Virus record (IMG/VR): IMGVR_UViG_3300044644_001125
Span: 62,001 to 126,000 of that record
Length of the DNA stretch: 64,000 nucleotides
Strand: one strand, 5' to 3'
The position numbers were made by a program, and so were the translations under genes. Positions 1 through 64,000 of the stretch are shown here, one piece after another. The notes under the pieces were generated by a model, which saw nothing but the letters and a program-made list of their open reading frames with translations, was not told the DNA's origin and made no database searches. Within the stretch, counting starts at the first letter, position 1, and each line of letters begins with the position of its first letter.

Positions 1-939
1 AAAGATTTGGTACTACAAACCGAAGAAGATTACAAAAACGTAGGACTTGATGTTGGTGTTTATTACGGTGATAGAAAAGAACTTGGCAAAACCCACACCA
101 TTTGTACATGGCAAAGTTTAGAAGCACTCGATAAGAAAGACCCAGACCAAGCGATTTTATCACTTGCTGAGTTTATTGACGGTGTAACTGCTGTTATCGT
201 GGACGAGTGTCACGCGGCCTCCGCTTCAATTCTAACCAAACTTCTTACCCAGAATTTCAAGCACTGTCCTATTAGATGGGGATTAACTGGTACCGTACCA
301 AAAGAACCGCATGAATTCCAAGGGATTCTTGCGAGTCTTGGTTCCGTTATTAATACTGTTACAGCTAAAGATTTACAGGATCTAGGTATTCTTGCTGACT
401 TGCATATCAATATTCTACAAACCAATGATGTGCAATCATTTAAAAACTACCAAGCGGAGTATGATTTTTTGGTAACTGATACACGTAGACTTACTTGGAT
501 GGCAAGTAAAATCGTTGAAATGACGGCTACTGGTAACACATTAGTGCTTGTTAACAGAATTGAAACTGGTAAGGTGTTAACTGATTTGATCCCCAACAGC
601 ACATTCATTAATGGTAGTGTTAAGTCTAAAAACCGTAAAACTGAATACGATGAAATCAAAACCAGTGATGATAAAGTTATTATCGCAACGTTTGGCGTAG
701 CCAGTACCGGTATTAACTTACCACGTATCTTTAACCTAGTATTAGTCGAGCCTGGTAAGAGTTTCACCCGAGTTATTCAGTCAATTGGTCGTGGTATTCG
801 TAAAGCCGATGACAAAGATTATGTTGATGTGTATGATATCACCAGTGCTTGTAAGTATGCTAAAAAACATTTGACTGAACGTAAACGGTATTACAAAGAG
901 GCTCAATATCCATTCACTGTTACTAAAGTAAATCTGTAA
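1..939 (+). CDS. uvsW: UvsW-like SF2 helicase (5'-truncated by window)
   Basis: DECH Walker B, LTGT motif III, GINLP, QSIGRGIR motif VI, C-terminal HLTERKRYY as in T4 UvsW. Confidence 0.9.
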   Translation, partial: KDLVLQTEEDYKNVGLDVGVYYGDRKELGKTHTICTWQSLEALDKKDPDQAILSLAEFIDGVTAVIVDECHAASASILTKLLTQNFKHCPIRWGLTGTVPKEPHEFQGILASLGSVINTVTAKDLQDLGILADLHINILQTNDVQSFKNYQAEYDFLVTDTRRLTWMASKIVEMTATGNTLVLVNRIETGKVLTDLIPNSTFINGSVKSKNRKTEYDEIKTSDDKVIIATFGVASTGINLPRIFNLVLVEPGKSFTRVIQSIGRGIRKADDKDYVDVYDITSACKYAKKHLTERKRYYKEAQYPFTVTKVNL

Positions 940-970
940 TTGACAAATCACTACTGAAGATGTACAATTG
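940..970 (+). promoter_or_regulatory. Sigma70-type promoter
   Basis: TTGACA-17 nt-TACAAT upstream of ORF 1001. Confidence 0.7.
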
Positions 971-1000
971 GATATTAAACATTATTAATCAAGGACCCAC

Positions 1001-1507
1001 ATGCGAATTTTAACATTGAACAATAAGTCTTATAACTTGAATGATTTACCTGACGTGATTGAAGAAGATATCCGTTATAGTGTATTAGATAATTCAAACT
1101 CAGAAAACCCAGACTTCTTTTTCCATCCATTGATTTTCATGGAATCATTTAATAGTCCAGCTATTCAACTTAAAATCGATAGCTACACTATCCAAATGCC
1201 ACTTGATTGGCATATCCTAGTGGGTGATCAAGAGTGTGGATTAGATCCAGAAGCAATCCCATTGACTAGCTTGAATCAACGTAAGTTTGAAGCATTTACT
1301 TTCAACCCAATGACTGGCTTTGGTGCTGAATTCTCTGAGATTAAAATTGCAAATATCTTCCAAGATGTCAAATGGTTCTTTCCTAAGTTGAGAAATGGAC
1401 ATTACTTATCAGTCCCATTAGGTGATGACGAGAATCCAAGATGCGTCTTTTTCATTAAAGACGTAACTAAACAATGCGAATCTTTGAAAATCGACCAGAT
1501 CATGTGA
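1001..1507 (+). CDS. Hypothetical protein
   Basis: 168-aa ORF, AAGGA SD, sigma70-like promoter upstream. Confidence 0.75.
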   Translation: MRILTLNNKSYNLNDLPDVIEEDIRYSVLDNSNSENPDFFFHPLIFMESFNSPAIQLKIDSYTIQMPLDWHILVGDQECGLDPEAIPLTSLNQRKFEAFTFNPMTGFGAEFSEIKIANIFQDVKWFFPKLRNGHYLSVPLGDDENPRCVFFIKDVTKQCESLKIDQIM

Positions 1508-1513
1508 CGTTGT

Positions 1514-1741
1514 ATGGCATATCGATATAATACATTCACGCAATTCTTCGAATTGATGGCGTGGGAGTTAAAGTTATCTTGGCTTCCACGTCGATGTGCC
1601 AAAAGTGACGATCATATATGGTTAGAATTGGCATATCGAGGTCGAAGAAAAGTAAAGGTATTCAACGAAGATATAACAATCGAACATTGGATTTCACGTA
1701 AACATTTTGATATAGGAACTAATAATGATAATCGCAGGTAA
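1514..1741 (+). CDS. Hypothetical protein
   Basis: Tightly packed ORF in operon. Confidence 0.6.
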   Translation: MAYRYNTFTQFFELMAWELKLSWLPRRCAKSDDHIWLELAYRGRRKVKVFNEDITIEHWISRKHFDIGTNNDNRR

Positions 1742-2078
1742 AGTATGGGGTCAAACCGAGCTACTAGAAGCAAATGGAGTACTTGAATTCCATCGTATAC
1801 AAGCTATTGCTGGTGGTACTTGTTCTAAACACAAGCACAAATACAAATGGAATGGGTTCTTTGTTGAATCTGGTAAGATGATAATCCGTGTTTGGAAGAA
1901 CAACTACGACTTAGTAGATACCACTGTATTAACCGCAGGTCAGTATACTAAAGTCGCACCAGGCGAATATCATCAGTTCGAAGCGGTTGAAGATACAGTT
2001 GCTTTTGAGTTATACTGGGCAGAGTTCGATCATACCGATATCGAACGCGAATCTGTAGGATATGTACATGGCAACTAA
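1725..2078 (+). CDS. Cupin-domain protein
   Basis: Cupin motifs CSKHKH...NGFFVESG and GQYTKVAPGEYHQF. Confidence 0.8.
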   Translation: MIIAGKVWGQTELLEANGVLEFHRIQAIAGGTCSKHKHKYKWNGFFVESGKMIIRVWKNNYDLVDTTVLTAGQYTKVAPGEYHQFEAVEDTVAFELYWAEFDHTDIERESVGYVHGN

Positions 2079-2544
2079 AGCAAAGAAAGTTGATATTAAA
2101 GAAGTGCTAGCAGCCACCGATCTTAACGCAAAAGAAGCATGGGAAGAGTTTACAGAAGAAGAACAAAAGTCAGTTTCTCTTTTTGTGATGAATCGCTTCT
2201 TAAGTAGTGTTGTTAGTAAAGATAGGGAAGTTGTGGAGCATTATCTTTTAGCAACAAATGAGATTTACAATAAGAATCTTTATGCTATAATGGGTAAACA
2301 TCCTAAACTGACTTGGCAATTGGCATGTGCTTGTTCATATGACAATGAAACAATCCAGAATCATAAATGGATTAAAGTCGAGAAAACATCGTCTAAGAAG
2401 GAAAAGTTCCTTGCGGAACTTTTCCCAAACATGAAGATGGATGATATCACCGCGTTAGCGAACATTACAACTGATAAAGAGGTTAGAGAATACTGTGAAT
2501 GTCTTGGATGGGATAGAAAAAAAGCAAGTGCCCTTAAATTTTAA
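2062..2544 (+). CDS. Clamp-loader small subunit (gp62-like)
   Basis: FVMNRFLS, HPKL, KWIK and LAELFPNMK pattern typical of gp62-like proteins; replication context. Confidence 0.6.
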   Translation: MYMATKAKKVDIKEVLAATDLNAKEAWEEFTEEEQKSVSLFVMNRFLSSVVSKDREVVEHYLLATNEIYNKNLYAIMGKHPKLTWQLACACSYDNETIQNHKWIKVEKTSSKKEKFLAELFPNMKMDDITALANITTDKEVREYCECLGWDRKKASALKF

Positions 2545-3211
2545 TTGCGAGTTCTGTGGTAAAGGATTCGTTAGGGCATCTACATTTCAAGTTCATGTGT
2601 GTGAGAAGAAACGCAGACACTTCGCACGTGATGACAAGAATGTAAAGATTGCATACAGTGCATATGTACGTTTTTATGAACTAACAATGCCAAATTCAGC
2701 AAAACCAACCTACGAAGATTTTGCTAACGGTCCTTACTATACAGCATTTGTTAAGTTTGGTAGTTTCATGATTAACTCATCACCTATCTACCCAGAACGA
2801 TTCATTGACTACGTTATCAAGAGTGGTACTAGGTTAGATAAGTGGTGTAGAGATGACTTATATGAAAAGTATGTTTCCGAGTTGATTAAGATTGAACCAG
2901 CCGATAGTGCACTAGAACGTACTATTAAAACAATGATGGCTTGGGGTGATCTTAACAAAACGCCATGGGAACATTACTTCAAGTATGTTAATAACAACCG
3001 AGCAACCCATGATGTTTTAGAAGGGTTTATTTCACCATGGGTTATTCTTAATTGCAACGCTGGTAAAGAAATGGTTGGCAGGTTAACAGATGAACAACTG
3101 GATATCATTAGTGTCGTTATTGATCCTAATTTCTGGTTGAGAAGATTCAAAGAGTTGCCTGCCGATGTTGTCTTTATCAAAGAAGTTATCAAAGAGGCAA
3201 AATTGAGATGA
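2495..3211 (+). CDS. Zinc-finger protein (likely GTG start near 2528)
   Basis: CEFCGK...HVC zinc-finger at N-terminus. Confidence 0.65.
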   Translation: MNVLDGIEKKQVPLNFNCEFCGKGFVRASTFQVHVCEKKRRHFARDDKNVKIAYSAYVRFYELTMPNSAKPTYEDFANGPYYTAFVKFGSFMINSSPIYPERFIDYVIKSGTRLDKWCRDDLYEKYVSELIKIEPADSALERTIKTMMAWGDLNKTPWEHYFKYVNNNRATHDVLEGFISPWVILNCNAGKEMVGRLTDEQLDIISVVIDPNFWLRRFKELPADVVFIKEVIKEAKLR

Positions 3212-3774
3212 TGGACATTGATATCGATTTTCAAGACCGTGAAAAAGCACTTGCTCTTTTTAAACACATAAGAGCAAGTAGACTTGATAACGGTAAGCTC
3301 GTTAAACATAATTCAGGGGTGTATCTACACGAAGTACCGGTAGACGCACCTACCAATCTGTGTAGTGTTCAATACAAAGAAGCAACCGATTACTTTAAAA
3401 TCGACTTCTTGAATGTTGGGATTTACAATGGGATTAATTCGGAACAAGAACTCATCGAGTTAATGAATACAGAACCCATGTGGGAATTACTTGAAGACGA
3501 TATCTTTATCAGTAATCTTTATCACGTAGCAGATCATGGTGATTTACTACGAGCCATGAAACCAACCTCAATAGAACAGCTAGCTGCTGTTCTTGCATTG
3601 ATTAGACCAGCTAAAAGATACTTGGTTGGTAAAGATTGGAATGCTATTATGCAAGAGGTTTGGAAAGATACTGGTACTGAAACTGGTTACGCTTTTAAAC
3701 ATTCACATGGTATAGCGTATGCAACGGCTATTGTTGTGCAAATGAACTTTATATGTAACCAGCTACTTAGGTAG
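3208..3774 (+). CDS. Minimal DnaE (Pol III alpha)-like catalytic fragment
   Basis: DIDIDF, KHNSGV, KIDFL, ALIRP, YAFKHSHGIAYA motifs of the DnaE palm/fingers. Confidence 0.8.
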   Translation: MMDIDIDFQDREKALALFKHIRASRLDNGKLVKHNSGVYLHEVPVDAPTNLCSVQYKEATDYFKIDFLNVGIYNGINSEQELIELMNTEPMWELLEDDIFISNLYHVADHGDLLRAMKPTSIEQLAAVLALIRPAKRYLVGKDWNAIMQEVWKDTGTETGYAFKHSHGIAYATAIVVQMNFICNQLLR

Positions 3775-4137
3775 TTTTCTTATTAAGGTTATAGACTTTC
3801 TTTTTACTCGCTTCGTGATGATATCAGATAATTTAGTTACTGGACCAAATTCCACGACAACATCCTTAGTAGTAAAGTTCTTGATGGCATAATGAAATTC
3901 TTCAATTTCCGAGCCCAAGAATATACTAATGGGGATTTGTCTATTCGACTCCCACCACCATACCTCACCAAGCTCAATGAACTTCGCCTTTTCTGCATCA
4001 GTACGTATCGACCCGTAGTCATACATACTGGTGATCATGTTATCTTGGTTAATAATAATTCCAACGTACTCGTTCTTAACGTGCGTGATCACGGTTAAGA
4101 ATGGGAAGTTCTCTTGGATGTTGTCGGTTAAAATCAT
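3763..4137 (-). CDS. Hypothetical protein
   Basis: 124-aa ORF with WWWESNRQIPI motif. Confidence 0.7.
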   Translation of the reverse strand: MILTDNIQENFPFLTVITHVKNEYVGIIINQDNMITSMYDYGSIRTDAEKAKFIELGEVWWWESNRQIPISIFLGSEIEEFHYAIKNFTTKDVVVEFGPVTKLSDIITKRVKRKSITLIRKLPK

Positions 4138-4161
4138 AAATACTCAAAGGGTCCTTAAATT

Positions 4162-4968
4162 ATGCAATCTAATTCATTATATTTACTAGCAAACAAAATT
4201 GACGTATTCACAGATTCGTCAAGCACTTGGTCAACAGAGAGGTATCGCAGAGTGTATAACCGAAATCTAAAAATATATCAAAGTGTAGACAACAAGATTG
4301 ATCTACAAGTTCGCAACGCTGATCAGAAAGCTACCGATATATCCCAATCGGTGCTTGTATTTAACTTAATTTCAAGAACGGGTAAAGTCGTTCTTCAACG
4401 TGATTGCGACACGATAAATGCTGCTAAAGGCAGAGTGACGGTTACCATTAACCGTGAAGATATGCTTAACTTGGAAAATGGGTATTACAATTACACCGTA
4501 TTCCAGGAATTCCGCGAAACTATCGACAGTACAGAATACGTAGTTACGACCAAGAAACCCATGTTTATGGATGCCCAATACGGTATTAACGGCACTATTG
4601 AAATCGCAGGCGATGCGCTTGGCGAAGTAAAACCAGCACTGGTTGTTGATAAGTTCAACTATAATAATCCAATTACTACTGGCTCATTAGATCCAAAATT
4701 CTTCGTTAGTAGTATCATCGATGCACAACCAAGTGAATCAACACCACAAAGCCTACATACATTCCAGTTCTACTTCACTGATTACACTGGAACCGTAACC
4801 ATACAGGGCAGTATCGAGCAACAAGGCGGTACACCTTGTAAATGGGTTGATATCACCGACATAGACCCAACCTTAGATGTCTACAAAAACATCGTAGGTA
4901 AATGGTCTTGGTTTAGAATTAAACATATCCCATTAACAGGAACTCTTGACAAGGTGCTGTACGTGTAG
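4162..4968 (+). CDS. Probable virion structural protein (late)
   Basis: Beta-rich 268 aa, ATAAATA late-promoter motif just upstream. Confidence 0.5.
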   Translation: MQSNSLYLLANKIDVFTDSSSTWSTERYRRVYNRNLKIYQSVDNKIDLQVRNADQKATDISQSVLVFNLISRTGKVVLQRDCDTINAAKGRVTVTINREDMLNLENGYYNYTVFQEFRETIDSTEYVVTTKKPMFMDAQYGINGTIEIAGDALGEVKPALVVDKFNYNNPITTGSLDPKFFVSSIIDAQPSESTPQSLHTFQFYFTDYTGTVTIQGSIEQQGGTPCKWVDITDIDPTLDVYKNIVGKWSWFRIKHIPLTGTLDKVLYV

Positions 4969-4980
4969 TATCATCTAACC

Positions 4981-5994
4981 ATGAACTACGTAATAGATAC
5001 CTTTAGAGAACTACTTCCACCACTTAAATCCAGTGCTAGTAAATGGCAGAGTTTCAACTGCCCTTGCTGCCAGCATCTTGGTCACAACCGAGATACTCGT
5101 AAACGCGCTGGAGTTATGCTAGGTCCAGGAATTGTGTTCAATTGCTTTAATTGCAAATTCACTGCAGGGTGGCAACCCGGCCGTCCTATATCCGATAACA
5201 TGAAACGCCTGTGCGCTTGGCTAGGAGCAAGTGACGCCGAAATCAAACGAATTGTATTCGAATCTCTTAAGGCAGAATCATCCGACTATGAACCAGATGA
5301 GAACAGCTTAGTTACCTTTACTGAAAAAGACTTACCAGAAGGTTCACTTCCTTTAGCTGAATGGATCTTGGTACAAGATTTAGATGACAGCATAGCCAAT
5401 CATCTTTTAGGTGTAGTGGAATACGTGCTATCTCGTGGACTAGATCCAATGAGCGATACGTTCTACTGGAGTCCAAATCCTGCATTTTCTGATAGACTTA
5501 TCTTACCATTCTGGTATAATACCAAAATTGTTGGGTATACAGCACGACGTATTACCAACAATAGACCTAAGTATCTATCTGAACAACACCCTCATTTTGT
5601 GTTCAATTTGGATGCACAAGATCCAATGAATCGGTATGTGTTGGTAACAGAAGGACCATTTGATGCACTTAGTATCAATGGCGTTGCGTTGTTAACAAAT
5701 AACATTGCAGATCAACAAGCACGTATGATTAATCGATTAGGTAAAGAAGTCATCGTGATACCAGACCAAGACATGGCTGGCTTGGCAGTTATTAAACGAG
5801 CCATTGAGTATGGGTGGTCTGTTGCATTTCCTACTTGGGAGCCTGATATAAAGGATTGTGCAGATGCAGTATTGCGTTATGGTAAGTTGTTTGTTATAGT
5901 TGACGTTATTAAATCTGCTGAAAGACACGAAGCAACAATTCGAATTAAAATGAAACATTTAGAACAACAAATACGGAGTTTGCATGGCAATTAA
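4981..5994 (+). CDS. DNA primase (gp61-like)
   Basis: CPCC...CFNC zinc-binding domain; TEGPFDAL and DQD TOPRIM motifs. Confidence 0.9.
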   Translation: MNYVIDTFRELLPPLKSSASKWQSFNCPCCQHLGHNRDTRKRAGVMLGPGIVFNCFNCKFTAGWQPGRPISDNMKRLCAWLGASDAEIKRIVFESLKAESSDYEPDENSLVTFTEKDLPEGSLPLAEWILVQDLDDSIANHLLGVVEYVLSRGLDPMSDTFYWSPNPAFSDRLILPFWYNTKIVGYTARRITNNRPKYLSEQHPHFVFNLDAQDPMNRYVLVTEGPFDALSINGVALLTNNIADQQARMINRLGKEVIVIPDQDMAGLAVIKRAIEYGWSVAFPTWEPDIKDCADAVLRYGKLFVIVDVIKSAERHEATIRIKMKHLEQQIRSLHGN

Positions 5995-7822
5995 GAACTA
6001 TGATTATGATGTACAGAAAATGTACCTAGAACTAATGTTATCTGATGCAGAAACATTTGTACGTTGCCAAAGCATTTTTGACCATTCATTATTTGATAAA
6101 AAACTACAACCTGCTGCTGAATTCATCCTAGAATATGTAAAAGGTTATACCGTGTTACCCGATTACAATATGGTTAATACTTCATGCCGTGCTAATTTAA
6201 AACCACCAAGTGAACTAAAAGAAGGTCATACCGCATGGTTAATTGATGAGTTTGAACAATTCATACGACATAAGTCATTGGAACGTGCGATCATTGCTTC
6301 AGCTGATCTTTTAGACCAACATGATTATGGTTCAGTAGAAGCACTTATCAAAGAAGCAGTACAGATTGGTTTAGCACGTGATATGGGCATTGATTATTAT
6401 GAAGACCCGAGAACACGTTTGATGGGACTAAAAGATAAGAATGGCCAGGTGTCTACCGGTTGGGATTCATTAGATAAGATGTTATACGGTGGATTCAACC
6501 GAGGTGAACTAGAAATCTTCGCAGGTGGTTCTGGTTGTGTCATATATAGTACACCGGTTGAAGTTAGGGAAGTAGTAGACAGTATTTTTGGATTACCGAA
6601 GCATGTCCCAATTGGCTCATTATTAAACAACACTGGTAAATTCGTAGTAAACAGCCCAGATGGTTGGGTTCCAGTACTTGATTGTGTGGAAAAACTAAAA
6701 GATGAGTTATACACGTTTGTATTTGAATCTGGTGTAACCATTACTGCTAGTCATGACCACTTGTATCAGAAACCAGACTTATCATGGCACTATGCTAAAG
6801 ATTTGCAAATAGGTGATGTTCTTTTAGCAGAACGCGGTTCTGATAAGATTGTTTCATTATCTTTTAGTAAGGAACCAACTAAAGTATATGACTTATCAGT
6901 AGATCACGACAATCACAGATATTACACGGATACTATCTGCAGTCATAACACTGGTAAAAGTTTATTCTTAGCAAACCTAAGTGTTAACTTCTCATTTGCT
7001 GGGTTAAATGTTGTATATATCACATTAGAGTTAAGTGAACCATTAGTTGGTATGCGTATCGATTCTATGGTTACTGGTATTGGTACCCGTGATGTATTCA
7101 AACAACTAGATGAAGTTGAAATGAAAGTTAAGATGATTGGTAAAAAGTCAGGATCATTACAAATCAAATATCTCCCAAGCGGGAAAACGGTCAATGATAT
7201 TCGCAGTTATCTAAAAGAGTATGAAGTTAAAACTGGACTACGTGCAGACATTATCGTAATCGATTATATGGATTTGTTAATGCCAATTGGTAAGAAGATT
7301 TCAGCAGAAAACTTGTACATTAAGGATAAGTATGTTGCAGAAGAACTACGTAACTTGGCAGTAGAGAAGAATGCTGTTGGAATTAGCGCCGCACAATTAA
7401 ATCGAGGAAGTGTGGAGGAGGTAGAATTCGACCACAGTCATATCTCTGGTGGTATCAGTAAGATTCAAACAGCGGATAACGTGTTTGGTATCTTTACCTC
7501 GAGAGCCATGAGAGAACGCGGTAGGTATCAACTACAATTCATGAAAACTCGTAGTTCTAGTGGTGTTGGTCAAAAGATAGACTTAGATTTTAATATCGAT
7601 AGTTTACGCATAACTGACGTACCTGAAGTTGAACAAGAAGCCAGTGGCGTAAGAGTAATAAACTCAACTGATTCGTTGATTGACAACATCAAACGTAAAA
7701 CAAGTTTGGAAAATGCGAATGCTATTCCAGTAACCGTAATCAGCAGCAAAGGAACTGAAGTTGGGTCAACTAAACTACGTTCTATTATTAACAACCTAGG
7801 GACAGAAGAAGATGAATATTGA
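5984..7822 (+). CDS. Replicative DNA helicase (gp41/DnaB-like) containing an intein
   Basis: Walker A GGSG/TGKS split by insertion; ITLELSE, IDYMDL, AAQLNR, KTRS motifs. Confidence 0.92.
   Translation: MAIKNYDYDVQKMYLELMLSDAETFVRCQSIFDHSLFDKKLQPAAEFILEYVKGYTVLPDYNMVNTSCRANLKPPSELKEGHTAWLIDEFEQFIRHKSLERAIIASADLLDQHDYGSVEALIKEAVQIGLARDMGIDYYEDPRTRLMGLKDKNGQVSTGWDSLDKMLYGGFNRGELEIFAGGSGCVIYSTPVEVREVVDSIFGLPKHVPIGSLLNNTGKFVVNSPDGWVPVLDCVEKLKDELYTFVFESGVTITASHDHLYQKPDLSWHYAKDLQIGDVLLAERGSDKIVSLSFSKEPTKVYDLSVDHDNHRYYTDTICSHNTGKSLFLANLSVNFSFAGLNVVYITLELSEPLVGMRIDSMVTGIGTRDVFKQLDEVEMKVKMIGKKSGSLQIKYLPSGKTVNDIRSYLKEYEVKTGLRADIIVIDYMDLLMPIGKKISAENLYIKDKYVAEELRNLAVEKNAVGISAAQLNRGSVEEVEFDHSHISGGISKIQTADNVFGIFTSRAMRERGRYQLQFMKTRSSSGVGQKIDLDFNIDSLRITDVPEVEQEASGVRVINSTDSLIDNIKRKTSLENANAIPVTVISSKGTEVGSTKLRSIINNLGTEEDEY
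6536..6949 (+). mobile_element. Mini-intein (138 aa) in helicase P-loop
   Basis: Starts with Cys (CVIYST), TASHDH block B, VYDLSV block F, ends SHN followed by Thr; no endonuclease domain. Confidence 0.9.
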
Positions 7823-8048
7823 GTTTAAGAAAACCTTGTTTAAGTGGACAGAAGAACCAAAAGATAATATCGATATCGATTGGCCTAATGTACACAAAGC
7901 AGTTGGTAGTGACCAAATCAAGTGGTTAGAAGAGCAACCACTATCAACTTGCCAAATGGTACTAGAGATGGTTGGTAATGAGGTTAAGTTAGTTGCTGAG
8001 TTTTATAACAAAACCACAGCAAATACCTATATGTTATTGTGGGCATAA
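7812..8048 (+). CDS. Hypothetical protein
   Basis: ORF overlapping helicase stop. Confidence 0.6.
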   Translation: MNIEFKKTLFKWTEEPKDNIDIDWPNVHKAVGSDQIKWLEEQPLSTCQMVLEMVGNEVKLVAEFYNKTTANTYMLLWA

Positions 8049-8066
8049 TCTCGGCTAAATAGTTTC

Positions 8067-8978
8067 ATGTGTATAGTCATAGCCAAACATTTTGAAACTC
8101 ACGGCTGGGTTGCTTTTAAGAACCGAGATCGTAATTACATCCCCGAAATTTCTTTTAAAAAGAAACTGGTTAAGGGAGTAGAAATCCTTTACTTCTGGGA
8201 TAATGTCACCGCTTACTGCGAAGGTATGAACTCTCACGGTATTGGTGTATTGAGTGCTAGTCTTATGGTATTAGATGACGAAAAGGAAATTGAAATCCGT
8301 ACTAGAACACCATCTAAAGACGGTGCTAAAATTAAGAAAGCACTTGAGTTAACAAATGTACACGACGTAGCAAAGGAACTTATCGAGTTGAAACTCACTG
8401 GTTCTACTATCATTTTCAACCAAGAGACCTGTTATCTTTTAGAGGGTGCTTGGGAGAAAGGTGGTTATAAAGCAGAGAAGTTCAGGTACGTCATTAAAGA
8501 GATTCCAAAAGACCAAACCGTGGTTAGAACTAATCACGGCGTCTGGTTACCAGATGCTGGTTATCAGCGAGGTGTTAATGAATCACAAACTAAAAGCAGA
8601 ATCTCAAGTGAATGCCGTAAACTTATTGCAGAGATCGTAACATTAACAGCTAAAACTCCAATAGAAATCTTAAATGGGTTAACTAAAGACTTTACCCATG
8701 ATGGTCAAATGAACGCATTGAGAACGTCAACTGAAGACAAAAAGATGCGTACCACTAGTCAGATTATGATTATCCCCAAAGAACAAACCATGTTTGTACG
8801 TCCAGTGCAAAGTAATATGGAGTTTAACTTCTGGGAATTGAACAGACCTGACCAACGCACTTGGGTAGAATTGTTGAGTAATCGTGTACTATACGATAAC
8901 CTAAAAGATAATGATCCAAATAACGACCCACCATTTGATTATGATTTAAAACATACATTATTAGGAAACGCAGAATGA
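8067..8978 (+). CDS. Ntn-hydrolase (N-terminal Cys) family protein
   Basis: MC start, KNRDR, EGMNSHGI, RTNHG motifs; CTAAATA upstream. Confidence 0.7.
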   Translation: MCIVIAKHFETHGWVAFKNRDRNYIPEISFKKKLVKGVEILYFWDNVTAYCEGMNSHGIGVLSASLMVLDDEKEIEIRTRTPSKDGAKIKKALELTNVHDVAKELIELKLTGSTIIFNQETCYLLEGAWEKGGYKAEKFRYVIKEIPKDQTVVRTNHGVWLPDAGYQRGVNESQTKSRISSECRKLIAEIVTLTAKTPIEILNGLTKDFTHDGQMNALRTSTEDKKMRTTSQIMIIPKEQTMFVRPVQSNMEFNFWELNRPDQRTWVELLSNRVLYDNLKDNDPNNDPPFDYDLKHTLLGNAE

Positions 8979-9340
8979 GAATCCATGAAATCCTAAGTGA
9001 AGCAAGCACACCACTGAGTAAAAATGCAAAAGCTAGTCTCAAAGGTGCTGTAACGACTCCAGCAGCGAATAACAATGGTGGTGATGCGTACAAGCATTAT
9101 CGCATGGGATTGGCATTAGCAGGAGCTCCTGAGTATCCCACAAAGGCTACAAATGATATCGCTGGTGATCCATTAATCAGTACGTATACTGATGAAGAAT
9201 TGGAGATGGTTAACTTTGCAGCTAAACAATCAAATGCAGGTAAAATAAAACGCATTACGAAAAATCGTAGTGAAGAAAGACCAGATACGGACAAGTTCAG
9301 TCCAGTGGCAAAAACAAAGAAGAATAAGTACGGTGTTTAA
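8975..9340 (+). CDS. Putative head internal protein
   Basis: MRIHEILSE N-terminus; late operon. Confidence 0.55.
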   Translation: MRIHEILSEASTPLSKNAKASLKGAVTTPAANNNGGDAYKHYRMGLALAGAPEYPTKATNDIAGDPLISTYTDEELEMVNFAAKQSNAGKIKRITKNRSEERPDTDKFSPVAKTKKNKYGV

Positions 9341-9342
9341 AG

Positions 9343-10029
9343 ATGAAAGATCCATTAATAGTAACAGTAAACAAAAACTTAAACCCAAAACTATGGGACC
9401 AAGACGGTAACTTACATCCAGTTATCAAAGATAAGTTAATCGATATTGCCGATGCTTTCTATGAGTTCATTGGTGTAAAATTGAACATCATCGATTTAAC
9501 TATCACTGGCTCTAATGCCAACTTCACCTGGAATGCCCATTCTGATATCGACTTACATCTTATCATCAGTGGCGTTGCGAGTGAACAAGATAGAGAACTC
9601 TTTAATGCCAAGAAAGCTGTTTGGGGTGATCAACATAATATTACAATCAAAGGCATCCCTGTCGAAGTTTATGTTCAAGGTAATGCAGAAGTTCATTACT
9701 CAACCGGTGTGTATTCTATATTAGAAGATGAATGGGTAGTTGAACCAATGAAACAAAAACCTGCAATTGATGATGCGGCAGTTCATGCCAAAAAAGATAA
9801 CATCGTAGAACGAATCGAAGAAGCTCTTATGGAAAACGACTTAGAAAAACTAAAGTCTATCAAAGAGAAAGTTGTACAGATGCGTAAGGCTGGATTAGAA
9901 AGAGCAGGCGAATGGTCAACTGAAAACTTAGTTTTCAAGATACTAAGAAATACAGGTATGATCGAAGAACTTACCACAAAGATTCACGAGTTAGTAGATA
10001 AAGAACTTAGTTTGGAGAATTTACAATGA
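9343..10029 (+). CDS. Pol-beta-family nucleotidyltransferase
   Basis: TGS-x10-DIDLH motif and downstream VEVYV. Confidence 0.8.
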   Translation: MKDPLIVTVNKNLNPKLWDQDGNLHPVIKDKLIDIADAFYEFIGVKLNIIDLTITGSNANFTWNAHSDIDLHLIISGVASEQDRELFNAKKAVWGDQHNITIKGIPVEVYVQGNAEVHYSTGVYSILEDEWVVEPMKQKPAIDDAAVHAKKDNIVERIEEALMENDLEKLKSIKEKVVQMRKAGLERAGEWSTENLVFKILRNTGMIEELTTKIHELVDKELSLENLQ

Positions 10030-11219
10030 GAATGAGTGATTTGCTACTAGAAGACGCAAAACCCAAATTAACTGAAAGAACCTTGGGTGGTTTTCCAGTT
10101 ACAAAATCATATGGTGCTATTCCAGATGCACCGGAAGATGACGTCGATGAAGCATTGAAAATTGGTGATGCAAGAACTAAAACCATCCCAACCGATGTAA
10201 TGCAAGGTAGACTTAATAGAATCCACAATAGAAACAAAACACTAACAGATAAAAAGAAACCAATCATTCATCGGAGTAACTTGGTTGCTACTAAAAGTGA
10301 TGACCCAAATGATAGATGGGATCTTAATGATCTAGCACAACAAATCATGACTAGACCTAGACAACTCATCAGTTCAAATGCTAAGATGAAATCGAGTATC
10401 ATTAAAGGTCAAGAAAAGTTATATGATATTACACTACCTGCACTTAGTGGTATTGTAGTTGATGAACAAACACATGAATTCGTAGAAGTGAATACATGTC
10501 CAGCTGCAGGTGTTTGTCAGAAGTATTGCTTTGCAAGAAAGGGTGGATATGTTCAATTCCCAGCTAGTAGTATGAATGCAGCTAAAACACTCAACTTCTT
10601 AGTTAATGATCCAGATGGCTATTTTGCTAGAATAGCAAGAGACTTAGCATCACTTGGTACTGGTAGAGTTACCAAGAAGCTACAGATTATTGTAAGATGG
10701 CATGATTCTGGTGACTTCTTCAGTATGGATTACTTCCAACGTGCAGTTGATTTAGCAAAACAATTTCCAAACATTGAATTCTATGCTTATACTAAATCAG
10801 CTAATGTAGCAACAAGTTCAGATACACCTGATAACTTCATCATCAACTTCAGTGATGGTGCAGCTAACAAATCTACTGAATTAGTTCAAAAACACATTGA
10901 TGCAGGTAACCACATCAAACACGCTAGGGTTATTCCAAAAGATGTTTTTGATGATCTAGTACTAAAAGATAATGAAGGTAAATTAGTTAAAGATAATCTA
11001 CACAGAACACAACTAAGATCACCAGCTGCTTGGGATATGCTAAAACAAAGATTGGCAAAAAGATTCAACGTTGATGTAGATACAATTATTTCCTATGATG
11101 AAATGCTCAAAATCCCAAAAGGTACAGAACCCAAATGGCGAGTAATTGTTCAAGCTGGTGCAGGTGACAGAGCAGCAAATCGCAGAGATGTTATCGATTC
11201 ATATCTTCTCATTCATTAA
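10026..11219 (+). CDS. Gp88-like Fe-S (radical-SAM-like) protein with capsid-targeting-like N-terminus
   Basis: TCPAAGVCQKYCFA, RWHDSGDF, FYAYTK; starts MRMSDLLLE. Confidence 0.7.
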   Translation: MRMSDLLLEDAKPKLTERTLGGFPVTKSYGAIPDAPEDDVDEALKIGDARTKTIPTDVMQGRLNRIHNRNKTLTDKKKPIIHRSNLVATKSDDPNDRWDLNDLAQQIMTRPRQLISSNAKMKSSIIKGQEKLYDITLPALSGIVVDEQTHEFVEVNTCPAAGVCQKYCFARKGGYVQFPASSMNAAKTLNFLVNDPDGYFARIARDLASLGTGRVTKKLQIIVRWHDSGDFFSMDYFQRAVDLAKQFPNIEFYAYTKSANVATSSDTPDNFIINFSDGAANKSTELVQKHIDAGNHIKHARVIPKDVFDDLVLKDNEGKLVKDNLHRTQLRSPAAWDMLKQRLAKRFNVDVDTIISYDEMLKIPKGTEPKWRVIVQAGAGDRAANRRDVIDSYLLIH

Positions 11220-11331
11220 TATGACAGACGAACAATTCAAGACCTTCCTGATAGTAGCAGTGGTTTGGTTCATGATATTATTTGGTCAAAAAGCAGTCTA
11301 GTATGCGCAGGACGGCAGTCCTGTGCAACAG

Positions 11332-11355
11332 TAGGGGAGACGAGTCTCCCTTTTA
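11332..11355 (+). terminator. Intrinsic terminator
   Basis: GGGAGAC-GA-GTCTCCC followed by T-run. Confidence 0.55.
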
Positions 11356-11447
11356 ATTTCCACTGTATTTTGTTCTTGTTTCACCACGCACACTAAAAGA
11401 TGAGCATCCAGCATGCTCCTACAACCGTATCTACCGTATAAAGCTAA

Positions 11448-12209
11448 TCAAACTATAGTGAATAAGTTTGCAAACATGTTTCCTGTCGAGCCAACCGCTC
11501 CTGTCCAAACTGCAGAACTATTGTGCGATTCGATCCTATCGGCTATCACAGCAGCACGCTGTGCTGACGTCGCTGGTTTGTACATACCAAACCTTGACAA
11601 ACTCCCAGCGTTCACTGCAGCGTTTGTACTGTCAGCTGACGATAACGGTAATTTGGTAAACACTGCTGTATTTAACATTCGCAAACCATGCAGTTTACAC
11701 CTAGGCCTACCTTGAGAATCACAAGCAACCGCCATCGCTTCATCCATTCTGTCCCACCACTTATCAGTATTTGGAGTGGCATACTCACCAGAACTTCCTA
11801 ATGCAACAATCTCAAAATTCTCAACTAACCACTCAAGATATTCTAAAGATTCATGCAAATGCCAAACTGGAACACCCTTTGCCCTTGTCCCCGTTCTAAT
11901 CCATTGTAATACCCAGGCTTTGTTGTCAGCCTCAGTCCCATCAATGATATCTGGAATCAATGCCCAATCAAATCCAGGGTGACGATACAACGTATGCACC
12001 CAATTCAAATAAGCATCAAAATCTATTCTACCAGATCCCTTCTTCCAATGGGAAAATGCACCGTTGTCTAAACAAAATGTCTGACAAAACTCAAGCACCG
12101 GTCCTACATCGTCCTGACGACCAAATGGGATCAACGCATGTCGTCCTACTAAAAACCTAGCAACATCCTGCCTGCTACCTCCAACTGGGGTACCATGATA
12201 ATGTATCAT
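11448..12209 (-). CDS. TGT/queuine-tRNA-ribosyltransferase-like TIM-barrel protein
   Basis: HYHGTP, LDNGAFS, PDII, PVWH, LHGL, SADST motifs. Confidence 0.6.
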   Translation of the reverse strand: MIHYHGTPVGGSRQDVARFLVGRHALIPFGRQDDVGPVLEFCQTFCLDNGAFSHWKKGSGRIDFDAYLNWVHTLYRHPGFDWALIPDIIDGTEADNKAWVLQWIRTGTRAKGVPVWHLHESLEYLEWLVENFEIVALGSSGEYATPNTDKWWDRMDEAMAVACDSQGRPRCKLHGLRMLNTAVFTKLPLSSADSTNAAVNAGSLSRFGMYKPATSAQRAAVIADRIESHNSSAVWTGAVGSTGNMFANLFTIV

Positions 12210-12710
12210 TCTTATTCTCTCGTTTGTAATTATGCCGTATTTATGAACACGCTCCTACTACCCTAAAACACGATAAAATTCTATTTTTCATCACAATCCC
12301 GGCGGACAATTGGCAGGGTTCAGGCCTCAGATGTTCTGATATTCACGGCCGTGAACGGCCTAAAAGATAATGCTGCGCGGTTCAGGCCGTGCCCAATCTA
12401 GTTTATGGTTACTCACAGTGAAAAGGTACAGCCTCTGCATTTTCTGGGCGGCCAGAATTTTTCAATTTGGATTCTACAGTAGAGTGCATTGGTTTCTACG
12501 GTCTCCAATATGCAAAACCCACTAAGGGTACTCTATATTGTTTACCGTGAAGTCGATTGTAGAGTTTATGGTAAAGTTCACCATTGACACTGTCAAGAGC
12601 AGTTGGCAGGGTCTGATTCAATTGGGTATAGAAGGTTCAGGCCTCAGCGGTTCTGTATTCTAAAGGCGAATTGATCTAGGGTTTAGGCGCGAGGTGTTCG
12701 GATTGTTGGT

Positions 12711-12780
12711 TTATTGTAGGTTTATTGTAGAGTCGATTGTAGAGTCGATTGTAGAGTCGATTGTAGAGTCTATTGTAGGT
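12711..12780. repeat. Tandem 12-bp repeat (ATTGTAGAGTCG and variants)
   Basis: About 3 exact plus degenerate ATTGTAG units, read directly. Confidence 0.85.
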
Positions 12781-13097
12781 TAATTATCTTTTAGGATAGA
12801 TCTATTGTAGATCTATTATCTTTTAGGGTGCAGGCCCGAAAAAGGGTACGGTTTCTCAAAAATCGAGCCGCGTAAAAAATACAGGGTAGGTACTTATGAA
12901 ATAGGGGGTACCGTTTTCCAACCCCCGCACCCGTATATACACCCGTATATTATACCACACCTTTTTGCACCTTGTCAACCTTTTTTTCTTTTATTTTCGA
13001 GTCGAAAGTGCTTGACATTTTGCGCGAGCTGTGCTAACCCTTTTTTGCCCGAACGAGCTGCTACCACGTTTTGCCGTGCTTGTCAAGTCTTACCCAC

Positions 13098-13129
13098 ATA
13101 AAAAAAGACTTGACATAATGTCAAGTCTA
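13098..13129 (-). terminator. Intrinsic terminator closing the early array
   Basis: AGACTTGACA/TGTCAAGTCT inverted repeat with A7 on + strand. Confidence 0.6.
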
Positions 13130-13265
13130 TGAGTTTAACCCTTTAGTGGTTATCTGTTTTAACTGGTAGCCTATACCGTTTCAATGTATAGGCTTAAATC
13201 GTTCATAATTGCCTTTTAAGGCGTGATAGACTGATAAGTAATACCAGTCTATCACTCTATGCGGT

Positions 13266-13832
13266 TTAGGCGTGTAACGCGGTTTTAGCGTTCAAATTCA
13301 ATTCCATTTTATTTGCTTTAATCGCTGTAATGTTTTCGATTTTGATAGTACGAACAATGGTAGAATGAATCACGTCATTTGTTTTATTATATACAAGGCT
13401 ATTATCGTTCAATAGCTTTTCACGTTCACTAGGTGTTAAGTATTGTGAAACAGTCATTTTGTCTACTTCAATACCGTCTATTGTATAGACTGATTTACTG
13501 GCATTGTTAAAGATAGCGTACAGGTAAGCCGTGCCATTAGTTTTATGATTAACGATTGAAAAGCAAGTTTTATCATGTTCAAAATATGTATCGCTTACTT
13601 CAAAATTATTGATTGATTGCCCGTCAATTTTGTTTGCTGATTTAATCACGGCACGTTGATAAACTTCAAAATCTTTGAGTGTACCGAATAGCGTTACATT
13701 GGCTTTAGACTGTTTCATGATTTTAATATCTTTGAATTTAGCCGCTGTTTTAACTTGCGTAGTGTATTCAATGCTAGCAAACGTGCTACCATTAGCGATT
13801 AAAGATTTTACTGTTTCGATGATTGCTTTCAT
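13266..13832 (-). CDS. Early hypothetical protein
   Basis: 188-aa ORF with own promoter. Confidence 0.75.
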   Translation of the reverse strand: MKAIIETVKSLIANGSTFASIEYTTQVKTAAKFKDIKIMKQSKANVTLFGTLKDFEVYQRAVIKSANKIDGQSINNFEVSDTYFEHDKTCFSIVNHKTNGTAYLYAIFNNASKSVYTIDGIEVDKMTVSQYLTPSEREKLLNDNSLVYNKTNDVIHSTIVRTIKIENITAIKANKMELNLNAKTALHA

Positions 13833-13980
13833 GATAAGTTACCTATTTTTAGTGATTAAGTGATTTTGCCCGTTAAGCGTTTTGCTTAACTTGTGGCATA
13901 TTCTACAGCAATTCACGGCAATGTCAAATTATTTTGAGCGAGCTGGTATTCAATCCATTGAATACCAGTAAATTCGCGGT

Positions 13981-14715
13981 TTAGGCTTTAGTTTGATATT
14001 TTCTGTTTGCATCAATTACGGCTTTAGATACTTTTGTTTTGCCCGTGCCATGCGCTGTAAAGCCAATAATGACGCGGTTTTGCGTTCTATCCTTTGCGCA
14101 TAACATACAGTTAATGCACTGGATTTTTTCGTTATATTCATTAGGGCATTGCACCACTTTAACGTCATCAATCTTTTGTACTTTAGGGCTATTCAATGGC
14201 ATAACTAAAACCGCGTTAATGCCATTATCTAAAGCCGTTTTTGCTTGTTCAATGCTTTCACAGCTCGCGTTAACGTGTAAGCCTTGTTTGAATGCTGATT
14301 GAAAAGCAATTAAATTGCTTTCAATGGTTAAATCATGATGACTGTAAAGTATTGTGTTTAATTGACGTTTAACGATAATATCAACTAATTGATTGAATAA
14401 ATCAACTAAAATAGTTTGGTCTTTATGTGGTAAATCACCCATAACATTTAGGCGTAATTTTGCGCTTTTATCCATGTGACGTATGTTAGATAACAAGGCT
14501 TTAAAGTCTAATCCTGTTTTATCCAATTTACGCCATTGGATACCAGTATAGCTATAATCAGCATAACACCCGTTTAATTGCATTTTAACCGCGTCTACGA
14601 TAACGGTTTTAATGAAAGGGCATGAAGTAGGGCATGAATCACTTGACGTGCTAGTAACTGCAATGTTACCTGTTTTTGAATTTTGAGATACCGCTGTAAA
14701 TGAATAATTAAACAT
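13981..14715 (-). CDS. Gp88-like Fe-S protein
   Basis: NSKTG, CPTSCP...GCYA, RLNVMGD, CP...CINCMLC, GFTAHG. Confidence 0.65.
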   Translation of the reverse strand: MFNYSFTAVSQNSKTGNIAVTSTSSDSCPTSCPFIKTVIVDAVKMQLNGCYADYSYTGIQWRKLDKTGLDFKALLSNIRHMDKSAKLRLNVMGDLPHKDQTILVDLFNQLVDIIVKRQLNTILYSHHDLTIESNLIAFQSAFKQGLHVNASCESIEQAKTALDNGINAVLVMPLNSPKVQKIDDVKVVQCPNEYNEKIQCINCMLCAKDRTQNRVIIGFTAHGTGKTKVSKAVIDANRKYQTKA

Positions 14716-14883
14716 GGTTTGAATCCTGTAGTGCTTTTGTTAAGGTGGGTATAGTTTAACGGTTTGTTGCTACCATGTCAAATTTATTTTTGCATAACGC
14801 ATTATACGCGTATAGGCGTATATCATTACAGCGGGTAACGGGCGTTTTATGCTGATTTAACGCCCGTCACAGCTCGTTCGAGC

Positions 14884-15204
14884 TTAGATACCGTACTCGC
14901 GTATTGTGTACAATTCTGATTTTGTTTCGATTGCCTTGTAATCACCAAACGCAATGCTAGGATTAGCAAAGGATTCGCTGGCATCGTCATAAGCGGCTTT
15001 AGCACGTTCTACATTCGACCAAAATGACGATGATTCGAGTTTGATTGACGCGGTTACGATACCGTCTGTTTCACTGATTGCATCAGCATCATAGAACGAC
15101 CAATCGCCTAGATTAAAAGACAATTCTACATTGTCCCATAAATCAGCAGGTACTTCTACAACAAAGTTTACAACGTAGGTTAAGTTTTGATTATTCGCGT
15201 TCAT
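14884..15204 (-). CDS. Early hypothetical protein
   Basis: Start moved to MNANNQ after AGGA SD. Confidence 0.7.
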   Translation of the reverse strand: MNANNQNLTYVVNFVVEVPADLWDNVELSFNLGDWSFYDADAISETDGIVTASIKLESSSFWSNVERAKAAYDDASESFANPSIAFGDYKAIETKSELYTIREYGI

Positions 15205-15292
15205 GGTATGAATCCTATAAAGTGTAGTGAAAAGAGCAAGCCGTTTGACTTGGTGCATATTCTACACGAATTACACACCAAGTCAAATCTTT

Positions 15293-15586
15293 TTACGCTG
15301 GTAGGCGATAACGTGGAACGTCCGTGTATTCGCTTAGGACAGACCACCCATATTGCAGGACAGGCTCTTCACGTTCTGATACTTCGCCACTGTAGGCATT
15401 GGTAACGGTGGTAGACCAAACAGGCTCGAAAGCCTGCCATTTTGTCCATGCTTTTGCATAACCATTGTAGGCATAGGCACGTTGAAACCATGCGCCTGTA
15501 GCAGATAGCGCGACTTCTACGTTTACGCCAAAAGTGTTTGAGCCACCAAATGCGCGTACTGCTTTCACTGTTTTTGATGTTGCCAT
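15293..15586 (-). CDS. Early hypothetical protein
   Basis: Cassette promoter and GGAG SD. Confidence 0.75.
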   Translation of the reverse strand: MATSKTVKAVRAFGGSNTFGVNVEVALSATGAWFQRAYAYNGYAKAWTKWQAFEPVWSTTVTNAYSGEVSEREEPVLQYGWSVLSEYTDVPRYRLPA

Positions 15587-16020
15587 GATGTTTACTCCGT
15601 AGTGCTTTGTTAAGGTGGGTATATTCTAAAAGATAATTAAACTATTGTCAACCTCTAAATTCATATACGCGTATACACGTATAGGCGTGTATACTCACAG
15701 CGGGTACTGGTAGACTTCACGCCTACCAGCTCCCTCGGATTGGTTAACTATCGCTGTTGATGTATACCCATTCAGCGTATAACTCTTCTATTGTTGTGCC
15801 GTACTTCAATTCTAGTTTTTCTTCTTTGTTTAGTTTTTTCGCATACTCTTCGATTGTTTTGATTTCAGTTGGCACTGCGTATATTTTACCTTGGAATTCA
15901 ACAGATGTAGGTTTATTAGAATTGTCGTAGTGTAGGATTGGTTTCATTGTCTTGTTTCCTGTAGTGCTGTTTAGTGAGGTTATAGTCTAATGGATTATAA
16001 CCTCACTGTCAAATTTATTT

Positions 16021-16368
16021 TTAATCTAGTCTACTGCAAGCATAAGCGTCGATACCGTTATCGCGTAAGACTTTGGCGTATGCTTGTGCGCCTGCTTCGA
16101 GTGTATCCACGTTTTGAACGTGAAGTCTGCTAGGATTCCATAACTCAAAGCATTTTGAGGTATAACCTTTATCGAATCCTAGACTTTCCAATTGTTTACC
16201 TAGTTTGCTATTGGCACGAATGCGTTGTTCAATGCGAACCCAAGCGAAACCGCAGGCGAATCTATCAACACCACCTAGTTTGTTGATAAAGTATTCGCGT
16301 GCCGCAGTTTCAGCGGCTAATGATGCTTGTGTGTGGATTGCTGTTAAGTCTAAAGTTGTAGTAGTCAT
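16021..16368 (-). CDS. Early hypothetical protein
   Basis: CGFAWV...SRLD phage-type small protein; cassette promoter. Confidence 0.75.
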   Translation of the reverse strand: MTTTTLDLTAIHTQASLAAETAAREYFINKLGGVDRFACGFAWVRIEQRIRANSKLGKQLESLGFDKGYTSKCFELWNPSRLHVQNVDTLEAGAQAYAKVLRDNGIDAYACSRLD

Positions 16369-17024
16369 TTTAAATGTCCTGTAGTGCTGTTGTTTAGTGA
16401 GGTTATAGTCTAATGGATTATAACCTCGATGTCAAATTATTTTTATTCGAAAGATAAAGCAATCGTAATACCGTTTTTGGTAGCTTTGCCAGCAGTGCGT
16501 ACTTTGCTTTGTAATTGCATTGCTTGTGCTGTTTGGCTTGCTGTATAGCCACCACCGCAGACTTGTAGGCAGACTGCCGCGAGTGCATCGATTGGGTGTT
16601 GTGTTTTGAAGTTAGGTTTTTTAGTAACTGTGATGTAGGTTGTCATTGCTTTGTTTCCTGTAGTGCTTTGTTAAGGTGGTGATAGTTTAGTTGATAACTA
16701 TCACCTTGTCAACCATTATCTTTTAATTAAGTTTATAGTAATGTTCCACGGCTAACCCATTACCAGCACCGCAATCGAATAATTCGGTACGGCATGATAG
16801 TACATTATCTTTGAGTAATTCGTGAAACGCGGCGGTTATTTGCTTATCTAATTGAACCCATTTATTGAAATCAGTTCTGAATGCGTGATGATATTCTGCT
16901 AAAGTCCAGCAGAATTTTGACGCAGATACTTCTGTTTGTTTGGTTAATGCGTCAATGATTAGTGCTTTCATGGTGTTTACTCCGTAGTGCTTGTTAAGTT
17001 GGGTATAGTCTAAAAGATAATCGT

Positions 17025-17291
17025 TTAGCTGTCAACACTTTTATTTTGTCGTTCACGGCTTGCCATAGCCATCAGTGAGAAGTTGCTACATTTATCTTCC
17101 CAGCGTAGTAAATCCGCCACTGCGTAGCGTATGTGTTCTTTTTTGTACACTCTAATTTCTTGGTTTACCGCACCATTAGCAAATACTCTAACGTTCCAAC
17201 CTTTACCGATTCGTCTAACGGTGATTTCATGATGACACCAACCTAGACCTATTCGAGCTGGTGTTATGATTTGTTCTAATTTTATTTTCAT
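17025..17291 (-). CDS. Early hypothetical protein
   Basis: Cassette promoter and SD. Confidence 0.7.
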   Translation of the reverse strand: MKIKLEQIITPARIGLGWCHHEITVRRIGKGWNVRVFANGAVNQEIRVYKKEHIRYAVADLLRWEDKCSNFSLMAMASRERQNKSVDS

Positions 17292-17424
17292 AATGTTTAC
17301 TCCGTAGTGATGTTAAGTTGGGTACATTATAAAGGCGAATGTACCTAATGTCAACTCTATTTTTGCCTATACGTGCGTATATGGGTATAATGCGCGTATA
17401 GGCTTGCGTACTCACAGCGGGTAC

Positions 17425-17637
17425 TCAGTATCTGTGACGTCTTGCGTATCGTCTTTTATCGTAGTAGCCTCTGCGATAGTCGCCATATCGATAATGCGGG
17501 ACATAGTTATACTCTTTGAGGTATACTGGATGGCCCGGAATGTAGGTGGTGTCTGTTTCATAGATTGGATAGGTTGCCTCATAGACAGGGCCAGCAGTAC
17601 AACCAGTGAGCAATAAGATTAAGATATATTTTAGCAT
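17425..17637 (-). CDS. Small putative lipoprotein
   Basis: MLKYILILLLTGC lipobox. Confidence 0.55.
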   Translation of the reverse strand: MLKYILILLLTGCTAGPVYEATYPIYETDTTYIPGHPVYLKEYNYVPHYRYGDYRRGYYDKRRYARRHRY

Positions 17638-17904
17638 GATAGTCTGATGTGGTCGATGGTTTCGTGGACTGTTAAGGTTTCAGTAATTAAGTTAATCACG
17701 GTGCCGTTTTCCAGTGGTTTAAGTGATACGATGTATTTTGTGTTAATATAGATCGTTTCGTGTTGTTCGTTGGTAACTGGTAGTAGCATAAGGATCCTTT
17801 TGATTATGGCTCGTCACTAACGTGACTCGCTAGGTTATATGTGTATGTATATGTGTATAATTACCCGCGTGAATGGCGTACACTCACAGCGGGTAATGTG
17901 GATT

Positions 17905-18327
17905 CTAAAGTAAATCGTGGATATGGTAGCAATTTTGGTAGAAGTAAGGTAGTTTAGTTTTACCTACTGATTCGTTTTCTACACGAAACTCGTAGAAGTA
18001 ATCGTCATAATCGTCTGTGTTAGATTCTTTAGTTGGTTCGTACTCCCAGAATGTCACGATGCCGCTACCAGATACGGTTAGGTAGTTTGCCCATGATGGT
18101 GCTGGTGAGTCGGTTATATCGGCTAGTGCTAGTGGCAATTCGATGACTGTTGGTTTGGTCACAGGTGTGAATGATTCGCCTAGATACGTTGAACTTGACA
18201 TACTGAACACGTCATCACTGATAATCCATGTTTCACCGTAGTGTGCATTGACTTGATTGTCTTTGATGCTAATGAATAACGCGCCAGTTGGGATTGTGCT
18301 TGTGTCGATTACTTCGTATGCTTTCAT
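17905..18327 (-). CDS. Early hypothetical protein
   Basis: Cassette promoter and SD. Confidence 0.7.
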   Translation of the reverse strand: MKAYEVIDTSTIPTGALFISIKDNQVNAHYGETWIISDDVFSMSSSTYLGESFTPVTKPTVIELPLALADITDSPAPSWANYLTVSGSGIVTFWEYEPTKESNTDDYDDYFYEFRVENESVGKTKLPYFYQNCYHIHDLL

Positions 18328-18408
18328 GGTCTTTGCTCCGGTAGTGCTTGTTAAGTTGGGTATAGTTTAATCGTAAATTGACGAACTGTCAAGCATTATC
18401 TTTTAGAA

Positions 18409-18540
18409 AAAGAAAAACCTAACAGAGCACTACTTCTGTTAGGTTGTTTCAGTGGTGGTATACTAGGGTCACTACTCCCACATTGACCACCTTGTTACTG
18501 GGCGTTGGTTAGGTTTCCATGCCCAGTGGATTTGCACTAC
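18409..18540 (-). ncRNA. Candidate sRNA/3'-UTR RNA with AGUAGUG loops ending in a terminator
   Basis: Hairpin 18416-18445 (loop AGTAGTGC, U-tail); hairpin 18454-18491 (loop AGTAGTGA); further GTAGTGC at 18534-18540. Confidence 0.55.
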
Positions 18541-18987
18541 ACTTTGAATTTTGGGTTTGTTTTGCCAATGGTTGCCGCGCTTAGTAGCTGGATTGTTTTG
18601 TTGTCGAATCCGAGCTGTTTGGCTAGGTCTTTGACTGTTTCTTTTGGTTTAGTGGGTTTGTTCATTTGGCAGTGCCTATTTGTGTTTTAAGGGGTGTACA
18701 AGGCTCGCGCGTTGCGCTCGCGAGCCTAATGTTTATAAACCTTTTAATAACTGGTTTACTACTGGTTTTAAATCGTCTTGTAGGTTATCTAGTTCTAATT
18801 GGTATTCTAAACTTTCGCTGTATTGTTCTAAATCTCTTACTACATAGTCAAGTAATCTCATTCTACCTTCTAGGGTTAGGACTTCGTACATATCAATGGT
18901 AATTGGACTGTAGTTACTCATGGGTAGTGCCTCTTTGTTTTGTTAAGGTGGTGCTATTCTAAAAGATAATTAACGCACTGTCAAGTA

Positions 18988-19599
18988 TTATCTTTTAGTT
19001 AGAATCAATCTAATGTCTTTCTTTTCTGGGGTATAAGCCCAAACTCGTTGGTCGAAGTCGTAGTCTTCTTCACCGTGGTGTAGTTTAACATTGGTTTCTA
19101 GTATGGTGTTAGTTGCAATGTCTACGATGTCTACTTGGTATTCTTCTAGGTTGCTAAACATTTTCCAAAGTTTTCTCGCGCCATAGTATTGTTCTTCGCC
19201 ACCCATTAGCGTATAACCTGCGTCAATTAGGCTCATATAGCTACCTGATGCAATGCCACGTCCATATTGGTTATCGACAACCTTGACTGCTTTAACGCTT
19301 AGTATGTTACTATAGTGTTCAAAGTTTGGCATTTTTTCAAGGCTAATTTCACCAGATACTTTAAACTTATCCTTTATAGTTTTGTAGTTCTTATCGATGT
19401 CTTCAGCAAAGAACCCGACAACAAACTCATAAGAGTTGTTTAGTTGATAGCGTTCCATTACGCTATCAGTCGTGTTTACAGTTCCAACAAAGGTATATTT
19501 GCTTTTCATTACACCCATTGTTATATCTGAATAGGCTAGTTGGGTATTCCATTCACCGTATCGTGCGATTGACATTTCTGTTAAGTCTTTTATTCTCAT
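18988..19599 (-). CDS. GNAT-like acetyltransferase
   Basis: VKVVDNQYGRGIA acetyl-CoA motif, ARKLW; N-terminus MRIKDLTE. Confidence 0.6.
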   Translation of the reverse strand: MRIKDLTEMSIARYGEWNTQLAYSDITMGVMKSKYTFVGTVNTTDSVMERYQLNNSYEFVVGFFAEDIDKNYKTIKDKFKVSGEISLEKMPNFEHYSNILSVKAVKVVDNQYGRGIASGSYMSLIDAGYTLMGGEEQYYGARKLWKMFSNLEEYQVDIVDIATNTILETNVKLHHGEEDYDFDQRVWAYTPEKKDIRLILTKR

Positions 19600-20924
19600 G
19601 GTCGTTCTCTTGGTTACAAGGCTCGCCTACGGCTCGCAAGCCTTGTATTGAGTTATCTTTTAGTTATCTATCGCCAACTGCTTCGTTATGTAGTTGTTTA
19701 ATGCGTTCGTCTGTTTCGATGGCAAAGTAACTTTGTAAAATGCTTTTTAAGTATCCAACGTCTTCTAAACAGGTATCTAGTGCATCATCGACTAATTCGT
19801 CTATTAGTTGTTCAATATTCATGGGTAGTGCCTCTTTGTTTTGTTAAGGTGCGAGTAGTATATAACTACTCGCTGGGTTTGTCAATTGTTTTTTATTGGT
19901 CTTCTAGCATTAAGTCTTCAAGGTTTGTAACTAAGCCGTCAAAGTCTTCATCTGGGCCGAGTGTACTTGCGTAGAAGAAGACTGTTTCGCGGTCGATGCC
20001 GAAGTCATCTGCTAGGTTGTTCAAGTAGTCTTTGCGGTTTTTGTAACCTTCTTCAGTGTAAATGCTCATAGGTAGTGCCTCTTTGGTTATCTTGTAGCGG
20101 TATTGCTACAAGGTGGTTATATTCTAAAAGATAATTGATTTACTGTCAACTGTTTTATTGTACTGGTTTGCCATTTTCGTCATAGATACCAGTACGGTTG
20201 TGCATTTCGTCATAGTTGTCTAGGCATTCATTGATTTTGTCGTTGTTGCCTTTGTAGAGTGTTTTACAGAAACCCACTTGATAGCCTACTGTTGGTTCTA
20301 CTGCTCTATAGATAAAGTAAGCACTTGTTAAGGTGATTACTGATAATATGATTGATGTTATGATTTCTTTCATTGTTTTTCTCTGTTCGGTTAAGGTGGT
20401 GATAGTTTAATCGTTTATCACCACCGTGTCAAATCTTTTTTATGCGAAGTCTTTAACTAATTCTACTTCGGTTGCGTATGGGAAGAACTGCTCGAATAAC
20501 TCGTTTGCTTTGGTCGATGACTCTGCGTTGATTACCAAGGTTTCTTCAGTGCCGTACATACCAATGTAGTGGTATTGATATGGGAATAGTTCTTTCATTT
20601 GTAGTGCCTCTTGGTTTTGTTAAGGTGGGTACAGTATAGTTGTTCTGTACCCAGTTGTCAACTATTATTTTGATTGGCAGGTTGCCGCGTATCCGATTAA
20701 ACCTTCTTCTAGTGCGTGGTTTAATGCTGGTGTAATTTGTGCTTTGTAGGTTTCGCATTCAGCAGTGGTTGTGAAGTTACGCGCCACATTAGTTGGTGTG
20801 TCGTTGTTCATGTCAACTGGTGTGAAGTAAAGTGATACGAGTAAGATAATCATTTTGTTTGTCCTGTAGTGCTTTGTTAAGGTGGGTACATTGTATTCTC
20901 AATGTACCCAGTTGTCAACTCTTT

Positions 20925-21119
20925 TTATCCTATTGCTTGCACTAAGTATGCGTAGGTGATTTCTTTCTTCGTGCCTTTTGGTAATCCTAGTAGCTGGCAA
21001 GCTACTGTGTTTGCTGATTTTCCACGACCTTTCAATCCTTTGATTTCTAATCCAAGTGCTGATTTCAAGGTTAATAATTGGAATCTGCTGATTTGTTCTG
21101 GTGTAGTTAATGCGCTCAT
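20925..21119 (-). CDS. Small early protein (copy 1)
   Basis: Near-identical to 38032-38226. Confidence 0.8.
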   Translation of the reverse strand: MSALTTPEQISRFQLLTLKSALGLEIKGLKGRGKSANTVACQLLGLPKGTKKEITYAYLVQAIG

Positions 21120-22088
21120 CTTTGTATCTCCGGTAGTGCTTTGTTAAGGTGGGTATAGTTTAGTCGTTTATGCCTACATTGTCAACAACTTTCGTTAAAC
21201 AATCTACAGGATAATAACAACAGTCGCCAAAAGATACTGAATACGAGTACCACGTAGTCATTACACCGTCTATGAGGTTATTCCATTCGCTTTGCTTGGT
21301 ATTGACTACGTCACCAATGATAGGCTTTGAACCTCCTAAGTCTAGGCTAAGTGTTAAGCCTATCACTGAGTTGATGTCTGTTTTCATGCGATCTAGTACG
21401 TTCATGGTTTGTCCTTTGACAGCTCGCGCTAACGCGCTCGCATAATATAATCTTTAGTCTGCTGGTTTAACATGGATTATGTTTATATCACTACCGTGTT
21501 TATAATGTGCCATCTTTCTTGCGTTTTCTGCATCTGATATAGTAATATAGTCATACTGGGTAATGGTACGTTTAGTGAAGTTGTAATCGTACTTCTCGAA
21601 GTAGACTTCAAACTGGGTTAGTCCATCGGTTCTTCTACACATGGGTTGCCTCTATGTTGGATAGATAGTTGTGCCGTAGACTTCTACGGGTTCGAGTAGA
21701 ATAGTATCATACTCGACTGTCACTGTCAATAAGGCGACCAGTACTATTATTGCGATTGATTGTAGTATAATTATAGTTCGCATTGCTTATCTCTTGAACA
21801 GGTAATAACCGACAGCTAACATGACTAGGTATCCCGCGCCACCACTGCCAATGATTCCAGCAGTGCCAAAGATAAGCAATCCAACCATAACAAACCAGAA
21901 AGCAACCTTAATGAATAAGGTTAGCACTGTTGCGAATATAGATAGCATTATCAATGCAAAAATGATAGTGGCGGCTAGTTCGGGTGCGTTTTCCATTGGT
22001 TGCTCTCGTATGTGCGTATAGGTGTGTTATGTCACAGCGGGTAAAGAGGCTAAAAGATGATTGAGTTATCTTTTAGCCTTGTTGATAT

Positions 22089-22391
22089 TTACCCTTGTAG
22101 TTCTTCTAGGGTAACTCTGGTTACTCGTTCAATGATGAGTTGGTCTGGTGTAACCGCAGTGAGTTCGAGATACCAAGCGTCAAAATCTTCATCCTGTGTA
22201 AACGTTTTAACTGTTACTTCATCGGTATCTGAATCAAACTCGAATTCATCAACTAGGTGTGGGTATCCCTCGTGTTCTACTTTGATTTGAAAACCTGTGT
22301 TAAGGTTATAATACGTTACGGTTTCTTGCCATTCTGCTTGATTGGCTGTTAATACGTTTACTGCTGTTAATGCGTCTAGGTATGCTTTCAT
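22089..22391 (-). CDS. Early acidic hypothetical protein
   Basis: Cassette promoter and SD. Confidence 0.7.
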   Translation of the reverse strand: MKAYLDALTAVNVLTANQAEWQETVTYYNLNTGFQIKVEHEGYPHLVDEFEFDSDTDEVTVKTFTQDEDFDAWYLELTAVTPDQLIIERVTRVTLEELQG

Positions 22392-22461
22392 CTTGTTTAC
22401 TCCGGTAGTGCTTTGTTAAGGTGGTGATAGTTTATTTGAAAACTATCACCGTGTCAAGTTG

Positions 22462-23388
22462 TTAGTGTAATATTTTTGAACCTTTGGTTCTGTTACATCT
22501 CCAACATAATGTTTGTAAGTTACTTTCTACAGTAAAACCGCCTTTCGATAATGGTATAATATGGTCGATTTCTAATAGTAGATTCTTTTCATCATTAGTT
22601 GATAGATTACACATTTGGCAAGTATGGCTATCTCTGTTCTTTATCTTAGTTCTAAGTGCCGATGTCATCAATGCGCGTTGTCCAGCGATACTCTTTTTGA
22701 ATTTGATGTTATCATTCAAGTAAGCAATAAATCTGTTTAAGTTTGATATATCGAATTGAATGTCATTTTTCATAAAACTGTTACCACCAGCCGACACGTA
22801 TTGAAACGAATAAACTGGAAAATACAACTCGCTCAAGTCAACATAATTCAAACCCAACTTCTGTTTCAACAATTCTGAATCAAAACGCATAATCAATGGT
22901 GGTATGCAATTTGATATACTTGCAATAATCTCATCTCTTTCAGTGGTTAGTAATCTTTTACCCTCTTGAACCGACCCGTAATCATTTAACATACTTTCAA
23001 AGTTCGATAATGCGTCTTCATCAATTCCAATATTGAAATACTTACACAGGTACTTGAATGGTTGATTGTTTGAGTTTTTCAGCACAGAAGACGAACAGCG
23101 ATGAACAAATGTATTACTTTTTCTGATATTTGCCCAGTTTGGTCTTTTGAAATTATAATTGCTACTATCACGCAACGTACTTACACCCATATTGTTAGCT
23201 GGTATATGAACGTGAGATTGTTTTAACTTCTCTATGTACTCGTTTAATTCGTTGCAATTGTTAACATGATAATATACGGTATCGCGTATATTCAAGAAAA
23301 TCTGACTTTTAAAATATCTATTTCTATATACTACATATACAATCCACATCACACATAACAATCCAATCACAGCAATTGCCAATTTCAT
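22462..23388 (-). CDS. Membrane-anchored HNH endonuclease
   Basis: N-terminal TM helix; RD..TCQMC, EIDHIIP, NLQTLCWRCN. Confidence 0.85.
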   Translation of the reverse strand: MKLAIAVIGLLCVMWIVYVVYRNRYFKSQIFLNIRDTVYYHVNNCNELNEYIEKLKQSHVHIPANNMGVSTLRDSSNYNFKRPNWANIRKSNTFVHRCSSSVLKNSNNQPFKYLCKYFNIGIDEDALSNFESMLNDYGSVQEGKRLLTTERDEIIASISNCIPPLIMRFDSELLKQKLGLNYVDLSELYFPVYSFQYVSAGGNSFMKNDIQFDISNLNRFIAYLNDNIKFKKSIAGQRALMTSALRTKIKNRDSHTCQMCNLSTNDEKNLLLEIDHIIPLSKGGFTVESNLQTLCWRCNRTKGSKILH

Positions 23389-23461
23389 CTTGTTTACTCC
23401 GTAGTGCTTTGTTAAGGTGGGTACATTATAGTTGCAATGTACCCAGTTGTCAAGTTATCTT

Positions 23462-23788
23462 TTAGATGAGTTCACCATCTTCGTCAAATTCTGAATCAAA
23501 GTCAACGACTTTGTATTCGTCATCTGCTGGTATTTCAGTAACAACATAGTTCAAACGGTCACAGTAATGCCAACCACTTAAGATTGGGTTGTTGCCATAG
23601 CACATAATTGTCCAAACACGTTTAGGGTCTGTTACTTTCATCTGGTTGATATATTCTTCTTCCTCACCGTATGTTTCGTATGAGATGCCACCAAAGCTCG
23701 CAAATTCTACATCTTCATCTTCTGGTAAGAAGTGGTTGATTTGTGGTTTGAATTGTTCTTCGAATTGTTCCCAAGATATTGTTTTCAT
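23462..23788 (-). CDS. Early hypothetical protein
   Basis: Cassette promoter and SD. Confidence 0.75.
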   Translation of the reverse strand: MKTISWEQFEEQFKPQINHFLPEDEDVEFASFGGISYETYGEEEEYINQMKVTDPKRVWTIMCYGNNPILSGWHYCDRLNYVVTEIPADDEYKVVDFDSEFDEDGELI

Positions 23789-24679
23789 GTTTTGTTACTC
23801 CGTAGTGCTTTGTTAAGGTGGGTACAGTATAGTTGTTCTGTACCCAGTTGTCAACGATTATCTTTTAGGTTATAGTTCTAGTATGAGTTCGTTATTATCG
23901 TACTTAGACTTCCAAACCAGTTTTGCGGTGTACATATTAACGTCTAGTTCTGGTTCAAGCCATGTTAGTTCACTGTTTGACATATCGAATACATCGTCAA
24001 CTTCTTCCGATGCAAGGAAAGTTCCAGTGGGAATGATCGACCAATAAGTAACTTGGTTGATGTCATTACTTGATATAATCTCACGACCTTTCTCGATTTT
24101 TTCATTAAGAAAGTCTAAGTTGCCATAGTAAAACAACGGTGTGTCTGAGTATTCTTCGGTGGTTGAAAGTTCGTATAGTTTCATTGTAGTGCCTCGTTGT
24201 TGTTTAAAGTGGGTGTATTCTAAAAGATAACTGCTTTACTGTCAAGTGTTATATACTAATGGAATTGGTCTAATACCTAGTTGTTTTCTCATTAGAATCG
24301 CAATATCTTCTGTTTTTCTTACAAGCACTTTACCCTTTTTATTAAGAAGATTCGTTGATGCAACAATTCTGTTGTTGACTACATAAAACGTGTTTATTTT
24401 ATGCTCGGTGCGTGCATGAATATTGAATGCTATTATCTCGTACCCAGCATCTATTTTGTAAGCGTACACACTAGGTGGGCATACCAGTTCTTTTGTCAAA
24501 AGTCCAGTAGCAACTCTTTTATCTAGTATTGCTATAATTCTGCTTGATTCTTTCTTTAACCATCTTTGTTTAATTTTACCTTTTTTCATCTTGTTTACTC
24601 CGTAGTGCTTTGTTAAGGTGGGTATATTCTAAAAGATAACTGCCTCAAAGTCAACAGTTATCTTTTAGGTTAATCTAGG

Positions 24680-24979
24680 TTAAATGTGATAGAATTCTTT
24701 AGCCTCTTGGATAATTGCATCGATGTCCACTTGGCTATGTTGGGTTTCTACTACTTTAGAAGTGGTACGTTTATGTTTAACATAGCGTAAGGTTTTGAAG
24801 AAGTCTTGGTACATTGCGTGTGATACAAAGTTACCTTCTACTCTGCCTACCGATGCGCAGGTGTGTAACGCTCCATCTGACGCTTTACTTGTTCTGATAC
24901 TAAGTTGAAGTTTACCGTTAAGCATGGTTACTGTTTCTGCTCTCCATGCGTTGCCATATTTATTGATTAGTGTTTGCAT
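24680..24979 (-). CDS. Early hypothetical protein
   Basis: Cassette promoter and SD. Confidence 0.7.
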   Translation of the reverse strand: MQTLINKYGNAWRAETVTMLNGKLQLSIRTSKASDGALHTCASVGRVEGNFVSHAMYQDFFKTLRYVKHKRTTSKVVETQHSQVDIDAIIQEAKEFYHI

Positions 24980-25321
24980 TGCTGTTTTCCTGTAGTGCTT
25001 TGTTAAGGTGCGAGTAGTATATAACTACTCGCTTTATATGTCAACAGTTTATCTCAAATGTTCTTCTAGTAATTTCAACTGTTTTTTAGATAGGTTAAGT
25101 TCAGCTAATACGTTTCTAAAAGATGATGTAAGATAACCTGTAACAAAGGCATAGTTCACCTCTCCTTTGTTAAAATCTGCCGATGCTTGTTCTGCTGTTG
25201 TTTTCATATGGTCGATTACTGTTTCTAATAGGATTGGGTTTGTCATCGTCTTTACTCCGGTAGTGCTTGTTAAGGTGGGTACAGTATAGTTGTTCTGTAC
25301 CCATTTGTCAACAGTTATCTT

Positions 25322-25906
25322 TTAGTCTTCGAGTTCTTCTTCGCGTTCCCATTCTGCCATGTTTTCATATATAGCAAATGCCTCGTTAATGGCTTGTGGT
25401 ATATGCTTTTTAACCCATGCACTATCACCATCAATGCTATATTCATCAACGTCTGTGTATTCTTCATTGCCTTCGTAATAACCACAGAATGCGCAACCAC
25501 CCTCATAGAAGTAAGCCTCGATTTCAAATCCCAATGCGGCTAATGCGTTATAACCTTCTACTGGTGGACTCCATGCACTATCGAAATCTAATGTTAATGT
25601 ATCGCCTTCTAGTGTGCTTTCTGTATCAGTTCCGCCAATATCCCACTTCGTACCCCATTTGGCATTGGCAAACTCGTACCAATCAACGTATCCGTATTTT
25701 TCTTTATTTGCTTTTTGCTTTGCCTCTAATTCGAGTTGTTGCTCTGTACCCTCACCATAGAATCCACTGGTTGTGTTTCTTAGTTCTTCTGGGATTGGTA
25801 TAAACTCGTTAAGTAGTTTGCCATTGTCAAACGCCTCTTGAGCGCGGACAAGCATTGCAGGGTCTTTGTGTTTTAAAGTTGCTTTGTTATTGCACCAGTT
25901 TGGCAT
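25322..25906 (-). CDS. DUF1281/YubB (Api92-like ferredoxin-fold) protein
   Basis: MPNWCNN, DWY...WGTKWD, FDSAWSPP, YEGG. Confidence 0.8.
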   Translation of the reverse strand: MPNWCNNKATLKHKDPAMLVRAQEAFDNGKLLNEFIPIPEELRNTTSGFYGEGTEQQLELEAKQKANKEKYGYVDWYEFANAKWGTKWDIGGTDTESTLEGDTLTLDFDSAWSPPVEGYNALAALGFEIEAYFYEGGCAFCGYYEGNEEYTDVDEYSIDGDSAWVKKHIPQAINEAFAIYENMAEWEREEELED

Positions 25907-25991
25907 GGTCGTATCCTCGTTGTAGTGTTTAATGTAGTGCCTTGTTTCAAGGTGGTGATAGTATATTCTTTTATCACCACCTTGTCAATCT

Positions 25992-26402
25992 TTATTTTGC
26001 TAATAATCCAATAACTACTGGTGTTAATTCTTTTACATCATAGCCGTTGCAATACCACCATTGTTTGCCTTGTAGCAGGTAGAAGTATTCGCCACCCTTA
26101 CGGAATCTAAGCCATTCTTCTACATTGGCATGGTTACGACTTTCAATACCAGTTTCGCCTCTATCACGTCCATAGAACGTGGTGCTTTTGACTTTAGTAG
26201 CACGGTCAAAGTTGTGTTTATGACCTACAAAATCTTTCAGTGAACTAACGTCACCGTTGGCTAGTAGTTGGACTGTTTTTCTTTTGTTGTAGTGTTCTGC
26301 TAAGGTTTGTCCTACGCCTTCTAGGTAGCCGTCCCAGTGGCAGTAAATTGATTGAATTGTTCCGTTTGGTAATACCATTGCGATTGTGCTTCTTGTTGCC
26401 AT
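25992..26402 (-). CDS. Conserved phage early protein (IYCHWDGY type)
   Basis: MATRSTI...IYCHWDGY..GVG..L; diverged paralog at 31659-32162. Confidence 0.75.
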   Translation of the reverse strand: MATRSTIAMVLPNGTIQSIYCHWDGYLEGVGQTLAEHYNKRKTVQLLANGDVSSLKDFVGHKHNFDRATKVKSTTFYGRDRGETGIESRNHANVEEWLRFRKGGEYFYLLQGKQWWYCNGYDVKELTPVVIGLLAK

Positions 26403-26473
26403 TGTCTTTACTCCGTAGTGCTTTGTTAAGGTGGGTATATTCTAAAAGATAATACCCACCGTGTCAATACTTT

Positions 26474-27409
26474 TTATTCAATAATGCTATCAACCCATCG
26501 CGCAAAAGCATTTATTGGGTGTTCAAAGTCGGGTGGGATATACCAGAATGATCCTTGTGGTTCCCATCGTGCTCCTAATACCTTCACCATATCTTTTTCA
26601 CTATATGGAACTTTAAGTTTTATCGTCATGCCATTAGTGTATATTAGTTGGTGCTTTGCTAATATACTATCATCACAATTTCCGGTAATATCTGAATTAT
26701 TAACGGTCTCAAAGAATTTACTATGTTTAAACTGCAATTTAATCATGGTTAATCGTAGATCATTCAGTTCTAATTGTTGTTTATCTATATCTGCCTGTAG
26801 CTTTTCCAATCGTGTTTTACGCCGGTGCATCTCTAGTTGACGCATGTTAATGGATTTAAAATACAATTGAATCAAAAATTCTTTCATATCAACCGATGAT
26901 TTAAAACCAACTCTATAATGTTGACCAGCATATTCTAACTCATTGAATTCGCCTACGTCTTTACATTCTACTACTCGATAGCTAACAATTTCAGAATACG
27001 CCCATCTTGGCAATGATGATTTGTCGGTGGTGTTAGCAATCCACAATATGTTTCGATAAGCAGTTGTCCGTGATTCCACGTCCTCATCAGATATAGACGA
27101 CTGTTGCAATTCAACCACCAAGTAACCATCAGGAAGTCTTGGGTCTCTGATACAAATATCAGCAATGTTATTTGGCCACAATGGGTCTCTAACTTCCACT
27201 TCTGATACATCTAGCATATTTTGCCATTTATAGTGCCATTCGCCTTTTCCCTTGGCATATGCACACGAATTCGCAGAATGCGCCCAATGCCATGTCTTAA
27301 TCATTCCGGTTTTAGCGATTACTACTTCATTACAGCATTGGCAAAGTGCTTTTCTAATTTCCTTATCTGGTCTTACACGGTACCCTTCTTCAGTCACTGC
27401 TATATACAT
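26474..27409 (-). CDS. CoiA-like nuclease with C-terminal DUF5710-like domain
   Basis: CQCC..HWAH, ADI..VELQQS (PD-D/ExK-like), LKVPYSEKDMVKVLGARW. Confidence 0.75.
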   Translation of the reverse strand: MYIAVTEEGYRVRPDKEIRKALCQCCNEVVIAKTGMIKTWHWAHSANSCAYAKGKGEWHYKWQNMLDVSEVEVRDPLWPNNIADICIRDPRLPDGYLVVELQQSSISDEDVESRTTAYRNILWIANTTDKSSLPRWAYSEIVSYRVVECKDVGEFNELEYAGQHYRVGFKSSVDMKEFLIQLYFKSINMRQLEMHRRKTRLEKLQADIDKQQLELNDLRLTMIKLQFKHSKFFETVNNSDITGNCDDSILAKHQLIYTNGMTIKLKVPYSEKDMVKVLGARWEPQGSFWYIPPDFEHPINAFARWVDSIIE

Positions 27410-27485
27410 GATTATTCCTCGTAACTAAAATCAATTATTATACGACATTATCTTTTAGTTTTTACCCATTGTCAATACCCTAGAC

Positions 27486-27514
27486 AAAAAAATGCCCAGC
27501 TACAAGAACTGGGC
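27486..27514 (-). terminator. Intrinsic terminator
   Basis: GCCCAG stem with U7 tail on minus strand. Confidence 0.75.
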
Positions 27515-27680
27515 GAGGTGAGTGTACATCAGGTGCTAATATCAGGCACTACTCCGATACTAGCCTCCTTTGGGTGGTAGATCCGCAAGGCACTACTCCT
27601 GCAAATCTATCTGGGTTGCCAATACAAGGCACTACTCCTGCATTGACGGGTACTACCTTAACACAACGAATTGTCTGTTT
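27486..27680 (-). ncRNA. Candidate three-hairpin sRNA with identical GGAGUAGUGCCU loops
   Basis: Hairpins 27618-27647, 27578-27609, 27535-27564 with different stems, fully paired only on the minus strand (G-U), and an identical 12-nt loop. Confidence 0.7.
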
Positions 27681-27693
27681 CATGTCTATTCTC

Positions 27694-27834
27694 CTAAGAG
27701 TAAAACTGTTTGATTACTTTCTTTGACTGGGTTCTATTCAACGCAATGCCAGTGGATAGAAAGTATCTTATATAATCTTCAACGAATTGTTCACGTTTTG
27801 CTTGTCTAATTTGTAATTTGCTTTTTGCTTTCAT
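27694..27834 (-). CDS. Small basic protein
   Basis: True start MKAKSK downstream of tRNA, AAGGT SD. Confidence 0.55.
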   Translation of the reverse strand: MKAKSKLQIRQAKREQFVEDYIRYFLSTGIALNRTQSKKVIKQFYS

Positions 27835-27855
27835 TGTCTTTACCTTTATGTTTGT

Positions 27856-27931
27856 TGGTGCCATTACAGGGATTCGAACCCCGATCTTACGCATTATGAG
27901 TACGCGGCATTAACCGTTATGCTATAATGGC
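27856..27931 (-). tRNA. tRNA with CAU anticodon (elongator Met or Ile2)
   Basis: GCCATTA/TAATGGC acceptor, GCAT/ATGC D stem, CT-CAT-AA loop, GTTCGAATC T loop, encoded CCA; lacks initiator features. Confidence 0.92.
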
Positions 27932-28325
27932 ATTTGTATATTCTAAAAGATAATTGAATCATTGTCAAGCATTATCTTTTAGGGTTGCCGTCCTTGGCAG
28001 TGAGTGTTTTATTGGTTTGTTAATTGTTCATCTAATGCACGTTTTGCAATTACTGCCCATAAGTAAGGGTGGCTAAATTCAGTATCATTCAATGCTTGTT
28101 CAACACGTTCATTGTCATCAGCATTCAAAGGTATTTCCAATTCAGTTACAGTTTCATCAATGAATGCTAGATACTCTGTGCCTCTAACATGACTGATAAG
28201 GTCAAATATTCTTTCTACTGCATTTTCTGTTAATGTTATTGTATAGGTTTTCATATGTAGTGCCTCTTTGTTTTATTAATGTGGTGATAGTCTAAAAGAT
28301 AATCACCACATTGTCAAGTTATATA

Positions 28326-28709
28326 TTAAGCCGCTAATGCGTATGCTTTGTTCCACTGTCCGATATTGATGTCAACATAAAAGCCTCTATCGTGATAATC
28401 TGACATAATGTCCGAATTATCATAGTTGCCTTCATTCATGATTTCAAGTGCTTTAGTCAAGAACTCGTGTGCAACACCTTTGTTAAACTGGTCGTCTAAC
28501 CAATAAGGATTGACTTGTATATAATCTTTGCTGTAGTTACTGTCTACTTCTTTTAACGCGCCATAGAAGTCGATTTTACCACCTTGTATATTAAGAACGA
28601 TGGTGTAGCAATGTTTACGCGCCACAGTTGCTTTGATACCGTATTCTTTTGCTAATGCTCTTAATCTTACTGCTTTCAACTCTTTTTGTTCTTTACTAAT
28701 GTATGGCAT
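28326..28709 (-). CDS. Early protein resembling polyvalent-protein LPD-type domain
   Basis: NYDNSDIMSDYHDRGFY..INIG.W motif. Confidence 0.55.
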   Translation of the reverse strand: MPYISKEQKELKAVRLRALAKEYGIKATVARKHCYTIVLNIQGGKIDFYGALKEVDSNYSKDYIQVNPYWLDDQFNKGVAHEFLTKALEIMNEGNYDNSDIMSDYHDRGFYVDINIGQWNKAYALAA

Positions 28710-30209
28710 GATTTTTACTCCGTAGTGCTTTGTTAAGGTGGGTACATTCTAGTTTAAAATGCACCCAAAGTCAAGCATTATCTTTTAGATATATTCACGT
28801 CCTGTTTCTTCAATCAACGCAGGTGTGAACCAATCACGGTATCTGGTGGCATTCTCACGACCAGCACCCCAGCCAAAATCTTCTACCCAGTATAACTGTT
28901 CACCATCAAACTCATCTATCTTACCTAAGATAACAAACTGTTTACCAAATACGTCATCATCACTAAAGCCTTGATTGGCTACTGCATCATCTTGAATGAA
29001 GTCTAAGAAGTGTGCCAAACCCATTGCGTGGTCTGAACCATTGTTCAGTAACCATTCTTTTTGTTCTCTAAGTAACGCCCAGTCTATGTTTTTAAGTGTA
29101 ATCATTTTCTATTCTCCGTAGTGCTTTGTTAAAGTGGCTCTAGTATCTCATATAAGAACCACCTTGTCAACTTTAATATTCTTCGTGTGTGATAATTCTT
29201 TCTACATCGTCTGGGACTGTTTCAATCGTATAATCTAAGATTTCTTCATCACCAGTCAATCTTTCGTTGATTTCTTCGGGTAACCAGTAGTCTAGTTTGT
29301 GGTCATCGTTTACTGTCAATAAGAATGTTACTTTTACTGTTTTCATTTGTAGTGCCTCTTTAGATTGTTTGATATATTTCTCGCTGTACTGTTTCTTCGT
29401 ATGCGTCTGCGCAGTCCTCTTGATTTGCATCGCATTCGCTACACGCTAATTGTGATTTCGGTCTGACGTAATTGTCATTGCATTCACATTCCCAATAAGA
29501 ATGGTTTAGCGTAATCAAACCGTAGTTTTCAATCACATCACCTTGTGCGTTTGTGTCTAACATGGTTATTGCTCCGTAGTGCTTTGTTGAGGTGGGTACA
29601 TTCTAAAAGATGATGTACCCAAAGTCAAGCATTATCTTTTAGTCAAACGCTTTGACTATTGAATCAATAAGATTGTCCATATATTCCACCACTTCACTGA
29701 TAGTATCATCTTCAAATTTTTCCCATATCGTAGCATAATCAATACAGTCAAAACTATCTGCTAATTCATTTGATAACATTTCATACGTTTTAACGGCATC
29801 ATTATCATATTCAGATAAGAATGTGTTAATTGCGATTTCAATTGCTTTTTCTTTTGTAGTCATGTCTATTACTCCGTAGTGCTTTGTTAAGGTGCGAGTA
29901 GTTTAATCTATCTCACACCAGTTGTCAACTATTATCTTTTAGTTTGCGGTTAACAAATCTAAAAATTCTTGGTATGGAATCATTACTTCAAATCCCATGT
30001 TGTTATCATAAACTACCCATGTTGAATTTTTAGATGACAGGCTTATGAACTTAATGAGTGCCGTGTTTAGTATTACTAATGTTTCATGCGTTGCAGTTGA
30101 ACCGCGTAGTTTTTCTGTTTTAGTTGCTTTAATGAACATGGTCTTTACTCCGTAGTGCTTTGTTAAGGTGCGAGTAGTATATTACTACTCGCTTTAGTTG
30201 TCAACTGTT

Positions 30210-30710
30210 TTATATAATCATTGTTTTTGGTATTCTGTAAACAATACCACTTGCAACACCTAATAGCGGTTTAACGCTTACCACTTTCACTACTGCGACA
30301 TATGAATTCCTCAACTGGATAATGTCACCAATCATCAAGTTAGCGGCACGTTTGCGTGTTTTACTAGCATTTTCGTGAAACTTAACTACATTATCGCGCC
30401 ATTCTTGGCAAGTAACTGTTGCCTCTTTTAAAAACTTTAGTGGGCAGTTATATTGATAAGGGTGCATACTTTCACACATATCTTTGTAACCATAGCCTTT
30501 ATCGTTTTTAAAGTATTCAAGTCTGAATAGCAGAATAACCTTTTGACCTAACACATTGTTAGGATTATAATCAACGTCTTTTTGTGATACTGTGTACAAA
30601 CCCCATAGGTTATTGCCAACCAACGACCATTGAGTTATTGCATCATTGTCTAATTTAATTTGTCTAACTAATGCTTGTTTGCCAGTGTTGCTATAAGATA
30701 ACCAACCCAT
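30210..30710 (-). CDS. Conserved phage early protein (GYKDMCESMHP type)
   Basis: MGW..., GYKDM.E.M.P..Y.CP..., EWR motifs. Confidence 0.7.
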   Translation of the reverse strand: MGWLSYSNTGKQALVRQIKLDNDAITQWSLVGNNLWGLYTVSQKDVDYNPNNVLGQKVILLFRLEYFKNDKGYGYKDMCESMHPYQYNCPLKFLKEATVTCQEWRDNVVKFHENASKTRKRAANLMIGDIIQLRNSYVAVVKVVSVKPLLGVASGIVYRIPKTMII

Positions 30711-30789
30711 TGTCTTTACTCCGTAGTGCTTTGTTAAGGTGGGTACAGTATAGTTGTTCTGTACCCAGTTGTCAACTCTTTTTTTTCAA

Positions 30790-30901
30790 CTATCAGTAAG
30801 TAAGTCTACCATTATTAAGATTTAACGTATTAACGAAAAATGTACTGGCTCAAGCCTTGTATTGGGTGCTTGAGGACACCCGCAGACCCACTTACTGATA
30901 G
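30790..30901 (-). ncRNA. Candidate structured ncRNA in a cassette slot
   Basis: 20-bp closing stem (30790-30809 with 30882-30901, G-U on minus strand) and inner CTCAAGC/GCTTGAG hairpin; promoter at about 30935-30972 with no SD or ORF. Confidence 0.55.
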
Positions 30902-31658
30902 CTCTTAGGCTCGTGCCTATCGGCACTCGCTAAGTTGGGTACATTATCTTTTAGAATGTACCCATTGTCAAGTATTATTTTAAACTACCTTACCTACGAA
31001 AACGTAATTATGTCTACTCATATCAGCTAGATTACCAATCGAGTTAATCCAAAAAGGATCTGTATTTTGTGAATCAAGTATAACCTTATTGGCAACTTCT
31101 TCTAGGTGGTGTACCTTGTTTACTTGAGTTTTACCTAGTAAGATACTATTGTCTAAATTATCTTTTAGTGCTTTAGCCACTTGCGCTAAGTCACTTTCGT
31201 GTCTGGTAAAACTACCAGCAATGGATATTGGGTTTATGTTCATATTAGCACCTATCACTTTGATGTGGCAAACAATGCCGTAAATGCCCACAGCATACTC
31301 TTAATGCCGCGCCATTGAGCGGCGCGTATTGCTGTAATAGATACTGTGGTGACCTGTGTTCTTCGTATGGTGGTGGCATCATTACTGTTGGTGACATTTG
31401 GCAACCATACAAAGAAACTAAAAGTATATAGGCTATTTTACGCATGACTGAGTACCTAACAAAACAAAACCGAAACAGATTAACCCAAAGCCAACTGCTA
31501 TTGCAATAATTGCCGTTAACCACTGGCTAGTCATTAAACCTAAGTCACCAATCGAACCTAGTGCCATACCTGTTGCGATTGAAGTCATCGCTTTACTTAA
31601 ATTTGTCATAGAGTGCCTCGTGTGCGTAGGTGTACCCGCCTTCACAGCGGGTAATCTG

Positions 31659-32162
31659 TTAGTGTCTTGTTGCTGGCTTGATACCAAAGATGGTATACAT
31701 CCGTTCATCAAACTTATCTAAGATAACGTCTGGTAGGATTTCCATAAGTTCATCTATGATTTCTGCCTTGAGTTGTTCAACATCAATCATTTCAACTTCG
31801 GTTTGTTTAGTTGTAAACTCGTTCTCTTGGCTTAATTGCAAGAGTACCGTTTCAAGGTTATGCAATGTTTTATCCTGTCGAGTGGCAACTTCCCAAAAAC
31901 CAATTCGATTATAGATAAAGATATAATCAGCATTAGTTTCATCTAAAAGATGATTGAGTGTCTTGTGTATCTCACTTTCATCTAGGTCACCAGTATCATC
32001 CGTTATTTCTGCTCTATCTCCTATCAACATCAATTTAGAGATGTTACTTTGGTCGATGTTAGCTAAAAGATAACGTCCAACATCTTTTAGAGTTCCTTCG
32101 TGGATATAGACGGATTCAACGACACCACCTTCTCTTACCCATGCAACTGTACTACTAGGCAT
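31659..32162 (-). CDS. Diverged paralog of 25992-26402
   Basis: SVYIHEGTLKDVGRYL, LMLIGD, DYIFIY pattern. Confidence 0.6.
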   Translation of the reverse strand: MPSSTVAWVREGGVVESVYIHEGTLKDVGRYLLANIDQSNISKLMLIGDRAEITDDTGDLDESEIHKTLNHLLDETNADYIFIYNRIGFWEVATRQDKTLHNLETVLLQLSQENEFTTKQTEVEMIDVEQLKAEIIDELMEILPDVILDKFDERMYTIFGIKPATRH

Positions 32163-33738
32163 TTTCTACCTCTCTTGCGATTATATCTGCTATTGTTTCG
32201 TCAGTGGCTTTATAGATAAGCCAGTTACCAATCTGTACCTTATGCTTTGCGTTCATGTACTTTAAACCAAAGTTACCCTCAAAGATTCGTTGTTTAGCGG
32301 CTGGGATGATGATAACATCCTCGCCAATGTACAAGTGGGTTCTGTCGGTATTATCAGTCAACAACGCCTTAAAGGTTGTTTCACTGGTATGGTTATCAAC
32401 GTACTGTTGGAACAAATCCGCCATTGGACTTGTTACTACTTCTTCAAACTTCATGTTATCGTTCCTTGTTAGCTCACCGCTAACGCGGTTCGCACGTTAA
32501 CGGTGAAGTTGTTAGTTAAGCTGGGTTAAGTATCTGTAATCCGTAGATTAAATCTTCGTCTGTAATCTCATCGTATGAGAGTATGTATTGTTCGCCATCA
32601 TCAACTGTATGTACATGAATCATCTTATCCTCTGGTGATAAGCCATCAATCACATAATCAACGTCATCTTTTACAATTAAGAATGCTTGTTCGATTAAGG
32701 TATTAAGTTGTTCTCTTGTTCTCATTGGTAGTGCCTCTTTGTTAGTGTAGTGGTATGGTATCAATTATCTTTTAGGTTGTCAACTTATTTCTTACTGTCC
32801 ATTAAGTCTTGCATACCGTCTAAGTGGTAGATTCGATTCTTATGGAATACAAACCCACCTATGTTTGTAAAGTAAATTTTGCAGTAGTTAGTTGCAATGT
32901 CTTTTTGGAAGTGGGTGAATACTGCAATACCCGCAATCAACGCGCCAATCGCAATACCACTAACAAATGCTCTTAATCCCCTAAAGTTATCTGATACTTC
33001 TACTAATCTTGGTTTCTGTTCGTAAGTTGCCATCTGTAGTGCCTCTTTGTTAAGTTGTGGCTATTCTAAAAGATAATCGAACTGCTGTCAACAACTTTCT
33101 GTAACAAGGTTCTCATGTCTTGGCATTCGCTGTCATCTTCTTCTGAAAACTCATAACCAAACGCAATAATATATTCTAAGGCAGTTTTAATCAAGTCTAC
33201 TTCATTTGCGTCAAAGTTCATGTTACTGTACTCTATAGTTATGTTTAAGGTCAATGTCTGGTGTCAATGGCATTGGTTTAGCTTTCGTATCAGTTCTTGG
33301 TAAGTGGATTTGTTTATGGTTAACGATAACATACTCTACCGTAAACTTATCTGGGCAAATCTGATACAAGGTTTCACCACTGCAATGTACATGGTCATAG
33401 AATCCTGTTTCATCTGGGAAGTCTGGTACATCAATAACCGCGTGTGCATTGGTGGTAAAAATGGCTAGTGCTAGTAGTAATTTCTTCATTGTCTTTTCTC
33501 GATTGTTGCTATTGTTCCAACTAAGTTTTGTGCAAATGTTGCTTTGAATTCTTGGTTATTCAGTGAAGTTGTTTTAACCCATTCATCGATAAAGTAACTT
33601 ACTGGTGTTAACTTTCTTACTTGGGACTTAGCCACTCCTGTATGGGTTGCTAAGGTTTGTTCTATTGTGGTCATGTCGCTATCCTCTGTTAAGTTGCAGG
33701 TATCTTACCCTAAAATACCTGCATTTGTCAACAACTCG

Positions 33739-34197
33739 TTAGTAAAATTCCGGCATGAATTCTTCTTCAAAGTCATCGATAAAATCGAGTTCATTAAAGT
33801 CATTATCTGCAAACTGTTCCATGTCTACATCACTTGGTGTATAATTGCCTTTCTTTGCCGCTACATAGCTTGTAACTCTATCAACCAGTCTTTCCATTGG
33901 CTTGTCTAAGTTCTTCCCAGTGACGGTGCCTGTGTTGCATTCTAACTTGATGTCAAATAACACATCCGCCAAGCCTACTGAATATTTAATGTCGCAATCG
34001 AATAAGAAGTTTACCGCGCCACTGGTGTTAGATTTTAAACCGTTTTGATAGTAATCATAGTATACGCGTCCAATGGCTCTCATCATCTCACCTTCAACAC
34101 TTCCAGCATTACCTGCTTTTGGTACGATTTCTTTTAATGCGTTATATTCGTTTTGCATTTTGCCTAGATTGTTCCAGTATATGTTTTTCATTTTCAT
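33739..34197 (-). CDS. Conserved phage early protein
   Basis: YWN..GK.Q, GEMMRA...YYDYYQNG. Confidence 0.7.
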   Translation of the reverse strand: MKMKNIYWNNLGKMQNEYNALKEIVPKAGNAGSVEGEMMRAIGRVYYDYYQNGLKSNTSGAVNFLFDCDIKYSVGLADVLFDIKLECNTGTVTGKNLDKPMERLVDRVTSYVAAKKGNYTPSDVDMEQFADNDFNELDFIDDFEEEFMPEFY

Positions 34198-35573
34198 TTA
34201 CTCCGTAGTGCTTGTTAAGGTGGTGATAGTTTAATTGGAAACTATCACCGTGTCAAGTTATCTTTTAGTCTTCAGATTCTCTGCGGTCTAATTCAATGGC
34301 TAGTAACTCTTGCATAACTTCAGTAAAGGCATCTCTTGATTCTAATTCTGAATACAACTCAAACTTGAGTTCCAGTTCATCGTATGTCATTTCACTGATT
34401 TGGTTTTTGATTTCATTTATGTTCATTGGTAGTGCCTCTGGGTTGGTTAGGTTAGGCTCGCGCGTTGCGCTCGCGAGCCATGTATGTTGTTTAGATGATA
34501 CAATCGTTATCTGCATCAATTTCCAATGTTACGCATTCGGTGGAAATATCGTCACCATTATCAATCCATGCCAATCCAACACGATTTTTATCTATTGTGA
34601 ATTGTTCATCTGCGTATGCAACCGATACCACTACCGGTAAGTCTGCATCGAATGTGGATAATACTGCAATTAGTTCTTTGATTGTCATTATCTTTACTCC
34701 GTAGTGCTTGTTAAGGTGGTGATAGTTTAATTGGAAACTATCACCTTGTCAAGTTATCTTTTAGGTTAGGCTCGCGCGTTGCGCTCGCAAGCCTTGTATG
34801 TTTAGGTTGACACCTACTTGATTAGAGTAGTTAGAAGGTGCAGTTTCCTTCCATGCCAAGTATCACTTGCACTGCACCCTTATGTCATTATCTTTTAGGT
34901 TATTGGTCTTCGTATGCTCTGGCTAGTAACTCTGCCGTTTTAAAGATATGGTGAACTCTATCATCTTTTAGTGCGATTTCAAGAGCCTCCTCGTCATCAA
35001 TCGAGAAGTCATTGTCAAAGTGTTCTACCATGTACTCCTCGAAACTATCTGCCTCAGATTCTAGCAAGTAGTCTAAGATACTAGACAAACGGTTTAAGTT
35101 GGTTTCTGTTAAGGTGATTGTTCTGTATTGTTCGCTCATTGTCTATTACTCCGTAGTGCTTTGTTAAGGTGCGAGTAGTATATTACTACTCGCTAAGTTT
35201 GTCAACTTCTATTCATGGTACATTTTACCGTTAAATTCTACTGCTTGTGGTTCATCGTCAGAATCTGCCCAATCAGTCCAGTAAATCGCGTCATCCGCGT
35301 AAGCATCTTCGTAAGTGGCATATCCAGCCGCAATACTCCATTCAACTGCATCTTTGATATTCTTAAAGTATTGGTCTGCCTCGCTGGTAACCCATCCTGC
35401 GTTCATACCTTCACCAGTGATTGAACAAACTCGCATCCAAGTTTTAAATTCTGTAGTCATTGTCTTTACTCCGTAGTGCTTTGTTAAGGTGCGAGTAGTA
35501 TATTACTACTCGCTTTAAATGTCAACTATTTTTTTCTTCGTACTGGCTCGTGCCTATCGGCACTCGCAGAAAT

Positions 35574-35867
35574 TTAATCGATGGTTCTAACTGCTCTGAC
35601 GTATCCGTCACCGTAACTCTTACCGTAGTAACTCTGAATCCCGATTGACATATGATTACTCCATGCGTTGACATCATTATACTCAGTAGATGACCAGTAG
35701 TAATCTTCCTCAAACTCATTTTCCGATTCATAAATCTGCGTTAGTTCGTCTGTGGTTGGTAAACGCCATCCTGTTTTCTCGTTGATATTAAGCGAAAAGC
35801 AGTATTGGCTGGCATCATACCAGTTGGCTTGAATCTCTGTTTCTTTTGGTGCGATTTCAATGTTCAT
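35574..35867 (-). CDS. Mini DUF1566/C-lectin-fold protein
   Basis: W.DA..YC...GWRLPT..EL...YWSSTE...VRAVR. Confidence 0.8.
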   Translation of the reverse strand: MNIEIAPKETEIQANWYDASQYCFSLNINEKTGWRLPTTDELTQIYESENEFEEDYYWSSTEYNDVNAWSNHMSIGIQSYYGKSYGDGYVRAVRTID

Positions 35868-35941
35868 ATCTTTTACTCCGTAGTGCTTGTTAAGGTGGGT
35901 ACATTCTAGTTGAAATATACCCAGTTGTCAACTATTTGTTT

Positions 35942-36202
35942 TTAGATTATTCTGGTTTGTTTTATTACTGCACATTCGATTCTATCTGCTGAAATTTCTT
36001 CACCAAACTCGCCATCCGTGCCTTTGAATAGTACAGTGCTACCAGCTACTTCAACTAAAGCAACCTCGACCACTTCGCCACAATCTTTAACATATATTTG
36101 ATAGTCTTTGGCAACCTCGTAATCGATTGAATCCGCATAATCCGAGTATTCTACCAAGTATGGCATGATTTCAGCTAAGGTGGTTTCTGTCATTGTGTAC
36201 AT
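35942..36202 (-). CDS. Early protein (paralog A)
   Basis: MYTMTETT...IECAV shared with 36916-37179. Confidence 0.75.
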   Translation of the reverse strand: MYTMTETTLAEIMPYLVEYSDYADSIDYEVAKDYQIYVKDCGEVVEVALVEVAGSTVLFKGTDGEFGEEISADRIECAVIKQTRII

Positions 36203-36915
36203 GGATATTCTCCGTAGTGCTTTGTTAAGGTGGGTATATTCTAGTTGAAATATACCCAGTTGTCAAGTTATCTTTTAGGTTAAATCGTGTTCTAATTTAG
36301 GGTATGTTGCGCGTAAGGTTTCAATCTTTGCTATTAAGGCAGTTATATCTGCTACTATCTCGTCCCTAGCAGTGACTTCACTCTCTGTCAGTGACTTTAA
36401 GTAATCAGTGTCATAGATGTCAAACATAGCTTTAATGTCACGTCTGTATGACTGTACCATGCTATAAAGGTCTGACCGTTTTTGAATGCCGTTCCAGTAT
36501 AAACTACTCATTGGCTTTACTCCGTAGTGCTTTGATAAGGTGGTGATAGTTTAATTGAAAACTATCACATTGTCAATCTTTTTTACCCGTGAGTTAGTTC
36601 TGCCTCAGCATCTTCTAGTGCATCAGCGACTTCTTCTTTAAAGTTGATATTATGACAATCACAGTAACGAATAATATCTACTAACAAATCTGCTACGGTT
36701 GTTTCATAACCATAATCTTCTAATTTTAATATTGCCGCAATCTTTTCAACACCAGTGTAAAAAGAAAACTTTTTAAATACTTCTTCTCCTTCTGGCATTT
36801 CCTGTAGTTCTGCTAACACAAGTTTAATCGAATTGTTCATGTTGTTTACTCCGTAGTGCTTTGTTAAGGTGGGTATATTCTAGTTGAAATATACCCAGTT
36901 GTCAACTATTTGTTT

Positions 36916-37179
36916 TTAGATTAGTCTGTTTTGTTTCATTACAGCGCATTCAATACTATTGACTTTGGCAGTACCGCATTTACCACCACCAATGTTTCTG
37001 AATGTCACGCTATCACCTAAGACTTCTACTGTTCCTACTTCTACCACATCACCAAACTCTTTTACATAGAGTTGAATATGACGTGCTGGTTCGTATTGGA
37101 AGAATCCATTGTCCTCCTCGTCAAACAATTCCAAGTAAGGTAATAAATCAGCAAAGGTGGTTTCTGTCATTGTGTACAT
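36916..37179 (-). CDS. Early protein (paralog B)
   Basis: Paralog of 35942-36202. Confidence 0.75.
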   Translation of the reverse strand: MYTMTETTFADLLPYLELFDEEDNGFFQYEPARHIQLYVKEFGDVVEVGTVEVLGDSVTFRNIGGGKCGTAKVNSIECAVMKQNRLI

Positions 37180-37246
37180 GGATATTCTCCGTAGTGCTTT
37201 GTTAAGGTGGGTACATTCTAAAAGAAAATACCCACCATGTCAATCT

Positions 37247-37960
37247 TTATTTTGTGCGAATAACGAATCCGCTAGTATCTTTTTTCGCGCGTCCTTTGGC
37301 TTTCAATCCAATAACCAAGTCTAGGTTAGTATTATTGAATCTTAAGTCATCCAAGTCACCATCAACTACAGGAACACCATTCCAAGTGGCGGGTACTTCA
37401 TCGAATACCACTGCAATAGAGTAACCTTGTTCCAATGCTTTCATTACGTCTGCATCGTTTGATTCTGCTCTACTGAATGTTAAATGGTAGTTACCTAGGT
37501 GCTTAACCTTACGATTAAGAATCTTACTGTAGTCGTAGAATTGTACTGTAGGGAAGTGTTCAAACACGTTCTTACCACCAACGTAAATGTTTTCCCATAG
37601 AATGTCACTTGTACCATTTAAACGGAATACAGGTGTCATACCTTTACGCTCTGCTTGTTTAATGGCTTTTGTTATATCAGTGATTAAGGTTTCCATGAAA
37701 ACCTCTCTGTTTGTTTTAAAGAACACGGTTCTACGTTTACGAGCCTCTTGTACCGCGTTAGTGGTTTCACCTGCTTTAAACATACCACCATGTCCAGCAG
37801 TATTCAAACAAGCCGCTCTGCATCCAGCAGTAGCCTTTGGGCAAGTGTTCATTACACCAGATAAGTCACTTGGTGCTAGGTGAAGAATGTAGGATTTATA
37901 ACCTTGTGATTCACCTTTAATGATTTTAAGGTTTGAAGTAGTGAGAAGTGAAAATGCCAT
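37247..37960 (-). CDS. Gp88-like Fe-S protein
   Basis: CPKATAGCRAACL, RLNGTSD, QFYDYSK, YHLTFS, GDLDDLRF, GLKAKG. Confidence 0.75.
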   Translation of the reverse strand: MAFSLLTTSNLKIIKGESQGYKSYILHLAPSDLSGVMNTCPKATAGCRAACLNTAGHGGMFKAGETTNAVQEARKRRTVFFKTNREVFMETLITDITKAIKQAERKGMTPVFRLNGTSDILWENIYVGGKNVFEHFPTVQFYDYSKILNRKVKHLGNYHLTFSRAESNDADVMKALEQGYSIAVVFDEVPATWNGVPVVDGDLDDLRFNNTNLDLVIGLKAKGRAKKDTSGFVIRTK

Positions 37961-38031
37961 TGTAGTAACTCCGTAGTGCTTTGTTAAGGTGGGTACATTG
38001 TATTCTCAATGTACCCATTTGTCAAATCTTT

Positions 38032-38226
38032 TTATCCGATTGCTTGTAACAAGTACGCGTATGTGATTTCTTTCTTCGTTCCTTTTGGTAAACCTAGCAA
38101 CTGGCAAGCCATTGTATTAGCCGATTTTCCACGACCTTTCAATCCTTTGATTTCTAATCCAAGTGCTGATTTCAAGGTTAATAACTGGAATCTGTTGATT
38201 TGTTCTGGTGTAGTTAATACGCTCAT
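38032..38226 (-). CDS. Small early protein (copy 2)
   Basis: Near-identical to 20925-21119. Confidence 0.8.
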   Translation of the reverse strand: MSVLTTPEQINRFQLLTLKSALGLEIKGLKGRGKSANTMACQLLGLPKGTKKEITYAYLLQAIG

Positions 38227-39149
38227 CTTTGTAACTCCGTAGTGCTTTGTTAAGGTGGGTATAGTTTAGTGGATCTTTACCCTGTTGTCAACTCTTTTTT
38301 TTCTTCTTATTGGCTCGTGCCTATCGGCACTCGCAAACAAGTGGGTACATCCTACTCGAAAATACCCACCTTGTCAAATCTTCTTTTAGTGTGATGCAAT
38401 TATCGAATCATTGGACAATGAAAACCAATAACCACGTCGCTTATAGTCTGCAATGATTGCAAAGGCCTCCTCCTCTGGCATAGCTTGCAGCTCGTCCAAG
38501 TCTAGTTTAATCGAATCATTACGTGGTTTTGTGCCTAGTATAAATGTCGGTTCGTTCATTTTGTTTGCTCCTGTATGTTTATGTTTCGGCGTATAGCCTA
38601 CCAGTAGTTAGCCGAGTTGTCAACAACCCACTAACTCATCATACAGTTCTTGGTAAACACTGCCTTGGTATGCACCATCATCAAAGTCCATGACAGCACA
38701 TCTCTCAATAAAATCCAGATTGGATTCACCCTCATATTGCTCGTACAGCACAGAATACTTCTCATAAGCCTCTGGGATTTGTTTAACTTTCTCAATATAT
38801 GAATCTATCATCGTAGTATCCTCTTGGGTTTAAGTTGGCATTAGTCTACCAAGTTACTGGTTACTTGTCAACTCTGTATACCAAACTCCCTATCAATCCA
38901 CTCCTGCTCATCTGGATACACATAAGTGAAGATGACTTCCCCATCTTTTAGGGATCTCAAATCCTCCATGAAGTCATGGGGATACAGGATGTCTGCGCCT
39001 TCAGGCAGAACTGATGAGTCGATGATGGTTACGCCAGTTGCTGTTGTTGCTTGTAAGTAGTTTGCCATGCGGTTTCTCTGGGTTGTGGTTATTTGTGGGT
39101 ACAGTCTAAAAGATAATTAACCCAATGTCAAGCATTATCTTTTAGGCAT

Positions 39150-39180
39150 AAAAAAGCCATCGTTTTTCGATGGCGTTTTT
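39150..39180. terminator. Bidirectional intrinsic terminator
   Basis: A-run, GCCATCG/CGATGGC stem, T-run. Confidence 0.7.
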
Positions 39181-39820
39181 GATTTTATTTAGCACCAGCC
39201 CTTACTAAAAGATCATTGACTATCTCTTCACAGCGTGGTGAATGGCATTCAACCCTTTTGATCCGCTCTACCATCGCAGGATCTGGTATGTATGCAGCGG
39301 GTACGAAGTACCATACCTGCATTAATATAACCCCTACCTGCATTCCAAGGATCGCACATATCCCAAGTGTATTCCACGGACTTTCCCTCCATAGCTCAAT
39401 GAACTTAAGTTTACCTACATGGATTAACGTAACAATCCATACAAACCCACCTATCCATAGTGCGGTTATTACGAATGACTCTAATGACATTTTCTTCTCC
39501 TATACGTGTATATGCATGATGCTCACAGCGGGTAACCTGACTCTACCATACGTGCACACTCAATAGCTTCCAGTGCACTAGCACGGATAGTCTTGAAATC
39601 TATCTGATCAGCATCCCAAGTGGCCTGCCAAACAAACTGCCACCAGAACTTCCAATGCTTCCGGTATACATGAATCTCTACTGCATTCTTACCTGCATAG
39701 AAAATCCGGGCCTGGTAGATACCATCATCAACTTTTAACATGTGTGCTCTCCTATATGTGTGAATGCAGGTATATTATCATATATCCTTCAGCGGGTAAA
39801 GTAGAATTTAAAGGTAAGTG

Positions 39821-39989
39821 AATCAATAACTTACAAGCGTTCGTTTCATTTTTTGTGTATTGTAGATTATTGACCCTGTAGGGTAACCAGGGTAAGATAC
39901 TGTTTAAAGGTACTGTTTGTAAGTCATTGATTTATATCATTATTATTTTAAGGGTCTAAAAGATAATAGCTTTATAATTCAATGACTTA
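39821..39989. promoter_or_regulatory. Cluster of IHF-consensus sites
   Basis: WATCAANNNNTTR at 39821-39833 (+) and 39920-39932 (-), near-match at 39977-39989; another at 46662-46674 (-). Confidence 0.55.
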
Positions 39990-40061
39990 CAAGAAAGTAG
40001 TTGAAAATTGAATGAAAACACGTGTATATTAGCACGAGCTACTAACACGCACAGCGGGTAA

Positions 40062-40394
40062 CTAGGATTTGATCAACCATACAAACGATTGATTGGCAGC
40101 ACAACCAAGCACGAGTCCAGGGTTATTCACTATCATTTCGATTCTACCATCAGCGGTATTCTCCTGAGTTACATGTGGATAGTTCATCTCTTTAATCATA
40201 GAGTTGGTATAGAGATCACATTGATAACGACTCATCCCACGCTTCCAAGCTACTATGATATGTGAATTCTGTTTCATTGCATCATAGTCAACTAAGAACC
40301 CGGCGTTCAACATGTTCTGTTTGATATCATCCAAGGTATATGCATTGGCGTTTAACGATGCTAGTAATGCGATTACTGCTAATAACTTTTTCAT
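40062..40394 (-). CDS. Secreted hypothetical protein
   Basis: Signal peptide MKKLLAVIALLASLNANA. Confidence 0.65.
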   Translation of the reverse strand: MKKLLAVIALLASLNANAYTLDDIKQNMLNAGFLVDYDAMKQNSHIIVAWKRGMSRYQCDLYTNSMIKEMNYPHVTQENTADGRIEMIVNNPGLVLGCAANQSFVWLIKS

Positions 40395-40503
40395 TTTGAT
40401 TTACTCGGTTAGTTAGAAAGTTACTATTATACATGTATATGTACAGATGTCAAGTACCTGCACAGCGGGTAGATAGGTATAGCGAGGCACGCTAGTGCCG
40501 AGC

Positions 40504-42285
40504 CTAGTCTTCGTCATCCTCGTCGTCATATTCATACAAGTACTCTTCATCCCCATACTGAACACTATCGTATCTATGATCAGAACCATCGAAGTAATCT
40601 GTACCCCAAGAGTCACGATGGCGTTTAGCATAACGTTCGCGTTCCTCCTTAATGGCTCGCATCTCTGGTTCAATTAATGAATCATCAATATCCGATTCAA
40701 TGATCCGAGTAGTATTACCACGTGACAATTCATATTCCTGTTCACGTATGACTAATCTATGAATGGCAACCTTACGGTCATTATCCTCAACTCTAGGACC
40801 AACCATCGCAGTATACCCAGTAAGTTTCTCACCCACTAACTTCCAATATGGCATACCAAACGCTGTTTTGATACGCAACTCGATCTCCTGCAGATCATCA
40901 AATGCAATCTTATTTCGCACAATGAACGCGTCATGCACACCGATTAGTATCTCATGTCCCATAGTTTCCGCAATCGATGTAGCACTAGTCATGATCGCAG
41001 TCTCAGCATGCTGGTACAAGTAAGCCATCTCTTTGGCCTTATTACGACACCCTTTGTCTGTTTTAGTACAGGTTAACGGAGCCAATATACTTTTATTCTT
41101 CTCTAGGATAAACTCAGCTAACTCCATATGCTCATGGATAAATCCACTAATCAAATCATGATTCAAAAATGCATCACGAATTTCATTATCTTTTAGGATA
41201 ACACCTAACGAATTAACCAATGGATTGTCTGGATCTTTTGGGTTGGGTATGACAATCCCGAATACCTTCGCACCAAAAGATATGGCATTCATCATAGCCT
41301 TGATCTTTTTACGACACCACTCAGGATCATACCGGTGAACATTACCCGCTTTGTCTTTGTAAGTACGGCATAAGAACACGTGCTTCAAACAGTCCTGTAT
41401 AAAGTCTTCCTTATCTGTCAGGTAATGATTAGTATACTGGAACCTTTCTGGTTTTACTTCTCGGTTATACGCAGCTGCATAACTATACTTCCAGGCAATG
41501 GATGAAGAACTGATATCATACTGCCATGAATCACCCAATACATTCTTACGCATTTCCCTTGGGATGTTATGCATCGATAACCCAACATAATACAATCGGC
41601 CAAATACACTCTGCTTCTTCCGCTGGAACCAATACCCATCACCTTTATGTGCTAGGGCCAAGATCATCTTAGCCTTACGTATATAACTCTTGCGTTGGTC
41701 CTCATCCAACTTAGTACTGTCATAGATAAGCCAATTCAAGTAATTAGTTAACGTTGTAGTATTAACTTCAATTGGGTGAAACATCGCTAAACAATCATCA
41801 GCTGACATTAATCCCTGACTTGCATATAAAACCTCTGGATATTCCCTGTAGAATAAATCATCATACATTTCATTATCAAGGAAATCATCAGTCTGGATGT
41901 TAAGTTGTTTTTCTTCGTATTCTTCTAGGCTCATGTCAAATAGATCTGTGTAAGTACAACGGTTGTCAATTAGGGAGATAGTAGATTTTACCTTCTGTAA
42001 ACTATTACCCATGTTTAGAACTTTTATGATTGGCTTATTATCTTTTAGCCAGGAATGAACTCGTACCTTCTTACCTTTCGAATCGGTAATTCTCCCACCG
42101 GTATCATGTAATACCTTCATTGGGATCTGATACTGACTATACGCAGTACATGCGTAATCGTTTGTAATTGATATATGTATCAAGTTAGACAAGACCTTAG
42201 AATACTTCTCAAGTGCTTTATCTACTGATTTTTTAGAAAACTCCGCATACATTGCTTCGTACACAGACTCGTGGATTTCGATCAT
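40504..42285 (-). CDS. Family-A (right-hand) polymerase-fold protein
   Basis: GRLY, motif A YDISSS, motif B KIKAMMNAISFG, YQHAE, motif C VHDAF. Confidence 0.65.
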   Translation of the reverse strand: MIEIHESVYEAMYAEFSKKSVDKALEKYSKVLSNLIHISITNDYACTAYSQYQIPMKVLHDTGGRITDSKGKKVRVHSWLKDNKPIIKVLNMGNSLQKVKSTISLIDNRCTYTDLFDMSLEEYEEKQLNIQTDDFLDNEMYDDLFYREYPEVLYASQGLMSADDCLAMFHPIEVNTTTLTNYLNWLIYDSTKLDEDQRKSYIRKAKMILALAHKGDGYWFQRKKQSVFGRLYYVGLSMHNIPREMRKNVLGDSWQYDISSSSIAWKYSYAAAYNREVKPERFQYTNHYLTDKEDFIQDCLKHVFLCRTYKDKAGNVHRYDPEWCRKKIKAMMNAISFGAKVFGIVIPNPKDPDNPLVNSLGVILKDNEIRDAFLNHDLISGFIHEHMELAEFILEKNKSILAPLTCTKTDKGCRNKAKEMAYLYQHAETAIMTSATSIAETMGHEILIGVHDAFIVRNKIAFDDLQEIELRIKTAFGMPYWKLVGEKLTGYTAMVGPRVEDNDRKVAIHRLVIREQEYELSRGNTTRIIESDIDDSLIEPEMRAIKEERERYAKRHRDSWGTDYFDGSDHRYDSVQYGDEEYLYEYDDEDDED

Positions 42286-42500
42286 CTTATTCTTCCTATG
42301 GTTTGTGTTACCAGTTCTCTGATCAAACCACCCCTAATTCGGTTGGCCAACCTAGCTAGGGGTTTAAGAAAAATGATTATGATCAATCGAACTTTTAACT
42401 CATGTATTTAGTACAGGACCTCCATTATCTTTTAGTCGAATTAATACTATCACAGCCATAACCAATCAGTCAACTAATATATCTAAAAGATAACTTCATT

Positions 42501-42562
42501 AATAGTTCAATTATCTTTTAGTGATATAGACCATCAATAGTTCAATTATCTTTTAGTGATAT
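42501..42562. repeat. 27-bp direct repeat x2
   Basis: AATAGTTCAATTATCTTTTAGTGATAT at 42501 and 42536. Confidence 0.85.
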
Positions 42563-42875
42563 CTCCAATTGCTCGATGGATTTCTTGTGCAATTACTAGA
42601 GGGATTCTGAGGAGAATCCAGGAGAAGAAGCAAAGACCAAGGAAGCCACCAAAGGCATAAGGAGAAGATCAACAAATCTCTTCTCCCTTAGGGAGACACT
42701 TTTTCGGTCTGCAGGCCGCATTCTATATATACCTGATTATGACAGTTATGTTACAAGCTCGTGCCTACCGGCACTCGCAATCGAAAAAATTCACACACTA
42801 GTCAACCCAGGGAACTTTTCAGGCAATAAAAAGGCAGAACTAAGTCTGCCTGTGTATGAGTCAAATACATCATTG

Positions 42876-43367
42876 TTATAGGTATGAATCCACCTTAACT
42901 ACTTTAATACAATTACCTTCATCTTCGGTAACGGTAAAATCAGAAACAAATGCATCTGGTCTTAGCAAATACGCTTCGGAGATTGGTTCTTTGTACCAAA
43001 CAGCCAACCCATTAAATATAGAATACGATCTATGAATTGCTTTACATGACCAGCATCTATTACCATACTTATTTTCCCATCCATGATCTTCCGTACCTTT
43101 TAAAACTTCACCATACAATTCTATCTCATAGGTTGGAATAACTCGTTTAATAAGATTAACATTGTTTATGGCAGTCCAACGATTAAACAACTGTGGATTA
43201 GTATGAAACTTTGGTATATACCACGATTTCTGCTCGGGTGACCAACAGGCACCAAGTTTCTTCGCTATGGGTTTATGTGTAAATGGTACATCAATTATTA
43301 TACCACCCGAAAAATGTAACGATTGCTTTTTCCTTTTTTCCTCACGGAATTTTTCAAGAATATTCAT
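42876..43367 (-). CDS. DUF5710-like domain protein
   Basis: IDVPFTHKPIAKKLGACW....KSWYIP. Confidence 0.7.
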   Translation of the reverse strand: MNILEKFREEKRKKQSLHFSGGIIIDVPFTHKPIAKKLGACWSPEQKSWYIPKFHTNPQLFNRWTAINNVNLIKRVIPTYEIELYGEVLKGTEDHGWENKYGNRCWSCKAIHRSYSIFNGLAVWYKEPISEAYLLRPDAFVSDFTVTEDEGNCIKVVKVDSYL

Positions 43368-43770
43368 AATTCACACCTAAAAGATAATTGCCAACTATTA
43401 ACTCTATACACACATATACACACGTATATACACCAACATGCACAGCGGGTATACTACAAGCTATTACCAAACTTATCCACTGGCTTACCTATTCGATCAC
43501 ACTCAACCAGAGGTACCGTCACTGTTATACGGATTGACAACACCATTACTATCAACAAAAACACTATACACAAAATTACATTATCTCTACTCATAAAACT
43601 CTCCTATACGTATGGGTACATAACGCTACAGCGGGTATATTACCCTAAAAGATAATGGGCATACAGCATCTCCCAATACTGTACACCCAACTGTTGTAAA
43701 ACTATTCTTTATTATATCCAACTATATACCTATAGTCAAGATATATTGCGAGCACCGCTAGGTGCGAGCC

Positions 43771-44373
43771 TTAGTCAAAAACAAACAACTGCTTAACGGT
43801 TTTAGCTCTAGTTAAGGCTGGGTAATCACCATACCAGTTCTTATAACAAATTCTGAAACTAGTCGCATTGGCATATCCACACTTACTAGCAATGTCATCT
43901 ACTGAAGCATATCGACCACTATCCAACAACGACTTAGCCAATGTCATACGCACATCTCTACTTACCATAGAAAACGTGTTATCAAAGAAGGCACTAAACA
44001 AAGCATCTACCTTATGCACAGGTAACCCAGCTGCCAAGTATACCCCTTCCTTATCCACACCAGCCTCAATCTTAGCTACTAACTTCTGAATCAATGCCAA
44101 GTCACTCATCTGATAACCAGCAGCTGCCACTCTCTCAGTTAAATCAGCAGCAGTTGGCTTGTATCGCATGTTAGTATATAGGGTCTGCAACGCAGTATTC
44201 ACTAATAATGAATTACCAGACATCAACCCACTACGCAATTCCGCTACCGGTAAAGTTTTACCTAGGGCTAAACCCAACTCCACATGAAACGCACTTGCCT
44301 CTTCTTCAGTCAACCCTTCTGCCGCTGCCCAACTAAATGTTTTAACTGCTTCGATTTTAATCATTGTATACAC
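43771..44373 (-). CDS. AraC-type HTH protein
   Basis: RMTLAKSLL..SVDDIASKCGYANATSFRICYKNWYGDYP. Confidence 0.75.
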   Translation of the reverse strand: MYTMIKIEAVKTFSWAAAEGLTEEEASAFHVELGLALGKTLPVAELRSGLMSGNSLLVNTALQTLYTNMRYKPTAADLTERVAAAGYQMSDLALIQKLVAKIEAGVDKEGVYLAAGLPVHKVDALFSAFFDNTFSMVSRDVRMTLAKSLLDSGRYASVDDIASKCGYANATSFRICYKNWYGDYPALTRAKTVKQLFVFD

Positions 44374-44790
44374 CTATCTGTAATTGTTAATCTGTTGAGA
44401 AATGTTATTCTGTAAGTTAGATAACTGATAATTAAACATACTGTTCATTGCACCAAGTACCGCAACACCAATTCCTTCCTGTACTACCTTCTGGATAGTC
44501 GCATTAACCTCTTCCGTATGACTACCAATGTACTCCCGAACAGCCGCTTGAACATTAGCCTCCATTACCTCCTTTACTAACTCATGCAACAACGGTGGTA
44601 TCGTCGCTGGCTCACCAGCATTATAATAGGATGCATGTTTTGGATTCGAACGAGGTTTAAAGAATACCTCCTCCAAGGATCTATCCACCATCTTAGTCAA
44701 ATCCTCATCAGAGATCAAATCACCTATCGAATCCCTAATACGTTCCTTCATCCGCTGCTCAAACGTCTTACTTTCTACTATGTCTGTCAT
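44374..44790 (-). CDS. Hypothetical protein
   Basis: 138-aa helical ORF between AraC paralogs. Confidence 0.65.
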   Translation of the reverse strand: MTDIVESKTFEQRMKERIRDSIGDLISDEDLTKMVDRSLEEVFFKPRSNPKHASYYNAGEPATIPPLLHELVKEVMEANVQAAVREYIGSHTEEVNATIQKVVQEGIGVAVLGAMNSMFNYQLSNLQNNISQQINNYR

Positions 44791-44900
44791 TCTATCACCT
44801 TCAAAGGTTTATGTCAAGTATTTTTTACTTGGTTGTTACTCGTGGGTTGCGAGTGCCGATAGGCACGAGCCATTGACTCGCACCTATCGGTGCTCGTAAC

Positions 44901-45605
44901 TTATGCGTGTACTAACTCTGCCAACGCTTTCTTACCCTTCTCACGCTGCGCATTCTGTCTGTACTCCAATGGCGAAACACCCATCAACTGCCCAAAAGCA
45001 CTGCGGAACCCGGCTTTAGAAAATGCCAATGATTTTGCCACATCCGAGATCTTAGCAATTGACCCATCTTCTAACATCTTAGCACCACGCATCAAGGTAA
45101 TCTCACGATGCGTAGATGCAAACGTACCCTCAAAGAATACTTCGAATAACTTCTCAAACTGGAATGGTCTCAATCCCAAGTCTCGTTGCATCTTATCCTG
45201 CTTTAAGTTAACATAGGTAGATAACATAGTCACTACGTTCTTTGCTACTGATAACTCTTCACCAGTAAATCCTGCAGCAGCAATACGACCTGCCAAGTCA
45301 GATTCTTCTGGGGTATACTTCGTACCAGTATAAAGTTCACCTAGGGCCTGTTTAGCCAACTTGATGTCACTGCTAGATGGTGCAGCCTTAGCTACCACCT
45401 TCTTTACGTCAGGTTGTACCACTGGGTCTACTACCTCAGCACTAGCCTTTAACTCAGCCACCGGTAACTTCGTATGGGTTTGTCCCAGTGCAATTGTAAA
45501 GTCTTTAAGGAACTGCTCCGCTTCTTCCCTACTAGCATTTACTCCTGCCTTCCAATTGTATGTTTCTACGGTAATAGTGTGCTTTGATACTTGAACTAAA
45601 CTCAT
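44901..45605 (-). CDS. AraC-type HTH protein
   Basis: KISDVAKSLAFSKAGFRSAFGQLMGVSPLEYR. Confidence 0.8.
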   Translation of the reverse strand: MSLVQVSKHTITVETYNWKAGVNASREEAEQFLKDFTIALGQTHTKLPVAELKASAEVVDPVVQPDVKKVVAKAAPSSSDIKLAKQALGELYTGTKYTPEESDLAGRIAAAGFTGEELSVAKNVVTMLSTYVNLKQDKMQRDLGLRPFQFEKLFEVFFEGTFASTHREITLMRGAKMLEDGSIAKISDVAKSLAFSKAGFRSAFGQLMGVSPLEYRQNAQREKGKKALAELVHA

Positions 45606-46180
45606 GGTTTATCCTTGTTGTGGTTGTGAAAGATTGTATGTTACTCTGTTTTCTACTTGCTGTCAACTTCTTTTTGCGATTTTCTCCCTGGGAAAACTTT
45701 GAAATCTTCCTAAAAGATAACTTTTCTACAATACCCAACATAACCAAATCCTCTACAGGCCTTGAATTTACTGGGTTCCTTATTTCTTCCATCTTCAAAA
45801 CATTTTCAACTTTTTACAGGGAGAAAAACAGTACCTAAAAGATGATTTTCGTTCTAGTAATAATGCGGCCTGTAGCCCAGGGAACTCGGCTTCAACTTTC
45901 TCTAGGGGAGAAAGTCATCTTTTTTACTAATACCAACATCCTCTTTATGTTAGGTCTAGTAACAGATAAGGCAATCTGCACTGCATCGTCCTCTATCCAC
46001 AAGTTAACATACGGATTATCGTAGTACATATCATTAACATCCGCTATAGTCAAAGGTCTCCAGTGTTCAGCTTGGGCGAATGCGTATAGCTTCGCTTCCG
46101 TGTATGTCAACGGTATTGGTGCTATATGGGTTGTTTCTTGAGTTTCTTGGGTCGCGAGCACCGATAGGTGCGAGCCATTG

Positions 46181-46468
46181 TCAGTTGACATCTCGCACCG
46201 CCCGTATACTTGCTACCCTAGTCTTAACTATTCTACTAGTACTATTGTCACTGAAACTATGTGCTAACGCAAAGTTCTCCGCTTCATCCGAACTCCAGTA
46301 GTTAGATAGCGTAAAGTCGTTATCTTGCTTGTATATGTCGATAAGTTCCGCTAACGTCGGCAATCTCCAGTTATCGTGCTCATTTACTCGCATACTCTTT
46401 ATTATAAGGGTGGCCTCGTACCAATCTCCAAACATTTCAGCCTCCCTAGGTGATACTTCTATACTCAT
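46181..46468 (-). CDS. Mini DUF1566/C-lectin-fold protein
   Basis: NWRLPTLAEL, YWSS, IRAVRD. Confidence 0.75.
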   Translation of the reverse strand: MSIEVSPREAEMFGDWYEATLIIKSMRVNEHDNWRLPTLAELIDIYKQDNDFTLSNYWSSDEAENFALAHSFSDNSTSRIVKTRVASIRAVRDVN

Positions 46469-46868
46469 TGTGAATTCTCCTAGTGGTTTGTCTCAATATA
46501 GCCCATTTTGAGGGTGCTGTCAAGTGATCTTTTAGCGTAAGATAGCGTACTTTAGAAAAAAGTTTTCGACTTTTAAAAACACTTCATCGATGTCGATCGA
46601 GTATAAACAATATGGGATAAAGGGAAAAAACACACACGAAAATACTCCAGATTTATAAACGTAAGTCATTGATTTATAAGGGTTAAATACGTGTATTTTT
46701 GGTTATTTTCATGCTAAATACTGGTTTTAGGCTCCTTCGCATTCGCTCAGTCGCAAGTCAAATATCGACTAAAAATCAGTAATATTCGAACAAATGCTCG
46801 TGCCTAGCGGCACTCGCAACTGTATTATGTAAGGTATTATATAGGGTATTATGTAAGTCAATTATCTT

Positions 46869-47156
46869 TTAGAGGTCTCTGACTGCTCTTACATAGCCGT
46901 CATTGTTCTTACTGTATTGATACTGGCAGCCATTACCGAAGTTCAGACCTGCTACTCGGAAGTCATCCCATACATCAGATGACCAGTAGTAGGCAGGAGC
47001 GAAATCGTTTTTTGATCTTCCTATTATAATGAGTTCTTCCTCGGTAGGTAAACGCCATCCAGTTTTGTTGTTTGTATTGAGTGCGAAGCAGTAGAGTTTT
47101 GCATCTTCCCACGTGAGTTTTGCTACAGTTTCTTTAGGTGCTATTTCGAATTTCAT
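46869..47156 (-). CDS. Mini DUF1566/C-lectin-fold protein
   Basis: GWRLPT, YWSS, YVRAVRDL. Confidence 0.8.
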   Translation of the reverse strand: MKFEIAPKETVAKLTWEDAKLYCFALNTNNKTGWRLPTEEELIIIGRSKNDFAPAYYWSSDVWDDFRVAGLNFGNGCQYQYSKNNDGYVRAVRDL

Positions 47157-47470
47157 GTTAAGTCTCTTACTGCACGCACGTAGCTGATGTAATTCTTGCC
47201 GTAGTTACTGAGCTGAACACCATTCGATAAATTCTGACACCAGGCGTAGTTAGCATTGTACTCAGAAGACGACCAGTAGAAGGAATCAACAAAGTCCCAG
47301 TAGTAGGTACAGCCAAAGTCATTTTTGTATTCATAGATATGATTTAATTCATCTTTAGTGGGTAATCGCCATCCAGTCTTACCATCGATATTAAGAGAAA
47401 AGCAGTAGAGCTTGGCATCAAACCAATTGAGAAATGCCTCTGTTTCTTTTGGACTTATTTCGAATTTCAT
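47153..47470 (-). CDS. Mini DUF1566/C-lectin-fold protein
   Basis: GWRLPT, YWSSSEYNANYAW, YVRAVRD. Confidence 0.8.
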   Translation of the reverse strand: MKFEISPKETEAFLNWFDAKLYCFSLNIDGKTGWRLPTKDELNHIYEYKNDFGCTYYWDFVDSFYWSSSEYNANYAWCQNLSNGVQLSNYGKNYISYVRAVRDLT

Positions 47471-47760
47471 TGTAAATCCCTGATTGCTCTTACGTAGTTG
47501 TAGTCATAATCTTTAGCCCCATCAAATTGACCACCAGTACCAAACGACTGAAACCATGCTTTTGAGCCATCGACCTCGGTAGAGGACCAATATCCCCATT
47601 TTTCAAAATCATGTTTTGTATCGAATATTTTATCTAGTTCTTCAAATGTTGGTAATCTCCAACCGGTTTTACCATTTATACGAAGAGCAAAGCAATACAA
47701 CTTGGCATCATCCCAATTGGCTTGGATCTCTGTTTCCTTGGGTGCTATTTCGATGTTCAT
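47467..47760 (-). CDS. Mini DUF1566/C-lectin-fold protein
   Basis: GWRLPT, YWSSTE, YVRAIRD. Confidence 0.8.
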   Translation of the reverse strand: MNIEIAPKETEIQANWDDAKLYCFALRINGKTGWRLPTFEELDKIFDTKHDFEKWGYWSSTEVDGSKAWFQSFGTGGQFDGAKDYDYNYVRAIRDLQ

Positions 47761-48335
47761 GATGGTTTCCTAAAAGATAATGGAACCATGCGCGTAGGTT
47801 AGTACGCGCGATTGTCTGGTTGACTATCTGAATAGTCGTTTAATGTCTGGTATAATATCTTTAAATGAAAGTACTAACAGTCCAATTACAATACATGGTA
47901 GTATTGTTGGCCATGCGATTACTGCTATAAGTTTTGTTATAACTCGTAATAGTCGGTTTGTAATCCAATCAAATAATCCATCGTAATCCATGTTTATGAT
48001 CCAAAACATTCCCATAAACAGCCAAAAAATTCCTATTAGTACAAGATCTATCATAGTAATCTCCTAGTCAAATAAGTACTGCCAAAATCAATCCGATTGT
48101 CCAGAATGCTTGCGAAGTTGTTTGAGTTCTGGGTTTCTGTATAGAATCCATTTAAGCCGCAACTTGTTAAAACATACTTTTATCCAATCAACGGCTTCCA
48201 TGAGGTAATATATTGGAATCATCCAAAGACAATGGTATCCAAACTTGTTATGCATGTTGTTCTCCTGTTTAGGTTTAAGATGTGGTTAGTATACTGGATT
48301 AATTATGAATGTCAAGCAAATTATGGGTTGGTGTT

Positions 48336-48821
48336 TCAATCTATATATTCAGTTACTCCACGACTTACTGTTAACTGATTGATAATTTGATCATCAGTTT
48401 TAGCTTCACACAATTTTTCATTTACTTTACCCCAGTGAAAAGTAGAATTATACTGCCTATTAAAAATGGGGTTTAGTTGACTAATTAACGATATTTCTAA
48501 TATCTCAGCATTAGTGATGTTTTTGGTAATGCATACATCAACATTATCCATCAAAGGAGTAACCTTTTGTAAATCAGTTAAATTGTATTTTAACAAGTTG
48601 CTAACGTTAGATAACGTTAAATGCGTTGACAGTCTAGTTCGTAAATTAGCAGCCTTGCCAATGTAGAGTAACTCTGATTGTTTAGTATATATCAAGTATA
48701 CTCCGCAATTATCAGGTCGGTTAATTTCAACTGGTACATCAATGTTATATTTGAACCAGTTCTTTATATTAACTCTATCATATTCAATGCTAATATTGGT
48801 AGTTTCTTTCATCTGTTTCAC
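48336..48821 (-). CDS. GIY-YIG (UvrC N-terminal-like) nuclease
   Basis: GVY...LYIGKA.NLR.RL..H, E..LI....P.FN. Confidence 0.85.
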   Translation of the reverse strand: MKQMKETTNISIEYDRVNIKNWFKYNIDVPVEINRPDNCGVYLIYTKQSELLYIGKAANLRTRLSTHLTLSNVSNLLKYNLTDLQKVTPLMDNVDVCITKNITNAEILEISLISQLNPIFNRQYNSTFHWGKVNEKLCEAKTDDQIINQLTVSRGVTEYID

Positions 48822-48891
48822 TCAGGAAGTTGACTCTATGGCTCGCCACTAGCGTGGCTCGCAAGATTGTATAATTACATGTAAGAAGGTT

Positions 48892-49308
48892 TTAGTCAAG
48901 GCTATTGATGAAATCGGTATATTTGGTTTTGTATTTTGGGTTAAGTTGAATCGCTGGTTCGCCTAGTTCGAAACGCCCTTTAATAACTTCTGAAGCATAC
49001 CAGTAAGAGTATGATGCACCAGTTGCAATCGCTGGTTCGCCTAGTTCGAAACGTCCATTAATAAAATCAGCATATTCATAAGATGTTTCTGCGTCGGTTG
49101 CAATGGCAGGTTCGCCTAGTTCAAAACGTCCATTGAGTATACTACACGCATAACAGTAAGCACTTCTCGGATCTGATGCAATAATCTCTACAAGTTCTGG
49201 AATGCGAGTATGCGTTTCCTCGTCGGTGTAAGCCTGGCGAATAGTGTCTAAAATATCGAGTGCTGCAAGCGGTGTTGGTTTAGAAGGTAAGGTGAGTTGA
49301 AAAGTCAT
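48892..49308 (-). CDS. Internal-repeat protein
   Basis: Three GRFELGEPAI repeats. Confidence 0.75.
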   Translation of the reverse strand: MTFQLTLPSKPTPLAALDILDTIRQAYTDEETHTRIPELVEIIASDPRSAYCYACSILNGRFELGEPAIATDAETSYEYADFINGRFELGEPAIATGASYSYWYASEVIKGRFELGEPAIQLNPKYKTKYTDFINSLD

Positions 49309-49356
49309 GATTGTTCTCCGAGGTTGTTTAAGTTGTGGTTAGTATACTGAATTAAT

Positions 49357-49608
49357 TTAGGATGTCAAGTGTTTTTCATTATCTTTTAGATCTCTTACTG
49401 GTATGCAGGTTGCTGTATTATGATCAAAGTAATTGCAATTTTGAAAAAGTACATTGTACCGGTCTGGTAGTTCAAAGACGTATTCTTTATCTGTCGGTAA
49501 TCGCCATCCAATTTTACCATCAATATTAAGTGAGAAGCAATAGACCAATGCTTCCGAGTAGGTTATTTCTTCTTTGTGATATTCTTCTGGTGCTATTTCG
49601 ATGGCCAT
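49357..49608 (-). CDS. Mini DUF1566-like protein
   Basis: YCFSLNIDGKIGWRLPT...IPVRDL. Confidence 0.75.
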   Translation of the reverse strand: MAIEIAPEEYHKEEITYSEALVYCFSLNIDGKIGWRLPTDKEYVFELPDRYNVLFQNCNYFDHNTATCIPVRDLKDNEKHLTS

Positions 49609-49672
49609 GCGATTCTCTAAAAGATAATTGAGTTACCGTGTATTATACCGAAACAATCAATTATGTCAATAA

Positions 49673-49700
49673 CAAAAAAGGGTATCTTTCGATACCCTTG
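49673..49700 (-). terminator. Intrinsic terminator
   Basis: AAGGGTATC/GATACCCTT stem with A-run on + strand. Confidence 0.7.
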
Positions 49701-49704
49701 TAGA

Positions 49705-50424
49705 TTAGCAGTTCCACTTTCTCAGTGCCAGTGCTTTTCTGGTTGGCTTGCCATGTTCATCCTTCATTGGTCCTTTCATACCACTCATTCTAGCACAGAA
49801 ACTTTTACGTCGTTTGGCTGCTTTGCTACCTGGTTTGAGTTTACTTGGTTTAGTAGTGACTGCTGTTTGAAGTTTACTTCCAGGGTGTTCTCTGCGATAG
49901 CTAGCTACACCTTTCTTGTTCAAACCACCTCGTTTGTTCTTGCCTTCTTTACGTTGCCAAGCAGCTGTTTCAAAGAGTTCACGATCACTGACTGATTCAA
50001 AGTCTTCCCAAATGACGTCACTATCAACGTTATGTTGTATGGCTAAACTTTCTACCATGTCTTCGATCATGTCGAACATCTCGTCAACAGTTGGGTTGAC
50101 TCCTTGGTCTTCTTGACTTTGTAGGTAATCCCAAACAGAAACCAGCATGCTTTCTGCTTTTGCGATTTTCTCTTGAGCCCATTCTGGTAGGTTTTCATTG
50201 TCGTCAATTGTATCGAGAAGCCCATCAACTGCTCTTCGAAGCGTATGAAGATTGCTGTGAGCCATCCCAGCTTCGTCATCATATTCTGCATTGAAGTTTT
50301 CGTTTGGTACACAGTTATTGACTCGGATACCACCTTTCATCTTAGTACCTTCTTTGTGTTTGCCCTTCCAACAACTTGGGTCTAGGCGTTGTTTTGATTC
50401 TGTAATTAGTTCACTGATGCGCAT
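49705..50424 (-). CDS. Modular putative head internal protein with DUF6321-like C-terminus
   Basis: MRISELITE start; AAWQRKEGK..GGLN..G...RKSFCARM...W.C; TAAATA upstream. Confidence 0.7.
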   Translation of the reverse strand: MRISELITESKQRLDPSCWKGKHKEGTKMKGGIRVNNCVPNENFNAEYDDEAGMAHSNLHTLRRAVDGLLDTIDDNENLPEWAQEKIAKAESMLVSVWDYLQSQEDQGVNPTVDEMFDMIEDMVESLAIQHNVDSDVIWEDFESVSDRELFETAAWQRKEGKNKRGGLNKKGVASYRREHPGSKLQTAVTTKPSKLKPGSKAAKRRKSFCARMSGMKGPMKDEHGKPTRKALALRKWNC

Positions 50425-50493
50425 TTTGGTAATCCTCTTAGTTTTGTGTATTTATTTGGTGCTGGTAAGTTAAATACATGTTTAAGGTGTATT

Positions 50494-51210
50494 ATGAGAA
50501 TCGAAGAAATACTAAGTGAAGTAAAACTAAAGCCACGCATATCAAATAAGTCTACAAGTGGCGTTTTGAAATCACCGAACTTACAGTTTATCGCAACTGG
50601 TACCCAAGCTATTGCGTATTATCACAAAACGCATCCGAATACTGTTGTTAAAGTTGCTGCGGTATCTGGTGAAGGAGACCCCATTTGGCAGTTCTTGCGT
50701 ATTTGCATCAATAATCAAAAGAATCCGTATTTTCCAAAAATCTTTAACTACAAGATATTCAATTTAAAATCGATAACCGATGAAGAAGAAGCGTACTTGG
50801 AAAACAATCCAGAGTTTGAATACTTACCTATTCATGATAATAGAAAGATGCAAATACTAATGGTAACTGAACGGCTTGATGAAATCACTGCACCTGAGTT
50901 TGAACAAGCATTGAGTAAACTAGGATTAGACAAATTGATCAACTATACTAAAAGAAAATGGCAACCTGGTTACAGCTATCCATTAACAACAGAACTAATA
51001 TGGAAAATGTTAATGGATAAAGAAGTTGGTAGACGGTATTTACGGTCTGAATCAACTGACAAGCACTTTTCGGATGCCATTAGGCTATTGAGTCCATTGA
51101 TAGCAACCGGTAGAATGTATGCTGATGTTCATCTTGGGAATATGATGTTGAGAAAAGATGGGCATTTGGTATTTAATGATCCACTAGCTATTACCCTTTC
51201 AGATGAATAG
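50494..51210 (+). CDS. Protein-kinase-like protein, putative internal protein
   Basis: GTQAIAY Gly-loop, VVK, MVTERL, DVHLGN, VFNDP; starts MRIEEILSE; TAAATA upstream. Confidence 0.7.
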   Translation: MRIEEILSEVKLKPRISNKSTSGVLKSPNLQFIATGTQAIAYYHKTHPNTVVKVAAVSGEGDPIWQFLRICINNQKNPYFPKIFNYKIFNLKSITDEEEAYLENNPEFEYLPIHDNRKMQILMVTERLDEITAPEFEQALSKLGLDKLINYTKRKWQPGYSYPLTTELIWKMLMDKEVGRRYLRSESTDKHFSDAIRLLSPLIATGRMYADVHLGNMMLRKDGHLVFNDPLAITLSDE

Positions 51211-51234
51211 CAAACTCACATTCTCGGCAGGGAA

Positions 51235-51480
51235 CTAATCGACATCTCGCACTGGATAGCAAAAGTACTTTACGGTATCCAGTTCCGAATCCATCAATGA
51301 TGGTTTGTCTTCTTGCACCCAACCAATAGACAGCACTGGTTTGCTATTGCTATCGCGGAAGTCTTTATACGATGGTATTCTCCAACCAATCTTACCATCG
51401 ATGTTTAATGAAAAGCAATATAGTATTGATTCGTTCCACGTTATTTTTTTGTGGTATTCTTCTGGTGCTATTTCGATCAT
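51235..51480 (-). CDS. Mini DUF1566-like protein
   Basis: YCFSLNIDGKIGWRIPS...YPVRD. Confidence 0.75.
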   Translation of the reverse strand: MIEIAPEEYHKKITWNESILYCFSLNIDGKIGWRIPSYKDFRDSNSKPVLSIGWVQEDKPSLMDSELDTVKYFCYPVRDVD

Positions 51481-51534
51481 TGGTTTTCTCTAAAAGATAA
51501 TAAACAAACAGTCTACATTATCTTTTAGTTTCGG

Positions 51535-52341
51535 TCAACTTAAACTTGATTGATAATCAGTAAGATGTTGGTAGATTGATTTCAAGTATCTGCGGTATAC
51601 TTTCTCGTAGCCTGGTTCTTGTCTATTCTTAAAATCAGAATAGGTAGTTGCTTGCTTTGGAATTTCTTTTAGGAATACAGTAATAGCAGTGGCTTGTTCA
51701 GCTACAGGTAACTTGTGTATCTTATTGATTAGATCCGATGCAGCTTCTTGTGCGTATGCTGCTATTTCATCAGGTTGAGATTTGTAGATTTCGTGTGCTC
51801 TTACTTTCTCTTCTTCTGATTTGAATTCATCTTGAATCAAGGCTGTAAAGAATTTGATTTTGTCTTTTTCAATATAGCCACGTTTGTATTTGTATCGTTG
51901 TCCGTGACTTACTTGCGTAGCATGAGTAACTTCATGCAGGAATACTGAAGTCAAGTAACCAATGATAGTATCTAGTTCAGTAGAAACGTCAATCTTTTCT
52001 GTCAACTGTTTATATAGCAGTGTGATAAGTTTTGAAAGTACTTTAGGTGAAATAGTTATCGTGTTGGTGTCTTCGAGGTACTGGCCGGTTCCATTGGGTA
52101 GGGATTTAAACTGAATAGTAACCTCACTGTTTGTTATTTGTTTTGCGTAATCTGTTAGAATAGGTTTGATCGCATTAACAAACGCAGTATTGTACTTGAC
52201 CATAAACTGCATATCCATTTTCGCTGGCGGTTGCGTTGGCGTTTTGAATATCGTTGCAACAGCGGTGTGTAATGCTCGGTTAATCGTTGGTGTGTAGTTT
52301 GATAACGATATACGTTCACTTAAGATTTCTGCGATTCTCAT
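51535..52341 (-). CDS. Zincin-like metallopeptidase, putative internal protein
   Basis: HEVTHATQ (HExxH) and downstream PDEIAAYA; starts MRIAEILSE. Confidence 0.7.
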   Translation of the reverse strand: MRIAEILSERISLSNYTPTINRALHTAVATIFKTPTQPPAKMDMQFMVKYNTAFVNAIKPILTDYAKQITNSEVTIQFKSLPNGTGQYLEDTNTITISPKVLSKLITLLYKQLTEKIDVSTELDTIIGYLTSVFLHEVTHATQVSHGQRYKYKRGYIEKDKIKFFTALIQDEFKSEEEKVRAHEIYKSQPDEIAAYAQEAASDLINKIHKLPVAEQATAITVFLKEIPKQATTYSDFKNRQEPGYEKVYRRYLKSIYQHLTDYQSSLS

Positions 52342-53150
52342 ACTGATGCCTTTCTTGTAAGGATGAAGCTATCACCGTAGGTTTCGATATTCCAAGTATT
52401 AGAAAAGAACTTGTTAAGGATTTTAGAATAGACTGCGAATCTACGATTTTGTCTAACGTGTACGCCTTCTGGTGAGTAACTAGTGATCACTGACATGAAT
52501 CGTTCTAGTTGTTTGAAGGCTTCGTTCATCTCTGGATATTTGCTGAGTTTCATGTCAGCAGCTTTGCGTATTTGCCAGTATAGTTTATCAAACTCACTTG
52601 AACTATATTTTTCAACTGGCTGGGTAAGATATTGTTTGATTGCCTCGATTGTTTCTAATACCAGGTTGTACTTATTCTTTCTAATCTCATCTTCTTCAGT
52701 TTTTAGTAACTCGTTTGTCACTGAACTTAAACCTTGCAATGATGCGAGTAATTCTCTTTTAGGTCTTTCTACTGGTATATTGAATTTGTGTTTGGTATCA
52801 CTAGGAGTTGAATGCGCAGAGAAAGTGCACCGGTCGATTTTGGCTTTGTCGAGATAGGTTTTAACGATGTAGCCAACCCCAGATAGAATATCAAAATCAT
52901 TATCAATATCTTTTCCTTCAGTCGATGCGGTATCATACATTGTACCATTAACATAGAAAACAACATCGGTTGTTTTCTCATCGCCATCGGTTGTTGTTTT
53001 GAATTGAATGTCTACTTGATTACCTTTGTTTGTGGTAAAAGTACGTTGTGCTATTTTGTTCTTAGAACCTTGCATACCGGCTTTTGATACAGTTGAACTT
53101 TTAACTGTAGTTAAAGGTTTCTTTGGTTCTAGTAGTTCGTGAATTCGCAT
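52338..53150 (-). CDS. Putative internal protein
   Basis: MRIHELLE start; ATAAATA upstream. Confidence 0.55.
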   Translation of the reverse strand: MRIHELLEPKKPLTTVKSSTVSKAGMQGSKNKIAQRTFTTNKGNQVDIQFKTTTDGDEKTTDVVFYVNGTMYDTASTEGKDIDNDFDILSGVGYIVKTYLDKAKIDRCTFSAHSTPSDTKHKFNIPVERPKRELLASLQGLSSVTNELLKTEEDEIRKNKYNLVLETIEAIKQYLTQPVEKYSSSEFDKLYWQIRKAADMKLSKYPEMNEAFKQLERFMSVITSYSPEGVHVRQNRRFAVYSKILNKFFSNTWNIETYGDSFILTRKASV

Positions 53151-53211
53151 TGGATAATGTCCTCTTTTGGTATTGAAGTATTTATGGAGGACATTATCTT
53201 TTAGGTTGTGG

Positions 53212-54000
53212 TTACTTCGACATCGAGAACATAGTCATGTCGTGGGGGATAAGAATAGTTTGAACTTTTCCATCTCTTACTGCTTCAGCAATAGTTACCT
53301 GAGCAGTTGCTAACATATAGTCAATAGCACCTTTATTCGCATTTAACACTGCAATTCGTTCTGCTTCTTGTTTAGCAGTTTGTACTTCAATCTCTTTTTG
53401 TTTGTATGCGTTTTTAGCACGAACTAGAGAGTTTGCAGAATCTACCACCGTATCAGCTGGAGTAATACTACGTACTAGAACTTGGCTAATAGTCAAAGCA
53501 GTATCTAATTTTTCATCCCTTAAGGTTTGAACAATAGTATCTTTGACTTCTTGTTCGATGGCTTGTCTTGCATCACTCATGTCCAACGCATCATACTTTC
53601 TTGCCGACTTGTAAACTGCATTACGTGCGGCTGCTGTGATGTAATTGTACATTAGATACGTATCACCATGAGTGTCAGTGGTATTGAATGAACGATTCTT
53701 AGTTGAGTAAAGTTCAGCCACTGAATCTGGATTAACATTGTAGATGACTACAAGATCAAAGTCTTTCATGGTTGAGTTGTCTTTTGCTACTGGCGTTAAA
53801 TCATCAATTGAAACACCAACATCCTTGACTGGGATAGTAATCACATCACCAAGTAGAACTTGATTGAATGAGCCTGGTTGTAACTCATCAAGTTCAACTT
53901 GTTTGGATACATTGACACGAACACCTCGATGCCCAGATTCGATACGTGTACAACCAGTGGCTAAGATAGTTGCGAGTAATACTAATAGTAGTTTGTTCAT
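53212..54000 (-). CDS. SPFH/prohibitin (band 7) lipoprotein
   Basis: LATGC lipobox, RIESGHRGV, coiled-coil C-terminus. Confidence 0.8.
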   Translation of the reverse strand: MNKLLLVLLATILATGCTRIESGHRGVRVNVSKQVELDELQPGSFNQVLLGDVITIPVKDVGVSIDDLTPVAKDNSTMKDFDLVVIYNVNPDSVAELYSTKNRSFNTTDTHGDTYLMYNYITAAARNAVYKSARKYDALDMSDARQAIEQEVKDTIVQTLRDEKLDTALTISQVLVRSITPADTVVDSANSLVRAKNAYKQKEIEVQTAKQEAERIAVLNANKGAIDYMLATAQVTIAEAVRDGKVQTILIPHDMTMFSMSK

Positions 54001-54183
54001 TTTGTTTTCCTTAGAATAAGAATACAACTGTCATAAGAACAGTAATGGTTAAAATTGCGCATTGTGCTACCAATGCGAGTAGATATTTTGCAAGTTTGAT
54101 CTGATCATCAGTCATTTGCCTTAATACTAAAGTACCCAAGAAAAATGCGATGAATACAATTAAGAATATTAACGTGGTTTTGA

Positions 54184-54492
54184 TCATGTTAGATCCTTAG
54201 AAGATAATATCAGTTGTTGAATAGCTTTGCCAAACTCTTCTTTAGTTTGTGGTAGCGGAATACTTTCACCAGAACTGTTAGCCCAACGATCAAAATGTTC
54301 CAATGGACAAGAAACTTGGAATCTGAGTTCTCCGTTTTCTGGTACCAAGAAACGCCATCTGCGATCATTGCCAATAAAGTAAGGTGGGTACTTTGAGAAT
54401 ATCTGTCTCCATAATTTTGATTTTCTCGTACCTTCTGGTTTTAAACCGTTTGAATTAAGCCAGCGTTTAAAGTCTCTGTGAAGTTTTTGCAT
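54184..54492 (-). CDS. Hypothetical protein
   Basis: AGGAG SD and promoter. Confidence 0.65.
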   Translation of the reverse strand: MQKLHRDFKRWLNSNGLKPEGTRKSKLWRQIFSKYPPYFIGNDRRWRFLVPENGELRFQVSCPLEHFDRWANSSGESIPLPQTKEEFGKAIQQLILSSKDLT

Positions 54493-54850
54493 GTTGTACT
54501 CCTGTGTTAAGTTAAGAGTATTATACCTGTAGTTGACTGGATGTCAACTACTATTCGTCGAGGTCGTCCATGTATTCCATGTCTTGCTGAATCATATCGT
54601 ACATACTACTGTAGCAGGTTGGACAAAATGCAACTGGAAGTATTCCAAAGTATCCTTGAATTCCGCCCTCGTCATCCGAAAATTCGCAAGAACAAACATT
54701 GCAAATATGGTCGGTACCTATATGTGAAAATTGTTCAATCATGTGTAACTCCATTGTGTTCATTGTTAAGGAGTGGTTATTATACATAAGGGCGACTGGA
54801 TGTCAAGAGTTTTTGGTGTGGATATAACGAGAACAGGGGGCTCACCTACT

Positions 54851-55722
54851 TCAATCATCTTTTAGATCTCTTACTGGCGTTACGTACCACTTACCCTTAC
54901 CAGAAGTTCTTCCAATGCACCAGCACATAGAATTGGTAATTCCCTTAGTATTCATGTATTCGTCGATGGTTGGTAATCTCCAACCGATTTTACCATCGAT
55001 GATTAACGAAAAGCAATACATCAATGCTTCCTCATACGTCATTTCGAATTTTGTTCGTTCACCTATTTCAATCATCTTTTAGATCTCTTACTGGAGTAAC
55101 ATACCACACAATATTCGCTGTAGGTCTACCAACGTACCACGAGCCGTATATATACTTATTGCCGTAATATTCCTCTTGCGTTGGCAATCTCCAACCTATC
55201 TTACCATCAATATTAAGTGAGAAGCAATACATAACGGCTTCTTCATGCGACAGTTCGACTTCTGTTCTTATGGCTACTTCAATCATTTCAAATCTCTTAC
55301 TGGAGTTACGTACCATTTAAGACCCATATTTCTACTAAGATGCCAAGACTCGGTAATCTTCGAATTCTGCATGTATTCGTTACTTGTTGGCATTCTCCAA
55401 CCAATCTTACCATCTACGTTTAATGAAAAGCAATACATCCTTGCTTCGTCGTATGTCATTAGAAATTTAGTTCGTTCACCTATTTCAATCATCGCAAATC
55501 CCTCACTGGCGTAACTCGTCGTGGAAAAGTACTATCACTTGCCAACTTGTTTTCGTACCATCCGGCAATAGGTGGAATGATTTCCCATTCATCGTAGCTT
55601 GGTAATCTCCAACCAATCTTACAATCATAAGATAAGGTAAAGCAATACAGTTTTGCTTCGGAATATGACATGGCGGATTCTGACAGTGGTGCTAGTTCAA
55701 TCCCAAATTCTTCAATTATCAT
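54851..55722 (-). CDS. Four tandem mini DUF1566-like genes (55489-55722, 55283-55492, 55068-55286, 54851-55075)
   Basis: Each has EA..YCF.L...GWR.P...TPVRDL, with overlapping stop/start junctions. Confidence 0.8.
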
Positions 55723-55726
55723 AGCT

Positions 55727-56095
55727 TCACCACTTCAATGCAGTTTTTAATTCAAATTCTTTGTATGCGATATCAGCAATTGGAATTTCATATCGCATGG
55801 CTTTTGCTGCTATAACTGCTAAGTCTCCATTGCAAGAAATAAACTTAAACAACTTGTCTTCACACTCATAGAAGATATCAGCATCTTGTAGTTTCTCTAG
55901 GGTAGAAGTATGAATCAAGTATTTCAAACAGTTGTTACCAAACTCATATTCTAGTTTGCCAATGATTTTGTTTGGTACAAGTTTATGAACTACGCCTTTG
56001 TTTGTTTCTAGTGTTAATAGTTTTACAGTATCGAATTCCACATGGGTTCTTTGTACTGTATACCAATCGTGATAATGCCATTTGTTTTCTGCCAT
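55727..56095 (-). CDS. Hypothetical protein
   Basis: AAGGA SD, 122 aa. Confidence 0.6.
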   Translation of the reverse strand: MAENKWHYHDWYTVQRTHVEFDTVKLLTLETNKGVVHKLVPNKIIGKLEYEFGNNCLKYLIHTSTLEKLQDADIFYECEDKLFKFISCNGDLAVIAAKAMRYEIPIADIAYKEFELKTALKW

Positions 56096-56142
56096 TTGAT
56101 TTTCCTTTGGTTATTTTCTAAAAGATAATAGCTTACTTTGGT

Positions 56143-57256
56143 TTAATTGTCAATGCTTCGTACTGGGATAATTGTATGCGTTTCTGTAGTCCAATTGTCA
56201 TTGATGTCTTCATCATACCAATAACCGTCTTCATTTGTCATTATAACAAGCGACGTCAGGCATTCTTCACATGTGGGTAATCTCCAACCATCACCTAAAC
56301 AAAAACAATACAAGACTGCTTCTGTGATGGTACCCTCTTTCCACAATACTCTAGGTGCTATTTCAATCATCTTTTAGATCTCGTACTGGGGCAAGCAACC
56401 AGTTACCTTTACTGGGTCTGGGTCTACCAATATACCAACAACCCATTAATTGATCGTTACCATACCATTCATCTTTGGTTGGTAATCTCCATCCAGTCTT
56501 ACCATCTATATTCAACAAAAAGCAATACATAATTGCTTCCTCGTAAGATAGTCTTAATTCACGGTCAATTGGTGCTATCTCAATCATCGTCAGGTACCTC
56601 GCGAACAGGTTGTAAAAAGTAAACGTCATCAGGATTGTACCACTGTTTACGGTCAACGTACAACCAATCACGGTCAACGTACCACCAATCACTGTACATT
56701 TCGTATAGTAAGCATTCATCCAAGGTTGGAAAACGCCAACCATCAGCTAGGCAAAACAGGTAGAATTTTGCATCTTCGTAAGTTACTCTTGTTGTGGTTG
56801 GCTTACCCATTTCTAATCTAATCATCTTTAATATCTCGCACTGGTCTAACAAAAAACGTACTAACTTGTGAGATTCTATCAACATACCAAGAACCTTGCA
56901 ATTCATACTCAATGTATTCGGCTTCAGTTGGCAATCTCCAACCATCACCCAAGCAAAAACAATATAAGATTGCCTCGTCATACGTGATTCGTTTGTTATA
57001 GTACTTCCCAATCTCAATCATCGTCAACATCTCTCACTGGTACAAGTGGGCATAACCCAACACTATGAATCGAGTCTTCAGCAACCCAGGCATGTATTAT
57101 GGTTGGCGATTCACCGTGGATAACAGCCATGATGTTGTTAAGTTCACGTCTAGTCGGTAGTCGCCATCCAATATCTAATTTTAATAGATGCAATTCTGCA
57201 TCGGATCGTGATATATTATGGGTTGGGCGTAATTCTATTGGCGATACTTCTATCAT
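56143..57256 (-). CDS. Five tandem mini DUF1566-like genes (57014-57256, 56818-57021, 56580-56825, 56363-56587, 56143-56370)
   Basis: Each has GWR(L/F)PT...W...PVR; starts corrected to MIE/MIR; GATGATTGA/GATGATTAG overlaps. Confidence 0.8.
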
Positions 57257-57588
57257 TGGTAGCCCTCGGTTGGTGGCTTACTAAACCTTAATAAGCCACC
57301 AGGTTATTAAAGGTTAGGTAATACCCAGTTGTTAATGATGAGTAATATCCCACCAAGAATCAACAATGGTCCTAAAACCAATCTTGTAACATAACCACAG
57401 ATTTCACTATCAACCACAGGTTCTTCTGATTGAACTTCTGGTTTGATACGATTTTTGTTTGATTCTTTTAAAGCCATGATTGTCTCCGTTTGTAATTTAG
57501 AAAGGGCTATTCTATCGAACAATCTATCGGTTGTCAACTACAAAACAGCACCTAAATATAACTAATCTTACCACAAAGGAAACCAAAC

Positions 57589-57813
57589 ATGAGAGCAGCA
57601 GAGTTTATGCGAACCCTGGCGGATTTAATCGACCAGCTAGAAAACAAAACCGATGATACTAAATCATCTGAATCAGAAACACCAATGGATTCTGGTGATA
57701 TAATGGTACCACCTCTACAGCAAAAGATCGAGTTGATGAAAAAGATGACAAACTCGGATGATGATAACTTTAATACAGCAGCGGCTGAAGAAGACGAACC
57801 ATTCGAAGGATAA
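57589..57813 (+). CDS. Small acidic late protein
   Basis: CTAAATA upstream, AAGGA SD, MRAAEF start. Confidence 0.65.
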   Translation: MRAAEFMRTLADLIDQLENKTDDTKSSESETPMDSGDIMVPPLQQKIELMKKMTNSDDDNFNTAAAEEDEPFEG

Positions 57814-57815
57814 CA

Positions 57816-59780
57816 ATGGGTTTTACTCAAGACTTTCTTACTAGTAGAAGAAACAACGACGATGGTAGTACCAGAATCGGTGAACATGATCGCCTCTGGT
57901 ATTCGAGCTCAGACAACACCATCAGGATTGGTGACAATGTTACGCCTGGTGGTATTATTGTCTGTGGTGGCGGTACAGGTGATGGAATTTATGTATTACC
58001 AACTGCCAGTACTACCGTAAAAGGTGGTGTTAAAATTGACGGAACTTCTATCACAATCAATAACGAAGTTATTAGTGGATTTGATGGTAACTACAATTCG
58101 TTGTCTAACAAACCAGTTCTGTTTAGTGGTAACTATAATGATCTAACGAATAAACCAGTTTTATTCAGTGGGTCATATAACGACTTAACTAATAAGCCTA
58201 CCATCCCAGCAGCACAGGTTCAATCGGATTGGTTGGCAACAAGTGGCGTTGCCGAAATCCTAAACAAACCAGCTATACCAGATATCACCGGTATAACAGA
58301 AGTGTTTGCGGCAACCGGTGAACCAATGGGCCATGCCGACAAAACCCATTCGTTGATTTCATTTGATGATGCAAGTAGAACTTTCACTATATCACCGGTG
58401 AATAGTTCATTTGATATCTGGGTAAAAGGAACTAAGTGGGTAATCACCAACTCAAGATCAGTAACTATACCAGATAATACTGGCCTGTATTACATTTATT
58501 TTGATGCCACTGGTACGTTGCATTATAAAACAACGTTCTTTGATTGGCCAAATGATTGTATGACAGCTTATGTTTATTGGAATAAACTAACCGGTAAAGC
58601 GCCATACGTTGCAGATGAAAGACATGGTATAACCTTAGATTGGCAAACCCATGAATACCTGCACAGAACACGTGGTGCAGCAATTGCAAGTGGTTTCACT
58701 GCCTCCAATTTTATAATAAACGGTGATGGTTCTCTCAATTCACATCTTCAATTAGATATAGAATCTGGTACGTTCTTTGATGAAGATTTACAAGTTGATG
58801 TTATTAGTACCAATACACCAGTAGCAAATTCTTGGCAACAAGACTTAGCTGGCCCTGCACGAATACCAATGTTCTATATTAACAGTGGCGGTGGTTGGGT
58901 AATGGATCCAGCTACTGACTTTCCAGTAAAACAAGGTTTGTTACCAAAGTATAACTTGTATAGCGGTGGTAACTGGACTACACCTGATATCGATAATAAC
59001 AAGTTTGGTGTTAGTTTCATCTTAGCAACCAATAACATCAATTATCCTGTTATTGGAATTATTGGTCAATCATCGCATGCCAACCAAGGCGATGCAGAAG
59101 CAGTTAATTTCACTGATTTGTCATTACCCGGATTCCCAGTTGTAGAATTAAGACAGCTATATAAACTGGTATTCCAATGCAAAACAAGTTATACCAATAC
59201 GGTACATGCTAGACTTACATCGATATTTGACTTAAGAAGTTTTAGTAGCACAACATCGGCAATGGCTACTTATACCGATCATGGATCTTTAAGTGGATTA
59301 CTAGATGATGATCATCCGCAATATCTACTAAGAACCGATGTGAGTGCACTTAATGGTCCCGCATTTAGTGTGTATCGAGATGCAGTGCAAACCATACCAA
59401 CTGATGTGTTAACCGCAATGACTTGGACTGTCGAAGAGTACGATACCCATAACTGCGTAACATCAACTAGATTCACACCAACCGTTGCAGGTTACTATGC
59501 CCTTGTTGCTACTGTTAGAATTGATGGTGGTATCGGTACAGGTGAACGTATGATTTGTATTAAGAAAAATGGTACAGAATATCGACGAGGTATGAACTCT
59601 AAAGGTACTGCTAGTGTTGGAGATAGTTGGTTTCAACTAGATATTTCATGCCAAGTACATGCTAATGGTACTGGTGATTACTTTGAAGTGTTTGTTCAAC
59701 AGGGTGCTGGTGCTGATAGAAATACGACAAGTGGACAACCATTCACTGCATTCCAAGGATGCATGTTGCGTGCTGCATAG
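57816..59780 (+). CDS. Tail fibre / receptor-binding-like protein
   Basis: IRIGDNVTPGG, LPTAS...GGVKI, repeated FSG.YNDL.NKP, DDHPQY, C1q/gp37-like C-terminal domain. Confidence 0.75.
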   Translation: MGFTQDFLTSRRNNDDGSTRIGEHDRLWYSSSDNTIRIGDNVTPGGIIVCGGGTGDGIYVLPTASTTVKGGVKIDGTSITINNEVISGFDGNYNSLSNKPVLFSGNYNDLTNKPVLFSGSYNDLTNKPTIPAAQVQSDWLATSGVAEILNKPAIPDITGITEVFAATGEPMGHADKTHSLISFDDASRTFTISPVNSSFDIWVKGTKWVITNSRSVTIPDNTGLYYIYFDATGTLHYKTTFFDWPNDCMTAYVYWNKLTGKAPYVADERHGITLDWQTHEYLHRTRGAAIASGFTASNFIINGDGSLNSHLQLDIESGTFFDEDLQVDVISTNTPVANSWQQDLAGPARIPMFYINSGGGWVMDPATDFPVKQGLLPKYNLYSGGNWTTPDIDNNKFGVSFILATNNINYPVIGIIGQSSHANQGDAEAVNFTDLSLPGFPVVELRQLYKLVFQCKTSYTNTVHARLTSIFDLRSFSSTTSAMATYTDHGSLSGLLDDDHPQYLLRTDVSALNGPAFSVYRDAVQTIPTDVLTAMTWTVEEYDTHNCVTSTRFTPTVAGYYALVATVRIDGGIGTGERMICIKKNGTEYRRGMNSKGTASVGDSWFQLDISCQVHANGTGDYFEVFVQQGAGADRNTTSGQPFTAFQGCMLRAA

Positions 59781-59816
59781 GACTAAAAGATAATTGAAGT
59801 TAGTTTCGATTATCTT

Positions 59817-60149
59817 TTAGCAATCCCGCACTGGTCTAACTAGGGTAGTATTCACGTATTTGTCATCCCAAGTGGTGTGCATGTCAACCAGCAGTGGCAT
59901 CGCAAGCCACGCACATCCTGAGTAATCAACATGCTCCTCGCTGGACCAGTATCTAGGATACTTCCGATAATTCATTGTCTGGGTATGTTCCGAAGTGATT
60001 AACCCTCTTGACCCAAGCCAATGCAATTCTCGCATCGTTGGTAATCTCCAACCAACCTTTCCATCGATGTTCAACGAAAAACAATACAAACGGGCTTCAT
60101 CCCATGCGAGTGCTTTGATGTATTCTAATGGTGCAAGTTCTATGTTCAT
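59817..60149 (-). CDS. Mini DUF1566/C-lectin-fold protein
   Basis: MNIELAP, GWRLPT, YWSSEE, VRPVRD. Confidence 0.8.
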   Translation of the reverse strand: MNIELAPLEYIKALAWDEARLYCFSLNIDGKVGWRLPTMRELHWLGSRGLITSEHTQTMNYRKYPRYWSSEEHVDYSGCAWLAMPLLVDMHTTWDDKYVNTTLVRPVRDC

Positions 60150-60178
60150 TGGATAAATATTAATAAAAGGAAAAGACA

Positions 60179-60436
60179 ATGTCACTAAACGGTATTTCAA
60201 CATTAGCAACTAGACAAGCTCGGCTTGAAGCTAAACTAAATTTGGCACAAGCAAAACGCCAAGGTAAAGTCGTAGCAGCTGATGGTACTATCACTGGTTC
60301 TATTGACCCAACCAAACCTTACTTTCGTGCGTTGAATGTATATGATGTAAATCTTTTACCAACTAAGTATAGTGGCAACACTTTGGTTCAAAACAGTCAT
60401 CCATTGTTGTTAAGTTTACATCACCCATGGGTATAG
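60179..60436 (+). CDS. Small late (possibly structural) protein
   Basis: ATAAATA and AAGGA upstream. Confidence 0.6.
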   Translation: MSLNGISTLATRQARLEAKLNLAQAKRQGKVVAADGTITGSIDPTKPYFRALNVYDVNLLPTKYSGNTLVQNSHPLLLSLHHPWV

Positions 60437-60454
60437 CCTCGCAATATCAATATA

Positions 60455-60982
60455 TTAGACATTCCTAACCGGAATAGTAACCCTGTTACTATCTAAATCC
60501 TCGAAGTCATATTCATCATCTTCGAATCCATAAGTGGTAACAGGCCCATCACTTGGCATTTCATAGGGACGAGAACCATACACGTGATTCTCCTCGTCGT
60601 AGAATGGTTCAGTAGATGTATACACCCAGTTTTCTTGTTTCAATGCTGTTAGTAAATTGGGTTCTGCTTGTTTACGAATAATCTCGCATTCATAAACAGT
60701 TGGTAATCGCCATCCAATCTTACCATCGATATTCAAAGAAAAGCAATACAACTTTGCATGCTCAAAAAGAAAGTCTTGACTCCAATAATCCCTCGGTGAA
60801 ATCTCAAGTTTAGCATAATCCAACTCGTCAGCTTTGTTATGTAACGCAATAGCAAATTCACGTGCAGTTGCTGTATCAACCTCACCAACTGATGCCCAAC
60901 TAATGGTAGATGGATTTACTGTTTCAAAATCAACAGAAGATATGTACGGTTCAGAAACCGTTATCAATTTTTTAACGTTCAT
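60455..60982 (-). CDS. DUF1566-like protein with N-terminal extension
   Basis: LEISP..YCFSLNIDGKIGWRLPT...IPVRN. Confidence 0.75.
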   Translation of the reverse strand: MNVKKLITVSEPYISSVDFETVNPSTISWASVGEVDTATAREFAIALHNKADELDYAKLEISPRDYWSQDFLFEHAKLYCFSLNIDGKIGWRLPTVYECEIIRKQAEPNLLTALKQENWVYTSTEPFYDEENHVYGSRPYEMPSDGPVTTYGFEDDEYDFEDLDSNRVTIPVRNV

Positions 60983-61332
60983 CGGATTGCTTCTAAGGTA
61001 ACTGAGGTTTCAGTAACAGACCAAACATGGACTGGTTTCTTTTTTGATTTAGCATATTCAATTGATTCTGATGTACTGTCAGATACTGAATCGCAAATGG
61101 CAATCAACATATCGGCTGAATCAATGATAGCATGATTTCTTTCTGGTGAATAATGTTCTGCAAATACTTGCGGTGGTCTTCTTAGATTCTTGTAAGCATA
61201 CATAACGGCATTACCATCAACACCAGATGAATGTGAAGTACTGATCTCATCCAACTGACTATAATCTTTTAGGATACGTTCGATGGTAGGATAACTAACG
61301 ATTGTGCGTGAACCAATTACTGCTGCTTTCAT
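60979..61332 (-). CDS. SLOG (YspA/DUF2493-like) protein
   Basis: AVIGSR, GVD, RN..IID.AD.LIA, ST..SIEYA....KPV. Confidence 0.7.
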   Translation of the reverse strand: MKAAVIGSRTIVSYPTIERILKDYSQLDEISTSHSSGVDGNAVMYAYKNLRRPPQVFAEHYSPERNHAIIDSADMLIAICDSVSDSTSESIEYAKSKKKPVHVWSVTETSVTLEAIR

Positions 61333-61374
61333 GTGAACACCTCTCTGTTAAAAGTTGGTAGTGTATACTGGTAT

Positions 61375-61904
61375 TTAAGGATTGTCAATAGTTCTTACTG
61401 CTCTGACTGACAAGTTCTGATCAACCAAGTAATCGTCATCAGATGACCAATACCAAGCCCAGTGCGAAGATTCGGAATTTTTAGAAAGTTCTTTAAGCTC
61501 GTCACTTGTTGGTAATCTCCAACCTATCTTACCATCAACACTAAGAGAAAAGCAATACAATTTTGCAGCATCTAATGAATTAGTGAATGTTTCGGTTTCG
61601 ATTGGTGACAACTCAATCATAGCGTTCTGACTGGTCTAGCCTGCGAAAGCATTGTGGGTAAGTGCTCTATTGTAGTGACTCCACCGTATTGGATATGGAA
61701 GATGCAACCATGATTGTTGTCTTTTGCATTGATCCAGCATGAGCCTGGAACTTCAATATCCATTCGTCCTAGTTCTTGCATTTCAGATATAGTAGGTAAA
61801 CGCCATCCAGTTTTACCGTCGATGTTTAATGAAAAACAATATACAATTGCTTCATCAATAGTTAAGGTCTTTTCGTATTCAGGTGGTGATAATTCAAAGT
61901 GCAT
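61375..61904 (-). CDS. Two tandem mini DUF1566-like genes (61617-61904, 61375-61620)
   Basis: YCFSL..DGK.GWRLPT...VRT. Confidence 0.8.
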
Positions 61905-62136
61905 ATAGTGCCCAATGTAACATTCAATTAAACTATAGGATATTAAATATCGCGAGGCACGTTAGTGCCGAGCCATTACTAATATCCGGGAGTGTGTTAA
62001 TATTATGGTTATGATTGCGAGGCACGTTAGTGCCGAGCTAATCTCTCTTTTTCTGTTATAAGGATAAATAAGTGTAGTCCACGGATTTGGCGATCCTGAC
62101 TACTTTAGAACTATTAACTTTAGAGGAGTTCCAACT

Positions 62137-63444
62137 ATGACTATTTATGCCAAAATTTTAGCAACAAAAGAACACAACGAACGTCAACTAAGAATCTACG
62201 TAAAATACATCGCAAAATGTGCAGTATTAAACGAGAATCTTTCAGAAGATACCTACACAGAGCTTCATCATATCTGCCCTAGAGTATTCTTTCCTGAATA
62301 CAAAAATCTAAAAGATCATCCTTGGAATGGGATACGATTAACACTAGGCCAACACTTCACAGCCCATTTGATTCTTTCAAACGCATATACGTTTAACGGT
62401 GCTATGTCTCAAGCATTTTACCTTATGTGCACACAGAATGGAAGTAAAGGTCAAGCAGTTGTTGATAGGTTCAAAAACTTGAAAACCTACTACGAAGATG
62501 CTCGTAACCTAGTCATCAACTCTCAACGCGGTTTAACTATGGTTAAAAACAAAGAAACCGGTGTGTTTGGTCTGATTCCGGTAGAAGAGTACACTGCAAA
62601 TCCTGATTTATACGAAACTGCCACTACTGGCATGGTAACAGTTCGCGATATTGAAACCGGTGAAATAATGAGTATGTCATGCGAAATTTACCACGCGAAT
62701 AAGGACAAGTTTACTGCCATGAATACTGGAATCGTGCACGTCACAGACAAATTGACTGGTGAGAAGAAACGCATACCATCAGAAGAATATCAAGCAAATA
62801 AAGAAAGCTACACAACTTCTGGGTCTGGAGTGACTACTGTTAGAGAATTAGCAACTGGTATTGTAATGAGTGTACCCGTCGATGAGTACTCAAACAATAA
62901 AGATCGATTCGAAAGCATTGTTACTGGAACTACAACTGCAAGATTAATAAGCACCGGTGAGATGGTTGTTATCCCAGTAGAAACATACCATGCAAATCGT
63001 GATTTATACGAAACTGCTACTACTGGTCTATTGACTGCAAAAAACAAATTAACAGGTGAATCTGTTAGATTGACCAGAGAGGAATATGAGGCAAATAAGG
63101 ATTTGTATCACTTCCACACATCTGGAGTGTCAGTTATATCGACTATTACCGGTAAGAAATCGCGCATATCATGGGATGAATTTGAAAACAATCCTACCTT
63201 GTATTATAGAGTAAGCAATGTACGGTCAATATACGAACTAGGGAGTTACTCAAAACCAATAGATTATGTAAAACTACCACACGAAGTCAGTAATAAGTCC
63301 AGTTGGGTTCATAACCCAACCACTGGTGAATGTAAAAAGATATCAAAACACGAATACGTTGAATTAGATTGGTTAGCTGGTATCACACCAGAATATAAAA
63401 AACAATTAGAACGTGAACGTTACCATGCTAACAAAGTAAAGTAA
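62137..63444 (+). CDS. HNH homing endonuclease with repeated C-terminal DNA-binding modules
   Basis: YTELHHICPR...N.I.LT..QHF.AH..L; about seven 33-aa repeats (G..TV....TGE.....EEY..N.D.Y). Confidence 0.85.
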   Translation: MTIYAKILATKEHNERQLRIYVKYIAKCAVLNENLSEDTYTELHHICPRVFFPEYKNLKDHPWNGIRLTLGQHFTAHLILSNAYTFNGAMSQAFYLMCTQNGSKGQAVVDRFKNLKTYYEDARNLVINSQRGLTMVKNKETGVFGLIPVEEYTANPDLYETATTGMVTVRDIETGEIMSMSCEIYHANKDKFTAMNTGIVHVTDKLTGEKKRIPSEEYQANKESYTTSGSGVTTVRELATGIVMSVPVDEYSNNKDRFESIVTGTTTARLISTGEMVVIPVETYHANRDLYETATTGLLTAKNKLTGESVRLTREEYEANKDLYHFHTSGVSVISTITGKKSRISWDEFENNPTLYYRVSNVRSIYELGSYSKPIDYVKLPHEVSNKSSWVHNPTTGECKKISKHEYVELDWLAGITPEYKKQLERERYHANKVK

Positions 63445-63451
63445 TTATCTT

Positions 63452-63802
63452 TTAGTACCCTGTCGTGTTGGAATCATTGCGTGGTTCCTGCACTTCAGGT
63501 TTTTGATGGAACTTCTTTCTATCAGGTTTTTCCGGTTGAAACTTTTGAAATTTACCAGAAGTTGATCTTACTGGTGGCGAAATTTTAAATTTTCCATCTC
63601 TTTGATCCGCTGCATTCTTTGCACAAGATTTAGAAAATGAAGGATGACCATTATTTGAAATGCAGTTGGATGGGTCCGTTATTTTGTGTTTTTTGGACCA
63701 GTCAAATCCACTTTTCGACCCGGAACAGTCTTTCGTGCACGGTAATCCGTTGTATGATAACCCTGAATAGGTCAACTCTGTTATAATTTCATGTATTCTC
63801 AT
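63452..63802 (-). CDS. Putative internal protein
   Basis: MRIHEIITE start, CTKDCSG motif, ATAAATA upstream. Confidence 0.6.
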   Translation of the reverse strand: MRIHEIITELTYSGLSYNGLPCTKDCSGSKSGFDWSKKHKITDPSNCISNNGHPSFSKSCAKNAADQRDGKFKISPPVRSTSGKFQKFQPEKPDRKKFHQKPEVQEPRNDSNTTGY

Positions 63803-64000
63803 GTTTGTATTTATTCACTAAAAGATAATCAACCCAACTAGCTCGAGCCTATCGGCTCTCGCAAATTCACATAACCCAACAAGCTCGGCACTAACGTGCC
63901 TCGCAATCAACAATTCAACCTATATTATATCACATCTAACATAACCACCCAATAAATACCTATAGGTACTAAAACTATGGAGGGTTTGTACGTGAAGAAA

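What the first reader, a model, noticed from the sequence alone, without database searches (positions are those of the whole stretch)
35574..61904. About 21 paralogous stand-alone mini DUF1566/C-lectin-fold genes with conserved scaffold and hypervariable C-terminal half
Seen: mostly 65-110 aa proteins with consensus MIEIxP..(W/Y)xEAxxYCFxL(NIDGKx)GWRLPT..[variable]..W..[variable]..PVRD, without signal peptides, in tandem translationally coupled runs (46.2-47.8, 54.8-57.3, 59.8-61.9 kb) and singletons; a degenerate copy lies at about 45.9-46.1 kb. Established: DUF1566/CLec folds are the typical hypervariable ligand-binding targets of DGRs. Inference: a repertoire of small binders diversified by duplication, serving as anti-defence decoys or swappable adhesin tips (several flank the tail-fibre-like gene).
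Basis: partly seen in the sequence, partly recalled or inferred. Interest (0 to 1): 0.75.

Follow-up and report, generated by a model that had tools for sequence, protein, structure and literature searches.

The report
Giant mini-lectin gene family in jumbo phage
A 327 kb freshwater jumbo phage gives about 7% of its genome to 82 small, cytoplasmic, lectin-fold (Lcl_C/DUF1566) genes, 21 of them in this window. This looks like the largest paralogous gene family reported in any phage, and it is probably an early-expressed set of binding proteins whose targets are unknown.

Summary
The window holds 20 clear copies and 1 degenerate copy of a stand-alone mini Lcl_C/DUF1566 gene. The whole 327 kb phage genome holds 82 genes (83 domains), about 7.1% of its DNA. 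AlphaFold models are confident (pLDDT 97 and 91) and best match the Legionella Lcl C-terminal domain, then C-type-lectin-like folds. A 68–86 aa "short" subtype lacks the β3–β4 hairpin.

The variable half coincides with the ligand-binding face of Lcl. It is not hypermutating: orthologues in sister strains show dN/dS of about 0.25 in both scaffold and variable half. The genome has no reverse transcriptase, so no DGR is present. Diversity comes from old duplications (77% identity at most), gene conversion within the scaffold, and gain, loss or replacement of cassettes between strains.

The genes lie in accessory regions rich in consensus σ70 promoters, in translationally coupled arrays, and lack signal peptides. 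That favours early intracellular binders (host takeover or counter-defence, inferred) over adhesin tips. Phages sharing the neighbouring fibre-like gene have 0–1 copies. The function remains untested.

The parts
35574..35867 (-). family gene, long type, 97 aa (singleton)
   Evidence: Pfam Lcl_C 52.2 bits, above cut-off; family HMM 116 bits
45892..46191 (-). degenerate family copy, 99 aa ORF; only the scaffold half is recognisable and GWRLPT is changed to HWRPLT
   Evidence: family HMM 14.5 bits, HMM positions 15-69
46181..46468 (-). family gene, long type, 95 aa; a sigma70-like promoter lies at 46523-46495
46869..47156 (-). family gene, long type, 95 aa (third gene of a coupled trio)
47153..47470 (-). 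family gene, long type, 105 aa (ATGA overlap on both sides)
   Evidence: Pfam Lcl_C 57.2 bits
47467..47760 (-). family gene, long type, 97 aa; this is the protein modelled
   Evidence: AlphaFold pLDDT 97.2; best PDB match 8q4e_A, TM 0.83
49357..49608 (-). family gene, short type, 83 aa; a perfect TTGACA-16-TATAAT promoter lies at 49669-49642
51235..51480 (-). family gene, short type, 81 aa
54851..55075 (-). family gene, short type, 74 aa; this is the short-type protein modelled
   Evidence: AlphaFold pLDDT 91.2; best PDB match again 8q4e_A, TM 0.65
55068..55286 (-). family gene, short type, 72 aa (8-nt ATGATTGA junction)
55283..55492 (-). family gene, short type, 69 aa
55489..55722 (-). family gene, short type, 77 aa (first gene of a 4-gene run)
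56143..56370 (-). family gene, short type, 75 aa
56363..56587 (-). family gene, short type, 74 aa (true start at MIEIAP)
56580..56825 (-). family gene, short type, 81 aa (true start at MIRLEMG)
56818..57030 (-). family gene, short type, 70 aa
57014..57256 (-). family gene, short type, 80 aa; most divergent clear copy; first gene of a 5-gene run
   Evidence: family HMM 45.5 bits
59817..60149 (-). family gene, long type, 110 aa (true start at MNIELAP)
60455..60982 (-). family gene with an N-terminal extension of about 55 aa, 175 aa in all (domain at 60455-60823); ATGA-coupled to the unrelated upstream gene 60979-61332
61375..61620 (-). family gene, short type, 81 aa
61617..61904 (-). family gene, long type, 95 aa (ATGA-coupled to 61375-61620)
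55068..55086 (-). example of the stereotyped gene-gene junction (reads GATCTAAAAGATGATTGAA on the minus strand): D-L-K-D-D-stop of one gene overlaps M-I-E of the next. It is the G-variant of a motif (CTAAAAGATRAT) present 184 times in the genome

Best explanation
The window holds part of a lineage-specific expansion of stand-alone, minimal Lcl_C/DUF1566 (C-type-lectin-like fold) proteins in an uncultured freshwater jumbo myovirus. The genome has 82 genes, about 7% of its DNA and roughly one gene in six. Shown: each protein is a single lectin-like domain of 68-131 aa, usually acidic, with no signal peptide or membrane segment. The fold determinants are conserved (first strand, helix 1, GWRLPT turn, the Arg-Glu pair, one Trp, last strand). 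The second half, which carries the ligand-contacting lysines in Legionella Lcl, differs between copies; in the short subtype it is pared down to a loop. Copies are old (at most 77% identical), each is kept under purifying selection, and the set differs between sister strains through gain, loss and replacement of genes and through gene conversion in the conserved scaffold DNA. The genes form translationally coupled arrays in non-structural regions dense in consensus sigma70 promoters. Inferred: host RNA polymerase transcribes them early, and they act in the cytoplasm as a repertoire of small specific binders for variable host molecules, most plausibly in host takeover or counter-defence, with repertoire breadth tracking host diversity. 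The targets are unknown.
For: Family and fold: Pfam Lcl_C above cut-off for long copies. Profile hit to the Lcl C-terminal domain 8q4e, E 1.3e-6, and TvpA, E 0.11. Models with pLDDT 97.2 and 91.2. Foldseek best hit 8q4e_A, TM 0.83, then C-type-lectin-like domains. Census: 83 domains; 82 genes, 23,190 nt, 7.1% of the genome. Cytoplasmic and acidic: median pI 4.8; no hydrophobic window above 1.37. Variable region: entropy map; Lcl lysines K369, K380, K385 and K391 fall in it (alignment; residues named in PMC11162425). Purifying selection in both halves: omega 0.24 and 0.26 over 19 orthologue pairs. No DGR: no RVT_1 in the genome. Early-type context: 96 strong sigma70 promoters versus 13-26 in shuffles, co-localised and co-oriented with the family and absent from structural blocks; all eight promoters matching 11-12 of 12 positions in 45-62.5 kb lie on the coding strand; examples upstream of array-leading genes. 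Coupling: 21 junctions of -8 nt and 18 of -4 nt. Turnover between strains with 85-98% identical flanks. Exact tracts up to 76 nt between diverged paralogues. Weak association: a 3-domain homologue lies beside a Tad2-like gene on another phage-like contig.
Against: There are no expression-timing data. Only one metatranscriptome holds 14% of the sampled words of one array. Promoter matches are consensus scans: the total count of weak matches in the region is not above shuffles, and only the near-perfect ones are enriched. No homology to any characterised anti-defence protein was found. The host is unknown, so no target could be tested. In other phages this fold is typically the C-terminal tip of tail fibres, so a virion role is not excluded. 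In the related 306 kb phage the domains are fused behind a coiled coil, an architecture also seen in adhesins.
Confidence: 0.45

Rival explanations
1. The proteins are virion-associated lectin modules: exchangeable tail-fibre tips, decoration proteins or soluble adhesins that bind host surface glycans and so broaden host range. Virion proteins need no signal peptide.
For: In BFVD the same fold is mostly the C-terminal domain of long tail-fibre, collagen-repeat or S74 proteins. Lcl itself is a glycan-binding adhesin. In the related phage G001 the domains are fused in tandem behind an N-terminal coiled coil. A tail-fibre-like gene lies between the window arrays.
Against: The genes lie outside the structural blocks and behind sigma70-type promoters. 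The fibre-like gene is on the opposite strand. Phages sharing that gene carry 0-1 family copies, including a 96%-complete 356 kb genome with none. No docking domain is present, and the conserved residues are generic fold determinants. The proteins are acidic, unlike the basic glycosaminoglycan-binding face of Lcl.
Confidence: 0.17
2. The expansion is largely a by-product of recombinogenic cassettes: conserved scaffold DNA and repeated boundary elements drive duplication and spread, and most copies have little individual function.
For: A 12-mer motif present 184 times (0.3 expected) forms the junction or stop codon of 23-26 family genes. Exact tracts up to 76 nt occur between paralogues. Copy number varies between strains. 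The set-up is analogous to PeSL-mediated shuffling in T4-like phages.
Against: Orthologues show purifying selection in both halves, omega about 0.25. Only one clearly degenerate copy was found in the window. Copies are old and none exceeds 77% identity, so this is long-term retention rather than recent runaway amplification. Reading frames are intact across 82 genes.
Confidence: 0.12
3. The copies are subunits that assemble into Lcl-like homo- or heterotrimers, so translational coupling would serve stoichiometric co-assembly and the repertoire would be combinatorial.
For: The closest solved relative is an obligate trimer whose DUF1566 part carries nearly all subunit contacts. The genes are tightly translationally coupled.
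Against: The homotrimer prediction gave 'no answer', score 0.00, which is neither support nor refutation. The short type lacks much of the sheet.
Confidence: 0.15
4. The family is a set of targets of a diversity-generating retroelement (DGR).
For: Papers link DUF1566 to DGRs (titles and abstracts, not opened), and the variable region lies in the C-terminal half.
Against: The 92%-complete genome has no reverse transcriptase. Long identical tracts lie in the scaffold, not as template/variable repeat pairs. Orthologous variable halves are conserved.
Confidence: 0.02

Closest known systems
Legionella pneumophila Lcl C-terminal domain (PDB 8q4e; Pfam Lcl_C / DUF1566, PF07603)
   Same: Same Pfam family and fold (TM 0.83, 29% identity). 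The WRLPT...E motif is conserved, including the equivalents of the Arg338-Glu344 salt bridge. As in Lcl, no disulfides or Ca2+ motif. The variable half corresponds to the face carrying the ligand-binding lysines of Lcl.
   Different: Lcl is a secreted, trimeric, collagen-stalked adhesin with a basic glycosaminoglycan-binding surface. These proteins are stand-alone, 68-131 aa, acidic and without an export signal. Trimerisation is unresolved, and the short type lacks the beta3-beta4 hairpin.
Stand-alone viral 'Lcl C-terminal domain-containing proteins' of uncultured phages (ESM Atlas clusters; BFVD A0A6J5PVG6)
   Same: Same size (97-115 aa), single domain, viral origin. Dozens of all-viral clusters exist.
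   Different: None is characterised. Comparable arrays were seen only in this lineage (strain-level contigs such as L029, about 10 genes in 10 kb). GenBank phages gave only single weak hits, and clade relatives have 0-11 copies.
Lineage-specific expansions in jumbo phages (for example about 35 zinc-ribbon genes in Bacillus phage G; Iyer et al. 2021, PMC7824862)
   Same: A small domain is amplified many-fold in one jumbo-phage lineage and is presumed to serve in biological conflict.
   Different: More than twice as many copies. The fold is different: that survey found no C-type-lectin-fold FGS domains in 224 jumbo phages. Here the strain-to-strain turnover is documented.
PeSL (promoter-early stem-loop) cassettes and hyperplastic regions of T4-like phages (PMC2839356, PMC4122927)
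   Same: Strong sigma70 promoters, conserved intergenic repeats and stem-loops flank small non-essential genes. Indels and replacements separate close relatives.
   Different: This is not a T4-like phage. The repeats differ: a 12- to 15-nt motif with stops in all three frames, and a 22-nt hairpin element. The shuffled genes belong largely to one family. Breakpoints were not mapped to the repeats, and mini-circles were not tested.
DGR variable proteins with C-type-lectin folds (Mtd, TvpA)
   Same: C-type-lectin-type scaffold tolerant of variation in its C-terminal part. The family profile weakly hits TvpA (E 0.11).
   Different: No reverse transcriptase and no template repeat. Diversity is encoded in the germline as many genes rather than generated in one gene.

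Membership tests
Pfam Lcl_C (PF07603, formerly DUF1566) | HMM score at or above the curated gathering cut-off (34.9 bits) | tested here: met
   Long-type copies score 52.2 and 57.2 bits. Twenty-seven places in the genome are above the cut-off.
Pfam Lcl_C (PF07603), short-type copies | HMM score at or above the gathering cut-off | tested here: not met
   Short copies score 13.6-18.1 bits, matching only the N-terminal half of the model. They are tied to the family by the family profile (45-97 bits) and by the fold.
Pfam Lcl_C / Lcl C-terminal domain | Fold of the solved Lcl C-terminal domain (8q4e) | tested here: met
   Foldseek best hit 8q4e_A: E 7.8e-7, TM 0.83 for the long type. Also best hit for the short type, but E about 1 and TM 0.65.
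Pfam Lcl_C / Lcl C-terminal domain | Conserved W-R-L-P-T...E motif with the intradomain Arg-Glu salt bridge (Arg338/Glu344 in Lcl) | tested here: met
   W34, R35, P37 and E41 are at least 96% conserved in both subtypes. The register was confirmed on the 8q4e alignment and the paper.
Lcl-type adhesin (works like Lcl) | Trimer of C-terminal domains | tested here: inconclusive
   The homotrimer prediction returned 'no answer'.
Lcl-type adhesin (works like Lcl) | Secretion plus a basic glycosaminoglycan-binding surface (K369, K380, K385, K391) | tested here: not met
   No signal peptide or membrane segment. Median pI 4.8. The lysine positions fall in non-conserved columns.
Canonical C-type lectin domain | Two-helix, two-sheet fold with paired N- and C-terminal strands | tested here: met
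   Secondary structure of the models. Foldseek hits to snake-venom C-type lectins, CLEC9A, CD94/NKG2A and poxvirus A33 at TM 0.5-0.67.
Canonical C-type lectin domain | Conserved disulfides and Ca2+/carbohydrate motifs (EPN/QPD, WND) | tested here: not met
   Only one conserved Cys (C23). No such motifs in the consensus. Lcl likewise lacks them.
DGR target (variable protein) | Cognate reverse transcriptase in the element or genome | tested here: not met
   No RVT_1 match in the 327 kb record at E <= 1. The record is estimated 92% complete.
DGR target (variable protein) | Template/variable repeat pair with adenine-specific differences in the variable region | tested here: not met
   The longest identical tracts between copies lie in the scaffold. 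Orthologous variable halves are conserved.
PeSL-type mobile regulatory cassette system | Strong sigma70-like promoters with conserved repeats or stem-loops in intergenic spaces of variable regions | tested here: met
   96 strong promoters versus 13-26 expected, confined to accessory regions. 184 motif copies. 46 hairpin elements.
PeSL-type mobile regulatory cassette system | Indels or replacements between close relatives whose breakpoints lie in the cassettes; mini-circle formation | tested here: inconclusive
   Indels and replacements are seen and mosaic genes too, but breakpoints were not mapped to the repeats. Metagenome joints are unreliable. Mini-circles cannot be tested here.
Known anti-defence protein families | Sequence or profile homology to a characterised anti-defence protein | tested here: not met
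   Pfam and PHROGs give only Lcl_C and unknown-function PHROGs. The only link is a Tad2-like neighbour of a homologue on another contig.

The most novel reading that the evidence does not exclude
The phage carries a germline-encoded, antibody-like repertoire: about 80 minimal lectin-fold binders, each with a fixed specificity and expressed together early. Between strains the set is reshuffled by a cassette system whose boundary element (CTAAAAGATAATTGA, with stop codons in all three frames and 184 copies) also supplies the stop/start junction of the arrays. On this reading the repertoire neutralises a wide range of host defence or surface-biogenesis proteins and determines which hosts in a diverse lake community can be infected. 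It would be a new class of counter-defence or host-range system and the largest paralogous family known in a phage.
Probability: 0.2. Interest if true: 0.88.

Novelty: new variant of a known kind. Interest (0 to 1): 0.68.

Why it matters
Paralogue expansions in large DNA viruses of eukaryotes (poxvirus and herpesvirus C-type lectins, ASFV multigene families; from general knowledge) mark host-range and immune-evasion functions. Comparable cases in phages are rare: a survey of 224 jumbo phages called about 35 copies 'unprecedented'.

This case offers three things:

- **A minimal binder scaffold.** At 68-75 aa, it is a natural library of more than 80 sequence-diverse variants of one very small fold.
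- **A testable evolutionary model.** It shows diversity generated by duplication, gene conversion and cassette exchange, rather than by a DGR acting on the same fold.
- **A large set of candidate proteins.** These may be phage-host interaction or counter-defence proteins from an abundant freshwater phage lineage seen in at least 20 lake metagenome runs.

Tried and rejected
- **DGR hypothesis:** rejected. No reverse transcriptase, no template/variable repeats, conserved orthologous variable halves.
- **Recent 'accordion' amplification:** rejected. Maximum paralogue identity is 77% and the nearest paralogue is often more than 100 kb away.
- **Link to the adjacent tail-fibre-like gene:** rejected as unsupported. 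It is on the opposite strand, and the two genes do not co-occur in related phages.
- **Homotrimer prediction:** returned 'no answer', so it is not used as evidence.
- **Laying metagenome contigs on the arrays:** the joints have short sides at 80% likeness and pile up on paralogous scaffold segments, so they are not used as evidence of rearrangement.
- **GenBank phage searches:** no relative at DNA level and only five weak single-copy protein hits.
- **Rfam:** only the tRNA in the window.
- **Literature:** searches for DUF1566 / Lcl_C in phages gave only DGR papers or irrelevant hits.
- **The motif as part of sigma70 promoters:** only 8 of 96 strong promoters have CTAAAAGATRAT just upstream and 10 of 96 have it in the spacer, so it is not simply a promoter element.
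- **Surface clustering of variable residues:** could not be computed because model coordinates are not exposed. Mapping onto Lcl ligand residues was used instead.

Full report
**Observation.** An alignment reproduces the stated consensus: M-I/F-E-I-A-P ... Y-C-F-x-L-(N-I-D-G-K)-x-G-W-R-L-P-T ... W ... P/A-V-R-D. Twenty copies score 45-117 bits against a family HMM. The 'degenerate' copy at 45892-46191 scores 14.5 bits over the scaffold half only. Four ORFs have spurious N-terminal extensions; starting them at the MIE/MNIE motif gives 69-110 aa. One copy (60455-60982) has a genuine N-terminal extension of about 55 aa.

**The window holds only a quarter of the family.** The window is bases 62001-126000 of a 327,256 bp IMG/VR virus record, estimated 92% complete. 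Pfam Lcl_C matches 62 places in that record. An iterated family HMM finds 83 domains in 82 genes, totalling 23,190 nt. That is 7.1% of the genome and roughly one in six of about 479 crude ORF calls. The largest run is 17 consecutive genes at genome position 157.3-161.2 kb.

The phage is a jumbo myovirus. Its 1171-aa tail sheath is 34-46% identical to those of PA5oct, CBB, Atu_ph07 and Phosso, and it encodes ribonucleotide reductase, a DNA polymerase and many fibre genes. It comes from freshwater lakes: at least 20 metagenome runs from 18 studies, 2016-2025, hold the array at 54.8-57.3 kb.

**Family and fold.**
- Long copies (about 95-105 aa) pass the Pfam Lcl_C (formerly DUF1566) gathering cut-off. 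Short copies (68-86 aa) match only its first half, below the cut-off.
- A profile of all 83 copies hits the Legionella Lcl C-terminal domain (8q4e, E 1.3e-6) and, weakly, the DGR variable protein TvpA (E 0.11).
- AlphaFold models built on the paralogue alignment are confident: pLDDT 97.2 for the long type and 91.2 for the short type.
- Foldseek ranks 8q4e_A first for both (TM 0.83 and 0.65). C-type-lectin-like domains follow: snake-venom lectins, CLEC9A, Bdellovibrio Bd2740 C-terminal domain, poxvirus A33/A35.
- So the fold claim holds, and the short type is a stripped-down version of it.

**What is conserved and what varies.** The conserved positions are:
- strand 1 (E4, I5, A6, P7)
- helix 1 (A19, Y22, C23, F24, L26)
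- the IDGK-x-GWRLPT turn
- E41 and W58
- the last strand (V90, R94, D95)

R35 and E41 correspond to the Arg338-Glu344 salt bridge of Lcl. The Lcl paper states that conserved DUF1566 residues are mostly core residues. High-entropy positions are 8-18, 43-57 and 59-89. The short type has deleted about 51-54 and 64-80, which is the beta3-beta4 hairpin. On the 8q4e alignment, the four ligand-contacting lysines of Lcl (K369, K380, K385, K391) all fall in this variable segment. I could not compute three-dimensional clustering because model coordinates are not exposed.

The proteins are hydrophilic and mostly acidic (median pI 4.8). None has a hydrophobic window compatible with a signal peptide or membrane helix.

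**Variable but not hypervariable.** Within the genome no two copies exceed 77% identity. The median nearest-paralogue identity is 55%, and the nearest relative often lies more than 100 kb away, so the duplications are old.

IMG/VR contigs L001, L002 and L004-L009 are sister strains with 85-98% identical flanks. For 19 orthologous pairs (at least 85% identity), Nei-Gojobori estimates are:

| Region | dN | dS | dN/dS |
|---|---|---|---|
| Scaffold | 0.042 | 0.174 | 0.24 |
| Variable half | 0.027 | 0.105 | 0.26 |

Both halves are under purifying selection, and the variable half is if anything the slower one. The genome has no reverse transcriptase. This is therefore a germline repertoire of fixed variants, not a DGR-type system.

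**How the repertoire changes.**
- Sister strains differ in array content. L001 has 7 genes where this genome has 10 (236.6-240.3 kb): four are orthologues and three have no orthologue (best match 58-72%).
- L008 and L009 have three extra genes where this genome has one.
- L004-L006 have two non-orthologous genes where this genome has three.
- Some orthologues are mosaics, with an identical variable half and a diverged scaffold (dS 0.17-0.20).
- Paralogues no more than 73% identical in protein share exact nucleotide tracts of up to 76 nt. Most exact tracts of 20 nt or more start in the scaffold-coding part of the gene. This indicates gene conversion or recombination.
- In lake metagenomes, contig depth peaks on the scaffold segments and many contigs then run off into different sequences. 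That fits a large pool of variants, but the individual joints are not reliable.

**Regulatory and boundary context.**
- Near-consensus sigma70 promoters (at least 11 of 12 positions) number 96 in the genome, against 13-26 in Markov shuffles. They are co-oriented and co-localised with the family, and absent from the structural blocks.
- In 45-62.5 kb, all eight promoters matching 11-12 of 12 positions are on the arrays' coding strand. Several array-leading genes have TTGACA-16/17-TATAAT directly upstream.
- Within arrays, 21 junctions overlap by 8 nt (ATGATTGA) and 18 by 4 nt (ATGA). The Arg-Asp codons of the last strand (AGAGAT, AGGGAT, CGAGAT) sit where a Shine-Dalgarno sequence would be for the next gene.
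- The 8-nt junction is one variant of a motif, CTAAAAGATRAT (extended CTAAAAGATAATTGA), that occurs 184 times against 0.3 expected. Of these, 99 are in the 10.6% of the genome that is intergenic, and 36 supply a gene's stop codon (23 family genes, 13 others). By inspection of the sequence, it contains a stop codon in each forward frame.
- A 22-nt element (GCGAG, 4-bp stem, loop, stem, CGAGC) occurs 46 times with compensatory stem changes, often just upstream of family genes.
- This architecture resembles the PeSL cassettes that shuffle small early genes in T4-like phages. I did not map breakpoints to these repeats.

**Distribution.**
- The family profile finds about 19,000 cluster representatives. 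The top ranks are giant proteins with up to 17 tandem domains; stand-alone proteins of about 100 aa and 2- or 3-domain proteins also occur.
- The ESM Atlas holds dozens of all-viral clusters of stand-alone Lcl_C proteins of 97-102 aa. BFVD shows the fold mainly at tail-fibre C-termini.
- GenBank phages give only five weak single-copy hits.
- The related 306 kb phage G001 has 11 copies, several fused in frame behind a coiled coil.
- Phages that share the window's fibre-like gene have 0-1 copies, including a 96%-complete 356 kb genome with none. The expansion of about 80 genes is therefore lineage-specific.
- For scale, a survey of 224 jumbo phages called a 35-copy zinc-ribbon expansion 'unprecedented' and found no C-type-lectin-fold FGS domains.

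**Function.**
- *Shown:* fold, copy number, lack of export signals, purifying selection, strain-level turnover, and promoter and coupling context.
- *Inferred:* early transcription by host RNA polymerase, and action in the cytoplasm as specific binders. The most plausible roles are host takeover or counter-defence, because accessory, strain-variable, early gene sets in phages typically serve those roles. One homologue lies beside a Tad2-like gene, which is weak support.
- *The adhesin-tip reading* is weakened by the promoter context, the location outside structural modules, the opposite-strand fibre gene and the lack of co-occurrence. It is not excluded.
- *A neutral, recombination-driven expansion* is weakened by omega of about 0.25 and by the scarcity of decayed copies.
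- *Trimer or heteromer assembly* is open.
- Expression evidence is limited to one metatranscriptome with a 14% word share.

**Verdict.** The fold and 'diversified by duplication' are supported; 'hypervariable' and 'adhesin tips' are not; 'anti-defence' is plausible but untested. This is a new variant of a known kind: a known but uncharacterised domain family in an extreme, lineage-specific, cassette-like expansion that includes a minimised subtype.

Noticed in passing
genome-wide; in the window for example 49378, 54854, 55071, 56366, 59783/59809 (inverted pair just past the end of the fibre-like gene): The 12-mer CTAAAAGATRAT (extended CTAAAAGATAATTGA) occurs 184 times in the 327 kb genome against 0.3 expected. 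Copies lie in both orientations, often as inverted pairs. 99 are intergenic and 36 supply a gene's stop codon. The sequence carries a stop codon in all three forward frames. Only 8-10 of the 96 strong sigma70 promoters include it. Its function is unknown: operator, phage-specific promoter, terminator arm or recombination site.
   Followed up: partly
genome-wide; in the window for example 35567, 40482, 43748, 46154, 46817, 61952, 62017, 63862, 63904: A 22-nt element (GCGAG, 4-bp stem, loop, stem, CGAGC; for example GCGAGCACCGCTAGGTGCGAGC) occurs at least 46 times. At least 8 different stem sequences keep the pairing (compensatory changes). It is usually intergenic and often lies just upstream of family genes. 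Nothing in Rfam matches it.
   Followed up: partly
window 8975-9340 (+), 49705-50424 (-), 50494-51210 (+), 51535-52341 (-), 52338-53150 (-), 63452-63802 (-); four more elsewhere in the genome: Ten otherwise dissimilar proteins (one kinase-like, one weakly metallopeptidase-like, one with DUF6321) all begin with M-R-I-x-E/D followed by two aliphatic residues (I/L/V). This recalls, from memory, the short N-terminal capsid-targeting or protease-cleaved leader of T4 internal proteins, so they may be packaged and injected proteins.
   Followed up: partly
window 43771-44373 (-) and 44901-45605 (-): Two adjacent paralogous phage genes encode AraC-family HTH_18 regulators (44.5 bits, above the Pfam cut-off; 30.1 bits, below it). 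They are candidates for binding one of the genome-wide repeats.
   Followed up: no
genome 34.3-35.4 kb, 165.1-166.2 kb, 232.5-233.6 kb, 310.7-311.9 kb (outside the window): Four paralogous, apparently non-coding islands of about 1 kb align at about 75-80% identity to the corresponding island of sister-strain contigs (L004-L006). They are dense in the CTAAAAGATAAT motif and in short CATCTATAAGA-like repeats. They may be iteron or origin-like, or regulatory.
   Followed up: no
window 57816-59780 (+): The tail-fibre-like gene (PHROG tail-fibre match only to N-terminal NKP repeats, no Pfam domain) lies on the opposite strand between the arrays. Its second half (about 58.4-59.0 and 59.6 kb) is dense in differences between lake populations, as expected for a receptor-binding region.
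   Followed up: partly
L003:8666-9604 and L003:15620-16396 (IMGVR_UViG_3300035665_000001, 306 kb): In the related phage the same domain occurs as in-frame tandem fusions behind an N-terminal coiled-coil-like segment (312 aa with 3 domains; 258 aa with 2 full domains and a truncated middle one). Gene fusion or fission therefore separates the lineages.
   Followed up: partly
contig carrying P0014 (179,623 bp, JGI/NCBI; no DNA held): A 331-aa three-domain homologue lies immediately upstream of a PF11195 Tad2-like (anti-Thoeris) gene, with RlaP, RtcB and a nucleoside 2-deoxyribosyltransferase-like gene a few kb downstream, among many small ORFs.
   Followed up: no
window 35942-36202 (-) and 36916-37179 (-); window 48892-49308 (-): There are two further small paralogues beginning MYTMTETT. 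Separately, a 138-aa protein has three internal repeats of NGRFELGEPAI(A/Q). Functions are unknown.
   Followed up: no

What the first reader, a model, noticed from the sequence alone, without database searches (positions are those of the whole stretch)
40504..42800. Orphan PolA-fold protein beside an iteron-like region
Seen: 593-aa protein with motif A/B/C-like segments but no recognisable exonuclease, upstream of which lies about 500 bp of non-coding DNA with 27-bp direct repeats, clustered TTATCTTTTAG and a purine-rich tract. Inference: a dedicated origin-priming or initiator polymerase, or a divergent single-subunit RNA polymerase that might read the hairpin elements.
Basis: inference. Interest (0 to 1): 0.6.

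Follow-up and report, generated by a model that had tools for sequence, protein, structure and literature searches.

The report
Minimal Pol I-fold polymerase, jumbo phage
A 327-kb freshwater phage carries an early gene for a stripped-down, proofreading-less polymerase of the Pol I / T7 RNA polymerase fold that belongs to a large unnamed family of mobile-element polymerases, while the "iteron-like" DNA in front of it is ordinary regulatory DNA built from motifs found all over the phage genome.

Summary
The ORF (40504-42285, minus strand, 593 aa) is real. Its predicted structure is a family-A right-hand polymerase: Klenow Z 15.2, T7 RNA polymerase Z 9.7. The catalytic residues R230, D257, K329, F337-G338 and H451-D452 are invariant across 84 divergent relatives. 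There is no exonuclease domain.

It is not an orphan. A profile search finds 1157 cluster representatives, none with a Pfam, PHROG, NCBIfam or PADLOC name. Most close relatives lie in integrase-bearing islands of freshwater Burkholderiales, next to a DUF6641 gene, and one relative is fused to DUF6641. The nearest named structures are virophage TV-Pol-helicase proteins.

The upstream 590 bp exists as described, but it is not a private iteron array:
- CTAAAAGATAA occurs 169 times in the genome, mostly between genes and with no orientation bias.
- The GCGAG hairpin occurs 54 times.
- The region reads as a terminator, promoter-like blocks and a leader carrying one unique, conserved palindrome.
- A better origin candidate lies at window 12209-13266.

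Best reading: an accessory TV-Pol-like primase-polymerase made early in infection. That function is inferred, not shown. The residues that exclude ribonucleotides in Pol I are absent, so RNA synthesis remains possible.

The parts
40504..42285 (-). Gene for the 593-aa minimal Pol I-fold polymerase (P0001)
   Evidence: ORF and translation. The AF2 model has pLDDT 80.7. Family-A DNA polymerases are the top fold matches.
41776..42285 (-). N-terminal alpha/beta domain (residues 1-170), family-specific, not an exonuclease
   Evidence: Modelled alone at pLDDT 88.6. No significant fold match, best Z 4.6. The weak match list is dominated by winged-helix, Rep and ORC DNA-binding domains. This is a lead only.
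40816..41797 (-). Thumb-palm-fingers polymerase core (residues about 163-490). It carries the FGR hairpin (R230), motif A (D257), motif B (K329, F337-G338), Q425/E428 and motif C (H451-D452).
   Evidence: VIA-align range 163-490 against Klenow, Z 15.2. These residues are invariant columns in 84 sequences. Motif register taken from a collinear hhalign run.
40507..40815 (-). C-terminal extension (residues about 491-593): two long helices, then a disordered acidic/aromatic tail found only in the jumbo-phage clade
   Evidence: pLDDT is below 50 for residues 554-593. The tail is present in P0001-P0006 and absent from the 520-aa island proteins.
42330..42363 (-). Imperfect 17+17-nt palindrome/hairpin in the leader, about 45-78 nt before the ATG
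   Evidence: Nearly invariant in four phages whose proteins are only 48-84% identical. Single copy in the 327-kb genome. Covered by a 222-nt, 100%-identical contig from an RNA library.
42425..42556 (.). Cluster of four CTAAAAGATAA boxes: 42425 (-), 42483 (+), 42511 (-), 42546 (-). It includes two 31-nt direct repeats (42497-42527, 42532-42562).
   Evidence: The same box occurs 169 times genome-wide.
42444..42473 (-). Proximal sigma70-like promoter (TTGACT, 16-18 nt, TG-extended GATAGT/TAGTAT)
   Evidence: Consensus scan. The block is conserved in the related phages. Promoter function is inferred.
42601..42675 (+). Purine-rich tract (pyrimidine-rich on the gene strand)
   Evidence: 70-80% purine in 30-nt windows. 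A CT-rich stretch occupies the same position in the relatives.
42682..42718 (.). Two short G+C-rich hairpins (42682-42696 and 42705-42718)
   Evidence: Terminator-like scan on the + strand. The block is conserved in the relatives. Role unknown.
42706..42755 (-). Distal conserved promoter-like block ending in TAGAAT (42720-42725)
   Evidence: Invariant columns in the four-phage alignment. Function is inferred.
42757..42778 (-). One copy of the genome-wide GCGAG-stem-GNTA-stem-CGAGC hairpin element
   Evidence: 54 copies in the genome and 0 in shuffles, with compensatory stem changes between copies.
42832..42851 (-). Intrinsic terminator of the upstream DUF5710 gene (42876-43367)
   Evidence: Terminator scan: 7-bp stem followed by a T-run. 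Conserved in the relatives. The DUF5710 assignment comes from Pfam.

Best explanation
The gene encodes a catalytically intact, proofreading-less, minimal right-hand polymerase of the Pol I / T7 RNA polymerase superfamily. It belongs to a large unnamed clade. That clade is carried mainly by integrase-bearing genomic islands of freshwater Betaproteobacteria and by phages, and it is closest in structure to the TV-Pol polymerases of transposons, virophages and phages.

In this 327-kb lake phage the replisome is supplied by other genes: a family-B polymerase, a DnaG-like primase and a DnaB-like helicase. The protein is therefore an accessory enzyme. It appears to be transcribed by the host RNA polymerase from a regulated promoter region.

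The most likely job (inferred) is template-dependent synthesis that starts or restarts DNA chains, as a primase-polymerase. The family-specific N-terminal domain would hold the template. The acidic C-terminal tail would dock on other replication proteins.

The 590-bp upstream region is its transcriptional and translational control region, not an iteron origin.

Shown: the fold, the conserved active site, the absence of a nuclease, the family size and contexts, and the genome-wide nature of the repeats.
Inferred: priming activity, the substrates, and the roles of the terminal domains and of the leader palindrome.
For: Fold:
- The AF2 model has pLDDT 80.7.
- VIA-align gives Klenow Z 15.2, Pol theta 14.4, Pol nu 13.6 and T7 DNA polymerase 11.8.
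- The top Foldseek PDB matches are Pol I enzymes, E 5e-8.

Active site: R230, R246, D257, K329, F337, G338, E428, H451 and D452 are invariant in 84 sequences with 18% mean column identity.

No nuclease.

Family:
- 1157 representatives. No Pfam, PHROG, NCBIfam or PADLOC name.
- 80 loci in genomes, mostly Limnohabitans, Polynucleobacter and other Burkholderiales.
- Conserved island gene order with two tyrosine integrases and restriction-modification/Abi cargo. This matches the contexts described for one TV-Pol subset (PMC2579912).
- A DUF6641 gene lies in 59 of the 75 loci that carry the polymerase, directly downstream in the loci inspected. It is fused to the polymerase in P0065.
- After three unnamed phage proteins, the best BFVD matches include the virophage TV-Pol-helicase replication proteins, E 1e-10 to 4e-7 (PMC3671162).
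- An A-family polymerase can act as a primase: CcPol-MP (PMC7581432, PMC10061031).

The phage has its own PolB, primase and helicase.

Synteny and upstream blocks are conserved in four related phages.
Against: - No biochemical evidence exists for any member of this clade.
- Sequence profiles do not reach known families. PDB profile searches are empty. hhalign against Pol I and against T7-type RNA polymerase sets gives about 1% probability. The family profile finds nothing in phage Ma-LMM01, which carries a TV-Pol.
- No helicase or SSB-like partner lies next to the phage gene. The downstream ORF has a signal peptide, and the phage has no DUF6641.
- The phage already has a DnaG-type primase, so a second primase is not obviously needed.
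- By motif register the Pol I residues that exclude ribonucleotides are absent: E710 corresponds to S262 (family consensus V), and F762 corresponds to N333 (family consensus T). The product could therefore be RNA.
Confidence: 0.5

Rival explanations
1. It is a minimal single-subunit RNA polymerase, or an RNA-making primase used for transcription, that serves a class of phage genes. It might start at hairpin or palindrome elements.
For: - Single-subunit RNA polymerases match the fold: yeast mitochondrial RNA polymerase Z 9.8, T7 RNA polymerase Z 9.7, N4 RNAPII Z 7.6.
- Motif C is HDA, without the second carboxylate of the Pol I HDE motif, as in T7's HDS.
- There is no Glu at the steric-gate position and no Phe at the F762 position. 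CcPol keeps both and prefers dNTPs (PMC7581432).
- No RNA polymerase beta-like domain and no sigma70 region 2 were found in the 327-kb genome.
- A unique conserved palindrome lies in the gene's own leader.
Against: - DNA polymerases match clearly better (Z 15.2 against 9.8).
- The Tyr used by T7 RNA polymerase for ribose selection (Y639) is Phe here, and is invariant.
- Most relatives are in bacterial integrative islands, which have no evident need for their own transcriptase.
- No oriented, genome-wide promoter was found. The CTAAAAGATAA box shows no strand bias relative to genes. The GCGAG hairpins mostly follow -10-like hexamers, so they look like transcript 5' ends made by the host enzyme.
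- Early cassettes carry sigma70-type promoters.
Confidence: 0.15
2. It is a primer-dependent gap-filling, repair or translesion DNA polymerase, a Pol I / Pol theta-like helper with no priming role.
For: The best structural matches are repair-type A-family enzymes, including exonuclease-less Pol theta and Pol nu. The phage's replicative enzyme is a PolB, so a Pol I-like helper for lagging-strand maturation or damage bypass is conceivable. CcPol alone only extends primers (PMC7581432).
Against: - Island relatives are core genes of small integrative elements with no other recognisable replication gene. That fits an initiating enzyme better than a repair helper.
- There is no 5' nuclease domain for Okazaki-fragment processing.
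- The family-specific N-terminal domain and the DUF6641 partner or fusion suggest extra template-handling functions.
Confidence: 0.2
3. It works in phage-host conflict (defence or counter-defence) rather than in replication, for example by making a decoy or signalling nucleic acid.
For: In the islands the gene sits beside restriction-modification, Abi and Mrr-type cargo. In the phage it heads a long run of small early genes of unknown function.
Against: No PADLOC model matches it or its partner. Its position is constant within the island core while the defence cargo varies, as expected for a backbone gene. There is no precedent among A-family polymerases.
Confidence: 0.1
4. The upstream 590 bp is a replication origin used by this polymerase.
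For: - The region holds four boxes, two 31-nt direct repeats and an AT-rich stretch (77-80% A+T at 42466-42555).
- It also holds a purine-rich tract and a unique conserved palindrome.
- In SCCmec the preferred priming site lies next to the replication genes (PMC7581432).
Against: - The box is genome-wide, with other clusters of 3-8 copies.
- There is no GC-skew inflection here; skew follows gene strand.
- The region contains a terminator and conserved promoter-like blocks. Part of the leader is found in an RNA library.
- A genuine 12-nt tandem array at the strand-switch point beside the primase and helicase genes is a better candidate.
Confidence: 0.12

Closest known systems
TV-Pol family (Iyer, Abhiman and Aravind 2008, PMC2579912); includes the N-terminal domain of the virophage Sputnik V13 / OLV25 primase-helicase (PMC3671162)
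   Same: - It has the same minimal core: thumb helices, a beta-hairpin with an invariant Arg, a palm with two Asp, and fingers with a conserved Lys.
- There is never a nuclease domain.
- It is carried by viruses and by integrase/resolvase-bearing elements in restriction-modification hot spots.
- Virophage TV-Pol-helicase proteins are the best named structural matches.
   Different: - No D5-type helicase is fused or adjacent.
- The N-terminal domain is alpha/beta, not the all-helical domain described for TV-Pol.
- The Arg of the RxxxK motif is not conserved.
- The family profile does not detect the TV-Pol-bearing phage Ma-LMM01, so membership by sequence is unproven.
CcPol-MP / PolA-SSB primases of SCCmec and other Bacillota elements (PMC7581432, PMC10061031)
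   Same: An exonuclease-less A-family polymerase encoded by an integrative element. In the island relatives a small partner gene lies immediately downstream (DUF6641), and in one protein it is fused to the polymerase.
   Different: - CcPol is recognisably Pol I-like in sequence and keeps the E710 and F762 equivalents; this family lacks both.
- No helicase is present in the operon.
- The fold of DUF6641 is unknown.
- The phage copy has no such partner.
- The complex prediction gave no verdict.
Canonical family A DNA polymerases (Klenow, Taq, T7 gp5, Pol theta, Pol nu)
   Same: The fold matches over about 280 residues at Z 12-15. The equivalents of the TGR hairpin, motif A Asp, motif B Lys / aromatic-Gly, Q849 and the motif C His-Asp are all present.
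   Different: - It has no PF00476 match and no exonuclease domain.
- Motif C reads HDA, not HDE.
- There is no steric-gate Glu, and N/T replaces F762.
- It has an unrelated N-terminal domain.
T7-like single-subunit RNA polymerases and N4 RNAPII
   Same: The superfamily fold matches at Z 7.6-9.8. Motif C resembles the HDS type, and a small residue occupies the steric-gate position.
   Different: - It has no PF00940 match.
- Phe replaces the ribose-sensing Tyr.
- At 593 aa it is too short to hold the promoter-recognition modules.
- No oriented promoter family was found in the genome.

Membership tests
Family A DNA polymerase (Pol I type, Pfam PF00476) | Klenow-type thumb-palm-fingers fold | tested here: met
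   Klenow Z 15.2 over 282 residues at rmsd 4.3. Twelve chains score Z>=8, nine family-A DNA polymerases and three single-subunit RNA polymerases. Foldseek E 5e-8.
Family A DNA polymerase (Pol I type, Pfam PF00476) | Two catalytic aspartates in motifs A and C | tested here: met
   D257 and D452 are invariant in 84 sequences. They lie at a strand end and at a beta-turn in the model.
Family A DNA polymerase (Pol I type, Pfam PF00476) | Significant match to the family's sequence model | tested here: not met
   PF00476 matches neither the protein nor any of 84 relatives. It finds nothing in the whole phage genome. PDB profile searches are empty.
Family A DNA polymerase (Pol I type, Pfam PF00476) | Deoxyribose selection residues (E710 steric gate, F762) and the HDE form of motif C | tested here: not met
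   By motif register, D+5 is S262 (family consensus V), K+4 is N333 (family consensus T), and motif C reads HDA. The register comes from alignment, not from superposed coordinates.
T7-like single-subunit RNA polymerase (PF00940) | Match to the family model | tested here: not met
   No PF00940 match in the protein. The genome-wide search was also empty, but its control genomes were empty too, so only the protein-level scan counts.
T7-like single-subunit RNA polymerase (PF00940) | Ribose-sensing Tyr in motif B (T7 Y639) | tested here: not met
   The position is F337, invariant in the family. Register.
T7-like single-subunit RNA polymerase (PF00940) | A conserved, gene-oriented promoter repeated through the genome | tested here: not met
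   The only abundant motifs are the box, which has no orientation bias (56 co-oriented against 60 opposed), and the hairpin, which lies after -10-like hexamers.
T7-like single-subunit RNA polymerase (PF00940) | rNTP-dependent, promoter-specific RNA synthesis | not testable with these tools
   Needs enzymology.
TV-Pol (PMC2579912) | Minimal core: thumb helices, Arg-bearing beta-hairpin, palm with two Asp, fingers with RxxxK | tested here: met
   The model shows helices 176-188 and 195-214, a hairpin at 218-234 carrying invariant R230, D257, D452 and invariant K329. The Arg four residues before K329 is present in the phage clade only.
TV-Pol (PMC2579912) | No nuclease domain fused or linked | tested here: met
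   No nuclease appears in the conserved island core.
TV-Pol (PMC2579912) | Carried by viruses or by elements with integrase/resolvase in restriction-modification hot spots | tested here: met
TV-Pol (PMC2579912) | Fusion or linkage to a D5-like helicase, or the all-helical N-terminal domain | tested here: not met
   No helicase lies in the phage neighbourhood or the island core. The N-terminal domain has five to six strands as well as helices.
TV-Pol (PMC2579912) | Detectable homology to an accepted TV-Pol | tested here: inconclusive
   Structure says yes: the Zamilon and Qinghai Lake virophage replication proteins match at E 3e-9 and 4e-7 in BFVD, and Atlas clusters carrying D5_N/DUF5906 match at TM 0.39-0.44. 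Sequence says no: there is no profile hit in phage Ma-LMM01.
PolA-SSB primase (CcPol-MP) | Small ssDNA-binding partner encoded just downstream and bound to the polymerase | tested here: inconclusive
   In the phage, the downstream 110-aa protein has a signal peptide and the genome has no DUF6641. In the islands, a DUF6641 gene accompanies the polymerase in 59 of 75 loci and is fused to it once. Its fold was not determined, and the complex test gave no verdict.
Iteron-type replication origin | Repeats private to one locus, bound by the element's initiator | tested here: not met
   The box has 169 copies spread over the genome and several other clusters.
Iteron-type replication origin | Compositional or strand-switch signature of an origin | tested here: not met
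   There is no skew inflection at about 104.5 kb of the genome, and the locus lies inside a minus-strand gene block.

The most novel reading that the evidence does not exclude
This clade would be a functional intermediate between Pol I-type DNA polymerases and T7-type RNA polymerases. It would be a 340-residue core that has lost both deoxyribose-selecting residues and starts chains de novo with ribonucleotides. In the phage it would begin at the unique conserved palindrome in its own leader, which would then be a hairpin start site (origin or promoter) rather than a translational operator. That would add a third kind of primase/transcriptase chemistry in the A-family fold, widespread in freshwater mobile elements.
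Probability: 0.15. Interest if true: 0.85.

Novelty: new variant of a known kind. Interest (0 to 1): 0.55.

Why it matters
TV-Pol-type minimal A-family polymerases were predicted in 2008 to be primase-polymerases. According to the CcPol authors, only CcPol, which is much closer to Pol I, has been tested at the bench.

This clade is large, with more than 1100 clusters at 50% identity. No family library searched here names it, and it appears both in a jumbo phage lineage and in defence-carrying islands of abundant lake bacteria.

It also lacks the residues that make Pol I a DNA-only enzyme. Its substrate choice therefore bears on how DNA and RNA synthesis diverged within one fold, and it could yield a compact new polymerase or primase.

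For annotation, the result turns a hypothetical protein into a testable enzyme. It also shows that the apparent iterons are part of a genome-wide regulatory code.

Tried and rejected
- Pfam, PHROGs, NCBIfam and PADLOC scans of the protein and its relatives found nothing.
- PDB sequence and profile searches found nothing meaningful.
- Megablast against phage records found no match. tblastn found only weak hits in two Desulfovibrio phage records.
- hhalign of the family against T7 RNA polymerase, T7 DNA polymerase, a Pol I set and a set of three RNA polymerases gave probabilities of about 1% or less. The alignments were used only for motif register.
- The family profile against phage Ma-LMM01 found no hit.
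- The ESM Atlas feature search gave scores under 0.9, so leads only.
- Rfam on the upstream region found nothing credible.
- The leader palindrome pattern found no further copies in IMG/VR.
- Complex prediction of an island polymerase with its DUF6641 neighbour returned 'no answer'. It is not evidence either way.
- The idea that the box is simply an upstream element of sigma70 promoters holds for only 19 of 169 boxes, against about 3 expected. I therefore call it a protein-binding site of unknown reader.
- The idea that the downstream 110-aa ORF is an SSB-like partner was rejected, because it has a signal peptide.
- The metatranscriptome contig only shows that part of the leader and the gene start are present in an RNA library. 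It is not proof of transcription.
It was corrected.
Full report
**What the window is.** The window is bases 62001-126000 of a 327,256-bp IMG/VR virus record, estimated 92% complete. It is a jumbo phage.
- DNA from it, or from close relatives, is found in lake and freshwater metagenomes from 20 studies.
- The window encodes a DnaG-like primase (4981-5994) and a DnaB-like helicase (5984-7822).
- The genome also has a family-B DNA polymerase at 256-260 kb.
- The genome has no PF00476 match, no RNA polymerase beta-type domain, no sigma70 region 2 and no DUF6641. A PF00940 search was also empty, but so were its control genomes, so that search says nothing.

**The observation.**
- The ORF 40504-42285 on the minus strand gives a 593-aa protein, P0001.
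- The 590-bp gap upstream (42286-42875) holds no ORF of 50 aa or more apart from one that merely overlaps its far end.
- Two 31-nt direct repeats, 97% identical, lie at 42497-42527 and 42532-42562.
- Four copies of the 11-mer CTAAAAGATAA lie in the gap, three on the gene strand and one inverted.
- A stretch of about 75 nt is 70-80% purine on the plus strand.
- One GCGAG hairpin lies at 42757-42778.

**The protein.** No Pfam, PHROG, NCBIfam or PADLOC model matches it, and no PDB sequence does either. A word-based search found 29 clusters of relatives. The alignment showed invariant residues exactly where a family-A polymerase needs them.

An AlphaFold2 model built on that alignment is confident, with pLDDT 80.7 and pTM 0.70. 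Fold comparison is unambiguous.
- Foldseek ranks Pol I enzymes first, at E 5e-8.
- The exhaustive VIA-align search gives:

| Match | Z |
|---|---|
| Klenow (282 residues, rmsd 4.3, model residues 163-490) | 15.2 |
| Pol theta | 14.4 |
| Pol nu | 13.6 |
| Apicoplast polymerase | 13.1 |
| T7 DNA polymerase | 11.8 |
| Yeast mitochondrial RNA polymerase | 9.8 |
| T7 RNA polymerase | 9.7 |
| N4 RNAPII | 7.6 |

In a deeper alignment of 84 sequences (18% mean column identity), R230, R246, G251, D257, K329, F337, G338, E428, H451 and D452 are invariant. In the model D257 ends a strand and H451-D452 sit in a beta-turn. That is the motif A and motif C geometry. The enzyme is almost certainly active.

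The N-terminal 170 residues, folded alone at pLDDT 88.6, have no significant structural match. The best Z is 4.6 and Foldseek finds nothing below E 0.65. The weak list is rich in winged-helix domains of initiators and regulators, which I treat only as a lead. It is not a DEDD exonuclease. The last 40 residues are a disordered acidic/aromatic tail that only the jumbo-phage clade has.

**DNA or RNA product?** The evidence is mixed.
- DNA polymerases match the fold better.
- A collinear but statistically insignificant profile alignment, together with the motif spacing, gives this register: K329 = Klenow K758, N333 = F762, F337 = Y766, Q425 = Q849, D452 = D882, A453 = E883. With D257 = D705, the steric-gate E710 corresponds to S262 (family consensus V).
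- Both residues that Pol I uses to reject ribonucleotides are therefore missing, and motif C is HDA rather than HDE.
- CcPol, the only characterised mobile-element A-family primase, keeps both residues and prefers dNTPs (PMC7581432).
- On the other hand, the Tyr that T7 RNA polymerase uses to select ribose is an invariant Phe here.

Sugar specificity cannot be called from sequence.

**Not an orphan.** An exhaustive profile search finds 1157 representatives at E<=1e-3 and 408 at E<=1e-30. Those listed are mostly 450-650 aa and most match over nearly their full length. None of 84 sampled members has a polymerase Pfam domain.

Close relatives (84-47% identity) are in syntenic early regions of related uncultured phages. 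The 520-aa relatives (about 30% identity) are in bacterial genomes. Eighty loci were found, nearly all freshwater Burkholderiales such as Limnohabitans and Polynucleobacter.

Clustering of neighbours shows a conserved element. Its usual gene order is: small integrase-like gene, DUF6876, a 63-aa gene, the polymerase, DUF6641, about six unknown genes, then a 460-aa (or alternatively a 341-aa) tyrosine integrase. Variable restriction-modification, Abi or Mrr cargo is inserted in some loci. A DUF6641 gene accompanies the polymerase in 59 of the 75 loci that carry it, and one protein, P0065, is a natural polymerase-DUF6641 fusion. Eleven more distant relatives sit on 6-48-kb viral contigs.

**Closest known class.** In the viral structure library, three unnamed phage proteins rank first. 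Most of the ranks that follow have no name; among those that do are virophage replication proteins (Zamilon, E 3e-9; Qinghai Lake virophage, E 4e-7). They rank ahead of every hit named as a Pol A. The Atlas search gives clusters carrying D5_N/DUF5906 helicase domains. In virophages such as Sputnik and OLV this kind of protein is the N-terminal TV-Pol domain fused to a superfamily 3 helicase (PMC3671162).

The TV-Pol family was defined computationally as a minimal A-superfamily polymerase of transposons and viruses, and was predicted to prime and polymerise. One subset lies next to lambda-type integrases or resolvases in restriction-modification hot spots (PMC2579912). That description fits the island contexts found here.

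Membership by sequence is not shown.
- The family profile finds nothing in phage Ma-LMM01, which carries a TV-Pol.
- There is no D5 helicase.
- The N-terminal domain is alpha/beta, not all-helical.

I therefore file it as a TV-Pol-like new variant, not as a proven member. The PolA-SSB primases (PMC10061031) are a functional precedent. The phage copy, however, has no partner: the downstream 110-aa ORF has a signal peptide. The complex test on an island pair gave no verdict.

**The upstream DNA.**
- *The box.* CTAAAAGATAA occurs 64 times in the window against 0.06 expected, and 169 times in the genome. Of those, 116 are intergenic, although only about 9% of the genome is non-coding. It has no orientation preference relative to flanking genes. 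It occurs singly, in inverted pairs 29 nt apart around sigma70-like promoters of a repeated early cassette, and in other clusters of 3-8 copies. Only 19 boxes are followed by a good -35/-10 pair, against about 3 expected. It behaves like the binding site of an unidentified regulator, not like a private iteron or an oriented promoter.
- *The hairpin.* The GCGAG-stem-GNTA-stem-CGAGC element occurs 54 times (0 in shuffles) with compensatory stem changes. It often lies 5-8 nt after a TATAAT-like hexamer, which suggests a 5'-terminal mRNA hairpin.
- *Conserved blocks.* Alignment of the region from four phages shows a terminator, the hairpin, two promoter-like blocks and a nearly invariant 34-nt palindrome 45-78 nt before the start codon. 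The palindrome is single-copy in the genome. It is contained, with the first 124 nt of the gene, in a 100%-identical 222-nt contig of a metatranscriptome library. That is presence in an RNA library, not proof of transcription.
- *Palindromes in the islands.* Island relatives often carry unrelated palindromes at a similar position, so an operator role is plausible.
- *Skew.* GC skew follows gene strand and shows no inflection here.

**A better origin candidate.** Window 12209-13266 is a 1.05-kb non-coding region at the point where gene orientation flips, 4.4 kb from the helicase gene. It has a true tandem array (a 12-nt unit, 5.6 copies, 92% matches) plus degenerate copies and other repeats.

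**Verdict.** The fold claim is right and the enzyme is interesting. The 'orphan' and 'iteron' labels are wrong. The initiator-polymerase idea is the best available reading, but it rests on analogy and context.

Noticed in passing
window 12209-13266: A 1.05-kb non-coding region lies at the switch from plus- to minus-strand genes, near the primase and helicase genes. It has a 12-nt tandem array (12713-12778, 5.6 copies), degenerate extra copies, two CTAAAAGATAA boxes and repeated GGTTCAGGCC blocks. It is a plausible replication origin.
   Followed up: partly
whole window (64 sites) and whole genome (169 sites): The 11-mer CTAAAAGATAA, usually followed by T, is about 1000-fold over-represented. 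It is mostly intergenic and has no strand bias relative to genes. It often supplies the TAA stop codon of the preceding gene. It is probably the site of an unidentified phage DNA-binding protein.
   Followed up: partly
window about 18000-38000 (genome 80-100 kb): A repeated early-gene cassette has this order: box, TTGACA, 17 nt, TATACT/TAGAAT (sometimes overlapped by an inverted box), then a highly conserved 5' leader ending in GGAG before each small gene.
   Followed up: partly
54 sites genome-wide, e.g. window 40482-40503 (+), 42757-42778 (-), 43748-43769 (+): A GCGAG-stem-GNTA loop-stem-CGAGC hairpin element shows compensatory stem changes between copies. Many copies lie just after -10-like hexamers and 11-40 nt before start codons. 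The copy at 40482-40503 points antisense into the 3' end of the polymerase gene.
   Followed up: partly
genome about 34-35 kb, 165-166 kb, 232-233 kb and 310-312 kb (outside the window): Four copies of a repeated non-coding region each carry several boxes and shared sequence blocks. Another cluster of six same-strand boxes lies at about 134 kb.
   Followed up: no
window 43771-44373 (-) and 44901-45605 (-); 42876-43367 (-): Two paralogous AraC-type HTH_18 proteins and a DUF5710 protein lie just upstream of the polymerase gene. The HTH_18 pair is in conserved synteny in the related phages. They are candidates for reading the box.
   Followed up: no
L010:1-3394 (a related phage contig): A relative of this phage carries Cas5fv-like and Cas3 genes a few kb upstream of its polymerase homologue, suggesting a phage-borne type I-F-like CRISPR-Cas system.
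   Followed up: no
L004, L005 and L014-L093 (Burkholderiales genomes): An undescribed integrative island family has a conserved core of about 12 genes: two integrases, DUF6876, the polymerase, DUF6641 and unknown genes. It carries variable restriction-modification, Abi and Mrr cargo and is common in Limnohabitans and Polynucleobacter. It could be a phage satellite or a defence island.
   Followed up: partly
genome 256955-260417 (outside the window): The family-B DNA polymerase matches PF00136 in two pieces about 2.4 kb apart, in separate open frames. This suggests a split gene or an intervening element.
   Followed up: no
window 40062-40394 (-): The 110-aa ORF directly downstream of the polymerase gene has a typical signal peptide, and a perfect TTGACA-16-TATAAT promoter lies at 40453-40426.
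   Followed up: no
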